A DNA stretch of 64,000 nt. It comes from Eledone cirrhosa. Taxonomy: Eukaryota. Below the pieces are notes generated by a model. It searched no databases. It saw nothing but the letters and a program-made list of their open reading frames with translations, and had not been told where the DNA came from. The stretch covers positions 100,758 to 164,757 of the forward strand of contig CAXHJY010000080.1 in NCBI GenBank assembly GCA_964016885.1, in the 5' to 3' direction. The first letter of the stretch is position 1, and each line of letters opens with the position of its first letter. Positions 1 to 64,000 of the stretch are shown here, piece after piece. The position numbers and the translations under genes were made by a program.

Positions 1-1358
1 ATTGCTTACTGCCATTATATAAAATATCAGCTTTATTAAATATCTAAGTCAGCTTTTACAATTCCTGCAGTTAACAGTTCTAATAATATCAGTAAATATC
101 CCATGTCATTGCGCTACATACCTTTCCCTTCCACCTTCTATAATGTATGTTATCCTATGATAACTCCTATTGCTTTATTAACAATGACTCATCCATGCGA
201 TATCTGTTTGTCAGTTAGAATCAAATAACTGAAATTATATCTACCTTCTTTTTTAATATTATTTATTATCAAGGTTGAAATATTCTGTACAATCTCTACA
301 GTATATTTATATTCTAGTGATAACATTCCATATAACATTGACCTTCCAAATATATAACATTGATTATGAACTAATTTTTAATGACCCAATACTCTGGCTG
401 TGTATTAGTTTTACTGTTTCATTCTACAATTATTTCTCTTATAATTAACAGATTATTTTCTTCAATAAGTCGTTATATTTCTAGAATCTTTGAATGATAC
501 ATATTAATAAAAACTAATGGAGACAAGATTGCTGTACACTCAATCTTCACAATTACCAGCATTTATTGATGTAATTACTCTGTATTTAACACAGCTAATA
601 TCTCTGCTTTAAAACCTAGACATAAATTCCTAATATATACCAATAAGTCATCGATCCTTTACAATATTTGAAGATAATCTACCAATATTCTTTATAATGC
701 TTCTACAAAATATGATGCCATAACTGTTATGACAATACCTGCAGCATGTAATTGTGATAACGTCTACCAATATACTGAATTAGTGTATAATATATCTTAT
801 TTGCTTCATGTCAATCTAGTGGAATTTTTGTTTATAATATATAAAATTTCACTGTTGCCATATCTTCAGCTTTATGCATGTGTGAATTATTGTAAATAAT
901 AGAAACTGTATTTCTGTATAAATGTGTAGAATCATTGATAATCAGTGATTATATAACGTTTGTGATATTCTGGAAATGTAACTGTGATATGAATGGAAGG
1001 CTGAATAATACTTTTCTTGTGACAAACTCTAACTTTCAGATATTCTTGTGACAAACTGTGACTTTCACACAAATACTAATAGATTTTGTCTTCATATTGA
1101 TATTCGTAATCTGTAATACCTAAATATTTACAAAGTAAATTAAATTAATTTAATATTTAAACTTTATCTGTAAGAAATATGTCATATCTCTCTTGAAATA
1201 TGTTTCTTACTTTCAATACCAACTGACTTAAAATATAACATTTATATGTAATACACTTCAATATGTAGGTAATATATTACATTGTTTTACTTTCAATTTA
1301 CTATCAACTATTTAGAATTCTATCTTAATGAGTTATGTGATTATTATTTCCATAAAAG

Positions 1359-1415
1359 GAGGAGAAATAGTGACACCTAGTAGAGTTCCAATAATTGAAA
1401 CAACCAGAAAGAGAG
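1359..1415 (+). CDS. 57-nt optional linker exon (GGEIVTPSRVPIIETTRKR), unit 1
   Basis: ttattatttccataaaAG|GAGGAGAA...AAGAGAG|GTgaga; phase 1-1, stop-free, purine-rich island in AT-rich intron. Confidence 0.75.
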
Positions 1416-1719
1416 GTGAGATATTACTGAAACATATTTATATATACTTAGATATGTTACAGAACAACACTTATAATATATAGAACATATTACATAACAA
1501 TTATTTCAATATCATCACTGGAATATTAATTAGTTATTCACAGTCAGCTATTGGAGATTAAACAGAAATATATATAGTAACATATTTCAAAATATCAACA
1601 TTTACATATTCTTATGAATATATAAAGTATATTTCAATATTTCAGATTATCTAGCAATGTCTTACTAACAGATTTCACATCATATCTTTAAACTTACAAC
1701 AATATTTTATTTCTCGCAG

Positions 1720-1764
1720 TTGTTGAAAAAACTCCAGCACCTGCTATTACATTACCAACTAAGG
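1720..1764 (+). CDS. 45-nt linker exon (VVEKTPAPAITLPTK), unit 1
   Basis: tttctcgcAG|TTGTTGAA...ACTAAGG|GTaagg; phase 1-1. Confidence 0.9.
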
Positions 1765-2514
1765 GTAAGGCCCTTGTACTCCTCAACATACTCTTTTATG
1801 TTATATTGATATCTTTATGTCTATGTTAATCATAGCTACCTCTTTCTTTGTCAATCTCTTATTTCTATATATAAACATTCATTGATCTGTCAGATGTTGT
1901 CAATATAATTCAGTAAATTATACTGTCTATCAGTAAAGTTCAATATATTTATCTATAGATGTAGTTATATCTTTTGTCTCTGTGATATATGTTTGGTATG
2001 TTTTCTATATTTGTTATTTCTAAGATACCATCTTGAAATATTTCTTATTATTTGTTTGATCTCCTGACAATGTAGTCTCCTCATATATGGTCTGTAGTTT
2101 CATGTTGTGTTGTTTATTTGGAATATTGTTTTATGTAGAGTTGTTATTGTTTTGTTGTAGTGTTTTGGTAACAATTCAAACCATATCTTGTTATGTGAAG
2201 TTATATCTTACCTTAATAAGTTGATTTCTATATTGATATATTGTTTTTGTTGATTCTTTGTTATGTGACAGTATATCCCTATGTACCAGTTGATGGTTTG
2301 TTATGTATCAGAATATATAGTTATGTTGTAATATTATTTCAATATTACCATGTCACCATCTTAACTGTTCTGTACTGTATCAATACAATGTACATGTAAT
2401 GTAACATATTGTTCTGTTATGTCACTCAGTCTATGTTAAAAGATAATGTTAGATTTATCTATCAGCCACTCTACATTATTCTATTAGTTAAAAACTTATT
2501 ATAATGTTCTCCAG

Positions 2515-3084
2515 GTGGCTGCGGCAATACAAAATCTGACATCATCTTCATTTTGGATTCCTCAACTAGTGTCCAAGCAGAAAATTTTCAGAAAATGCTC
2601 GATTTTGTAGTTGACTTTGTCTCTGCTGCTGATATTGACAGTGGCAATGTTAGAATCGGTGCAGTACTCTACAGTACAGATGTGAAAATACAATTCCATT
2701 TAAATGATTTCCAAAGTAAACAACAAATGATCAAGGCAGTTGGTGAAATTGCCTATGTTTATGGTAGTACAAACACTTATGGTGGACTAAACACAATGAG
2801 GACAGTAATGTTTACAAGAGAGAATGGTGACAGGCCATCTGTTGACAATATTGCCATACTTCTTACTGATGGTGTATCAAATATCAATTCATATCAGACT
2901 ATTCCAGAAGCAGTGAAAGTTAGAGAAGATGGCATCCATATATATGCTATAGGTATTGGTCTAACTGATACTACAGAATTGAGCAAGATTTCATCACTTC
3001 CTGTCAGTGAAAATATGTTTGTTGTCACTGATTTCAACGAATTATCGAATCTCAAGGAAAGAATCTTTGAACAATATTGCCCAG
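2515..3084 (+). CDS. vWA domain exon 1 (570 nt, 190 aa)
   Basis: ttctccAG|GTGGCTGC...TGCCCAG|GTatag; GCGNTKSDIIFILDSSTS (DxSxS), GSTNT, LLTDG, IYAIGIG, terminal YCP. Confidence 0.95.
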
Positions 3085-4524
3085 GTATAGCAATTAGCAT
3101 GTGATAACAAAGTCATACTGTACTTGATACTATTACTAATATCCAATCCCTCAGTCATTTATCAATATTGCTTACTGCCATTATATAAAATATCAGCTTT
3201 ATTAAATATCTAAGTCAGCTTTTACAATTCCTGCAGTTAACAGTTCTAATAATATCAGTAAATATCCCATGTCATTGCGCTACATACCTTTCCCTTCCAC
3301 CTTCTATAATGTATGTTATCCTATGATAACTCCTATTGCTTTATTAACAATGACTCATCCATGCGATATCTGTTTGTCAGTTAGAATCAAATAACTGAAA
3401 TTATATCTACCTTCTTTTTTAATATTATTTATTATCAAGGTTGAAATATTCTGTACAATCTCTACAGTATATTTATATTCTAGTGATAACATTCCATATA
3501 ACATTGACCTTCCAAATATATAACATTGATTATGAACTAATTTTTAATGACCCAATACTCTGGCTGTGTATTAGTTTTACTGTTTCATTCTACAATTATT
3601 TCTCTTATAATTAACAGATTATTTTCTTCAATAAGTCGTTATATTTCTAGAATCTTTGAATGATACATATTAATAAAAACTAATGGAGACAAGATTGCTG
3701 TACACTCAATCTTCACAATTACCAGCATTTATTGATGTAATTACTCTGTATTTAACACAGCTAATATCTCTGCTTTAAAACCTAGACATAAATTCCTAAT
3801 ATATACCAATAAGTCATAGATCCTTTACAATATTTGAAGATAATCTACCAATATTCTTTATAATGCTTCTACAAAATATGATCCCATAACTGTTATGACA
3901 ATACCTGCAGCATGTAATTGTGATAACGTCTACCAATATACTGAATTAGTGTATAATATATCTTATTTGCTTCATGTCAATCTAGTGGAATTTTTGTTTA
4001 TAATATATAAAATTTCACTGTTGCCATATCTTCAGCTTTATGCATGTGTGAATTATTGTAAATAATAGAAACTGTATTTCTGTATAAATGTGTAGAATCA
4101 TTGATAATCAGTGATTATATAACGTTTGTGATATTCTGGAAATGTAACTGTGATATGAATGGAAGGCTGAATAATACTTTTCTTGTGACAAACTCTAACT
4201 TTCAGATATTCTTGTGACAAACTGTGACTTTCACACAAATACTAATAGATTTTGTCTTCATATTGATATTCGTAATCTGTAATACCTAAATATTTACAAA
4301 GTAAATTAAATTAATTTAATATTTAAACTTTATCTGTAAGAAATATGTCATATCTCTCTTGAAATATGTTTCTTACTTTCAATACCAACTGACTTAAAAT
4401 ATAACATTTATATGTAATACACTTCAATATGTAGGTAATATATTACATTGTTTTACTTTCAATTTACTATCAACTATTTAGAATTCTATCTTAATGAGTT
4501 ATGTGATTATTATTTCCATAAAAG

Positions 4525-4581
4525 GAGGAGAAATAGTGACACCTAGTAGAGTTCCAATAATTGAAACAACCAGAAAGAGAG
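4525..4581 (+). CDS. 57-nt RKR linker exon, unit 2
   Basis: Same sequence and splice sites as 1359-1415. Confidence 0.75.
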
Positions 4582-4885
4582 GTGAGATATTACTGAAACA
4601 TATTTATATATACTTAGATATGTTACAGAACAACACTTATAATATATAGAACATATTACATAACAATTATTTCAATATCATCACTGGAATATTAATTAGT
4701 TATTCACAGTCAGCTATTGGAGATTAAACAGAAATATATATAGTAACATATTTCAAAATATCAACATTTACATATTCTTATGAATATATAAAGTATATTT
4801 CAATATTTCAGATTATCTAGCAATGTCTTACTAACAGATTTCACATCATATCTTTAAACTTACAACAATATTTTATTTCTCGCAG

Positions 4886-4930
4886 TTGTTGAAAAAACTC
4901 CAGCACCTGCTATTACATTACCAACTAAGG
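4886..4930 (+). CDS. 45-nt linker exon, unit 2
   Basis: Same as 1720-1764. Confidence 0.9.
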
Positions 4931-5680
4931 GTAAGGCCCTTGTACTCCTCAACATACTCTTTTATGTTATATTGATATCTTTATGTCTATGTTAATCATA
5001 GCTACCTCTTTCTTTGTCAATCTCTTATTTCTATATATAAACATTCATTGATCTGTCAGATGTTGTCAATATAATTCAGTAAATTATACTGTCTATCAGT
5101 AAAGTTCAATATATTTATCTATAGATGTAGTTATATCTTTTGTCTCTGTGATATATGTTTGGTATGTTTTCTATATTTGTTATTTCTAAGATACCATCTT
5201 GAAATATTTCTTATTATTTGTTTGATCTCCTGACAATGTAGTCTCCTCATATATGGTCTGTAGTTTCATGTTGTGTTGTTTATTTGGAATATTGTTTTAT
5301 GTAGAGTTGTTATTGTTTTGTTGTAGTGTTTTGGTAACAATTCAAACCATATCTTGTTATGTGAAGTTATATCTTACCTTAATAAGTTGATTTCTATATT
5401 GATATATTGTTTTTGTTGATTCTTTGTTATGTGACAGTATATCCCTATGTACCAGTTGATGGTTTGTTATGTATCAGAATATATAGTTATGTTGTAATAT
5501 TATTTCAATATTACCATGTCACCATCTTAACTGTTCTGTACTGTATCAATACAATGTACATGTAATGTAACATATTGTTCTGTTATGTCACTCAGTCTAT
5601 GTTAAAAGATAATGTTAGATTTATCTATCAGCCACTCTACATTATTCTATTAGTTAAAAACTTATTATAATGTTCTCCAG

Positions 5681-6250
5681 GTGGCTGCGGCAATACAAAA
5701 TCTGACATCATCTTCATTTTGGATTCCTCAACTAGTGTCCAAGCAGAAAATTTTCAGAAAATGCTCGATTTTGTAGTTGACTTTGTCTCTGCTGCTGATA
5801 TTGACAGTGGCAATGTTAGAATCGGTGCAGTACTCTACAGTACAGATGTGAAAATACAATTTCATTTAAATGATTTCCAAAGTAAACAACAAATGATCAT
5901 GGCAGTTGGTGAAATTGCCTATGTTTATGGTAGTACAAACACTTATGGTGGACTAAACACAATGAGGACAGTAATGTTTACAAGAGAGAATGGTGACAGG
6001 CCATCTGTTGACAATATTGCCATACTTCTTACTGATGGTGTATCAAATATCAATTCATATCAGACTATTCCAGAAGCAGTGAAAGTTAGAGAAGATGGCA
6101 TCCATATATATGCTATAGGTATTGGTCTAACTGATACTACAGAATTGAGCAAGATTTCATCACTTCCTGTCAGTGAAAATATGTTTGTTGTCACTGACTT
6201 CAACGAATTATCGAATCTCAAGGAAAGAATCTTTGAACAATATTGCCCAG
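5681..6250 (+). CDS. vWA domain exon 2 (K>M variant)
   Basis: Copy of exon 1; ORF track 5719-6270. Confidence 0.95.
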
Positions 6251-7705
6251 GTATAGCAATTAGCATGTGATAACAAAGTGATACTGTACTTGATACTATT
6301 ACTAATATCCAATCCCTCAGGCAATTAATATTCTAAAGATATATCATTTATCAATATTGCTTACTGCCATTATATAAAATATCAGCTTTATTAAATATCT
6401 AAGTCAGCTTTTACAATTCCTGCAGTTAACAGTTCTAATAATATCAGTAAATATCCCATGTCATTGCGCTACATACCTTTCCCTTCCACCTTCTATAATG
6501 TATGTTATCCTATGATAACTCCTATTGCTTTATTAACAATGACTCATCCATGCGATATCTGTTTGTCAGTTAGAATCAAATAACTGAAATTATATCTACC
6601 TTCTTTTTTAATATTATTTATTATCAAGGTTGAAATATTCTGTACAATCTCTACAGTATATTTATATTCTAGTGATAACATTCCATATAACATTGACCTT
6701 CCAAATATATAACATTGATTATGAACTAATTTTTAATGACCCAATACTCTGGCTGTGTATTAGTTTTACTGTTTCATTCTACAATTATTTCTCTTATAAT
6801 TAACAGATTATTTTCTTCAATAAGTCGTTGTATTTCTAGAATCTTTGAATGATTCATATTAATAAAAACTAATGGAGACTAGATTGCTGTACACTCAATC
6901 TTCACAATTACCAGCATTTATTGATGTAATTACTCTGTATTTAACACAGCTAATATCTCTGGTTTAAAACCTAGACATAAATTCCTAATATATACCAATA
7001 AGTCATAGATCCTTTACTATATGTGAAGATAATCTACCAATATTCTTTATAATGCTTCTACAAAATATGATGCCATAACTGTTATGACAATACCTGCAGC
7101 ATGTAATTCTGATAACGTCTACCAATATACTGAATTAGTGTATAATATATCTTATTTGCTTCATGTCATTCTAGTGGAATTTTTGTTTATAAAATATAAA
7201 ATTTCACTGTTGCCATATCTTCAGCTTTATGCATGTGTGAATTATTGTAAATAATAGAAACTGTATTTCTGTATAAATGTGTAGATTAATTGATAACCAG
7301 TGATTATGTAACGTTTGTGATATTCTGGAAAGGTAACTGTGATATGAATGGAAGGCTGAATAATACTTTTCTTGTGACAAACTCTAACTTTCAGATATTC
7401 TTGTGACAAACTGTGACTTTCACACAAATACTGATAGATTTATTACAGAACAACACTTATAATATATAGAACACATTACATAACAATTATTTCAATATCA
7501 TCACTGGAATATTAATTAGTTATTCACAGTCAGCTATTGGAGATTAAACAGAAATATATATAGTAACATATTTCAAAATATCAACATTTATATATTCTTA
7601 TGAATATATAAATTATATTTCAATATTTCAGATTATCTATCAATGTCTTACTAACAGATTTCACATCATATCTTTAAACTTACAACAATATTTTATTTCT
7701 CGCAG

Positions 7706-7750
7706 TTGTTGAAAAAACGCCAGCACCTGCTATTACATTACCAACTAAGG
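7706..7750 (+). CDS. 45-nt linker exon, unit 3 (synonymous ACT>ACG)
   Basis: Same splice sites; unit lacks the 57-nt exon. Confidence 0.9.
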
Positions 7751-8500
7751 GTAAGGCCCTTGTACTCCTCAACATACTCTTTTATGTTATATTGATATCT
7801 TTATGTCTATGTTAATCATAGCTACCTCTTTCTTTGTCAATCTCTTATTTCTATATATAAACATTCATTGATCTGTCAGATGTTGTCAATATAATTCAGT
7901 AAATTATACTGTCTATCAGTAAAGTTCAATATATTTATCTATAGATGTAGTTATATCTTTTGTCTCTGTGATATATGATTGGTATGTTTTCTATATTTGT
8001 TATTTCTAAGATACCATCTTGAAATATTTCTTATTATTTGTTTGATCTCCTGACAATGTAGTTTCCTCATATGTGGTCTGTAGTTTCATGTTGTGTTGTT
8101 TATTTGGAATATTGTTTTATGTAGAGTTGTTATTGTTTTGTTGTAGTGTTTTGGTAACAATTCAAACCATATCTTGTTATGTGAAGTTATATCTTACCTT
8201 AATAAGTTGATTTCTATATTGATATATTGTTTTTGTTGATTCTTTGTTATGTGACTGTATATCCCTATGTACCAGTTGATGGTTTGTTATGTATCAGAAT
8301 ATATAGTTATGTTGTAATATTATTTCAATATTACCATGTCACCATCTTAACCGTTCAGTACTGTATCAATACAATGTACATGTAATGTAACATATTGTTC
8401 TGTTATGTCACTCAGTCTATGTTAAAAGATAATGTTAGATTTATCTATCAGCCACTCTACATTATTCTATTAGTTAAAAACTTATTATAATGTTCTCCAG

Positions 8501-9070
8501 GTGGCTGCGGCAATACAAAATCTGACATCATCTTCATTTTGGATTCCTCAACTAGTGTCCAAGCAGAAAATTTTCAGAAAATGCTCGATTTTGTAGTTGA
8601 CTTTGTCTCTGCTGCTGATATTGACAGTGGCAATGTTAGAATCGGTGCAGTACTCTACAGTACAGATGTGAAAATACAATTTCATTTAAATGATTTCCAA
8701 AGTAAACAACAAATGATCATGGCAGTTGGTGAAATTGCCTATGTTTATGGTAGTACAAACACTTATGGTGGACTAAACACAATGAGGACAGTAATGTTTA
8801 CAAGAGAGAATGGTGACAGGCCATCTGTTGACAATATTGCCATACTTCTTACTGATGGTGTATCAAATATCAATTCATATCAGACTATTCCAGAAGCAGT
8901 GAAAGTTAGAGAAGATGGCATCCATATATATGCTATAGGTATTGGTCTAACTGATACTACAGAATTGAGCAAGATTTCATCACTTCCTGTCAGTGAAAAT
9001 ATGTTTGTTGTCACTGATTTCAACGAATTATCGAATCTCAAGGAAAGAATCTTTGAACAATATTGCCCAG
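8501..9070 (+). CDS. vWA domain exon 3 (K>M variant)
   Basis: Copy of exon 1; ORF track 8539-9090. Confidence 0.95.
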
Positions 9071-10508
9071 GTATAGCAATTAGCATGTGATAACAAAGTC
9101 ATACTGTACTTGATACTATTACTAATATCCAATCCCTCAGTCATTTATCAATATTGCTTACTGCCATTATATAAAATATCAGCTTTATTAAATATCTAAG
9201 TCAGCTTTTACAATTCCTGCAGTTAACAGTTCTAATAATATCAGTAAATATCCCATGTCATTGCGCTACATACCTTTCCCTTCCACCTTCTATAATGTAT
9301 GTTATCCTATGATAACTCCTATTGCTTTATTAACAATGACTCATCCATGCGATATCTGTTTGTCAGTTAGAATCAAATAACTGAAATTATATCTACCTTC
9401 TTTTTTAATATTATTTATTATCAAGGTTGAAATATTCTGTACAATCTCTACAGTATATTTATATTCTAGTGATAACATTCCATATAACATTGACCTTCCA
9501 AATATATAACATTGATTATGAACTAATTTTTAATGACCCAATACTCTGGCTGTGTATTAGTTTTACTGTTTCATTCTACAATTATTTCTCTTATAATTAA
9601 CAGATTATTTTCTTCAATAAGTCGTTATATTTCTAGAATCTTAGAATGATTCATATTAATAAAAACTAATGGAGACAAGATTGCTGTACACTCAATCTTC
9701 ACAATTACCAGCATTTATTGATGTAATTACTCTGTATTTAACACAGCTAATATCTCTGCTTTAAAACCTAGACATAAATTCCTAATATATACCATTAAGT
9801 CATAGATCCTTTACTATATGTGAAGATAATCTACCAATATTCTTTATAATGCTTCTACAAAATATGATGCCATAACTGTTATGACAATACCTGCAGCATG
9901 TAATTGTGATAACGTCTACCAATATACTGAATTAGTGTATAATATATCTTATTTGCTTCATGTCATTCTAGTGGAATTTTTGTTTATAAAATATAAAATT
10001 TCACTGTTGCCATATCTTCAGCTTTATGCATGTGTGAATTATTGTAAATAATAGAAACTGTATTTCTGTATAAATGAGTAGAATCATTGATAACCAGTGA
10101 TTATGTAACTTTTGTGATATACTGGAAAGGTAACTGTGATATGAATGGAAGGCTGAATAATACTTTTCTTGTGACAAACTCTAACTTTCAGATATTCTTG
10201 TGACAAACTGTGACTTTCACACAAATACTAATAGATTTATTACAGAACAACACTTATAATATATAGAACACATTACATAACAATTATTTCAATATTATCA
10301 CTGGAATATTAATTAGTTATTCACAGTCAGCTATTGGAGATTAAACAGAAATATATATATATATAGTAACATATTTCAAAATATCAACATTTACATATTC
10401 TTATGAATATATAAAATATATTTCAATATTTCAGATTATCTAGCAATGTCTTACTAACAGATTTCACATCATATCTTTAAACTTACAACAATATTTTATT
10501 TCTCGCAG

Positions 10509-10553
10509 TTGTTGAAAAAACTCCAGCACCTGCTATTACATTACCAACTAAGG
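10509..10553 (+). CDS. 45-nt linker exon, unit 4
   Basis: Same splice sites. Confidence 0.9.
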
Positions 10554-11303
10554 GTAAGGCCCTTGTACTCCTCAACATACTCTTTTATGTTATATTGATA
10601 TCTTTATGTCTATGTTAATCATAGCTACCTCTTTCTTTGTCAATCTCTTATTTCTATATATAAACATTCATTGATCTGTCAGATGTTGTCAATATAATTC
10701 AGTAAATTATACTGTCTATCAGTAAAGTTCAATATATTTATCTATAGATGTAGTTATATCTTTTGTCTCTGTGATATATGTTTGGTATGTTTTCTATATT
10801 TGTTATTTCTAAGATACCATCTTGAAATATTTCTTATTATTTGTTTGATCTTCTGACAATGTAGTCTCCTCATATGTGGTCTGTAGTTTCATGTTGTGTT
10901 GTTTATTTGGAATATTGTTTTATGTAGAGTTGTTATTGTTTTGTTGTAGTGTTTTGATAACAATTCAAACCATATCTTGTTATGTGAAGTTATATCTTAC
11001 CTTAATAAGTTGATTTCTATATTGATATATTGTTTTTGTTGATTCTTTGTTATGTGACAGTATATCCCTATGTACCAGTTGATGGTTTGTTATGTATCAG
11101 AATATATAGTTATGTTGTAATATTATTTCAATATTACCCTGTCACCATCTTAACTGTTATGTACTGTATCAATACAATGTACATGTAATGTAACATATTG
11201 TTCTGTTATGTCACTCAGTCTATGTTAAAAGATAATGTTAGATTTATCTATCAGCCACTCTACATTATTCTATTAGTTAAAAACTTATTATAATGTTCTC
11301 CAG

Positions 11304-11873
11304 GTGGCTGCGGCAATACAAAATCTGACATCATCTTCATTTTGGATTCCTCAACTAGTGTTCAAGCAGAAAATTTTCAGAAAATGCTCGATTTTGTAGT
11401 TGACTTTGTCTCTGCTGCTGATATTGACAGTGGCAATGTTAGAATCGGTGCAGTACTCTACAGTACAGATGTGAAAATACAATTCCATTTAAATGATTTC
11501 CAAAGTAAACAACAAATGATCAAGGCAGTTGGTGAAATTGCCTATGTTTATGGTAGTACAAACACTTATGGTGGACTAAACACAATGAGGACAGTAATGT
11601 TTACAAGAGAGAATGGTGACAGGCCATCTGTTGACAATATTGCCATACTTCTTACTGATGGTGTATCAAATATCAATTCATATCAGACTATTCCAGAAGC
11701 AGTGAAAGTTAGAGAAGATGGCATCCATATATATGCTATAGGTATTGGTCTAACTGATACTACAGAATTGAGCAAGATTTCATCACTTCCTGTCAGTGAA
11801 AATATGTTTGTTGTCACTGATTTCAACGAATTATCGAATCTCAAGGAAAGAATCTTTGAACAATATTGCCCAG
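11304..11873 (+). CDS. vWA domain exon 4
   Basis: Copy of exon 1; ORF track 11342-11893. Confidence 0.95.
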
Positions 11874-13305
11874 GTATAGCAATTAGCATGTGATAACAAA
11901 GTCATACTGTACTTGATACTATTACTAATATCCAATCCCTCAGTCATTTATCAATATTGCTTACTGCCATTATATAAAATATCAGCTTTATTAAATATCT
12001 AAGTCAGCTTTTACAATTCCTGCAGTTAACAGTTCTAATAATATCAGTAAATATCCCATGTCATTGCGCTACATACCTTTCCCTTCCACCTTCTATAATG
12101 TATGTTATCCTATGATAACTCCTATTGCTTTATTAACAATGACTCATCCATGCGATATCTGTTTGTCAGTTAGAATCAAATAACTGAAATTATATCTACC
12201 TTCTTTTTTAATATTATTTATTATCAAGGTTGAAATATTCTGTACAATCTCTACAGTATATTTATATTCTAGTGATAACATTCCATATAACATTGACCTT
12301 CCAAATATATAACATTGATTATGAACTAATTTTTAATGACCCAATACTCTGGCTGTGTATTAGTTTTACTGTTTCATTCTACAATTATTTCTCTTATAAT
12401 TAACAGATTATTTTCTTCAATAAGTCGTTGTATTTCTAGAATCTTTGAATGATTCATATTAATAAAAACTAATGGAGACTAGATTGCTGTACACTCAATC
12501 TTCACAATTACCAGCATTTATTGATGTAATTACTCTGTATTTAACACAGCTAATATCTCTGGTTTAAAACCTAGACATAAATTCCTAATATATACCAATA
12601 AGTCATAGATCCTTTACTATATGTGAAGATAATCTACCAATATTCTTTATAATGCTTCTACAAAATATGATGCCATAACTGTTATGACAATACCTGCAGC
12701 ATGTAATTCTGATAACGTCTACCAATATACTGAATTAGTGTATAATATATCTTATTTGCTTCATGTCATTCTAGTGGAATTTTTGTTTATAAAATATAAA
12801 ATTTCACTGTTGCCATATCTTCAGCTTTATGCATGTGTGAATTATTGTAAATAATAGAAACTGTATTTCTGTATAAATGTGTAGATTAATTGATAACCAG
12901 TGATTATGTAACGTTTGTGATATTCTGGAAAGGTAACTGTGATATGAATGGAAGGCTGAATAATACTTTTCTTGTGACAAACTCTAACTTTCAGATATTC
13001 TTGTGACAAACTGTGACTTTCACACAAATACTGATAGATTTATTACAGAACAACACTTATAATATATAGAACACATTACATAACAATTATTTCAATATCA
13101 TCACTGGAATATTAATTAGTTATTCACAGTCAGCTATTGGAGATTAAACAGAAATATATATAGTAACATATTTCAAAATATCAACATTTATATATTCTTA
13201 TGAATATATAAATTATATTTCAATATTTCAGATTATCTATCAATGTCTTACTAACAGATTTCACATCATATCTTTAAACTTACAACAATATTTTATTTCT
13301 CGCAG

Positions 13306-13350
13306 TTGTTGAAAAAACGCCAGCACCTGCTATTACATTACCAACTAAGG
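13306..13350 (+). CDS. 45-nt linker exon, unit 5 (synonymous ACT>ACG)
   Basis: Same splice sites. Confidence 0.9.
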
Positions 13351-14100
13351 GTAAGGCCCTTGTACTCCTCAACATACTCTTTTATGTTATATTGATATCT
13401 TTATGTCTATGTTAATCATAGCTACCTCTTTCTTTGTCAATCTCTTATTTCTATATATAAACATTCATTGATCTGTCAGATGTTGTCAATATAATTCAGT
13501 AAATTATACTGTCTATCAGTAAAGTTCAATATATTTATCTATAGATGTAGTTATATCTTTTGTCTCTGTGATATATGATTGGTATGTTTTCTATATTTGT
13601 TATTTCTAAGATACCATCTTGAAATATTTCTTATTATTTGTTTGATCTCCTGACAATGTAGTTTCCTCATATGTGGTCTGTAGTTTCATGTTGTGTTGTT
13701 TATTTGGAATATTGTTTTATGTAGAGTTGTTATTGTTTTGTTGTAGTGTTTTGGTAACAATTCAAACCATATCTTGTTATGTGAAGTTATATCTTACCTT
13801 AATAAGTTGATTTCTATATTGATATATTGTTTTTGTTGATTCTTTGTTATGTGACTGTATATCCCTATGTACCAGTTGATGGTTTGTTATGTATCAGAAT
13901 ATATAGTTATGTTGTAATATTATTTCAATATTACCATGTCACCATCTTAACCGTTCAGTACTGTATCAATACAATGTACATGTAATGTAACATATTGTTC
14001 TGTTATGTCACTCAGTCTATGTTAAAAGATAATGTTAGATTTATCTATCAGCCACTCTACATTATTCTATTAGTTAAAAACTTATTATAATGTTCTCCAG

Positions 14101-14670
14101 GTGGCTGCGGCAATACAAAATCTGACATCATCTTCATTTTGGATTCCTCAACTAGTGTCCAAGCAGAAAATTTTCAGAAAATGCTCGATTTTGTAGTTGA
14201 CTTTGTCTCTGCTGCTGATATTGACAGTGGCAATGTTAGAATCGGTGCAGTACTCTACAGTACAGATGTGAAAATACAATTTCATTTAAATGATTTCCAA
14301 AGTAAACAACAAATGATCATGGCAGTTGGTGAAATTGCCTATGTTTATGGTAGTACAAACACTTATGGTGGACTAAACACAATGAGGACAGTAATGTTTA
14401 CAAGAGAGAATGGTGACAGGCCATCTGTTGACAATATTGCCATACTTCTTACTGATGGTGTATCAAATATCAATTCATATCAGACTATTCCAGAAGCAGT
14501 GAAAGTTAGAGAAGATGGCATCCATATATATGCTATAGGTATTGGTCTAACTGATACTACAGAATTGAGCAAGATTTCATCACTTCCTGTCAGTGAAAAT
14601 ATGTTTGTTGTCACTGATTTCAACGAATTATCGAATCTCAAGGAAAGAATCTTTGAACAATATTGCCCAG
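14101..14670 (+). CDS. vWA domain exon 5 (K>M variant)
   Basis: Copy of exon 1; ORF track 14139-14690. Confidence 0.95.
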
Positions 14671-16108
14671 GTATAGCAATTAGCATGTGATAACAAAGTC
14701 ATACTGTACTTGATACTATTACTAATATCCAATCCCTCAGTCATTTATCAATATTGCTTACTGCCATTATATAAAATATCAGCTTTATTAAATATCTAAG
14801 TCAGCTTTTACAATTCCTGCAGTTAACAGTTCTAATAATATCAGTAAATATCCCATGTCATTGCGCTACATACCTTTCCCTTCCACCTTCTATAATGTAT
14901 GTTATCCTATGATAACTCCTATTGCTTTATTAACAATGACTCATCCATGCGATATCTGTTTGTCAGTTAGAATCAAATAACTGAAATTATATCTACCTTC
15001 TTTTTTAATATTATTTATTATCAAGGTTGAAATATTCTGTACAATCTCTACAGTATATTTATATTCTAGTGATAACATTCCATATAACATTGACCTTCCA
15101 AATATATAACATTGATTATGAACTAATTTTTAATGACCCAATACTCTGGCTGTGTATTAGTTTTACTGTTTCATTCTACAATTATTTCTCTTATAATTAA
15201 CAGATTATTTTCTTCAATAAGTCGTTATATTTCTAGAATCTTAGAATGATTCATATTAATAAAAACTAATGGAGACAAGATTGCTGTACACTCAATCTTC
15301 ACAATTACCAGCATTTATTGATGTAATTACTCTGTATTTAACACAGCTAATATCTCTGCTTTAAAACCTAGACATAAATTCCTAATATATACCATTAAGT
15401 CATAGATCCTTTACTATATGTGAAGATAATCTACCAATATTCTTTATAATGCTTCTACAAAATATGATGCCATAACTGTTATGACAATACCTGCAGCATG
15501 TAATTGTGATAACGTCTACCAATATACTGAATTAGTGTATAATATATCTTATTTGCTTCATGTCATTCTAGTGGAATTTTTGTTTATAAAATATAAAATT
15601 TCACTGTTGCCATATCTTCAGCTTTATGCATGTGTGAATTATTGTAAATAATAGAAACTGTATTTCTGTATAAATGAGTAGAATCATTGATAACCAGTGA
15701 TTATGTAACTTTTGTGATATACTGGAAAGGTAACTGTGATATGAATGGAAGGCTGAATAATACTTTTCTTGTGACAAACTCTAACTTTCAGATATTCTTG
15801 TGACAAACTGTGACTTTCACACAAATACTAATAGATTTATTACAGAACAACACTTATAATATATAGAACACATTACATAACAATTATTTCAATATTATCA
15901 CTGGAATATTAATTAGTTATTCACAGTCAGCTATTGGAGATTAAACAGAAATATATATATATATAGTAACATATTTCAAAATATCAACATTTACATATTC
16001 TTATGAATATATAAAATATATTTCAATATTTCAGATTATCTAGCAATGTCTTACTAACAGATTTCACATCATATCTTTAAACTTACAACAATATTTTATT
16101 TCTCGCAG

Positions 16109-16153
16109 TTGTTGAAAAAACTCCAGCACCTGCTATTACATTACCAACTAAGG
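16109..16153 (+). CDS. 45-nt linker exon, unit 6
   Basis: Same splice sites. Confidence 0.9.
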
Positions 16154-16903
16154 GTAAGGCCCTTGTACTCCTCAACATACTCTTTTATGTTATATTGATA
16201 TCTTTATGTCTATGTTAATCATAGCTACCTCTTTCTTTGTCAATCTCTTATTTCTATATATAAACATTCATTGATCTGTCAGATGTTGTCAATATAATTC
16301 AGTAAATTATACTGTCTATCAGTAAAGTTCAATATATTTATCTATAGATGTAGTTATATCTTTTGTCTCTGTGATATATGTTTGGTATGTTTTCTATATT
16401 TGTTATTTCTAAGATACCATCTTGAAATATTTCTTATTATTTGTTTGATCTTCTGACAATGTAGTCTCCTCATATGTGGTCTGTAGTTTCATGTTGTGTT
16501 GTTTATTTGGAATATTGTTTTATGTAGAGTTGTTATTGTTTTGTTGTAGTGTTTTGATAACAATTCAAACCATATCTTGTTATGTGAAGTTATATCTTAC
16601 CTTAATAAGTTGATTTCTATATTGATATATTGTTTTTGTTGATTCTTTGTTATGTGACAGTATATCCCTATGTACCAGTTGATGGTTTGTTATGTATCAG
16701 AATATATAGTTATGTTGTAATATTATTTCAATATTACCCTGTCACCATCTTAACTGTTATGTACTGTATCAATACAATGTACATGTAATGTAACATATTG
16801 TTCTGTTATGTCACTCAGTCTATGTTAAAAGATAATGTTAGATTTATCTATCAGCCACTCTACATTATTCTATTAGTTAAAAACTTATTATAATGTTCTC
16901 CAG

Positions 16904-17473
16904 GTGGCTGCGGCAATACAAAATCTGACATCATCTTCATTTTGGATTCCTCAACTAGTGTTCAAGCAGAAAATTTTCAGAAAATGCTCGATTTTGTAGT
17001 TGACTTTGTCTCTGCTGCTGATATTGACAGTGGCAATGTTAGAATCGGTGCAGTACTCTACAGTACAGATGTGAAAATACAATTCCATTTAAATGATTTC
17101 CAAAGTAAACAAGAAATGATCAAGGCAGTTGGTGAAATTGCCTATGTTTATGGTAGTACAAACACTTATGGTGGACTAAACACAATGAGGACAGTAATGT
17201 TTACAAGAGAGAATGGTGACAGGCCATCTGTTGACAATATTGCCATACTTCTTACTGATGGTGTATCAAATATCAATTCATATCAGACTATTCCAGAAGC
17301 AGTGAAAGTTAGAGAAGATGGCATCCATATATATGCTATAGGTATTGGTCTAACTGATACTACAGAATTGAGCAAGATTTCATCACTTCCTGTCAGTGAA
17401 AATATGTTTGTTGTCACTGATTTCAACGAATTATCGAATCTCAAGGAAAGAATCTTTGAACAATATTGCCCAG
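16904..17473 (+). CDS. vWA domain exon 6 (Q>E variant)
   Basis: Copy of exon 1; ORF track 16942-17493. Confidence 0.95.
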
Positions 17474-18911
17474 GTATAGCAATTAGCATGTGATAACAAA
17501 GTCATACTGTACTTGATACTATTACTAATATCCAATCCCTCAGTCATTTATCAATATTGCTTACTGCCATTATATAAAATATCAGCTTTATTAAATATCT
17601 AAGTCAGCTTTTACAATTCCTGCAGTTAACAGTTCTAATAATATCAGTAAATATCCCATGTCATTGCGCTACATACCTTTCCCTTCCACCTTCTATAATG
17701 TATGTTATCCTATGATAACTCCTATTGCTTTATTAACAATGACTCATCCATGCGATATCTGTTTGTCAGTTAGAATCAAATAACTGAAATTATATCTACC
17801 TTCTTTTTTAATATTATTTATTATCAAGGTTGAAATATTCTGTACAATCTCTACAGTATATTTATATTCTAGTGATAACATTCCATATAACATTGACCTT
17901 CCAAATATATAACATTGATTATGAACTAATTTTTAATGACCCAATACTCTGGCTGTGTATTAGTTTTACTGTTTCATTCTACAATTATTTCTCTTATAAT
18001 TAACAGATTATTTTCTTCAATAAGTCGTTATATTTCTAGAATCTTAGAATGATTCATATTAATAAAAACTAATGGAGACAAGATTGCTGTACACTCAATC
18101 TTCACAATTACCAGCATTTATTGATGTAATTACTCTGTATTTAACACAGCTAATATCTCTGCTTTAAAACCTAGACATAAATTCCTAATATATACCATTA
18201 AGTCATAGATCCTTTACTATATGTGAAGATAATCTACCAATATTCTTTATAATGCTTCTACAAAATATGATGCCATAACTGTTATGACAATACCTGCAGC
18301 ATGTAATTGTGATAACGTCTACCAATATACTGAATTAGTGTATAATATATCTTATTTGCTTCATGTCATTCTAGTGGAATTTTTGTTTATAAAATATAAA
18401 ATTTCACTGTTGCCATATCTTCAGCTTTATGCATGTGTGAATTATTGTAAATAATAGAAACTGTATTTCTGTATAAATGAGTAGAATCATTGATAACCAG
18501 TGATTATGTAACTTTTGTGATATACTGGAAAGGTAACTGTGATATGAATGGAAGGCTGAATAATACTTTTCTTGTGACAAACTCTAACTTTCAGATATTC
18601 TTGTGACAAACTGTGACTTTCACACAAATACTAATAGATTTATTACAGAACAACACTTATAATATATAGAACACATTACATAACAATTATTTCAATATTA
18701 TCACTGGAATATTAATTAGTTATTCACAGTCAGCTATTGGAGATTAAACAGAAATATATATATATATAGTAACATATTTCAAAATATCAACATTTACATA
18801 TTCTTATGAATATATAAAATATATTTCAATATTTCAGATTATCTAGCAATGTCTTACTAACAGATTTCACATCATATCTTTAAACTTACAACAATATTTT
18901 ATTTCTCGCAG

Positions 18912-18956
18912 TTGTTGAAAAAACTCCAGCACCTGCTATTACATTACCAACTAAGG
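18912..18956 (+). CDS. 45-nt linker exon, unit 7
   Basis: Same splice sites. Confidence 0.9.
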
Positions 18957-19706
18957 GTAAGGCCCTTGTACTCCTCAACATACTCTTTTATGTTATATTG
19001 ATATCTTTATGTCTATGTTAATCATAGCTACCTCTTTCTTTGTCAATCTCTTATTTCTATATATAAACATTCATTGATCTGTCAGATGTTGTCAATATAA
19101 TTCAGTAAATTATACTGTCTATCAGTAAAGTTCAATATATTTATCTATAGATGTAGTTATATCTTTTGTCTCTGTGATATATGTTTGGTATGTTTTCTAT
19201 ATTTGTTATTTCTAAGATACCATCTTGAAATATTTCTTATTATTTGTTTGATCTTCTGACAATGTAGTCTCCTCATATGTGGTCTGTAGTTTCATGTTGT
19301 GTTGTTTATTTGGAATATTGTTTTATGTAGAGTTGTTATTGTTTTGTTGTAGTGTTTTGATAACAATTCAAACCATATCTTGTTATGTGAAGTTATATCT
19401 TACCTTAATAAGTTGATTTCTATATTGATATATTGTTTTTGTTGATTCTTTGTTATGTGACAGTATATCCCTATGTACCAGTTGATGGTTTGTTATGTAT
19501 CAGAATATATAGTTATGTTGTAATATTATTTCAATATTACCCTGTCACCATCTTAACTGTTATGTACTGTATCAATACAATGTACATGTAATGTAACATA
19601 TTGTTCTGTTATGTCACTCAGTCTATGTTAAAAGATAATGTTAGATTTATCTATCAGCCACTCTACATTATTCTATTAGTTAAAAACTTATTATAATGTT
19701 CTCCAG

Positions 19707-20276
19707 GTGGCTGCGGCAATACAAAATCTGACATCATCTTCATTTTGGATTCCTCAACTAGTGTTCAAGCAGAAAATTTTCAGAAAATGCTCGATTTTGT
19801 AGTTGACTTTGTCTCTGCTGCTGATATTGACAGTGGCAATGTTAGAATCGGTGCAGTACTCTACAGTACAGATGTGAAAATACAATTCCATTTAAATGAT
19901 TTCCAAAGTAAACAACAAATGATCAAGGCAGTTGGTGAAATTGCCTATGTTTATGGTAGTACAAACACTTATGGTGGACTGAACACAATGAGGACAGTAA
20001 TGTTTACAAGAGAGAATGGTGACAGGCCATCTGTTGACAATATTGCCATACTTCTTACTGATGGTGTATCAAATATCAATTCATATCAGACTATTCCAGA
20101 AGCAGTGAAAGTTAGAGAAGATGGCATCCATATATATGCTATAGGTATTGGTCTAACTGATACTACAGAATTGAGCAAGATTTCATCACTTCCTGTCAGT
20201 GAAAATATGTTTGTTGTCACTGATTTCAACGAATTATCGAATCTCAAGGAAAGAATCTTTGAACAATATTGCCCAG
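19707..20276 (+). CDS. vWA domain exon 7
   Basis: Copy of exon 1; ORF track 19745-20296. Confidence 0.95.
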
Positions 20277-21714
20277 GTATAGCAATTAGCATGTGATAAC
20301 AAAGTCATACTGTACTTGATACTATTACTAATATCCAATCCCTCAGTCATTTATCAATATTGCTTACTGCCATTATATAAAATATCAGCTTTATTAAATA
20401 TCTAAGTCAGCTTTTACAATTCCTGCAGTTAACAGTTCTAATAATATCAGTAAATATCCCATGTCATTGCGCTACATACCTTTCCCTTCCACCTTCTATA
20501 ATGTATGTTATCCTATGATAACTCCTATTGCTTTATTAACAATGACTCATCCATGCGATATCTGTTTGTCAGTTAGAATCAAATAACTGAAATTATATCT
20601 ACCTTCTTTTTTAATATTATTTATTATCAAGGTTGAAATATTCTGTACAATCTCTACAGTATATTTATATTCTAGTGATAACATTCCATATAACATTGAC
20701 CTTCCAAATATATAACATTGATTATGAACTAATTTTTAATGACCCAATACTCTGGCTGTGTATTAGTTTTACTGTTTCATTCTACAATTATTTCTCTTAT
20801 AATTAACAGATTATTTTCTTCAATAAGTCGTTGTATTTCTAGAATCTTTGAATGATACATATTAATAAAAACTAATGGAGACAAGATTGCTGTACACTCA
20901 ATCTTCACAATTACCAGCATTTATTGATGTAATTACTCTGTATTTAACACAGCTAATATCTCTGCTTTAAAACCTAGACATAAATTCCTAATATATACCA
21001 TTAAGTCATAGATCCTTTACTATATGTGAAGATAATCTACCAATATTCTTTATAATGCTTCTACAAAATATGATGCCATAACTGTTATGACAATACCTGC
21101 AGCATGTAATTGTGATAACGTCTACCAATATACTGAATTAGTGTATAATATATCTTATTTGCTTCATGTCATTCTAGTGGAATTTTTGTTTATAAAATAT
21201 AAAATTTCACTGTTGCCATATCTTCAGCTTTATGCATGTGTGAATTATTGTAAATAATAGAAACTGTATTTCTGTATAAATGAGTAGAATCATTGATAAC
21301 CAGTGATTATGTAACTTTTGTGATATACTGGAAAGGTAACTGTGATATGAATGGAAGGCTGAATAATACTTTTCTTGTGACAAACTCTAACTTTCAGATA
21401 TTCTTGTGACAAACTGTGACTTTCACACAAATACTAATAGATTTATTACAGAACAACACTTATAATATATAGAACACATTACATAACAATTATTTCAATA
21501 TTATCACTGGAATATTAATTAGTTATTCACAGTCAGCTATTGGAGATTAAACAGAAATATATATATATATAGTAACATATTTCAAAATATCAACATTTAC
21601 ATATTCTTATGAATATATAAAATATATTTCAATATTTCAGATTATCTAGCAATGTCTTACTAACAGATTTCACATCATATCTTTAAACTTACAACAATAT
21701 TTTATTTCTCGCAG

Positions 21715-21759
21715 TTGTTGAAAAAACTCCAGCACCTGCTATTACATTACCAACTAAGG
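21715..21759 (+). CDS. 45-nt linker exon, unit 8
   Basis: Same splice sites. Confidence 0.9.
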
Positions 21760-22509
21760 GTAAGGCCCTTGTACTCCTCAACATACTCTTTTATGTTATA
21801 TTGATATCTTTATGTCTATGTTAATCATAGCTACCTCTTTCTTTGTCAATCTCTTATTTCTATATATAAACATTCATTGATCTGTCAGATGTTGTCAATA
21901 TAATTCAGTAAATTATACTGTCTATCAGTAAAGTTCAATATATTTATCTATAGATGTAGTTATATCTTTTGTCTCTGTGATATATGTTTGGTATGTTTTC
22001 TATATTTGTTATTTCTAAGATACCATCTTGAAATATTTCTTATTATTTGTTTGATCTTCTGACAATGTAGTCTCCTCATATGTGGTCTGTAGTTTCATGT
22101 TGTGTTGTTTATTTGGAATATTGTTTTATGTAGAGTTGTTATTGTTTTGTTGTAGTGTTTTGATAACAATTCAAACCATATCTTGTTATGTGAAGTTATA
22201 TCTTACCTTAATAAGTTGATTTCTATATTGATATATTGTTTTTGTTGATTCTTTGTTATGTGACAGTATATCCCTATGTACCAGTTGATGGTTTGTTATG
22301 TATCAGAATATATAGTTATGTTGTAATATTATTTCAATATTACCCTGTCACCATCTTAACTGTTATGTACTGTATCAATACAATGTACATGTAATGTAAC
22401 ATATTGTTCTGTTATGTCACTCAGTCTATGTTAAAAGATAATGTTAGATTTATCTATCAGCCACTCTACATTATTCTATTAGTTAAAAACTTATTATAAT
22501 GTTCTCCAG

Positions 22510-23079
22510 GTGGCTGCGGCAATACAAAATCTGACATCATCTTCATTTTGGATTCCTCAACTAGTGTTCAAGCAGAAAATTTTCAGAAAATGCTCGATTT
22601 TGTAGTTGACTTTGTCTCTGCTGCTGATATTGACAGTGGCAATGTTAGAATCGGTGCAGTACTCTACAGTACAGATGTGAAAATACAATTCCATTTAAAT
22701 GATTTCCAAAGTAAACAACAAATGATCAAGGCAGTTGGTGAAATTGCCTATGTTTATGGTAGTACAAACACTTATGGTGGACTAAACACAATGAGGACAG
22801 TAATGTTTACAAGAGAGAATGGTGACAGGCCATCTGTTGACAATATTGCCATACTTCTTACTGATGGTGTATCAAATATCAATTCATATCAGACTATTCC
22901 AGAAGCAGTGAAAGTTAGAGAAGATGGCATCCATATATATGCTATAGGTATTGGTCTAACTGATACTACAGAATTGAGCAAGATTTCATCACTTCCTGTC
23001 AGTGAAAATATGTTTGTTGTCACTGATTTCAACGAATTATCGAATCTCAAGGAAAGAATCTTTGAACAATATTGCCCAG
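22510..23079 (+). CDS. vWA domain exon 8
   Basis: Copy of exon 1; ORF track 22548-23099. Confidence 0.95.
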
Positions 23080-24519
23080 GTATAGCAATTAGCATGTGAT
23101 AACAAAGTCATACTGTACTTGATACTATTACTAATATCCAATCCCTCAGTCATTTATCAATATTGCTTACTGCCATTATATAAAATATCAGCTTTATTAA
23201 ATATCTAAGTCAGCTTTTACAATTCCTGCAGTTAACAGTTCTAATAATATCAGTAAATATCCCATGTCATTGCGCTACATACCTTTCCCTTCCACCTTCT
23301 ATAATGTATGTTATCCTATGATAACTCCTATTGCTTTATTAACAATGACTCATCCATGCGATATCTGTTTGTCAGTTAGAATCAAATAACTGAAATTATA
23401 TCTACCTTCTTTTTTAATATTATTTATTATCAAGGTTGAAATATTCTGTACAATCTCTACAGTATATTTATATTCTAGTGATAACATTCCATATAACATT
23501 GACCTTCCAAATATATAACATTGATTATGAACTAATTTTTAATGACCCAATACTCTGGCTGTGTATTAGTTTTACTGTTTCATTCTACAATTATTTCTCT
23601 TATAATTAACAGATTATTTTCTTCAATAAGTCGTTGTATTTCTAGAATCTTTGAATGATACATATTAATAAAAACTAATGGAGACAAGATTGCTGTACAC
23701 TCAATCTTCACAATTACCAGCATTTATTGATGTAATTACTCTGTATTTAACACAGCTAATATCTCTGCTTTAAAACCTAGACATAAATTCCTAATATATA
23801 CCATTAAGTCATAGATCCTTTACTATATGTGAAGATAATCTACCAATATTCTTTATAATGCTTCTACAAAATATGATGCCATAACTGTTATGACAATACC
23901 TGCAGCATGTAATTGTGATAACGTCTACCAATATACTGAATTAGTGTATAATATATCTTATTTGCTTCATGTCATTCTAGTGGAATTTTTGTTTATAAAA
24001 TATAAAATTTCACTGTTGCCATATCTTCAGCTTTATGCATGTGTGAATTATTGTAAATAATAGAAACTGTATTTCTGTATAAATGAGTAGAATCATTGAT
24101 AACCAGTGATTATGTAACGTTTGTGATATACTGGAAAGGTAACTGTGATATGAATGGAAGGCTGAATAATACTTTTCTTGTGACAAACTCTAACTTTCAG
24201 ATATTCTTGTGACAAACTGTGACTTTCACACAAATACTAATAGATTTTGTCTTCATATTGATATTCGTAATCTGTAATACCTAAATATTTACAAAGTAAA
24301 TTAAATTAATTTAATATTTAAACTTTATCTGTAAGAAATATGTCATATCTCTCTTGAAATATGTTTCTTACTTTCAATACCAACTGACTTAAAATATAAC
24401 ATTTATATGTAATACACTTCAATATGTAGGTAATATATTACATTGTTTTACTTTCAATTTACTATCAACTATTTAGAATTCTATCTTAATGAGTTATGTG
24501 ATTATTATTTCCATAAAAG

Positions 24520-24576
24520 GAGGAGAAATAGTGACACCTAGTAGAGTTCCAATAATTGAAACAACCAGAAAGAGAG
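24520..24576 (+). CDS. 57-nt RKR linker exon, unit 9
   Basis: Same as 1359-1415. Confidence 0.75.
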
Positions 24577-24880
24577 GTGAGATATTACTGAAACATATTT
24601 ATATATACTTAGATATGTTACAGAACAACACTTATAATATATAGAACATATTACATAACAATTATTTCAATATCATCACTGGAATATTAATTAGTTATTC
24701 ACAGTCAGCTATTGGAGATTAAACAGAAATATATATAGTAACATATTTCAAAATATCAACATTTACATATTCTTATGAATATATAAAGTATATTTCAATA
24801 TTTCAGATTATCTAGCAATGTCTTACTAACAGATTTCACATCATATCTTTAAACTTACAACAATATTTTATTTCTCGCAG

Positions 24881-24925
24881 TTGTTGAAAAAACTCCAGCA
24901 CCTGCTATTACATTACCAACTAAGG
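24881..24925 (+). CDS. 45-nt linker exon, unit 9
   Basis: Same splice sites. Confidence 0.9.
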
Positions 24926-25675
24926 GTAAGGCCCTTGTACTCCTCAACATACTCTTTTATGTTATATTGATATCTTTATGTCTATGTTAATCATAGCTAC
25001 CTCTTTCTTTGTCAATCTCTTATTTCTATATATAAACATTCATTGATCTGTCAGATGTTGTCAATATAATTCAGTAAATTATACTGTCTATCAGTAAAGT
25101 TCAATATATTTATCTATAGATGTAGTTATATCTTTTGTCTCTGTGATATATGTTTGGTATGTTTTCTATATTTGTTATTTCTAAGATACCATCTTGAAAT
25201 ATTTCTTATTATTTGTTTGATCTCCTGACAATGTAGTCTCCTCATATATGGTCTGTAGTTTCATGTTGTGTTGTTTATTTGGAATATTGTTTTATGTAGA
25301 GTTGTTATTGTTTTGTTGTAGTGTTTTGGTAACAATTCAAACCATATCTTGTTATGTGAAGTTATATCTTACCTTAATAAGTTGATTTCTATATTGATAT
25401 ATTGTTTTTGTTGCTTCTTTGTTATGTGACAGTATATCCCTATGTACCAGTTGATGGTTTGTTATGTATCAGAATATATAGTTATGTTGTAATATTATTT
25501 CAATATTACCATGTCACCATCTTAACTGTTCTGTACTGTATCAATACAATGTACATGTAATGTAACATATTGTTCTGTTATGTCACTCAGTCTATGTTAA
25601 AAGATAATGTTAGATTTATCTATCAGCCACTCTACATTATTCTATTAGTTAAAAACTTATTATAATGTTCTCCAG

Positions 25676-26245
25676 GTGGCTGCGGCAATACAAAATCTGA
25701 CATCATCTTCATTTTGGATTCCTCAACTAGTGTCCAAGCAGAAAATTTTCAGAAAATGCTCGATTTTGTAGTTGACTTTGTCTCTGCTGCTGATATTGAC
25801 AGTGGCAATGTTAGAATCGGTGCAGTACTCTACAGTACAGATGTGAAAATACAATTCCATTTAAATGATTTCCAAAGTAAACAACAAATGATCAAGGCAG
25901 TTGGTGAAATTGCCTATGTTTATGGTAGTACAAACACTTATGGTGGACTAAACACAATGAGGACAGTAATGTTTACAAGAGAGAATGGTGACAGGCCATC
26001 TGTTGACAATATTGCCATACTTCTTACTGATGGTGTATCAAATATCAATTCATATCAGACTATTCCAGAAGCAGTGAAAGTTAGAGAAGATGGCATCCAT
26101 ATATATGCTATAGGTATTGGTCTAACTGATACTACAGAATTGAGCAAGATTTCATCACTTCCTGTCAGTGAAAATATGTTTGTTGTCACTGATTTCAACG
26201 AATTATCGAATCTCAAGGAAAGAATCTTTGAACAATATTGCCCAG
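25676..26245 (+). CDS. vWA domain exon 9
   Basis: Copy of exon 1; ORF track 25714-26265. Confidence 0.95.
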
Positions 26246-27685
26246 GTATAGCAATTAGCATGTGATAACAAAGTCATACTGTACTTGATACTATTACTAA
26301 TATCCAATCCCTCAGTCATTTATCAATATTGCTTACTGCCATTATATAAAATATCAGCTTTATTAAATATCTAAGTCAGCTTTTACAATTCCTGCAGTTA
26401 ACAGTTCTAATAATATCAGTAAATATCCCATGTCATTGCGCTACATACCTTTCCCTTCCACCTTCTATAATGTATGTTATCCTATGATAACTCCTATTGC
26501 TTTATTAACAATGACTCATCCATGCGATATCTGTTTGTCAGTTAGAATCAAATAACTGAAATTATATCTACCTTCTTTTTTAATATTATTTATTATCAAG
26601 GTTGAAATATTCTGTACAATCTCTACAGTATATTTATATTCTAGTGATAACATTCCATATAACATTGACCTTCCAAATATATAACATTGATTATGAACTA
26701 ATTTTTAATGACCCAATACTCTGGCTGTGTATTAGTTTTACTGTTTCATTCTACAATTATTTCTCTTATAATTAACAGATTATTTTCTTCAATAAGTCGT
26801 TATATTTCTAGAATCTTAGAATGATTCATATTAATAAAAACTAATGGAGACAAGATTGCTGTACACTCAATCTTCACAATTACCAGCATTTATTGATGTA
26901 ATTACTCTGTATTTAACACAGCTAATATCTCTGCTTTAAAACCTAGACATAAATTCCTAATATATACCAATAAGTCATAGATCCTTTACAATATTTGAAG
27001 ATAATCTACCAATATTCTTTATAATGCTTCTACAAAATATGATGCCATAACTGTTATGACAATACCTGCAGCATGTAATTGTGATAACGTCTACCAATAT
27101 ACTGAATTAGTGTATAATATATCTTATTTGCTTCATGTCATTCTAGTGGAATTTTTGTTTATAAAATATAAAATTTCACTGTTGCCATATCTTCAGCTTT
27201 ATGCATGTGTGAATTATTGTAAATAATAGAAACTGTATTTCTGTATAAATGAGTAGAATCATTGATAACCAGTGATTATGTAACGTTTGTGATATACTGG
27301 AAAGGTAACTGTGATATGAATGGAAGGCTGAATAATACTTTTCTTGTGACAAACTCTAACTTTCAGATATTCTTGTGACAAACTGTGACTTTCACACAAA
27401 TACTAATAGATTTTGTCTTCATATTGATATTCGTAATCTGTAATACCTAAATATTTACAAAGTAAATTAAATTAATTTAATATTTAAACTTTATCTGTAA
27501 GAAATATGTCATATCTCTCTTGAAATATGTTTCTTACTTTCAATACCAACTGACTTAAAATATAACATTTATATGTAATACACTTCAATATGTAGGTAAT
27601 ATGTTACATTGTTTTACTTTCAATTTACTATCAACTATTTAGAATTCTATCTTAATGAGTTATGTGATTATTATTTCCATAAAAG

Positions 27686-27742
27686 GAGGAGAAATAGTGA
27701 CACCTAGTAGAGTTCCAATAATTGAAACAACCAGAAAGAGAG
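27686..27742 (+). CDS. 57-nt RKR linker exon, unit 10
   Basis: Same as 1359-1415. Confidence 0.75.
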
Positions 27743-28046
27743 GTGAGATATTACTGAAACATATTTATATATACTTAGATATGTTACAGAACAACACTTA
27801 TAATATATAGAACATATTACATAACAATTATTTCAATATCATCACTGGAATATTAATTAGTTATTCACAGTCAGCTATTGGAGATTAAACAGAAATATAT
27901 ATAGTAACATATTTCAAAATATCAACATTTACATATTCTTATGAATATATAAAGTATATTTCAATATTTCAGATTATCTAGCAATGTCTTACTAACAGAT
28001 TTCACATCATATCTTTAAACTTACAACAATATTTTATTTCTCGCAG

Positions 28047-28091
28047 TTGTTGAAAAAACTCCAGCACCTGCTATTACATTACCAACTAAGG
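28047..28091 (+). CDS. 45-nt linker exon, unit 10
   Basis: Same splice sites. Confidence 0.9.
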
Positions 28092-28841
28092 GTAAGGCCC
28101 TTGTACTCCTCAACATACTCTTTTATGTTATATTGATATCTTTATGTCTATGTTAATCATAGCTACCTCTTTCTTTGTCAATCTCTTATTTCTATATATA
28201 AACATTCATTGATCTGTCAGATGTTGTCAATATAATTCAGTAAATTATACTGTCTATCAGTAAAGTTCAATATATTTATCTATAGATGTAGTTATATCTT
28301 TTGTCTCTGTGATATATGTTTGGTATGTTTTCTATATTTGTTATTTCTAAGATACCATCTTGAAATATTTCTTATTATTTGTTTGATCTCCTGACAATGT
28401 AGTCTCCTCATATATGGTCTGTAGTTTCATGTTGTGTTGTTTATTTGGAATATTGTTTTATGTAGAGTTGTTATTGTTTTGTTGTAGTGTTTTGGTAACA
28501 ATTCAAACCATATCTTGTTATGTGAAGTTATATCTTACCTTAATAAGTTGATTTCTATATTGATATATTGTTTTTGTTGATTCTTTGTTATGTGACAGTA
28601 TATCCCTATGTACCAGTTGATGGTTTGTTATGTATCAGAATATATAGTTATGTTGTAATATTATTTCAATATTACCATGTCACCATCTTAACTGTTCTGT
28701 ACTGTATCAATACAATGTACATGTAATGTAACATATTGTTCTGTTATGTCACTCAGTCTATGTTAAAAGATAATGTTAGATTTATCTATCAGCCACTCTA
28801 CATTATTCTATTAGTTAAAAACTTATTATAATGTTCTCCAG

Positions 28842-29411
28842 GTGGCTGCGGCAATACAAAATCTGACATCATCTTCATTTTGGATTCCTCAACTAGTGTC
28901 CAAGCAGAAAATTTTCAGAAAATGCTCGATTTTGTAGTTGACTTTGTCTCTGCTGCTGATATTGACAGTGGCAATGTTAGAATCGGTGCAGTACTCTACA
29001 GTACAGATGTGAAAATACAATTCCATTTAAATGATTTCCAAAGTAAACAAGAAATGATCAAGGCAGTTGGTGAAATTGCCTATGTTTATGGTAGTACAAA
29101 CACTTATGGTGGACTAAACACAATGAGGACAGTAATGTTTACAAGAGAGAATGGTGACAGGCCATCTGTTGACAATATTGCCATACTTCTTACTGATGGT
29201 GTATCAAATATCAATTCATATCAGACTATTCCAGAAGCAGTGAAAGTTAGAGAAGATGGCATCCATATATATGCTATAGGTATTGGTCTAACTGATACTA
29301 CAGAATTGAGCAAGATTTCATCACTTCCTGTCAGTGAAAATATGTTTGTTGTCACTGATTTCAACGAATTATCGAATCTCAAGGAAAGAATCTTTGAACA
29401 ATATTGCCCAG
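28842..29411 (+). CDS. vWA domain exon 10 (Q>E variant)
   Basis: Copy of exon 1; ORF track 28880-29431. Confidence 0.95.
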
Positions 29412-30874
29412 GTATAGCAATTAGCATGTGATAACAAAGTGATACTGTACTTGATACTATTACTAATATCCAATCCCTCAGGCAATTAATATTCTAAAGA
29501 TATATCATTTATCAATATTGCTTACTGCCATTATATAAAATATCAGCTTTATTAAATATCTAAGTCAGCTTTTACAATTCCTGCAGTTAACAGTTCTAAT
29601 AATATCAGTAAATATCCCATGTCATTGCGCTACATACCTTTCCCTTCCACCTTCTATAATGTATGTTATCCTATGATAACTCCTATTGCTTTATTAACAA
29701 TGACTCATCCATGCGATATCTGTTTGTCAGTTAGAATCAAATAACTGAAATTATATCTACCTTCTTTTTTAATATTATTTATTATCAAGGTTGAAATATT
29801 CTGTACAATCTCTACAGTATATTTATATTCTAGTGATAACATTCCATATAACATTGACCTTCCAAATATATAACATTGATTATGAACTAATTTTTAATGA
29901 CCCAATACTCTGGCTGTGTATTAGTTTTACTGTTTCATTCTACAATTATTTCTCTTATAATTAACAGATTATTTTCTTCAATAAGTCGTTGTATTTCTAG
30001 AATCTTTGAATGATACATATTAATAAAAACTAATGGAGACAAGATTGCTGTACACTCAATCTTCACAATTACCAGCATTTATTGATGTAATTACTCTGTA
30101 TTTAACACAGCTAATATCTCTGCTTTAAAACCTAGACATAAATTCCTAATATATACCATTAAGTCATAGATCCTTTACTATATGTGAAGATAATCTACCA
30201 ATATTCTTTATAATGCTTCTACAAAATATGATGCCATAACTGTTATGACAATACCTGCAGCATGTAATTCTGATAACGTCTACCAATATACTGAATTAGT
30301 GTATAATATATCTTATTTGCTTCATGTCATTCTAGTGGAATTTTTGTTTATAAAATATAAAATTTCACTGTTGCCATATCTTCAGCTTTATGCATGTGTG
30401 AATTATTGTAAATAATAGAAACTGTATTTCTGTATAAATGAGTAGAATCATTGATAACCAGTGATTATGTAACGTTTGTGATATACTGGAAAGGTAACTG
30501 TGATATGAATGGAAGGCTGAATAATACTTTTCTTGTGACAAACTCTAACTTTCAGATATTCTTGTGACAAACTGTGACTTTCACACAAATACTAATAGAT
30601 TTTGTCTTCATATTGATATTCGTAATCTGTAATACCTAAATATTTACAAAGTAAATTAAATTAATTTAATATTTAAACTTTATCTGTAAGAAATATGTCA
30701 TATCTCTCTTGAAATATGTTTCTTACTTTCAATACCAACTGACTTAAAATATAACATTTATATGTAATACACTTCAATATGTAGGTAATATATTACATTG
30801 TTTTACTTTCAATTTACTATCAACTATTTAGAATTCTATCTTAATGAGTTATGTGATTATTATTTCCATAAAAG

Positions 30875-30931
30875 GAGGAGAAATAGTGACACCTAGTAGA
30901 GTTCCAATAATTGAAACAACCAGAAAGAGAG
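30875..30931 (+). CDS. 57-nt RKR linker exon, unit 11
   Basis: Same as 1359-1415. Confidence 0.75.
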
Positions 30932-31235
30932 GTGAGATATTACTGAAACATATTTATATATACTTAGATATGTTACAGAACAACACTTATAATATATAGA
31001 ACATATTACATAACAATTATTTCAATATCATCACTGGAATATTAATTAGTTATTCACAGTCAGCTATTGGAGATTAAACAGAAATATATATAGTAACATA
31101 TTTCAAAATATCAACATTTACATATTCTTATGAATATATAAAGTATATTTCAATATTTCAGATTATCTAGCAATGTCTTACTAACAGATTTCACATCATA
31201 TCTTTAAACTTACAACAATATTTTATTTCTCGCAG

Positions 31236-31280
31236 TTGTTGAAAAAACTCCAGCACCTGCTATTACATTACCAACTAAGG
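31236..31280 (+). CDS. 45-nt linker exon, unit 11
   Basis: Same splice sites. Confidence 0.9.
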
Positions 31281-32030
31281 GTAAGGCCCTTGTACTCCTC
31301 AACATACTCTTTTATGTTATATTGATATCTTTATGTCTATGTTAATCATAGCTACCTCTTTCTTTGTCAATCTCTTATTTCTATATATAAACATTCATTG
31401 ATCTGTCAGATGTTGTCAATATAATTCAGTAAATTATACTGTCTATCAGTAAAGTTCAATATATTTATCTATAGATGTAGTTATATCTTTTGTCTCTGTG
31501 ATATATGTTTGGTATGTTTTCTATATTTGTTATTTCTAAGATACCATCTTGAAATATTTCTTATTATTTGTTTGATCTCCTGACAATGTAGTCTCCTCAT
31601 ATATGGTCTGTAGTTTCATGTTGTGTTGTTTATTTGGAATATTGTTTTATGTAGAGTTGTTATTGTTTTGTTGTAGTGTTTTGGTAACAATTCAAACCAT
31701 ATCTTGTTATGTGAAGTTATATCTTACCTTAATAAGTTGATTTCTATATTGATATATTGTTTTTGTTGATTCTTTGTTATGTGACAGTATATCCCTATGT
31801 ACCAGTTGATGGTTTGTTATGTATCAGAATATATAGTTATGTTGTAATATTATTTCAATATTACCATGTCACCATCTTAACTGTTCTGTACTGTATCAAT
31901 ACAATGTACATGTAATGTAACATATTGTTCTGTTATGTCACTCAGTCTATGTTAAAAGATAATGTTAGATTTATCTATCAGCCACTCTACATTATTCTAT
32001 TAGTTAAAAACTTATTATAATGTTCTCCAG

Positions 32031-32600
32031 GTGGCTGCGGCAATACAAAATCTGACATCATCTTCATTTTGGATTCCTCAACTAGTGTCCAAGCAGAAAA
32101 TTTTCAGAAAATGCTCGATTTTGTAGTTGACTTTGTCTCTGCTGCTGATATTGACAGTGGCAATGTTAGAATCGGTGCAGTACTCTACAGTACAGATGTG
32201 AAAATACAATTCCATTTAAATGATTTCCAAAGTAAACAACAAATGATCAAGGCAGTTGGTGAAATTGCCTATGTTTATGGTAGTACAAACACTTATGGTG
32301 GACTAAACACAATGAGGACAGTAATGTTTACAAGAGAGAATGGTGACAGGCCATCTGTTGACAATATTGCCATACTTCTTACTGATGGTGTATCAAATAT
32401 CAATTCATATCAGACTATTCCAGAAGCAGTGAAAGTTAGAGAAGATGGCATCCATATATATGCTATAGGTATTGGTCTAACTGATACTACAGAATTGAGC
32501 AAGATTTCATCACTTCCTGTCAGTGAAAATATGTTTGTTGTCACTGATTTCAACGAATTATCGAATCTCAAGGAAAGAATCTTTGAACAATATTGCCCAG
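32031..32600 (+). CDS. vWA domain exon 11
   Basis: Copy of exon 1; ORF track 32069-32620. Confidence 0.95.
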
Positions 32601-34040
32601 GTATAGCAATTAGCATGTGATAACAAAGTGATACTGTACTTGATACTATTACTAATATCCAATCCCTCAGTCATTTATCAATATTGCTTACTGCCATTAT
32701 ATAAAATATCAGCTTTATTAAATATCTAAGTCAGCTTTTACAATTCCTGCAGTTAACAGTTCTAATAATATCAGTAAATATCCCATGTCATTGCGCTACA
32801 TACCTTTCCCTTCCACCTTCTATAATGTATGTTATCCTATGATAACTCCTATTGCTTTATTAACAATGACTCATCCATGCGATATCTGTTTGTCAGTTAG
32901 AATCAAATAACTGAAATTATATCTACCTTCTTTTTTAATATTATTTATTATCAAGGTTGAAATATTCTGTACAATCTCTACAGTATATTTATATTCTAGT
33001 GATAACATTCCATATAACATTGACCTTCCAAATATATAACATTGATTATGAACTAATTTTTAATGACCCAATACTCTGGCTGTGTATTAGTTTTACTGTT
33101 TCATTCTACAATTATTTCTCTTATAATTAACAGATTATTTTCTTCAATAAGTCGTTATATTTCTAGAATCTTAGAATGATTCATATTAATAAAAACTAAT
33201 GGAGACAAGATTGCTGTACACTCAATCTTCACAATTACCAGCATTTATTGATGTAATTACTCTGTATTTAACACAGCTAATATCTCTGCTTTAAAACCTA
33301 GACATAAATTCCTAATATATACCAATAAGTCATAGATCCTTTACAATATTTGAAGATAATCTACCAATATTCTTTATAATGCTTCTACAAAATATGATGC
33401 CATAACTGTTATGACAATACCTGCAGCATGTAATTGTGATAACGTCTACCAATATACTGAATTAGTGTATAATATATCTTATTTGCTTCATGTCATTCTA
33501 GTGGAATTTTTGTTTATAAAATATAAAATTTCACTGTTGCCATATCTTCAGCTTTATGCATGTGTGAATTATTGTAAATAATAGAAACTGTATTTCTGTA
33601 TAAATGAGTAGAATCATTGATAACCAGTGATTATGTAACGTTTGTGATATACTGGAAAGGTAACTGTGATATGAATGGAAGGCTGAATAATACTTTTCTT
33701 GTGACAAACTCTAACTTTCAGATATTCTTGTGACAAACTGTGACTTTCACACAAATACTAATAGATTTTGTCTTCATATTGATATTCGTAATCTGTAATA
33801 CCTAAATATTTACAAAGTAAATTAAATTAATTTAATATTTAAACTTTATCTGTAAGAAATATGTCATATCTCTCTTGAAATATGTTTCTTACTTTCAATA
33901 CCAACTGACTTAAAATATAACATTTATATGTAATACACTTCAATATGTAGGTAATATATTACATTGTTTTACTTTCAATTTACTATCAACTATTTAGAAT
34001 TCTATCTTAATGAGTTATGTGATTATTATTTCCATAAAAG

Positions 34041-34097
34041 GAGGAGAAATAGTGACACCTAGTAGAGTTCCAATAATTGAAACAACCAGAAAGAGAG
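34041..34097 (+). CDS. 57-nt RKR linker exon, unit 12
   Basis: Same as 1359-1415. Confidence 0.75.
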
Positions 34098-34401
34098 GTG
34101 AGATATTACTGAAACATATTTATATATACTTAGATATGTTACAGAACAACACTTATAATATATAGAACATATTACATAACAATTATTTCAATATCATCAC
34201 TGGAATATTAATTAGTTATTCACAGTCAGCTATTGGAGATTAAACAGAAATATATATAGTAACATATTTCAAAATATCAACATTTACATATTCTTATGAA
34301 TATATAAAGTATATTTCAATATTTCAGATTATCTAGCAATGTCTTACTAACAGATTTCACATCATATCTTTAAACTTACAACAATATTTTATTTCTCGCA
34401 G

Positions 34402-34446
34402 TTGTTGAAAAAACTCCAGCACCTGCTATTACATTACCAACTAAGG
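34402..34446 (+). CDS. 45-nt linker exon, unit 12
   Basis: Same splice sites. Confidence 0.9.
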
Positions 34447-35196
34447 GTAAGGCCCTTGTACTCCTCAACATACTCTTTTATGTTATATTGATATCTTTAT
34501 GTCTATGTTAATCATAGCTACCTCTTTCTTTGTCAATCTCTTATTTCTATATATAAACATTCATTGATCTGTCAGATGTTGTCAATATAATTCAGTAAAT
34601 TATACTGTCTATCAGTAAAGTTCAATATATTTATCTATAGATGTAGTTATATCTTTTGTCTCTGTGATATATGTTTGGTATGTTTTCTATATTTGTTATT
34701 TCTAAGATACCATCTTGAAATATTTCTTATTATTTGTTTGATCTCCTGACAATGTAGTCTCCTCATATATGGTCTGTAGTTTCATGTTGTGTTGTTTATT
34801 TGGAATATTGTTTTATGTAGAGTTGTTATTGTTTTGTTGTAGTGTTTTGGTAACAATTCAAACCATATCTTGTTATGTGAAGTTATATCTTACCTTAATA
34901 AGTTGATTTCTATATTGATATATTGTTTTTGTTGCTTCTTTGTTATGTGACAGTATATCCCTATGTACCAGTTGATGGTTTGTTATGTATCAGAATATAT
35001 AGTTATGTTGTAATATTATTTCAATATTACCATGTCACCATCTTAACTGTTCTGTACTGTATCAATACAATGTACATGTAATGTAACATATTGTTCTGTT
35101 ATGTCACTCAGTCTATGTTAAAAGATAATGTTAGATTTATCTATCAGCCACTCTACATTATTCTATTAGTTAAAAACTTATTATAATGTTCTCCAG

Positions 35197-35766
35197 GTGG
35201 CTGCGGCAATACAAAATCTGACATCATCTTCATTTTGGATTCCTCAACTAGTGTCCAAGCAGAAAATTTTCAGAAAATGCTCGATTTTGTAGTTGACTTT
35301 GTCTCTGCTGCTGATATTGACAGTGGCAATGTTAGAATCGGTGCAGTACTCTACAGTACAGATGTGAAAATACAATTCCATTTAAATGATTTCCAAAGTA
35401 AACAACAAATGATCAAGGCAGTTGGTGAAATTGCCTATGTTTATGGTAGTACAAACACTTATGGTGGACTAAACACAATGAGGACAGTAATGTTTACAAG
35501 AGAGAATGGTGACAGGCCATCTGTTGACAATATTGCCATACTTCTTACTGATGGTGTATCAAATATCAATTCATATCAGACTATTCCAGAAGCAGTGAAA
35601 GTTAGAGAAGATGGCATCCATATATATGCTATAGGTATTGGTCTAACTGATACTACAGAATTGAGCAAGATTTCATCACTTCCTGTCAGTGAAAATATGT
35701 TTGTTGTCACTGATTTCAACGAATTATCGAATCTCAAGGAAAGAATCTTTGAACAATATTGCCCAG
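35197..35766 (+). CDS. vWA domain exon 12
   Basis: Copy of exon 1; ORF track 35235-35786. Confidence 0.95.
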
Positions 35767-36105
35767 GTATAGCAATTAGCATGTGATAACAAAGTGATAC
35801 TGTACTTGATACTATTACTAATATCCAATCCCTCAGGCAATTAATATTCTAAAGATATATCATTTATCAATATTGCTTACTGCCATTATATAAAATATCA
35901 GCTTTATTAAATATCTAAGTCAGCTTTTACAATTCCTGCAGTTAACAGTTCTAATAATATCAGTAAATATCCCATGTCATTGCGCTACATACCTTTCCCT
36001 TCCACCTTCTATAATGTATGTTATCCTATGATAACTCCTATTGCTTTATTAACAATGACTCATCCATGCGATATCTGTTTGTCAGTTAGAATCAAATAAC
36101 TGAAA

Positions 36106-36317
36106 TTATATCTACCTTCTTTTTTAATATTATTTATTATCAAGGTTGAAATATTCTGTACAATCTCTACAGTATATTTATATTCTAGTGATAACATTCC
36201 ATATAACATTGTTATATCTACCTTCTTTTTTAATATTATTTATTATCAAGGTTGAAATATTCTGTACAATCTCTACAGTATATTTATATTCTAGTGATAA
36301 CATTCCATATAACATTG
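36106..36317 (+). repeat. 106-bp intronic tandem duplication private to one unit
   Basis: ttatatctacc...ataacattg occurs at 36106-36211 and 36212-36317; accounts for the 3295-bp period. Confidence 0.95.
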
Positions 36318-37335
36318 ACCTTCCAAATATATAACATTGATTATGAACTAATTTTTAATGACCCAATACTCTGGCTGTGTATTAGTTTTACTGTTTCATT
36401 CTACAATTATTTCTCTTATAATTAACAGATTATTTTCTTCAATAAGTCGTTGTATTTCTAGAATCTTTGAATGATACATATTAATAAAAACTAATGGAGA
36501 CAAGATTGCTGTACACTCAATCTTCACAATTACCAGCATTTATTGATGTAATTACTCTGTATTTAACACAGCTAATATCTCTGCTTTAAAACCTAGACAT
36601 AAATTCCTAATATATACCATTAAGTCATAGATCCTTTACTATATGTGAAGATAATCTACCAATATTCTTTATAATGCTTCTACAAAATATGATGCCATAA
36701 CTGTTATGACAATACCTGCAGCATGTAATTGTGATAACGTCTACCAATATACTGAATTAGTGTATAATATATCTTATTTGCTTCATGTCATTCTAGTGGA
36801 ATTTTTGTTTATAAAATATAAAATTTCACTGTTGCCATATCTTCAGCTTTATGCATGTGTGAATTATTGTAAATAATAGAAACTGTATTTCTGTATAAAT
36901 GAGTAGAATCATTGATAACCAGTGATTATGTAACGTTTGTGATATACTGGAAAGGTAACTGTGATATGAATGGAAGGCTGAATAATACTTTTCTTGTGAC
37001 AAACTCTAACTTTCAGATATTCTTGTGACAAACTGTGACTTTCACACAAATACTAATAGATTTTGTCTTCATATTGATATTCGTAATCTGTAATACCTAA
37101 ATATTTACAAAGTAAATTAAATTAATTTAATATTTAAACTTTATCTGTAAGAAATATGTCATATCTCTCTTGAAATATGTTTCTTACTTTCAATACCAAC
37201 TGACTTAAAATATAACATTTATATGTAATACACTTCAATATGTAGGTAATATATTACATTGTTTTACTTTCAATTTACTATCAACTATTTAGAATTCTAT
37301 CTTAATGAGTTATGTGATTATTATTTCCATAAAAG

Positions 37336-37392
37336 GAGGAGAAATAGTGACACCTAGTAGAGTTCCAATAATTGAAACAACCAGAAAGAGAG
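37336..37392 (+). CDS. 57-nt RKR linker exon, unit 13
   Basis: Same as 1359-1415. Confidence 0.75.
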
Positions 37393-37696
37393 GTGAGATA
37401 TTACTGAAACATATTTATATATACTTAGATATGTTACAGAACAACACTTATAATATATAGAACATATTACATAACAATTATTTCAATATCATCACTGGAA
37501 TATTAATTAGTTATTCACAGTCAGCTATTGGAGATTAAACAGAAATATATATAGTAACATATTTCAAAATATCAACATTTACATATTCTTATGAATATAT
37601 AAAGTATATTTCAATATTTCAGATTATCTAGCAATGTCTTACTAACAGATTTCACATCATATCTTTAAACTTACAACAATATTTTATTTCTCGCAG

Positions 37697-37741
37697 TTGT
37701 TGAAAAAACTCCAGCACCTGCTATTACATTACCAACTAAGG
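37697..37741 (+). CDS. 45-nt linker exon, unit 13
   Basis: Same splice sites. Confidence 0.9.
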
Positions 37742-38491
37742 GTAAGGCCCTTGTACTCCTCAACATACTCTTTTATGTTATATTGATATCTTTATGTCTA
37801 TGTTAATCATAGCTACCTCTTTCTTTGTCAATCTCTTATTTCTATATATAAACATTCATTGATCTGTCAGATGTTGTCAATATAATTCAGTAAATTATAC
37901 TGTCTATCAGTAAAGTTCAATATATTTATCTATAGATGTAGTTATATCTTTTGTCTCTGTGATATATGTTTGGTATGTTTTCTATATTTGTTATTTCTAA
38001 GATACCATCTTGAAATATTTCTTATTATTTGTTTGATCTCCTGACAATGTAGTCTCCTCATATATGGTCTGTAGTTTCATGTTGTGTTGTTTATTTGGAA
38101 TATTGTTTTATGTAGAGTTGTTATTGTTTTGTTGTAGTGTTTTGGTAACAATTCAAACCATATCTTGTTATGTGAAGTTATATCTTACCTTAATAAGTTG
38201 ATTTCTATATTGATATATTGTTTTTGTTGATTCTTTGTTATGTGACAGTATATCCCTATGTACCAGTTGATGGTTTGTTATGTATCAGAATATATAGTTA
38301 TGTTGTAATATTATTTCAATATTACCATGTCACCATCTTAACTGTTCTGTACTGTATCAATACAATGTACATGTAATGTAACATATTGTTCTGTTATGTC
38401 ACTCAGTCTATGTTAAAAGATAATGTTAGATTTATCTATCAGCCACTCTACATTATTCTATTAGTTAAAAACTTATTATAATGTTCTCCAG

Positions 38492-39061
38492 GTGGCTGCG
38501 GCAATACAAAATCTGACATCATCTTCATTTTGGATTCCTCAACTAGTGTCCAAGCAGAAAATTTTCAGAAAATGCTCGATTTTGTAGTTGACTTTGTCTC
38601 TGCTGCTGATATTGACAGTGGCAATGTTAGAATCGGTGCAGTACTCTACAGTACAGATGTGAAAATACAATTCCATTTAAATGATTTCCAAAGTAAACAA
38701 CAAATGATCAAGGCAGTTGGTGAAATTGCCTATGTTTATGGTAGTACAAACACTTATGGTGGACTAAACACAATGAGGACAGTAATGTTTACAAGAGAGA
38801 ATGGTGACAGGCCATCTGTTGACAATATTGCCATACTTCTTACTGATGGTGTATCAAATATCAATTCATATCAGACTATTCCAGAAGCAGTGAAAGTTAG
38901 AGAAGATGGCATCCATATATATGCTATAGGTATTGGTCTAACTGATACTACAGAATTGAGCAAGATTTCATCACTTCCTGTCAGTGAAAATATGTTTGTT
39001 GTCACTGATTTCAACGAATTATCGAATCTCAAGGAAAGAATCTTTGAACAATATTGCCCAG
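38492..39061 (+). CDS. vWA domain exon 13
   Basis: Copy of exon 1; ORF track 38530-39081. Confidence 0.95.
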
Positions 39062-40501
39062 GTATAGCAATTAGCATGTGATAACAAAGTCATACTGTAC
39101 TTGATACTATTACTAATATCCAATCCCTCAGTCATTTATCAATATTGCTTACTGCCATTATATAAAATATCAGCTTTATTAAATATCTAAGTCAGCTTTT
39201 ACAATTCCTGCAGTTAACAGTTCTAATAATATCAGTAAATATCCCATGTCATTGCGCTACATACCTTTCCCTTCCACCTTCTATAATGTATGTTATCCTA
39301 TGATAACTCCTATTGCTTTATTAACAATGACTCATCCATGCGATATCTGTTTGTCAGTTAGAATCAAATAACTGAAATTATATCTACCTTCTTTTTTAAT
39401 ATTATTTATTATCAAGGTTGAAATATTCTGTACAATCTCTACAGTATATTTATATTCTAGTGATAACATTCCATATAACATTGACCTTCCAAATATATAA
39501 CATTGATTATGAACTAATTTTTAATGACCCAATACTCTGGCTGTGTATTAGTTTTACTGTTTCATTCTACAATTATTTCTCTTATAATTAACAGATTATT
39601 TTCTTCAATAAGTCGTTATATTTCTAGAATCTTAGAATGATTCATATTAATAAAAACTAATGGAGACAAGATTGCTGTACACTCAATCTTCACAATTACC
39701 AGCATTTATTGATGTAATTACTCTGTATTTAACACAGCTAATATCTCTGCTTTAAAACCTAGACATAAATTCCTAATATATACCAATAAGTCATAGATCC
39801 TTTACAATATTTGAAGATAATCTACCAATATTCTTTATAATGCTTCTACAAAATATGATGCCATAACTGTTATGACAATACCTGCAGCATGTAATTGTGA
39901 TAACGTCTACCAATATACTGAATTAGTGTATAATATATCTTATTTGCTTCATGTCATTCTAGTGGAATTTTTGTTTATAAAATATAAAATTTCACTGTTG
40001 CCATATCTTCAGCTTTATGCATGTGTGAATTATTGTAAATAATAGAAACTGTATTTCTGTATAAATGAGTAGAATCATTGATAACCAGTGATTATGTAAC
40101 GTTTGTGATATACTGGAAAGGTAACTGTGATATGAATGGAAGGCTGAATAATACTTTTCTTGTGACAAACTCTAACTTTCAGATATTCTTGTGACAAACT
40201 GTGACTTTCACACAAATACTAATAGATTTTGTCTTCATATTGATATTCGTAATCTGTAATACCTAAATATTTACAAAGTAAATTAAATTAATTTAATATT
40301 TAAACTTTATCTGTAAGAAATATGTCATATCTCTCTTGAAATATGTTTCTTACTTTCAATACCAACTGACTTAAAATATAACATTTATATGTAATACACT
40401 TCAATATGTAGGTAATATATTACATTGTTTTACTTTCAATTTACTATCAACTATTTAGAATTCTATCTTAATGAGTTATGTGATTATTATTTCCATAAAA
40501 G

Positions 40502-40558
40502 GAGGAGAAATAGTGACACCTAGTAGAGTTCCAATAATTGAAACAACCAGAAAGAGAG
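40502..40558 (+). CDS. 57-nt RKR linker exon, unit 14
   Basis: Same as 1359-1415. Confidence 0.75.
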
Positions 40559-40862
40559 GTGAGATATTACTGAAACATATTTATATATACTTAGATATGT
40601 TACAGAACAACACTTATAATATATAGAACATATTACATAACAATTATTTCAATATCATCACTGGAATATTAATTAGTTATTCACAGTCAGCTATTGGAGA
40701 TTAAACAGAAATATATATAGTAACATATTTCAAAATATCAACATTTACATATTCTTATGAATATATAAAGTATATTTCAATATTTCAGATTATCTAGCAA
40801 TGTCTTACTAACAGATTTCACATCATATCTTTAAACTTACAACAATATTTTATTTCTCGCAG

Positions 40863-40907
40863 TTGTTGAAAAAACTCCAGCACCTGCTATTACATTACCA
40901 ACTAAGG
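40863..40907 (+). CDS. 45-nt linker exon, unit 14
   Basis: Same splice sites. Confidence 0.9.
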
Positions 40908-41657
40908 GTAAGGCCCTTGTACTCCTCAACATACTCTTTTATGTTATATTGATATCTTTATGTCTATGTTAATCATAGCTACCTCTTTCTTTGTCAATCT
41001 CTTATTTCTATATATAAACATTCATTGATCTGTCAGATGTTGTCAATATAATTCAGTAAATTATACTGTCTATCAGTAAAGTTCAATATATTTATCTATA
41101 GATGTAGTTATATCTTTTGTCTCTGTGATATATGTTTGGTATGTTTTCTATATTTGTTATTTCTAAGATACCATCTTGAAATATTTCTTATTATTTGTTT
41201 GATCTCCTGACAATGTAGTCTCCTCATATATGGTCTGTAGTTTCATGTTGTGTTGTTTATTTGGAATATTGTTTTATGTAGAGTTGTTATTGTTTTGTTG
41301 TAGTGTTTTGGTAACAATTCAAACCATATCTTGTTATGTGAAGTTATATCTTACCTTAATAAGTTGATTTCTATATTGATATATTGTTTTTGTTGATTCT
41401 TTGTTATGTGACAGTATATCCCTATGTACCAGTTGATGGTTTGTTATGTATCAGAATATATAGTTATGTTGTAATATTATTTCAATATTACCATGTCACC
41501 ATCTTAACTGTTCTGTACTGTATCAATACAATGTACATGTAATGTAACATATTGTTCTGTTATGTCACTCAGTCTATGTTAAAAGATAATGTTAGATTTA
41601 TCTATCAGCCACTCTACATTATTCTATTAGTTAAAAACTTATTATAATGTTCTCCAG

Positions 41658-42227
41658 GTGGCTGCGGCAATACAAAATCTGACATCATCTTCATTTTGGA
41701 TTCCTCAACTAGTGTCCAAGCAGAAAATTTTCAGAAAATGCTCGATTTTGTAGTTGACTTTGTCTCTGCTGCTGATATTGACAGTGGCAATGTTAGAATC
41801 GGTGCAGTACTCTACAGTACAGATGTGAAAATACAATTCCATTTAAATGATTTCCAAAGTAAACAACAAATGATCAAGGCAGTTGGTGAAATTGCCTATG
41901 TTTATGGTAGTACAAACACTTATGGTGGACTAAACACAATGAGGACAGTAATGTTTACAAGAGAGAATGGTGACAGGCCATCTGTTGACAATATTGCCAT
42001 ACTTCTTACTGATGGTGTATCAAATATCAATTCATATCAGACTATTCCAGAAGCAGTGAAAGTTAGAGAAGATGGCATCCATATATATGCTATAGGTATT
42101 GGTCTAACTGATACTACAGAATTGAGCAAGATTTCATCACTTCCTGTCAGTGAAAATATGTTTGTTGTCACTGATTTCAACGAATTATCGAATCTCAAGG
42201 AAAGAATCTTTGAACAATATTGCCCAG
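41658..42227 (+). CDS. vWA domain exon 14
   Basis: Copy of exon 1; ORF track 41696-42247. Confidence 0.95.
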
Positions 42228-43667
42228 GTATAGCAATTAGCATGTGATAACAAAGTCATACTGTACTTGATACTATTACTAATATCCAATCCCTCAGTCA
42301 TTTATCAATATTGCTTACTGCCATTATATAAAATATCAGCTTTATTAAATATCTAAGTCAGCTTTTACAATTCCTGCAGTTAACAGTTCTAATAATATCA
42401 GTAAATATCCCATGTCATTGCGCTACATACCTTTCCCTTCCACCTTCTATAATGTATGTTATCCTATGATAACTCCTATTGCTTTATTAACAATGACTCA
42501 TCCATGCGATATCTGTTTGTCAGTTAGAATCAAATAACTGAAATTATATCTACCTTCTTTTTTAATATTATTTATTATCAAGGTTGAAATATTCTGTACA
42601 ATCTCTACAGTATATTTATATTCTAGTGATAACATTCCATATAACATTGACCTTCCAAATATATAACATTGATTATGAACTAATTTTTAATGACCCAATA
42701 CTCTGGCTGTGTATTAGTTTTACTGTTTCATTCTACAATTATTTCTCTTATAATTAACAGATTATTTTCTTCAATAAGTCGTTATATTTCTAGAATCTTA
42801 GAATGATTCATATTAATAAAAACTAATGGAGACAAGATTGCTGTACACTCAATCTTCACAATTACCAGCATTTATTGATGTAATTACTCTGTATTTAACA
42901 CAGCTAATATCTCTGCTTTAAAACCTAGACATAAATTCCTAATATATACCAATAAGTCATAGATCCTTTACAATATTTGAAGATAATCTACCAATATTCT
43001 TTATAATGCTTCTACAAAATATGATGCCATAACTGTTATGACAATACCTGCAGCATGTAATTGTGATAACGTCTACCAATATACTGAATTAGTGTATAAT
43101 ATATCTTATTTGCTTCATGTCATTCTAGTGGAATTTTTGTTTATAAAATATAAAATTTCACTGTTGCCATATCTTCAGCTTTATGCATGTGTGAATTATT
43201 GTAAATAATAGAAACTGTATTTCTGTATAAATGAGTAGAATCATTGATAACCAGTGATTATGTAACGTTTGTGATATACTGGAAAGGTAACTGTGATATG
43301 AATGGAAGGCTGAATAATACTTTTCTTGTGACAAACTCTAACTTTCAGATATTCTTGTGACAAACTGTGACTTTCACACAAATACTAATAGATTTTGTCT
43401 TCATATTGATATTCGTAATCTGTAATACCTAAATATTTACAAAGTAAATTAAATTAATTTAATATTTAAACTTTATCTGTAAGAAATATGTCATATCTCT
43501 CTTGAAATATGTTTCTTACTTTCAATACCAACTGACTTAAAATATAACATTTATATGTAATACACTTCAATATGTAGGTAATATATTACATTGTTTTACT
43601 TTCAATTTACTATCAACTATTTAGAATTCTATCTTAATGAGTTATGTGATTATTATTTCCATAAAAG

Positions 43668-43724
43668 GAGGAGAAATAGTGACACCTAGTAGAGTTCCAA
43701 TAATTGAAACAACCAGAAAGAGAG
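43668..43724 (+). CDS. 57-nt RKR linker exon, unit 15
   Basis: Same as 1359-1415. Confidence 0.75.
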
Positions 43725-44028
43725 GTGAGATATTACTGAAACATATTTATATATACTTAGATATGTTACAGAACAACACTTATAATATATAGAACATATT
43801 ACATAACAATTATTTCAATATCATCACTGGAATATTAATTAGTTATTCACAGTCAGCTATTGGAGATTAAACAGAAATATATATAGTAACATATTTCAAA
43901 ATATCAACATTTACATATTCTTATGAATATATAAAGTATATTTCAATATTTCAGATTATCTAGCAATGTCTTACTAACAGATTTCACATCATATCTTTAA
44001 ACTTACAACAATATTTTATTTCTCGCAG

Positions 44029-44073
44029 TTGTTGAAAAAACTCCAGCACCTGCTATTACATTACCAACTAAGG
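44029..44073 (+). CDS. 45-nt linker exon, unit 15
   Basis: Same splice sites. Confidence 0.9.
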
Positions 44074-44823
44074 GTAAGGCCCTTGTACTCCTCAACATAC
44101 TCTTTTATGTTATATTGATATCTTTATGTCTATGTTAATCATAGCTACCTCTTTCTTTGTCAATCTCTTATTTCTATATATAAACATTCATTGATCTGTC
44201 AGATGTTGTCAATATAATTCAGTAAATTATACTGTCTATCAGTAAAGTTCAATATATTTATCTATAGATGTAGTTATATCTTTTGTCTCTGTGATATATG
44301 TTTGGTATGTTTTCTATATTTGTTATTTCTAAGATACCATCTTGAAATATTTCTTATTATTTGTTTGATCTCCTGACAATGTAGTCTCCTCATATATGGT
44401 CTGTAGTTTCATGTTGTGTTGTTTATTTGGAATATTGTTTTATGTAGAGTTGTTATTGTTTTGTTGTAGTGTTTTGGTAACAATTCAAACCATATCTTGT
44501 TATGTGAAGTTATATCTTACCTTAATAAGTTGATTTCTATATTGATATATTGTTTTTGTTGATTCTTTGTTATGTGACAGTATATCCCTATGTACCAGTT
44601 GATGGTTTGTTATGTATCAGAATATATAGTTATGTTGTAATATTATTTCAATATTACCATGTCACCATCTTAACTGTTCTGTACTGTATCAATACAATGT
44701 ACATGTAATGTAACATATTGTTCTGTTATGTCACTCAGTCTATGTTAAAAGATAATGTTAGATTTATCTATCAGCCACTCTACATTATTCTATTAGTTAA
44801 AAACTTATTATAATGTTCTCCAG

Positions 44824-45393
44824 GTGGCTGCGGCAATACAAAATCTGACATCATCTTCATTTTGGATTCCTCAACTAGTGTCCAAGCAGAAAATTTTCAG
44901 AAAATGCTCGATTTTGTAGTTGACTTTGTCTCTGCTGCTGATATTGACAGTGGCAATGTTAGAATCGGTGCAGTACTCTACAGTACAGATGTGAAAATAC
45001 AATTCCATTTAAATGATTTCCAAAGTAAACAACAAATGATCAAGGCAGTTGGTGAAATTGCCTATGTTTATGGTAGTACAAACACTTATGGTGGACTAAA
45101 CACAATGAGGACAGTAATGTTTACAAGAGAGAATGGTGACAGGCCATCTGTTGACAATATTGCCATACTTCTTACTGATGGTGTATCAAATATCAATTCA
45201 TATCAGACTATTCCAGAAGCAGTGAAAGTTAGAGAAGATGGCATCCATATATATGCTATAGGTATTGGTCTAACTGATACTACAGAATTGAGCAAGATTT
45301 CATCACTTCCTGTCAGTGAAAATATGTTTGTTGTCACTGATTTCAACGAATTATCGAATCTCAAGGAAAGAATCTTTGAACAATATTGCCCAG
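44824..45393 (+). CDS. vWA domain exon 15
   Basis: Copy of exon 1; ORF track 44862-45413. Confidence 0.95.
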
Positions 45394-46839
45394 GTATAGC
45401 AATTAGCATGTGATAACAAAGTGATACTGTACTTGATACTATTACTAATATCCAATCCCTCAGGCAATTAATATTCTAAAGATATATCATTTATCAATAT
45501 TGCTTACTGCCATTATATAAAATATCAGCTTTATTAAATATCTAAGTCAGCTTTTACAATTCCTGCAGTTAACAGTTCTAATAATATCAGTAAATATCCC
45601 ATGTCATTGCGCTACATACCTTTCCCTTCCACCTTCTATAATGTATGTTATCCTATGATAACTCCTATTGCTTTATTAACAATGACTCATCCATGCGATA
45701 TCTGTTTGTCAGTTAGAATCAAATAACTGAAATTATATCTACCTTCTTTTTTAATATTATTTATTATCAAGGTTGAAATATTCTGTACAATCTCTACAGT
45801 ATATTTATATTCTAGTGATAACATTCCATATAACATTGACCTTCCAAATATATAACATTGATTATGAACTAATTTTTAATGACCCAATACTCTGGCTGTG
45901 TATTAGTTTTACTGTTTCATTCTACAATTATTTCTCTTATAATTAACAGATTATTTTCTTCAATAAGTCGTTATATTTCTAGAATCTTAGAATGATTCAT
46001 ATTAATAAAAACTAATGGAGACAAGATTGCTGTACACTCAATCTTCACAATTACCAGCATTTATTGATGTAATTACTCTGTATTTAACACAGCTAATATC
46101 TCTGCTTTAAAACCTAGACATAAATTCCTAATAGATCCTTTACAATATGTGAAGATAATCTACCAATATTCTTTATAATGCTTCTACAAAATATGATGCC
46201 ATAACTGTTATGACAATACCTGCAGCATGTAATTGTGATAACGTCTACCAATATACTGAATTAGTGTATAATATATCTTATTTGCTTCATGTCATTCTAG
46301 TGGAATTTTTTTTTATAATATATAAAATTTCACTGTTGCCATATCTTCAGCTTTATGCATGTGTGAATTATTGTAAATAATAGAAACTGTATTTCTGTAT
46401 AAATGTGTAGATTAATTGATAACCAGTGATTATGTAACGTTTGTGATATTCTGGAAAGGTAACTGTGATATGAATGGAAGGCTGAATAATACTTTTCTTG
46501 TGACAAACTCTAACTTTCAGATATTCTTGTGACAAACTGTGACTTTCACACAAATACTAATAGATTTTGTCTTCATATTGATATTCGTAATCTGTAATAC
46601 CTAAATATTTACAAAGTAAATTAAATTAATTTAATATTTAAACTTTATCTGTAAGAAATATGTCATATCTCTCTTGAAATATGTTTCTTACTTTCAATAC
46701 CAACTGACTTAAAATATAACATTTATATGTAATACACTTCAATATGTAGGTAATATATTACATTGTTTTACTTTCAATTTACTATCAACTATTTAGAATT
46801 CTATCTTAATGAGTTATGTGATTATTATTTCCATAAAAG

Positions 46840-46896
46840 GAGGAGAAATAGTGACACCTAGTAGAGTTCCAATAATTGAAACAACCAGAAAGAGAG
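46840..46896 (+). CDS. 57-nt RKR linker exon, unit 16
   Basis: Same as 1359-1415. Confidence 0.75.
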
Positions 46897-47200
46897 GTGA
46901 GATATTACTGAAACATATTTATATATACTTAGATATGTTACAGAACAACACTTATAATATATAGAACATATTACATAACAATTATTTCAATATCATCACT
47001 GGAATATTAATTAGTTATTCACAGTCAGCTATTGGAGATTAAACAGAAATATATATAGTAACATATTTCAAAATATCAACATTTACATATTCTTATGAAT
47101 ATATAAAGTATATTTCAATATTTCAGATTATCTAGCAATGTCTTACTAACAGATTTCACATCATATCTTTAAACTTACAACAATATTTTATTTCTCGCAG

Positions 47201-47245
47201 TTGTTGAAAAAACTCCAGCACCTGCTATTACATTACCAACTAAGG
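47201..47245 (+). CDS. 45-nt linker exon, unit 16
   Basis: Same splice sites. Confidence 0.9.
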
Positions 47246-47995
47246 GTAAGGCCCTTGTACTCCTCAACATACTCTTTTATGTTATATTGATATCTTTATG
47301 TCTATGTTAATCATAGCTACCTCTTTCTTTGTCAATCTCTTATTTCTATATATAAACATTCATTGATCTGTCAGATGTTGTCAATATAATTCAGTAAATT
47401 ATACTGTCTATCAGTAAAGTTCAATATATTTATCTATAGATGTAGTTATATCTTTTGTCTCTGTGATATATGTTTGGTATGTTTTCTATATTTGTTATTT
47501 CTAAGATACCATCTTGAAATATTTCTTATTATTTGTTTGATCTCCTGACAATGTAGTCTCCTCATATGTGGTCTGTAGTTTCATGTTGTGTTGTTTATTT
47601 GGAATATTGTTTTATGTAGAGTTGTTATTGTTTTGTTGTAGTGTTTTGGTAACAATTCAAACCATATCTTGTTATGTGAAGTTATATCTTACCTTAATAA
47701 GTTGATTTCTATATTGATATATTGTTTTTGTTGATTCTTTGTTATGTGACAGTATATCCCTATGTACCAGTTGATGGTTTGTTATGTATCAGAATATATA
47801 GTTATGTTGTAATATTATTTCAATATTACCATGTCACCATCTTAACTGTTCTGTACTGTATCAATACAATGTACATGTAATGTAACATATTGTTCTGTTA
47901 TGTCACTCAGTCTATGTTAAAAGATAATGTTAGATTTATCTATCAGCCACTCTACATTATTCTATTAGTTAAAAACTTATTATAATGTTCTCCAG

Positions 47996-48565
47996 GTGGC
48001 TGCGGCAATACAAAATCTGACATCATCTTCATTTTGGATTCCTCAACTAGTGTCCAAGCAGAAAATTTTCAGAAAATGCTCGATTTTGTAGTTGACTTTG
48101 TCTCTGCTGCTGATATTGACAGTGGCAATGTTAGAATCGGTGCAGTACTCTACAGTACAGATGTGAAAATACAATTCCATTTAAATGATTTCCAAAGTAA
48201 ACAACAAATGATCAAGGCAGTTGGTGAAATTGCCTATGTTTATGGTAGTACAAACACTTATGGTGGACTAAACACAATGAGGACAGTAATGTTTACAAGA
48301 GAGAATGGTGACAGGCCATCTGTTGACAATATTGCCATACTTCTTACTGATGGTGTATCAAATATCAATTCATATCAGACTATTCCAGAAGCAGTGAAAG
48401 TTAGAGAAGATGGCATCCATATATATGCTATAGGTATTGGTCTAACTGATACTACAGAATTGAGCAAGATTTCATCACTTCCTGTCAGTGAAAATATGTT
48501 TGTTGTCACTGATTTCAACGAATTATCGAATCTCAAGGAAAGAATCTTTGAACAATATTGCCCAG
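47996..48565 (+). CDS. vWA domain exon 16
   Basis: Copy of exon 1; ORF track 48034-48585. Confidence 0.95.
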
Positions 48566-50026
48566 GTATAGCAATTAGCATGTGATAACAAAGTGATACT
48601 GTACTTGATACTATTACTAATATCCAATCCCTCAGGCAATTAATATTCTAAAGATATATCATTTATCAATATTGCTTACTGCCATTATATAAAATATCAG
48701 CTTTATTAAATATCTAAGTCAGCTTTTACAATTCCTGCAGTTAACAGTTCTAATAATATCAGTAAATATCCCATGTCATTGCGCTACATACCTTTCCCTT
48801 CCACCTTCTATAATGTATGTTATCCTATGATAACTCCTATTGCTTTATTAACAATGACTCATCCATGCGATATCTGTTTGTCAGTTAGAATCAAATAACT
48901 GAAATTATATCTACCTTCTTTTTTAATATTATTTATTATCAAGGTTGAAATATTCTGTACAATCTCTACAGTATATTTATATTCTAGTGATAACATTCCA
49001 TATAACATTGACCTTCCAAATATATAACATTGATTATGAACTAATTTTTAATGACCCAATACTCTGGCTGTGTATTAGTTTTACTGTTTCATTCTACAAT
49101 TATTTCTCTTATAATTAACAGATTATTTTCTTCAATAAGTCGTTATATTTCTAGAATCTTAGAATGATTCATATTAATAAAAACTAATGGAGACAAGATT
49201 GCTGTACACTCAATCTTCACAATTACCAGCATTTATTGATGTAATTACTCTGTATTTAACACAGCTAATATCTCTGCTTTAAAACCTAGACATAAATTCC
49301 TAATATATACCATTAAGTCATAGATCCTTTACAATATGTGAAGATAATCTACCAATATTCTTTATAATGCTTCTACAAAATATGATGCCATAACTGTTAT
49401 GACAATACCTGCAGCATGTAATTGTGATAACGTCTACCAATATACTGAATTAGTGTATAATATATCTTATTTGCTTCATGTCATTCTAGTGGAATTTTTT
49501 TTTATAATATATAAAATTTCACTGTTGCCATATCTTCAGCTTTATGCATGTGTGAATTATTGTAAATAATAGAAACTGTATTTCTGTATAAATGTGTAGA
49601 TTAATTGATAACCAGTGATTATGTAACGTTTGTGATATTCTGGAAAGGTAACTGTGATATGAATGGAAGGCTGAATAATACTTTTCTTGTGACAAACTCT
49701 AACTTTCAGATATTCTTGTGACAAACTGTGACTTTCACACAAATACTAATAGATTTATTACAGAACAACACTTATAATATATAGAACACATTACATAACA
49801 ATTATTTCAATATCATCACTGGAATATTAATTAGTTATTCACAGTCAGCTATTGGAGATTAAACAGAAATATATATATATATAGTAACATATTTCAAAAT
49901 ATCAACATTTACATATTCTTATGAATATATAAAGTATATTTCAATATTTCAGATTATCTAGCAATGTCTTACTAACAGATTTCACATCATATCTTTAAAC
50001 TTACAACAATATTTTATTTCTCGCAG

Positions 50027-50071
50027 TTGTTGAAAAAACTCCAGCACCTGCTATTACATTACCAACTGAGG
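50027..50071 (+). CDS. 45-nt linker exon, unit 17 (terminal K>E: ...LPTE)
   Basis: Same splice sites; AAG>GAG. Confidence 0.9.
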
Positions 50072-50821
50072 GTAAGGCCCTTGTACTCCTCAACATACTC
50101 TTTTATGTTATATTGATATCTTTATGTCTATGTTAATCATAGCTACCTCTTTCTTTGTCAATCTCTTATTTCTATATATAAACATTCATTGATCTGTCAG
50201 ATGTTGTCAATATAATTCAGTAAATTATACTGTCTATCAGTAAAGTTCAATATATTTATCTATAGATGTAGTTATATCTTTTGTCTCTGTGATATATGTT
50301 TGGTATGTTTTCTATATTTGTTATTTCTAAGATACCATCTTGAAATATTTCTTATTATTTGTTTGATCTCCTGACAATGTAGTCTCCTCATATGTGGTCT
50401 GTAGTTTCATGTTGTGTTGTTTATTTGAAATATTGTTTTATGTAGAGTTGTTATTGTTTTGTTGTAGTGTTTTGGTAACAATTCAAACCATATCTTGTTT
50501 TGTGAAGTTATATCTTACCTTAATAAGTTGATTTCTATATTGATATATTGTTTTTGTTGATTCTTTGTTATGTGACAGTATATCCCTATGTACCAGTTGA
50601 TGCTTTGTTATGTATCAGAATATATAGTTATGTTGTAATATTATTTCAATATTACCATGTCACCATCTTAACTGTTATGTACTGTATCAATACAATGTAC
50701 ATGTAATGTAACATATTGTTCTGTTATGTCACTCAGTCTATGTTAAAAGATAATGTTAGATTTATCTATCAACCACTCTACATTATTCTATTAGTGAAAA
50801 ACTTATCCCAATGTTCTCCAG

Positions 50822-51391
50822 GTGGCTGCGGCAATACAAAATCTGACATCATCTTCATTTTGGATTCCTCAACTAGTGTCCAAGCAGAAAATTTTCAGAA
50901 AATGCTCGATTTTGTAGTTGACTTTGTCTCTGCTGCTGATATTGACAGTGGCAATGTTAGAATCGGTGCAGTACTCTACAGTACAGATGTGAAAATACAA
51001 TTTCATTTAAATGATTTCCAAAGTAAACAACAAATGATCAAGGCAGTTGGTGAAATTGCCTATGTTTATGGTAGTACAAACACTTATGGTGGACTAAACA
51101 CAATGAGGACAGTAATGTTTACAAGAGAGAATGGTGACAGGCCATCTGTTGACAATATTGCCATACTTCTTACTGATGGTGTATCAAATATCAATTCATA
51201 TCAGACTATTCCAGAAGCAGTGAAAGTTAGAGAAGATGGCATCCATATATATGCTATAGGTATTGGTCTAACTGATACTACAGAATTGAGCAAGATTTCA
51301 TCACTTCCTGTCAGTGAAAATATGTTTGTTGTCACTGATTTCAACGAATTATCGAATCTCAAGGAAAGAATCTTTGAACAATATTGCCCAG
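50822..51391 (+). CDS. vWA domain exon 17 (last of array)
   Basis: Copy of exon 1; lies within ORF 50716-51411. Confidence 0.95.
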
Positions 51392-51928
51392 GTATAGCAA
51401 TTAGCATGTGATAACAAAGTCATACTGTACTTGATACTATTACTAATATCCAATCCCTCAGGCAATTAATATTCTAAAGATATATCATTTATTAAATATC
51501 TAAGCTTTATTAAATATCTAAGTCAGCTTTTACAATTCCTGCAGTTAACAGTTCTAATAATATCAGTAAATATCCCATTTTATTGCCCTTCATACCTATC
51601 CCTTCCACCTTCTATAATGTATGTTATCCTATGATATCTCCTATTGCTTTATTAACAATGATTCATCCATTCAATATTCTTTTTTTTACTTTTTTATCAA
51701 ATAACTGAAATGTATCAACCTTCTTTCTTAAGATTATTTATTATATAGGTGGTTATATTCTTTACAATCTCTAAAGTAGAGTTATATTCTAGTGGTAACA
51801 TTTCACTTCACACTCTCATTTTTAAGGTAACAATTCTCATGTAACAATTCAAATATTATCTGAACCATCAATTAAACTGCAAACTTGCTTCACTGATTCA
51901 AACTTGAATTTCTATCATATTTTATAAT

Positions 51929-52111
51929 TGTTTCTACTATTGGCACAAGGCCAGAAAATTACCCAGTACATTACTGGTACTTTATTTTATCGACCCCGTA
52001 AGGATGAAAGGCAAAGTTAACCTCGGCGGGATTTGAACTCAGAATGGCAAGGGCCGTAACTCTATGCGTCAAAGCATGGCGTCCGAACCTCTACCGATAC
52101 TGCCAATCCAC
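51929..52111 (-). mobile_element. tRNA-derived SINE (octopus-type), with 10-bp target-site duplication
   Basis: Pol III B-box on minus strand (GAGTTCAAATCCC); homologous to 58442-58616; flanked by ATTTTATAAT at 51919-51928 and 52112-52121. Confidence 0.8.
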
Positions 52112-52606
52112 ATTTTATAATGAAACTCTACCATAACTACATGCATGAGGTGTCCTTATTTTTAACTGAAGTTGGTGTTACTTGTGTCATTAATTTACCT
52201 CTGCAATCTATCATGGAAAGCTTCTTTAAATTCTTCATTTGAATATTAAAATATTTGTTATGTGTGTAATAAGATTATTTTTACTTCATATAATTCCCAA
52301 TAATTGCAAACCCTTTGTTTGCTGAAGTAACTTCAAAAAGCAATTTCTCTTCAGTTACTCTCTTATTATATCCTGCTTAAAGTATATCATGGATCTTGCA
52401 ATCATTTATTTGACAAATATATAAAAGCTTTATATTTTTTTAAAAGAAAATAGGAATTTTTAAATTATCTCTGTGCTAAATACTTTAATTGCTTTACATT
52501 ATAATAACATGTTTGTTTCTTAAGTCATTCCAATTATTGTTTTGTTGTAGTTTTTTGGTAACAAACTAAACTATATTTTATCATGTGAATCTGTTTCTTA
52601 CCCTAA

Positions 52607-52811
52607 CCCTTTAGTATTTACATTACTCTATATTTACTATTGTATTTTCACGCTAAAGGCTTTATCTCACATATCGCATGTATGAAATTTTGATAGTATT
52701 TATTTTGAAAACCATAGCCAAATTCCAGTTTGAGTGGCCGGTTACAGCCGATTTGAACAGAAAGAGGTGAGAGAATTCTGGTTATATATAGCTGGCTTAA
52801 ATGCTAAAGGG
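52607..52811. mobile_element. piggyBac-type MITE
   Basis: TIRs CCCTTTAGTATTTA / TAAATGCTAAAGGG (1 mismatch), flanked by cTAA and TTAA; no ORF. Confidence 0.75.
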
Positions 52812-54303
52812 TTAACTATTATCCAATCTATAATTTAAGTCTATTGATATTCTATTTATAAATTCCACTTAACTGTGTCTCTTTCTTCATGTAATCAACT
52901 AATATTCTCTCCAATTATCTTGGGCTGTTTAATTGCTTTGTAATTGCAAACATCATGTTTTTTTATTTTTTTATTTTTTGAGACTTCTTATTGTTGCTTT
53001 ATTTTCGCTACACCAAACTATTATCAATTTTTAACAATATAACCCACCTTTTCACCAATGCTCTTTAATTTTGACAACTATAATGTTATTGAAGTTTTAA
53101 TTTTTTTTAAATGTTCTTCAACCCTCATCATTTATCAAATCATTTCATTTTTTGTCCATGAGACGATTATATTATTGAAAAGCTGTTTAGTTGCATTGTT
53201 TCACCTCTGAACATATGTCTTTGCTAGATTCAATGTGTTGGCTGATATCAAAAGCTTGTTAGTTTGTCTAAGAAATACATTTTTTTGTATTAGGCTCCTT
53301 AGTAAATGTGTATGAAGCTGTAAATTTTATAGTGGTTTCTCTCAAAAGCTGTTTAAGTATTCGTGCTTGTATTGTTAGTTTAATATTATGTGAAACCTGA
53401 TTATCTATGTCTATTTTGATGTGAATTTTTTAAGGTGAATTTTCAAAGTGTTTCAAAGTATTTTTTTGTGATATGTAATTTATAAAGTGATATAAGGTGT
53501 GACTGTCTATCTAGATTTTATGGTGTTGAATTCACTCTGTGTTAAATGTTAACATTGTTTGAAAGAAAGTTTCCAAAGCACTAATAACAATTTATCAGCA
53601 TATGTTCAGCTATTAAAGAAATCTCCTTTGTTATTTATGCAGTTACCCGACGTTTTACTCTTGATACCCTAACATACATTTAGCTCATTACATCTGAGTG
53701 AATGTGACATCATCAATCAAATAACCATTTCTAATCATTTCTAACTGTTTTCCAATGGAAAATTATGCAATTTAATTGGATATACTTCAGCTAACCGCTT
53801 TTATTTTGTTTCTTCTCATTTCTCATAAATCACCATTTTGCTTTTGCTTGGTAAATGGGGGTGGGGTATGTACACCCTATCGGAATTTAAATGGCAATAA
53901 ATCTATGAAATGTAAATAGCATATTGTATATGTAAGCATCATCATTTAATGTTTGGGCTTGGTTTCTATGGCTGGATGCCCTTCCTAATGCCAAACTTAT
54001 GCAGTCAAGTAAAGTATTAAAATTCTATGTTGAATGTAAAGTATTAAAATTCTACTTGTTGAATGTTCATTCAATTGGAAAATTGACATCACATTTGTGA
54101 TGTTAATTTTCTATCTTTAATGATTAACAAAATACTGAAATAAGATCTGCTCTCTAAACTATTATTTCTTATATATCAAGTCATACAGTTATTTTTAACA
54201 TAATCATTTCTTTAACATTTCTAAAACAATTTATAAATATTCTCGATGTTTCAACTATCTTTTGCATTCAGTGTTGTAATCAATATACGGTATTACATTA
54301 CAG

Positions 54304-54410
54304 TGAAAGCTCATGGCTCAGTGGTTAGAGTGTTGGATTCGCAATCATGAGGTTGTGAGTTATGATGCGTTATGTCCTTGAGGAAGACACTTTATTTCAT
54401 GTTGCTCCTT
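54304..54410 (+). mobile_element. Degenerate tRNA-derived SINE fragment
   Basis: A-box TGGCTCAGTGGTTAGAG; core TGTCCTTGAGGAAGACACTTTATTT shared with 54551-54830. Confidence 0.65.
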
Positions 54411-54550
54411 CTGCCAGGAGTTATAACCAGTAGATAGTGTCAGCATAGAAAAACTAATGGAAACCTTGTTTCCTTGGTCTGATTTGACCCTACTCAGCAA
54501 GTGAAGGAGGTCTGGGATCTTATCAATCAATCATCAGATTTCTTTACTAA

Positions 54551-54830
54551 GCATGTGGCTTAGTGGTTAGAGTTTTTGGCTCACAATCAGAAGGTTGATT
54601 CCAGATCATGTCCTTGAGCAAGACACTTTATTTTATACTGCTCTAGTGCACTCAACTGACAATAGTGGCGTTGCACCTGTAATTCAAAGGGTCAGTTTAG
54701 TCACAGACAGTTTAGTCATGCTGAATCTCCCTGAGAACTACAGTAAGGATGCACATGTCTTCTATAGAATACCCAACCACTTACAAGTTAATTTTACTAG
54801 TAGACATTACCATTGATTGAATCAACTGGA
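54551..54830 (+). mobile_element. Degenerate tRNA-derived SINE
   Basis: A-box TGGCTTAGTGGTTAGAG; core TGTCCTTGAGCAAGACACTTTATTT; end coordinate approximate. Confidence 0.65.
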
Positions 54831-54939
54831 ACACTTTTCTGAAATGACAGACTGGGCCAACAACTACAACAACAACTATTTGATCTTATTGATGTTTTCA
54901 TTTCTTATTTATTATATATTTGTTTCAGGTTTTATTTCA

Positions 54940-55218
54940 AACCAGACTATATACTGTATATATTGGTGTATAGTCGCACTTTTTTCTACAAATAAAACCA
55001 GTGTATATACTGTATATATTGGTGTATAAGTCGCACTTTTTTCTACAAATAAAACCAGTGTATATACTGTATATATTGGTGTATAAGTCGCACTTTTTTC
55101 TACAAATAAAACCAGTGTATATACTGTATATATTAGTGTATAAGTCTCATCTTTTTCTACAAATGAAACCTGTGTATATACTCTATATACTGGTGTACAA
55201 GTCACACCTTTTTCTTAC
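54940..55218. repeat. Minisatellite, ~57-bp unit, ~4.5-5 copies
   Basis: TATATACTGTATATATTGGTGTATAAGTCGCACTTTTTTCTACAAATAAAACCAGTG repeated; 19-aa periodicity in spurious ORFs. Confidence 0.9.
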
Positions 55219-55520
55219 AATTGAAAATTGATTAAAATCTTGCATAAAATTTAATTTGCTAGATCTAACATGTATTATGTAAACATATGTGTGTGTTATG
55301 AAGGTATTGACTTATCTACCAGTGCAACTTATTCATAAATCTATATAATATATATATTTATTATTCATTTATTTGTTTATTTATGTATTTATATATCACA
55401 CTGAATATACCCATGCATTAATCACCTCATAATGATGATGACAACAATACATATTTAAACGAATATATAGCATTTTCTGAAATTATCAATTAATATATTG
55501 TCTTTTATTTTTCTTGACAG

Positions 55521-55547
55521 CTCGACCAACACGTTATATGCCAACAG
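55521..55547 (+). CDS. 27-nt microexon (ARPTRYMPT)
   Basis: tttttcttgacAG|CTCGACC...CCAACAG|GTaagt; strong splice sites, phase 1-1. Confidence 0.8.
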
Positions 55548-55715
55548 GTAAGTTACCATTTATATCATTCTATACAAATTTTCCAAAACTTATGATTAAA
55601 GGTTTTAAATTGAAGATTGCATTTCTTAAAATATATTCTTTCCCATAATTTGGTTTGAACAAAATAACCATCAATATTTCATAAATTTATCTACATTTAA
55701 AAAGAAAACCCAGTA

Positions 55716-55818
55716 AGTATGGCTGTTTGGTTAGTTTACTTCACAACTTTGGGAAGTATCTTCTACTGTTGCCTCAGGTTGACCAATGACTTGTGAGTGG
55801 AATTTTGTAGATGGAAAT
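55716..55818 (+). mobile_element. Degenerate SINE-like fragment
   Basis: A-box-like TGGCTGTTTGGTTAG followed by TCTTCTACT...CTTGTGAGTGGA...GTAGATGGAAA, resembling an octopus interspersed repeat as recalled, not searched. Confidence 0.45.
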
Positions 55819-56021
55819 TACTGTAACCTGTTATGCCTGAAACGTTGTACCCCACCCCCCACTCTCAAGCGTAAACCTAATACCAACACTTTGTAACTGC
55901 ACCCCTTGTTATTGTTTTTGTTTTTTACTATATGTATATTTATATATATAAGGTGGTGCTATTAAGTTAGACATGACCTGGGCCAATTCTGGCTGAAACC
56001 TATCAAAGTTATATATATATA

Positions 56022-56477
56022 CTAGCAGTGGTACCCAGCGTTGCACGGGATAAGGTATTGTGAAATATATAACCGCCTTAGCTAAGCTTAGTATTGCCAC
56101 AACCACGGCTGGCAAAGAAGTAAGGGTCTGGTGGTACGTAAGTAAGCAACACTGTGGCTTAAAATGGGAGGAAGAAGTTGTGTGCACTTACCAACTGTTT
56201 GGGGAATGAGTGTGAGATTTGTCTTGAGCAAGGGTGGCAGAATAACTGGAGGTAGCAGACAGCCAGACATACAGACAGATATTATAAGGGCGCGACGTTA
56301 TATGTATGTATCTATCTAAAAACTAAAAAGAGAAAGACTAAGAATTATAGAGAGAGATCGCTAAATCGCCTAATGCGGTCCCTAGGGCATTGAAAATTTT
56401 TAATTTTCTTTTCTCGAGTTTTAGGGATTTAAACTCACACACACACACACTGACATCCTCAGTTTTATATATATAGA
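56022..56477 (-). mobile_element. Non-autonomous Helitron-like element
   Basis: Minus strand begins TCTATATATATAAAACT and ends CCCGTGCAACGCTGGG (imperfect hairpin)-TACCACTG-CTAG, between host A and T, no TSD. Confidence 0.7.
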
Positions 56478-56485
56478 TATATACG

Positions 56486-56510
56486 TGTGTGTGTGTGTGT
56501 GTGTGTGTGT
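56486..56510. repeat. (GT)n microsatellite
   Basis: Direct reading. Confidence 0.95.
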
Positions 56511-57084
56511 CCGTGTTTCCATTTACGTTTGTTTTGCAGCTTAATTCAACAAAAACAATGTTGATAAAATAAGTACCAGACTTGAATAAAATAATTACTG
56601 GGGCTAAAAATAAAACCATAAAATAAATTGAAATTAAATGATTATTTTAAATTTTGTGATTATCTACTATATTCTTTAAATTTATTATATTTATTTATTT
56701 ATTTAAATATCTAATATTAATTATTTTTGCTATTTCAGTGTGTGATATTATATTAAATTTTCTTTTTATTAACTGCTTTTTTTATTTCAATAATTAATGG
56801 CAAATTTGCTGGAAATGGTTTTTATTTTAAAATAAATATATGTAGTTATATTAATATGTAAAAAATAAATATATTTATATATATGTATACTTTTGAATAG
56901 TTCTCATCATTGTAATAGATTCAATTCAGAGATAATTACTACAGGAAGAAACTATGGAAGTAATATTTTATCATACTATTTTAGGTCTATTTTATTGTTC
57001 TTCTTGTTGATGTTATTTAATCAGTTATCAGAGTTGGAAATTGAACATTTTATATCATATCATATCATATCATTTTTTCAACAG

Positions 57085-57138
57085 CACCCCCATCTATTCC
57101 TCCTACTCCACCTCCTACCCCTAAACCAACAACACCTG
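57085..57138 (+). CDS. 54-nt Pro/Thr-rich exon (APPSIPPTPPPTPKPTTP)
   Basis: ttttttcaacAG|CACCCCCA...ACACCTG|GTaaga; phase 1-1. Confidence 0.85.
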
Positions 57139-58441
57139 GTAAGATTTTCACAAAACACGAATAATTCTACTAAAATACCTTGAAGCATGTAAAAATATTA
57201 TAAATGTTTAAACTTTAAAGTTGTTGTTGTTCAGTGCATAGCTTGAAGAAATTGCGAGAAGTGTTTATAAGTTATTGTTTCTTAAATAGAGTTGAGATGA
57301 TATCTTTGGGGAGGAAATATTTGCAACTAAATTACCACCTTACTTTCCACAAACTGACATCAACACTTAAAAAAATTACCATAAATAACAAAACACTTTG
57401 TCAATTATATCACAGAAGTTTCATTTCCCAAAACATAGCTGTTAAAATATATTTTGTGGTCAGGTTGCAAGCAATGCAATGAAAGTGTTGATACCAAGAA
57501 ATAAATGAGAGATGTAAAGTGAAGCTAACAGATTTTGTGTGTTGTTTGAATGTCAAAAATGACTTTTTACATAATGTAATTAATTTAGTTTTAACACAGT
57601 TTTAGATCATATCACTTGACAAACATTTATAATTCTGAGAATACACTACATGATTTAAATACATTTTTACTAATAATCTGCACATATTGAACTCTAATTG
57701 ATTCTACAACTATCCACTGAACACAAACCAATATTTATTTAGCAAAAGTGAAATAATGAAACCAGCATGTTTGACAATATTTTCTCTGTATTCAATATTA
57801 TAATCAGTCTAACCACTTTATCCTTGGAAAAATTAAGAGTTTAGTCTGATACAGCAAGTGTTCAAATCAGATATGCAGTTTGTTAGGGGAAGCAACCAAC
57901 ATATTTAATTGTACTGGTCTCATTAAATTTTATTGCTTGTCAGAAGATAAACTTGAAAAGAGTTTCCCAGCTAAGTCCCACACATGATTAATATCTTTAG
58001 GGGTTTCTGCCCTTAGCCAGTACATAATCTTTTATCTCTCTGTCTTCTATTTCATTAACCCCCCCCCCCCTCTCTCTACTAACTAGATACTTATATAAAT
58101 AAAACGCTTTTATAAAAAGATCATTTTGAGAGGAAAATATGTTTTTATATGATGCATGCCCTTCATTCTCTCAGTTCCCTTCTATTACACCCCCACACAC
58201 ACATTTGAAAAGAAGATATTTTACTTTTGTTGGACATCCCCTGGAACACTTCTTTCTACAAAATGTCTTCATTTCTTAACTGGTTTTCCTCCATGGCTTT
58301 CTCTCTCTCTCTCTCTATCTATCTCATATATACATATATATATCATCATTTTACATCCGCTTTTCCCTGCTTGTGATGATGATGATTTCATATGAATGAA
58401 ACAGTTCTAGTCCTGTAGAAACCATTTCTATATTAAATAAT

Positions 58442-58616
58442 TGTTTCTACTTTTGGCACAAGGCCAGCAATTATCCCAGTGTATTACTGGTACTTTATTT
58501 TATCGACCCCGTAAGGATGAAAGGCAAAGTTTACCTCGGTGGGATATGAACTCTGAATGGCAAGGGCCTTAACTCTATGCTTGGCGTCCAACCCTCTACC
58601 ATTACTGCTAATCCAC
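58442..58616 (-). mobile_element. tRNA-derived SINE, same family as 51929-52111, with 7-bp TSD
   Basis: Shared core ACTGGTACTTTATTTTATCGACCCCGTAAGGATGAAAGGCAAAG; AAATAAT at 58435-58441 and 58617-58623. Confidence 0.8.
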
Positions 58617-58689
58617 AAATAATGATGTTTACACTCTATTAGTGTATTGAGTACTTTTTCAAATATGGTTACCCTCGATTTCACTCAGT

Positions 58690-58802
<113 letters not shown>

Positions 58803-59075
58803 GGCTGGGGCAGCTTGTGTTAGGAGGAGGCATTATGTATCATTTCTACAACTTTGCATTACATTAGGCCATTTTAATTTCACTAGGTTTTGATTATCTG
58901 GGAGACAGATCAAGTCAATCTCCTGGATGTGATTAGTGTCAGTCTGCAGCCTGTTGATAGGACATATATAAATATATATTTGTCTGGAGGTTTTGAGCCA
59001 TTCAGGCAACAACTCAGAAGAGTTGTTAGTTTCAGATTAAATGCCTGTATATTTTCTTTTTTTTTTTTTGCATTT

Positions 59076-59143
59076 TGAGTTCAAATCCCACTACGGTCAA
59101 CTTTGCCTTTAACCCTTTTGGGATTGATAAAAATAGTACCAGT
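59076..59143 (+). mobile_element. SINE fragment, same family as 58442-58616, opposite orientation
   Basis: GAGTTCAAATCCC...CTTTGCCTTT...GATAAAAATAGTACCAGT is a reverse-complement match to the SINE core. Confidence 0.7.
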
Positions 59144-59327
59144 TCAGGCTGAGCTGATTCACAAGATTGTTAAGATGAATATCTGTTCTGGCTCTGTGCA
59201 TTCTGAGTTCAAATTCCACCACCTACCAATTAAAAAGCTGTGGCATTTCTGTCAGGTGTTGTGGTCAACAGACAGTTTCAGCAATGAGAATACCATCAAA
59301 CAATCTAATCCTCTTCTTTCTTTTTTT

Positions 59328-59510
59328 GTAGTCGTGCCCTTGGCAGTGGAGACTTCTGGTGTCCTTGACCCTAGGGCTACCTCCCTACTCACCACCATAA
59401 GCACTGAGCTGGCCAGCCGCAGGTGTGAGCCTTGCGAGTTGGAATGGCTCTTCCAGCGCATCTCCCTTACCATCATCCAGGGAAATGCCTTCTCCATTCT
59501 GTCTGCTGGG
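59328..59510 (+). mobile_element. 5'-truncated non-LTR retrotransposon fragment (C-terminus of restriction-like-endonuclease ORF, CRE-like)
   Basis: VPLAVETSGVL...WLFQRISLTIIQGNAFSIL matches the P-x-A-V-E-T-x-G...QRIS-x(4)-GNA-x-I motif of RLE-bearing LINEs; GC-rich island. Confidence 0.7.
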
Positions 59511-60017
59511 GCTGTAGAGAGGCCAGCATGTGGGACCCTATTTGCTCACCATACAGAGAGATGGGGAGGGCGAGCGAGATGGAGGTGATGACAGTGGGAG
59601 TGCAGCTGTTCTCTCATGTTTACTTAGGTTACTATTTTCTATTGTAAAAATAGTTACCATATTCCCAAAGTTGAGGTCACACAACGATGTGAATTCTTCT
59701 CAAAATATTTCTCATTAGTTTTAGTGGGCATTAATAGAGAGAAACACTTTCCTTTCCATATTTCTGGTCAATGTCAACATTGCACAAATGTAAGATCTGT
59801 GTGTTTACATATATTCATCTCATTCAGCAAATGTTTTGTGTGTGTGTGTTTTGTTCTTTTTTTCTCTTTTTCTCATTCCATTACCCCACTTAAGGACCTC
59901 TGCCTGAAACATTAAAACACATTTACATTTATCTGAGTCTAAAACTAACTGTGATAATGTTTATCTTCTCTTGTCTTCATGCTGTTACTTTTGTTAATAA
60001 CTCAATGTGTTGAGATA

Positions 60018-60154
60018 TTCATGTGCATGTATGTATGTGTGTGTGTATATATATATGTGTGTGTATATATATATATATATATATGTGTGTACATACACAC
60101 AATGAGTCGATATATTTATGTGCATGTATGTATGTGTGTGTGTGTATATATATA

Positions 60155-60185
<31 letters not shown>

Positions 60186-60241
60186 GTGTGTGTGTGTACA
60201 TACACACAATGAGTCGATGTATGTATGTCTGTGTGTATATA

Positions 60242-60292
<51 letters not shown>

Positions 60293-60475
60293 TCAATGTA
60301 TTGATATATTTATGTGCATGTATGTATGTGTGTGTGTGTGTATATATATATATACACTCAATGTATTGATATATTTATGCACATGTATGTATGTGTGTAT
60401 ATACACACTCATTGTGTCGATATATTTATGTGCGTGTAAGTATGTGTGTGTATACATACATATATATATATATAG
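60018..60475. repeat. Compound (TG)n/(TA)n satellite with longer-period internal repeat
   Basis: Recurrent blocks GATATATTTATGTGCATGTATGTATG(TG)n(TA)nCAC. Confidence 0.9.
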
Positions 60476-60645
60476 AATAGAAAACGAAAAATCAGTGATG
60501 CATCTGAACTCAATTTATTGTGTGTTACAATTGTTTCCCTGGCAGACAGCTTGAGACGCGATCATTGTGTGGATCTGTCTGATTCTGGACCCGCAGGTTC
60601 GACGGACACGTCTAATGATTTCAGAGCATATTCTCTCACTAGGTA

Positions 60646-60760
60646 TCACACACACACACACACACGTGTGTGTGTGTATGCATATATATATATATGTGTG
60701 TGTGTATGTTTGAGTTGTGTGTGTTGTATCTGCATGTATAAATATTTATGTGTGCATGTA
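60646..60760. repeat. (CA)n/(TG)n/(TA)n microsatellite
   Basis: Direct reading. Confidence 0.9.
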
Positions 60761-62400
60761 TAAAATAATGAAGATAATGTTTTAATGTCTCTAATATATT
60801 ACTATAGATGTATAATCTGTCTCTTGGTCTTTTTGTTCTGTTATTTTAATTAACTCTTTGTATTCTTTTGTCTGTTTTTAAATTGTTATTTGATGATGTT
60901 TTGTTACAATGTTTTCTGTAATATTTGTTCTAAGTATTTCCTTTTAGATTTCTCATTAAGCTATTGGGCTCTTGCTTATCTTTAGTTTCCATTGTATAAC
61001 TAATCAAGATAAGATTTTCCCTAGACACCTTCCTGCCGCCTCTGGTGTAAGCAGCTTCTCTCATATGGCTGCCTCTTGTTGCAACTTATTCAACAAATCT
61101 CACTGCTAAATAGCTGATATGGTCTGATCAAAGTATATCCACTGTGATAAGCCTTTATCAAAACATATGCATAGTGATGTTGTTAGACTTCTATCAGTTC
61201 TAATCCTGAGTGTTTATGCTGCTCAAATAAGAAGAGCCTATTCGTGAAATTCGTGTGTAAGTGGCTGGAATATATTTTAAAGAGAATCTAAAAACAATTG
61301 AACAGTAAAAAGAAATGTTCTTTTATTGATAAGTTAAATGTTTAATTTAATTAAATGTGGTAGATCTCTATACACTCAGAGAAATACAATAAGTTATAAA
61401 TCATTTACTATTGCAGTGAAAATATGATAGAAGCCCTGACCTGTAATAGACCTGCCAATATCTAAAAACCCAAACGGGGAGTACCATAAAAAATGTGCCT
61501 CAAAATAGGGAGATTTTACATAATGAAAGCTATACCCATTTTCACAAGAGAAGACTCCCAGAGTGAGTGGAAGATCTCCTCCTGGATAGAGAGAGTTGAT
61601 AGGTCTACTGTAATAGAAAACCATACACAGCTGAAATCAATGATATTAAACATGAAAGCCAGACCAAAAATCATATTAACTACTATATATTTTATTTACA
61701 GTAGTTTTAAGTTTTATTTTTAAAGAATTCTCCTTGAATTTAGATATTTGAAATCATTAGAAATAAAACAAATATTCATTTTCAATACAGTAGCTATATA
61801 CACTTATATAAGATTATATGTATTTTTGTTTTCTTATTTGTTGTAAATTATTGTATGTGCTGTCTGTTTTCTTGTTATTTAGTATTGTTAACTTTTTATA
61901 TGTTGGAACTAACATTTCATCTTGCTGTGTGAAGTACTCTGAATTCTAAAAAAATACAAATATATTAAAATTGTTTTAGCTTCTTCCAATGTACAGAAGT
62001 TATTTAAGTAGTACTGAAAATTGAAATCACAATTTCTAATTACTATATATTCTTTTTCCAACTCATACAAAGAAATACTAATTTTTATTCAGTTGTTTTG
62101 AAACTATCACTATTTAAATTACCTATTAATAGTTCAACAGTAAAATATATTTCTATATAATGAATATTATTTTTCAATTATCTCATGAATATCCATGAGG
62201 TATAGAAGTTTTCAAGTTAAAATGCATGCATTTAATTCCATGCACTTAGCATAGTTTTGAATACACTTTTTCTCTAATGTTCCTGTGAAGATGTATCAGT
62301 TGAAGTCTTGTAATCATTACTTTATAAGAAAACAATTAAGTTAAATCATAATTCTATAAGTGCTACTATTAAAAGCCATTATCTATATTCTCGTCCACAG

Positions 62401-62463
62401 CAACGCCTCCTCCACCTATTATATTATCCCCCCCTCCACTTCCTCCCTTTCCCCTAACCACTG
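62401..62463 (+). CDS. 63-nt Pro-rich exon (ATPPPPIILSPPPLPPFPLTT)
   Basis: attctcgtccacAG|CAACGCC...ACCACTG|GTaagc; phase 1-1. Confidence 0.85.
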
Positions 62464-63759
62464 GTAAGCTATTCTATTCAAATCTTTGAACTAAACATGA
62501 TTGAGCATGCAAGCATAAAATTTGTTTCCCCTGAGTAAAAAGAGATTTATATATAAGCATATGTAACAAAACAAATATATGTAATGTAAGAATACATTGC
62601 TGTTTTTTTTTTATTTTGGTGTACTGAATGAAAGAAAGCACACCATATATAAAGTAACTTTAAGAAAATTCAATATTTCCCTTCATTGTATCTTTTCGAG
62701 CATTTCAACTCCAAAGTTATTCTTAACTCTGTTACATTCATTTCCATCCTCTTGGCTTTTTCTCCTTTATTCCATTCATCATGGCTTTCTCAATCATGCA
62801 ATGATCACTGTTATTGGCTTTGAAAACTGTGGCATCATCTATTCAATATAAAAACTACATGTTCCCCTCCTCTAACACTACATTGTATTATCGACCAACT
62901 ACGTTCTATTCAATGATGAATGCTGCCTTGAATATTCTTAATTACTGCTTATATATGTTAAGTAACATCCTGACCTTTGCTCTCTCTTTCTGTCTGTCTG
63001 TCTATCTGTCTTTCTGTCTTTCTATCTCTCCCTCTCATTCATCAGTCATTATATCATGACATATAACAAAGACAATTATGTTGGTAATATGTTTATAAAA
63101 GCTGTAGGAAATAAGTATTTAAAATATAAAAGTATTTGTATATTTACTTGGTGTTAATACTTTGTAAACGTAAACCAACTCTTTCTTATCACACCTGTCT
63201 ATGGATCACCATTAATTATTTGGATCAATATTGTAATCATTGATCTCAGCCATGTGTTTATCGAATACAGAGACTCCTATCATGAAAACTCCCAAGGGTC
63301 CATCCATGGAATGCAACTTTATAAGATGCTGGTGTGAGCCTTAACAACAATAATACTTTTTGTGACCATATTTCTAATGAAATCCATTCTATTCTTTACT
63401 CCAATTAATAAATTAAGAATTTTTAGGGATTTACTAAAGTTATTAATCATTTCATTACTAAGATAATAACTTAACATATGGTTCTTACATAAAATTATCG
63501 AACAAGATTTTAATTTAAATAGGAACTCTTTAAAATGGGTGGTTCTGTTTCATTAAACCAGGGCCAGTTTTAGTCAGGTTAGTATCAAAGGGGCTACTAT
63601 CTAAAATTATAGTAATACTATAAATTTCACACATTATCAAAGGGTAAAATAAAAGGAAACCTTTCTTCTTTATCTGAAATTCAAACTTAAGTGCTCTTAA
63701 ATTATCTATCTCATAATATATAATTTCCAACTTGTTTCCTTAATAAACCAAAACCAAAG

Positions 63760-63810
63760 AACTAATTCTTTTCCCCACTCCTAGTACACAATTACCAGAT
63801 CCAGCTACTG
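63760..63810 (+). CDS. Probable 51-nt Pro/Thr exon (ELILFPTPSTQLPDPAT); acceptor uncertain (alternative 63799)
   Basis: Strong donor CTACTG|GTaaga; ccaaAG acceptor at 63758-63759 gives a stop-free phase 1-1 exon. Confidence 0.55.
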
Positions 63811-64000
63811 GTAAGATATATACTATTGTTTATAAACTCAGATTCTTTTATAACATGAAATACTAAAGTGTATTTAAAGAAAATTACTAAACCTTTATTG
63901 TAGAAATAGACATTTTCTATTTTCCTCTAGGGCAAATAATATTTCTTGGCAATATTCGTTGTGGAAATGATAATTTGCATGATATCTAAATATTGATTAA

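Follow-up and report, generated by a model that had tools for sequence, protein, structure and literature searches.

A variable 57-nt segment, very likely a linker exon, in a tandem vWA array of the octopod Eledone cirrhosa

Analysis of a window of 64,000 nucleotides from Eledone cirrhosa (the whole stretch of DNA considered here) points to a 57-nt segment that is present in some units of a tandem vWA array, deleted from others, and very likely a real coding exon. We favor, with a probability of about 0.58, its interpretation as a linker-length variant whose presence or absence would toggle the spacer between vWA domains between 34 and 15 residues, programmed cutting at these spacers being probably absent. 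The original prediction had taken the segment, whose peptide ends in RKR, for a patterned cleavage code and had kept a 19-residue linker toggle with unequal exchange as its fallback; the fallback is the best reading. According to this reading, the exon is likely ancestral and would code for part of a Thr/Pro-rich spacer separating vWA domains in what is predicted to be a giant matrix protein; one 369-bp deletion likely removed it from a single unit, and unequal exchange likely spread the short unit through the array. From the sequence we infer that the exon is included in mRNA, that the protein is secreted and O-glycosylated on its spacers, and that it is not cleaved there.

Array units and the 57-nt segment

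Seventeen units stand in tandem in the window, and each combines a 45-nt exon with a vWA exon of 570 nt (Table 1). The window forms the end of a contig (G000:C107) on which nine further units of the same type, hereafter B-type, precede it. None of these nine carries the 57-nt exon, and the complete B array comprises 26 units in the order S9 L2 S6 L8 S1, where L and S denote long and short units. The order predicted within the window, L L S S S S S S L L L L L L L L S, was recovered in full, but only as part of the longer array: the exon is present in 10/17 units of the window and 10/26 of the array. Since the intron upstream of the first B unit is a different junction sequence, there are 25 and not 26 B-B linkers, ten long and 15 short. 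Each unit has two to three introns, and the near-identical units stay in open frames of phase 1-1 exons (26 B units and, as described below, 39 A units), presumably within a single transcript. The size of the vWA exon had to be corrected to 570 nt. vWA domains carry a MIDAS-type motif, DxSxS...T...D, and DSSTS, T and TDG are read in the B exon, which matches the VWA family (PF00092).

Table 1. Coordinates of the features within the window (position 1 is the first nucleotide)
Feature	Position	Strand	Remarks
B-type tandem array, part in window	1..51391	+	units 2.8 or 3.2 kb, 99.3-99.7% identical
369-bp block, in long units, deleted from short	1086..1454		alignment of 25 units
57-nt phase 1-1 linker exon GGEIVTPSRVPIIETTRKR, unit 1	1359..1415	+	orthologous 19-aa linkers in P0293 (12/19) and P0285 (9/19); flanks aaAG / G|GTGAGA
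57-nt exon, unit 2	4525..4581	+	
57-nt exon, unit 9	24520..24576	+	
57-nt exon, unit 10	27686..27742	+	
57-nt exon, unit 11	30875..30931	+	
57-nt exon, unit 12	34041..34097	+	
57-nt exon, unit 13	37336..37392	+	
57-nt exon, unit 14	40502..40558	+	
57-nt exon, unit 15	43668..43724	+	
57-nt exon, unit 16	46840..46896	+	
45-nt phase 1-1 linker exon VVEKTPAPAITLPTK	1720..1764	+	all 17 window units (last 50027-50071); both GT-AG joints seen in a run X4 contig; peptide identical to Octopus sinensis models (15/15)
570-nt phase 1-1 exon, one B-type vWA domain	2515..3084	+	Pfam VWA E=9e-44; 17 window copies (last 50822-51391), 26 on contig
Candidate 27-nt stalk exon (RPTRYMPT)	55521..55547	+	AG/GT and frame; position like RPIPT in P0285
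54-nt Pro/Thr stalk exon	57085..57138	+	81% match to P0285 stalk
63-nt Pro-rich stalk exon	62401..62463	+	13/20 to P0285

Long and short units differ by a block whose length, 369 bp, agrees with the original prediction; its position does not, the alignment placing it at 1086-1454 instead of 1080-1449 (4252-4620 in unit 2). As predicted, the 57-nt segment within it is stop-free in phase 1-1, and it is letter-identical in all ten units. Its GC content is 39%, against 21% in the remainder of the block. The donor ranks first among the 76 GT dinucleotides of the intron, whereas the AAG acceptor is weak (30th of 65 AG); both ranks are rough, as the splice matrix was built from 64 homology-derived sites, many of them near-duplicates and some misplaced.

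Two predicted gene models of Octopus sinensis contain an orthologous linker. In P0285, the 19-residue sequence GGQPEPTRQPPIIEMTTKR follows all five B-domain ends (5/5) and is identical to the exon peptide at 9/19 positions; in P0293, GGQPEPTRRTPIIETTRKR follows one extra Glu in the single complete linker and is identical at 12/19. One of these O. sinensis linkers ends in PIIETTRKR and the other in TTKR. The P0293 linker aligns to the 57-nt exon with a score of 56, which none of 20,000 shuffles reached; the highest six-frame score that the remaining regions examined gave was 33. The weaker test with the P0285 peptide alone gave a score of 38, attained by 8 of 20,000 shuffles, and a 43 occurs somewhere in 240 kb of contig C21. 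It is because of the orthologous linker together with the strong donor that we call the segment an exon. Neither the A-B junction nor the sequence following the last unit yielded a paralogous 57-nt exon (scores of 30 and 32, vs. 56). At the start of the exon, window positions 1356-1367 present in-frame tandem AG acceptors (AAAG GAG GAG), and the extra Glu preceding GG in P0293 suggests that the acceptor may slide here. A separate intronic tandem repeat with a 57-bp period (4.9 copies) lies at 54939-55220; by eye it is unrelated in sequence to the 57-nt exon.

The predicted gene and its relatives

The B array is preceded by 39 vWA units of a second type, the A type (about 1.64 kb each, 63% identical to the B type), and by one divergent domain. 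The A units constitute a second homogenised array (G000:C107:10,283-73,349), in which a 39-nt linker exon, devoid of dibasic pairs, is present in 38/38 linkers. A profile search located 66 domains on C107 and 25 matches on C21, the latter counted as 21 domains. In XP_036368516.1 from O. sinensis, B units are followed by a Pro/Thr stalk and then by vWA and EGF domains, which map collinearly to G000:C21 at 19.57-19.64 Mb. Three vWA exons precede a 200-N gap at C21:19,505,916, and the stalk resumes just after it. The ends of C107 do not overlap the gap edges; placement therefore rests on exon order, from which C107 probably fills this gap (region G000:C21:19,484,933-19,644,416). If so, the joined gene would encode about 87 vWA domains, 65 of which sit in the two homogenised arrays, a stalk and EGF domains, amounting to about 18,000 residues (sum of parts, with the 5' domains added). 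A crude signal-peptide scan, prone to many false matches, gave one plausible Met-hydrophobic phase-1 exon at G000:C21:19,468,504. Phase 1-1 Thr/Pro mini-exons build up the gene, and the stalk has about 50 that measure 39 nt. These form a third array of tandem exons at G000:C21:19,511,889-19,549,513, encoding 13-residue Pro/Thr/Val repeats with higher-order repetition. Elsewhere in the genome, vWA domains each encoded by a single exon (35-44% identical) form further clusters at G000:C4:319.98-320.89 Mb, C1:270.87-271.11 Mb and C2:94.08-94.12 Mb, with repeats at a spacing of about 14 kb in some.

Orthologous B-type (84-86%) and A-type (164/188) vWA repeats are found in the O. sinensis models XP_036368516.1 (LOC115223644), XP_029654099.2, XP_029650176.1/XP_036368327.1 and XP_029650172.2, and an orthologous B-type domain (77%) in the protein of Acanthosepion pharaonis annotated as 'COL6A' (CAE1248468.1). 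These models share linkers, stalk and vWA/EGF tail with the E. cirrhosa gene; they are automatic models of two to five units, split into several genes. A further search for homologues returned only O. sinensis (one of six candidates). A literature search, with subscription papers and bioRxiv supplements outside its scope, retrieved no paper naming five of the accessions and nothing on this gene, and five identifiers looked for are absent from the one supplement of PMC10138644.

The best solved-structure matches of the B vWA domain are collagen VI alpha3 and the mussel protein PTMP1, and matrix proteins of the collagen VI alpha3, matrilin-like and PTMP1 kinds likewise combine multiple vWA domains with EGF domains. 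The Gly-X-Y triple helix of collagen VI has no counterpart: the longest such run in the 4,624-residue orthologous model P0285, which excludes the A array and the 5' end, is six residues, so the protein is not a collagen. It would differ from these vWA matrix proteins by its approximately 87 domains and by the homogenisation of its two arrays.

The basic motif as a putative cleavage site

The most serious alternative is genuine processing at the KR that ends the exon: a kexin-, PC1/3- or PC2-like or a trypsin-like protease would cut there and release vWA units, the site having ancestrally been located at every B linker and the deletion having taken it from 15/25 linkers in an incidental order. 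We consider this unlikely, while acknowledging several observations that speak for it. KR is kept in all three octopod variants (3/3), and RKR in two of them, E. cirrhosa and P0293. Across the site, 24/24 residues are identical to P0293 (the last nine of the exon and the next 15), compared with 158/189 (84%) for the domain and 1/8 for exon positions 3-10; identity to P0285 is likewise concentrated in the 3' half of the exon (7/9, against 2/10 in the 5' half; post hoc P=0.02). Dibasic pairs are rare in close-family linkers: KR or RR was found in 2/32 distinct linkers and RKR in none, the set having been taken before P0285 and P0293 were added. A protein of this size might, moreover, need trimming. 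As for precedents, cleavage at RMKR is described for Pif177, a molluscan vWA protein (PMC3091754, in the part consulted), and fungal Kex2 substrates are described in passages of PMC2515848 as favoring small residues, including Val, at P1'/P2'.

Against it stands the sequence of the site, which reads T-T-R-K-R|V-V, with Thr at P4 and P5; the absence of Arg at P4, already recognized in the original prediction, means that the basic P4 of R-X-K/R-R is lacking, and P4-P1 are T-R-K-R both here and in P0293 and T-T-K-R in P0285. P1' is the aliphatic Val here (Gly in 3/5 of the P0285 linkers), and according to sections of PMC5129557 and PMC3713968 an aliphatic residue in this position makes a site unsuitable for furin. 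Neighboring O-glycans can prevent cutting at a convertase site, as reported for ANGPTL3 in the consulted part of PMC7527996, and the flanking Thr residues could carry such blocking glycans. Other linker exons of the gene are equally conserved (8/8, 10/10, 9/9, 12/13, 10/12 and 7/11; three linkers had no match and the A linker gave only 5/13). At an overall identity of 9/19, the chance of keeping both K and R is 0.21. The expectation that RKR would be conserved in orthologs holds in part, with KR in both O. sinensis models and RKR in one, but the linker of the cuttlefish model P0006, whose domain is 77% identical, lacks a dibasic pair. Finally, a regularly spaced motif between units is not observed: 60% of the B linkers do without KR (10/25 have it), and the A-type linkers contain no dibasic pair (0/38).

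Nematode polyprotein allergens and filaggrin also consist of near-identical tandem units with a basic motif, which in the E. cirrhosa array lies between some units only. In those polyproteins, K/R-X-K/R-R sites are spaced regularly and the repeat is interrupted by few introns or none (PMC3079579, consulted in part), whereas here the sites occur in 10/25 B and 0/38 A linkers, P4 is Thr and every unit has introns. With irregular sites and two to three introns per unit, the predicted gene fails to qualify as a tandemly repetitive polyprotein. Pif177, which combines vWA with chitin binding and is cut into Pif97 and Pif80, is a molluscan vWA protein that is processed at a basic site; it contains one full furin site between unlike parts and not a tandem array, according to the section of PMC3091754 consulted. 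We hold it improbable that the predicted matrix protein, with its approximately 18,000 residues, behaves as a vWA polyprotein undergoing partial cleavage, in which gain and loss of the KR exon by unequal exchange would set the number of single domains released and the lengths of the uncut runs, i.e., a genome-encoded distribution of fragment sizes. A downstream linker of the same protein contains Arg-rich TTPRR repeats with many basic pairs (G000:C21 at about 19,630,900; P0285 residues 3416-3485), which is another candidate processing or glycan-binding region.

Origin and spread of the short units

One may also imagine that E. cirrhosa inherited the 57-nt exon but today mostly skips it or is letting it decay, so that long and short units would give the same protein. 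The weak acceptor and the divergent 5' half of the exon are consistent with this, as is the only spliced contig seen, from run X4, which joins a vWA exon directly to the 45-nt exon. That run, whose kind is not on record, covers only exons with GT-AG joints, at a depth of about 12 and without coverage of the 57-nt exon, and its contigs drop variants; as 15 short linkers predict exactly such a joint, it says nothing on the inclusion of the exon. Skipping is further made improbable by the donor, the best of 76, by the preserved frame, length and 3' half, and by the lack of any change across ten copies.

The linker-length reading implies that the short units arose by loss, likely through one deletion, a direction we favor because a single breakpoint is shared by all 15 aligned short units, no other copy of the block was found in the genome, and the relative keeps the peptide. 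TAGAT is present at both block edges (1080-1084 and 1449-1453) and adjoins the breakpoint, from which the deletion would be microhomology-mediated. The genome search, which may overlook diverged copies, returned ten copies of the block, all in the array. We considered and rejected an origin of the block or the exon from a transposon: a by-eye likeness to a common short repeat near 52,600-52,830 failed to beat shuffles in 14/14 comparisons, and the genome search gave only the array copies. Variable sites, one in the 369 of the block vs. 24 in 2,780 flanking sites, are too few to judge selection within the array.

The order of long and short units is clustered beyond chance (five runs in 26 units, P=0.0005), and this clustering is what block duplication yields. 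Indeed, B02 and B04 are identical over 2,778 columns, B12 and B14 differ from them by one or two positions, and B23 equals B24. SNPs adjoining the block track the long/short state, while those farther away form a mosaic across long and short units. Further lineage markers are a 106-bp tandem duplication in one unit (window 36106-36317) and, at unit starts (e.g., 6251-6350), a 23-bp insertion in 6/25 aligned units and a 6-bp TA indel in ten. The SNPs show that the order reflects duplication history. Together with an identity of 99.3-99.7% within the array, vs. 84-86% at the protein level to O. sinensis, the block duplications and mosaic units show that this array, set in a vWA matrix protein, behaves like other exon arrays under concerted evolution.

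That the order is instead a selected cleavage code setting the ratio of vWA monomers to multimers is very doubtful. The non-random clustering could be cited for it, as could the B fragments of 9, 1, 7, 1, 1, 1, 1, 1, 1, 1 and 2 domains that cutting would yield; the fragment arithmetic of the original prediction, 224-residue monomers and a 1,454-residue 7-mer, is right. Tandem duplication, however, gives clustering by itself, the code depends on the putative cleavage with its unfavorable P4, P5 and P1' residues, and the O. sinensis models have no unit lacking the 19-residue linker. Even if every site were cut, the first fragment would still be joined to about 43 and the last to about 18 further domains, and ten sites would free only eight monomers out of the approximately 87 vWA domains predicted for the gene.

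An assembly artefact in the order or number of these 99% identical units, for which one might invoke the unplaced status of C107 and the units differing by 0-2 bases, is most improbable, as both the block and the 369-bp skip were seen as DNA in contigs of three of four runs (one sample, possibly the assembly's own) and the depth of a block-specific piece relative to a vWA piece, a rough guide, was 0.43, 0.43 and 0.38 against an expected 0.385.

The O. sinensis models vary in the 45-nt peptide instead, with 2, 1, 0 and 0 copies in P0285 and presence in isoform X1 but not in X2, and the spacers are therefore 19, 34 or 49 residues long; E. cirrhosa, in contrast, deletes the 57-nt exon in DNA. Spacer exons would thus vary in both lineages, yet a different exon in each. 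The array offers a clear case in which a spacer exon was lost and the loss was passed on among exon units that homogenise one another. It also brings to light a gene that would encode a single giant protein but is broken up by automatic annotation into several 'collagen-like' pieces. Should the KR be cut after all, the array would allow one to ask directly whether the turnover of copies adjusts how the polyprotein is processed.

What the first reader, a model, noticed from the sequence alone, without database searches (positions are those of the whole stretch)
1359..51391. One giant gene built from 17+ virtually identical vWA exon-intron cassettes
Seen: the 183-aa 'genes' start at TTG, have no signal peptide, and sit inside 570-nt exons bounded by ctccAG and CAG|GT. 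Every exon is phase 1-1, giving ...EQYCP-[GGEIVTPSRVPIIETTRKR]-VVEKTPAPAITLPTK-GGCGNTKSDIIFILDSSTSV... without stops. That is 17x190+17x15+10x19 = 3,675 aa within the window, and the array runs off the left edge. Only two amino-acid variants (K>M, Q>E) occur among the 17 domains. Known: multi-vWA proteins such as collagen VI alpha-3, matrilins and VWF have strongly diverged domains. Inference: a homopolymeric 'beads on a string' vWA protein, probably a secreted adhesive, mucus, matrix or egg-coat component whose valency is set by repeat number.
Basis: partly seen in the sequence, partly recalled or inferred. Interest (0 to 1): 0.85.

Follow-up and report, generated by a model that had tools for sequence, protein, structure and literature searches.

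The report
Giant octopus repeated-vWA matrix protein gene
A gene, likely from an octopus, carries 17 nearly identical copies of one exon-intron block, each coding a vWA adhesion domain, and a public run shows one block's domain exon spliced onward into the linker and domain exons; the array is likely the expandable middle of a giant, likely secreted protein shared across molluscs that likely cross-links connective tissue, and similar near-identical blocks sit in the predicted proteins of several snails and cephalopods.

Summary
In detail: 17 units of 2.8-3.3 kb, at least 99% identical including introns, hold 17 vWA exons (570 nt), 17 linker exons B and 10 linker exons A, all phase 1-1, joining to 11,025 nt without a stop. 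A contig of run X4 is spliced vWA-B-vWA; exon A was not seen spliced. The domain has a complete MIDAS and is under purifying selection (p about 0.02); the units recombine. The reading needs two corrections. First, it is not a homopolymer: three downstream mini-exons match Octopus sinensis LOC115223644, whose model continues into a mucin-like stretch, diverged vWA domains and vWA-EGF repeats; this gene is pan-molluscan, with signal peptides in complete orthologues. Second, it is not unique: 11 of 20 mollusc giants examined have blocks of 3-25 domains at 95% or more, which cluster by species (concerted evolution), and an electric eel COL6A3 model has one too. Best reading: a triple-helix-free, collagen-VI-like matrix protein whose valency changes by unequal crossing over, like DMBT1. 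Function is inferred. I found no paper describing the array.

The parts
1..1358 (+). Rest of the intron after an upstream vWA exon that lies off the window (window starts at intron position 83)
   Evidence: alignment
1359..3084 (+). Unit 1: exon A 1359-1415, exon B 1720-1764, vWA exon 2515-3084
4525..6250 (+). Unit 2: A 4525-4581, B 4886-4930, vWA 5681-6250 (K73M)
7706..9070 (+). Unit 3 (exon A deleted): B 7706-7750, vWA 8501-9070 (K73M)
10509..11873 (+). Unit 4 (A deleted): B 10509-10553, vWA 11304-11873
13306..14670 (+). Unit 5 (A deleted): B 13306-13350, vWA 14101-14670 (K73M); 1 substitution from unit 3
16109..17473 (+). Unit 6 (A deleted): B 16109-16153, vWA 16904-17473 (Q70E)
18912..20276 (+). 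Unit 7 (A deleted): B 18912-18956, vWA 19707-20276
21715..23079 (+). Unit 8 (A deleted): B 21715-21759, vWA 22510-23079; mosaic of the unit 9 type and the unit 4/6/7 type
24520..26245 (+). Unit 9: A 24520-24576, B 24881-24925, vWA 25676-26245
27686..29411 (+). Unit 10: A 27686-27742, B 28047-28091, vWA 28842-29411 (Q70E)
30875..32600 (+). Unit 11: A 30875-30931, B 31236-31280, vWA 32031-32600
34041..35766 (+). Unit 12: A 34041-34097, B 34402-34446, vWA 35197-35766
37336..39061 (+). Unit 13: A 37336-37392, B 37697-37741, vWA 38492-39061; 106-nt duplication in its first intron
40502..42227 (+). Unit 14: A 40502-40558, B 40863-40907, vWA 41658-42227
43668..45393 (+). Unit 15: A 43668-43724, B 44029-44073, vWA 44824-45393; 0 substitutions from unit 14
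46840..48565 (+). Unit 16: A 46840-46896, B 47201-47245, vWA 47996-48565; reference on which the spliced contig was laid
50027..51391 (+). Unit 17 (A deleted): B 50027-50071 (K>E), vWA 50822-51391; edge unit, 23-31 substitutions from all others except unit 16 (13)
51392..51805 (+). Partial copy of the unit's first intron that decays with distance: the array's 3' edge
55521..55547 (+). Predicted 27-nt phase 1-1 mini-exon (RPTRYMPT), in the place of O. sinensis GRPIPT
   Evidence: not seen spliced
57085..57138 (+). Predicted 54-nt phase 1-1 Pro-rich exon (PPSIPPTP...), matches O. sinensis P0143 residues 1002-1022
   Evidence: tblastn 81% over 21 columns, E 9e-8 against the window tail; splice sites
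62401..62463 (+). Predicted 63-nt phase 1-1 Pro-rich exon (PPPIILSPPP...), matches P0143 residues 1021-1038
   Evidence: tblastn 78% over 18 columns, E 6e-6; splice sites
63760..63810 (+). Possible further phase 1-1 mini-exon (51 or 12 nt by the acceptor used); uncertain, no match to P0143
   Evidence: no hit there among the 25 best

Best explanation
The 17 near-identical exon-intron units are spliced in frame as part of one gene and likely form the expandable central block of a pan-molluscan giant vWA-EGF protein that is likely secreted and likely acts as a multivalent, metal-dependent cross-linker in connective-tissue matrix, its number of binding sites likely changing by unequal crossing over. 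Steps. SHOWN: phase 1-1 cassettes with one open frame; a spliced vWA-B-vWA contig; a vWA fold with a complete MIDAS signature and terminal Cys pair; fewer amino-acid changes than neutral; mosaic, recombining units; domains that cluster by species. INFERRED BY ORTHOLOGY: upstream a signal peptide and about 4-5 diverged vWA domains; downstream a Pro/Thr-rich stretch, about 10 more vWA domains and four EGF-vWA pairs; no triple helix and no membrane anchor; total above 7,000 aa. INFERRED FROM FAMILY KNOWLEDGE: each domain binds a divalent metal at MIDAS and through it an acidic residue of a partner, most likely collagen (as recalled for integrin alpha2 I domains and mussel PTMP1); Cys2-Cys188 closes each bead; Pro/Thr linkers are O-glycosylated spacers. 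Because all exons are phase 1-1, whole units or exon A can be gained, lost or skipped without breaking the frame. Odds: gene structure and concerted evolution about 0.93; matrix cross-linker as main job about 0.6.
For: Frame and splice sites. Splicing: X4 contig 23 (486 nt) covers 48326-48562, 47198-47244, 47995-48196 with a 750-nt GT..AG skip, X4 has depth in 8 of 30 bins, all at exons B and vWA; the predicted junction product is also 486 nt and open. Domain: Pfam VWA E 9e-44; model pLDDT 91; TM 0.90-0.91 to collagen VI alpha3 N2 and PTMP1; D14-S16-S18, T85, D118, C2, C188. Selection: 3 of 8 exon variants change a residue against 78% of sites, p 0.016; Fisher against intron plus silent sites p 0.019. 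Recombination: 139 of 820 site pairs fail the four-gamete test, at least 6 events; one 369-nt deletion of exon A with the same ends in units 3-8 and 17. Orthology: O. sinensis P0143 has 4 full domains at 99-100% to each other and 85% to ours, an identical exon-B peptide and the same order of downstream mini-exons. Its last five vWA domains each group by position with 8-9 other molluscs (support 97-100), while central domains group by species or lineage (window rows 100/98, octopod set 99/95, coleoid set 100/99). Hydrophobic N-termini in complete orthologues and no C-terminal hydrophobic stretch above 1.4 in them. A Pomacea 'collagen alpha-3(VI)-like' isoform X18 with four EGF among vWA domains and no triple helix was found in the proteome of the connective-walled ampulla (PMC8533556, passages); our hits P0163 and P0370 are isoforms X11 and X10 under that name, so likely the same gene.
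Against: No ligand, tissue or expression data for this gene in this species. Only one spliced contig from one study, run kind not on record; a contig cannot tell a linear vWA-to-next-B splice from a back-splice. Exon A and the downstream exons were not seen spliced. Orthologue architectures are gene predictions, several partial or low quality; P0143 itself starts mid-domain and has no signal peptide. That Pomacea X18 is the same gene as X10/X11 is inferred from name and architecture. An internal matrix cross-linker gives no obvious reason for lasting homogenisation and for 15% change between octopods; 9 of 10 bivalve entries lack such blocks.
Confidence: 0.58

Rival explanations
1. Same gene structure, but the product is an external secretion: skin mucus, glue or egg-coat component, where many identical domains raise gel cross-linking.
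For: Pro/Thr-rich linkers and a 389-aa stretch with 27% Pro, 14% Thr in the orthologue. vWA/EGF 'matrilin-like' transcripts are named as adhesive components of a semislug (PMC11178922, passages); vWA proteins in snail mucus (PMC10475054, passages); 'collagen alpha-3 and 4', 'cartilage matrix' and VWFA proteins in octopus skin mucus (PMC11431876, passages); the closest non-collagen solved relative is byssal PTMP1. Blocks were found in 10 of 10 gastropod and cephalopod entries.
Against: None of those papers could be tied to this gene: the octopus mucus supplement could not be read and accession searches gave no main-text hit for the octopus proteins. The likely Pomacea orthologue was found in an internal organ.
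Confidence: 0.2
2. A DMBT1-like multivalent recognition protein: the array binds microbes or another non-self surface, and copy number and fast species-wide replacement of the repeat are driven by host-microbe conflict.
For: Same layout as DMBT1, tandem binding domains with Ser/Thr-rich spacers and 7-21 copies that change bacterial binding (PMC9038570, passages). Concerted evolution of domain repeats is rare and is proposed to go with host-parasite conflict (PMC5100051, passages). Repeat is 99% within but 85% between octopods; 8 of 29 differences fall in one 16-residue stretch (scan p 0.045), which also holds both within-array variants. The Pomacea protein rose about twofold after nematode exposure (table value 1.05, p 0.003).
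Against: Homogenisation needs no selection once a phase 1-1 tandem exists. The clustering is weak and may reflect surface exposure. No excess of amino-acid change within the array. The rate of the repeat against other domains could not be measured, as this species' other domains are off the window. The Pomacea authors read the change as matrix remodelling.
Confidence: 0.13
3. A polyprotein: exon A ends in a basic stretch (TRKR) at which a convertase would cut the chain into single or short runs of vWA domains, so that exon A loss or skipping sets fragment length.
For: The basic end of exon A is kept in O. sinensis (TRKR in P0141, TTKR in P0143); 10 of 17 units carry it.
Against: No R-X-K/R-R furin site; cuttlefish, argonaut and snail linkers mostly lack a paired basic site; exon A had no cover in the spliced run.
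Confidence: 0.05
4. The array is inflated by assembly error, or the units are not joined in one linear mRNA (the spliced contig being a back-spliced circle from one unit).
For: Near-identical 3-kb repeats are hard to assemble; no genome is held to check. The exon A segment has 0.42-0.47 of the unit's depth in X1-X3 against 0.59 (10 of 17) in the window. Contigs cannot tell circle from line.
Against: Units carry a structured set of variants; several, the 23-nt indel, the head-to-tail joint and the exon A deletion joint also stand in read-derived contigs, though these runs may be the source sample. Units have no start, signal peptide or stop of their own. Other species have the same kind of array with their own repeat. 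The depth difference is as well explained by units off the window or a second haplotype.
Confidence: 0.04

Closest known systems
Octopus sinensis LOC115223644 (XP_036368516.1, 4,624 aa) and its mollusc orthologues (e.g. Babylonia XP_076459446.1, Gigantopelta XP_041374199.1, Pomacea XP_025106489.1; Sepia pharaonis CAE1248467/68/71/77)
   Same: Same repeat type (85% to O. sinensis, 77% to cuttlefish), same linker exons, same downstream mini-exons; own near-identical central blocks.
   Different: O. sinensis model shows only 4 full plus 1 partial copy and starts mid-domain; here at least 17 resolved units with introns. All are unnamed or mis-named predictions; no paper on the array found.
DMBT1 / salivary agglutinin (SRCR array)
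   Same: Tandem binding domains with Ser/Thr-rich spacers inside one large secreted protein; number of repeats as the variable (PMC9038570, passages).
   Different: SRCR rather than vWA; CUB and ZP end rather than vWA-EGF; copy-number variation and microbe binding are shown for DMBT1 and untested here. LPA kringle IV-2 and abalone VERL are further analogues (recalled, not read).
Collagen VI alpha3 chain
   Same: String of vWA domains; best PDB sequence hit, TM 0.90 to the N2 domain; source of the automatic names. An electric eel COL6A3 model also has a homogenised two-domain block, 10 plus 9 copies.
   Different: No Gly-X-Y run in 20 of 20 mollusc proteins against 3 in each of 3 vertebrate chains; about 30% identity; dog and frog chains have domains at most 47% alike.
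Mussel PTMP1 (proximal thread matrix protein 1)
   Same: Mollusc extracellular vWA domains with MIDAS (entry 4cn9 is zinc-occupied), TM 0.91, about 31% identity.
   Different: Two diverged domains in 454 aa; byssus-specific; collagen binding is recalled for PTMP1 and untested here.
Matrilins and 'matrilin-like' gastropod glue proteins; Pif/BMSP shell proteins
   Same: vWA with EGF (matrilin-like) or tandem vWA (BMSP, four domains; PMC11291548, passages).
   Different: Far larger; no chitin-binding or laminin G domain in the orthologue; BMSP domains group by position, not by species.

Membership tests
vWA / integrin I domain with MIDAS | Rossmann-like vWA fold | tested here: met
   Pfam PF00092 E 9e-44; model pLDDT 91, TM 0.84-0.91 to I domains, COL6A3 N2, PTMP1
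vWA / integrin I domain with MIDAS | DxSxS...T...D residues (motif recalled) | tested here: met
   DSSTS at 14-18, T85, D118 in all three domain variants
vWA / integrin I domain with MIDAS | Metal-dependent ligand binding | not testable with these tools
   needs an assay
Pan-molluscan giant vWA-EGF protein (O. sinensis LOC115223644 group) | Array domain falls in the group's central-domain clade | tested here: met
   Sister to O. sinensis array domains, 99/95 and 99
Pan-molluscan giant vWA-EGF protein (O. sinensis LOC115223644 group) | Collinear exons after the array | tested here: met
   Two tblastn matches in order (E 9e-8, 6e-6) plus a 27-nt exon in the expected place
Pan-molluscan giant vWA-EGF protein (O. 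sinensis LOC115223644 group) | N-terminal signal peptide and C-terminal vWA-EGF repeats in this species | not testable with these tools
   Off both ends of the window; no genome held
Concerted evolution of an intragenic domain array | Repeats more alike within than between species | tested here: met
   99% or more within, 85% to O. sinensis, 77% to cuttlefish; species clusters in trees
Concerted evolution of an intragenic domain array | Recombination among units | tested here: met
   139 of 820 site pairs incompatible, at least 6 events; mean distance rises from about 12 (neighbours) to about 20
Collagen VI | Gly-X-Y triple helix | tested here: not met
   0 runs in 20 of 20 mollusc proteins, 3 in each vertebrate control; no collagen Pfam in P0143; tested on orthologues, the window holds only part of the gene
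Collagen VI | Tandem N-terminal vWA domains | tested here: met
   likeness only, about 30% identity
Matrilins | vWA plus EGF domains | tested here: met
   20 VWA and 4 EGF stretches in P0143
Matrilins | One or two vWA domains (recalled) | tested here: not met
   17 or more here, 19-20 in P0143
Matrilins | C-terminal coiled coil for oligomerisation (recalled) | not tested
   no coiled-coil prediction run
Pif/BMSP shell proteins | Chitin-binding and laminin G domains after the vWA | tested here: not met
   none among 9 Pfam families of P0143; definition from PMC11291548 passages
DMBT1-type agglutinin | Tandem domains with Ser/Thr-rich spacers | tested here: met
   S/T/P make 6 of 19 (A) and 6 of 15 (B) residues; works-like only
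DMBT1-type agglutinin | SRCR, CUB and ZP domains | tested here: not met
DMBT1-type agglutinin | Copy-number variation among individuals and microbe binding | not testable with these tools
   only 2 samples of 1 study, as contigs

The most novel reading that the evidence does not exclude
Molluscs share one giant vWA-EGF gene whose middle block has kept re-homogenising, separately in cephalopods, gastropods and a pearl oyster, since the classes split: a heritable 'valency dial' of MIDAS domains, polymorphic in copy number among individuals and tuned further by optional linker exons, under selection from a species-specific partner (microbes or a co-evolving matrix or gamete ligand). It would be the vWA counterpart of DMBT1 and an undescribed recognition or materials system across a phylum.
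Probability: 0.2. Interest if true: 0.72.

Novelty: new variant of a known kind. Interest (0 to 1): 0.47.

Why it matters
It resolves, at exon-intron level, a gene that databases hold only as broken or mis-named 'collagen VI-like' models, and shows how its domain number can change without breaking the frame. The same block is homogenised species by species in snails and cephalopods, which makes it a ready test case for why some domain arrays evolve in concert, an exception among repeat proteins (PMC5100051). If valency matters for matrix or mucus mechanics, it is a natural series of 3 to 25 or more identical binding sites. The class of mechanism is known from DMBT1 and similar genes, so the surprise is moderate.

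Tried and rejected
No whole genome is held, so the 5' end, signal peptide and total copy number could not be read. The look-up of sequencing runs: no RNA holder listed on record; not used as evidence. No cover of exon A in X4: contigs drop rare forms, so this is no proof of skipping. Homodimer job with Mg: no answer, score 0.00, no evidence either way. Metagenome scan with the single protein found no relative among 598 candidates; with alignment A1 it gave 10 short loci, 29-58% identical, not followed up. Our earlier findings: nothing by place, sequence or words. ORFs 56869-57183 and 59079-59588 have no Pfam match; the first overlaps the 54-nt exon. Candidate exons 54647-54742 and 59332-59424 from the splice scan have no match to P0143 among the 25 best hits and were dropped. 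A GT-bounded stretch near 52733-52770 that resembles the end of exon A is not a multiple of three as read by eye and was dropped. Depth of one 4,078-nt contig (7.4) against the unit (about 220) in X2 would suggest some 30 units, but the tool warns that depth is no copy number; not used. Rate of the repeat against flanking domains could not be compared. Literature: searches (words; accessions) found no description of this array; the library holds only open-licence PMC papers and bioRxiv, supplements are not searched, and the supplement of PMC11431876 could not be read, which may list the octopus protein.

Full report
OBSERVATION. The first 51.4 kb of the window is a head-to-tail array: median 20-mer copy number is 10-17 up to 51,500 and 1 beyond. 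It has 17 units of 2,797-3,295 nt. Each holds a 45-nt exon B, a 750-nt intron and a 570-nt vWA exon; ten also hold a 57-nt exon A. All 44 exons have AG before and GT after and are phase 1-1; joined they give 11,025 nt with no stop. Units differ by 0-31 substitutions, introns included. Twelve domains are identical, three carry K73M, two Q70E; exon B of unit 17 has K>E. The window starts 83 nt into the intron that follows a vWA exon, so the array most likely goes on to the left. On the right a partial intron copy decays over about 410 nt.

IS IT ONE GENE? Four public runs of one study hold the exon; their kind is not on record. Laid on one non-redundant unit (46570-49750), run X4 has depth in 8 of 30 bins, all at exon B and the vWA exon, and its 486-nt contig runs vWA 3' part, exon B, vWA 5' part, with the 750-nt GT..AG intron removed. 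The predicted junction product has the same length and one open frame. That X4 is RNA is inferred from this. It shows a vWA exon spliced onward to a B exon; a contig cannot exclude a back-splice, and exon A had no cover. Runs X1-X3 cover 30 of 30 bins and show the head-to-tail joint, the exon A deletion joint (both halves listed for X2), the 23-nt indel and several unit variants, so the variants are not assembly noise; these runs may be the source sample and are not independent support for copy number. The exon A segment has 0.42-0.47 of the unit depth against 10 of 17 in the window, a weak hint that more A-less units lie elsewhere.

THE DOMAIN. Pfam VWA, E 9e-44. The model (57-row alignment, pLDDT 91) matches collagen VI alpha3 N2 (TM 0.90), mussel PTMP1 (0.91) and integrin I domains. 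The MIDAS residues D14, S16, S18, T85, D118 and the terminal Cys2 and Cys188 are present (motif recalled). Of 8 variable exon sites 5 are silent and 3 change a residue, where 523 of 672 sites are non-silent: p 0.016; against intron and silent sites p 0.019. So the array is coding and constrained.

HOW THE ARRAY EVOLVES. Among 41 informative sites, 139 of 820 pairs fail the four-gamete test, at least 6 recombination events. Look-alike units alternate (3 and 5; 4, 6, 7, 8; 9, 11, 13; 10, 12, 14, 15), units 8 and 16 are mosaics, and the edge unit is the most distant: the pattern expected of unequal crossing over in one- and two-unit steps plus conversion (inference). Exon A was lost by one 369-nt deletion with the same ends in units 3-8 and 17 (unit lengths), with TAGAT on both sides. 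All length changes are intronic or remove a whole phase 1-1 exon.

WHAT THE GENE IS. The closest named proteins are from Octopus sinensis (85%) and the cuttlefish Sepia pharaonis (77%), so the source is likely an octopod other than O. sinensis. O. sinensis LOC115223644 (P0143, 4,624 aa) opens with one partial and four full domains 99-100% alike, joined by the same exon B peptide and an A-like peptide, then has short Pro-rich pieces that match, in order, three predicted phase 1-1 mini-exons at 55521-55547, 57085-57138 and 62401-62463 (two by tblastn at E 9e-8 and 6e-6, the first by position only). It continues with a 389-aa Pro/Thr-rich stretch, diverged vWA domains and four EGF-vWA pairs. Cuttlefish pieces of the array and of the vWA-EGF end lie on one contig under neighbouring accessions. 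A search with the O. sinensis block among long proteins gave 74 hits; I analysed 20 mollusc proteins and 5 chordate ones, leaving out further isoforms of Mya and Mizuhopecten, four distant mollusc hits and most vertebrate chains. In a tree of 201 domains (14 proteins, near-identical copies thinned to two, FastTree), the last five vWA domains of P0143 each group by position with 8-9 other molluscs at support 97-100, and the first domains of complete proteins group largely by position, while the central domains group by species or lineage. A 62-row IQ-TREE gave the same: window rows 100/98, octopod array 99/95, coleoid array 100/99, and seven downstream domains pairing O. sinensis with O. bimaculoides by position at 94-98% identity. 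Complete orthologues start with a hydrophobic stretch typical of a signal peptide (read by eye and by hydropathy, no dedicated predictor) and show no clear C-terminal anchor. None of the 20 has a Gly-X-Y run. So the array is the central block of a pan-molluscan, likely secreted vWA-EGF giant, here likely above 7,000 aa (3,675 plus about 3,600 by the orthologue, plus the unseen 5' part).

HOW UNUSUAL? Blocks of three or more domains at 95% or more (single linkage) occur in 11 of the 20: O. sinensis 4, Argonauta 25, three Haliotis 20, 17 and 7, Gigantopelta three blocks of 4, Batillaria 6 and 11, Babylonia 12, Biomphalaria 12, Pomacea 3, Pinctada 3; that is 10 of 10 cephalopod and gastropod entries and 1 of 10 bivalve entries. 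The search favours proteins with many like copies and assemblies may collapse arrays, so the split by class is a lead only. The Haliotis proteins have another layout (array right after the signal peptide, then many EGF) and may be a paralogue; the Argonauta repeat is a sister type, 62% to ours. An electric eel COL6A3 model, flagged low quality, has a homogenised two-domain block; dog and frog chains do not. All are predictions whose introns I could not see.

HOW IT MOST LIKELY WORKS. Shown: cassette structure, onward splicing, fold, MIDAS residues, constraint, recombination. Inferred: secretion; a chain of disulfide-closed beads on glycosylated spacers; each bead gripping an acidic residue of a partner through a metal ion, many beads giving avidity. 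I commit to cross-linking of connective-tissue collagen (0.58). The best pointer is Pomacea XP_025106551.1, isoform X18 of 'collagen alpha-3(VI)-like', with four EGF among vWA domains and no triple helix, found in the connective-walled ampulla (PMC8533556, passages); our hits are isoforms X10 and X11 under the same name. Rivals: external mucus, glue or egg coat (0.20), DMBT1-like agglutinin (0.13), polyprotein cut at the basic end of exon A (0.05), artefact or circular RNA (0.04).

LITERATURE. Seen as passages: PMC11431876, PMC5100051, PMC9038570, PMC11178922, PMC12817120, PMC11291548, PMC10475054, PMC13394694, PMC8533556; the rest as search listings only. PTMP1 collagen binding, LPA and VERL are recalled. 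Ten searches found no account of this array or of concerted evolution in this family; the library lacks most subscription papers, and the octopus mucus supplement could not be read.

VERDICT. Real, well built and expressed in spliced form; one gene, but the middle of a larger known-in-databases protein and one of many such mollusc arrays. New variant of a known kind; interest 0.47.

Noticed in passing
P0159 (Electrophorus electricus col6a3 model, XP_035391851.1): A vertebrate collagen VI alpha3 model with a two-domain vWA block repeated about ten times at 98-100% identity (31 vWA in all); flagged low quality, so real expansion or assembly effect is open.
   Followed up: partly
P0152, P0154, P0164 (Haliotis): Abalone proteins with a signal peptide, 7-20 identical, strongly basic vWA domains and, in two, 23-34 EGF motifs: likely a separate homogenised paralogue.
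   Followed up: partly
P0151 (Argonauta hians GAB1610759.1): 25 near-identical vWA domains of a sister repeat type (62% to the window), with an optional linker; coleoids seem to have at least two or three repeat types, and one unnamed 67-kb contig holds two types.
   Followed up: partly
P0157 (Pinctada) and P0153 (Gigantopelta): A second vWA type is also homogenised, alternating with the first in Pinctada and as its own block in Gigantopelta.
   Followed up: no
window 2517-3083, residues 64-79: Both within-array variants (70, 73) and 8 of 29 differences from O. sinensis fall in one helix region (scan p 0.045); may be just a free surface.
   Followed up: partly
window 51917-52112, 58430-58617, 59068-59143; 54314-54407 and 54556-54643: Dispersed repeats in the downstream introns, 77-87% alike, SINE-like by recall of octopus repeats.
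   Followed up: no
window 54939-55227: Tandem repeat of 57 nt, about 5 copies, in the intron before the first downstream mini-exon.
   Followed up: no
window 48222-48355 (run X4, contig 24): A 159-nt contig that reads 48222-48355 and then 48326-48350 again; unexplained, perhaps a graph or template-switch artefact.
   Followed up: no
P0141 and P0143 (O. sinensis): Exon B appears twice in a row in some O. sinensis linkers and is missing in others, so linker exons are gained and lost in that species too.
   Followed up: no
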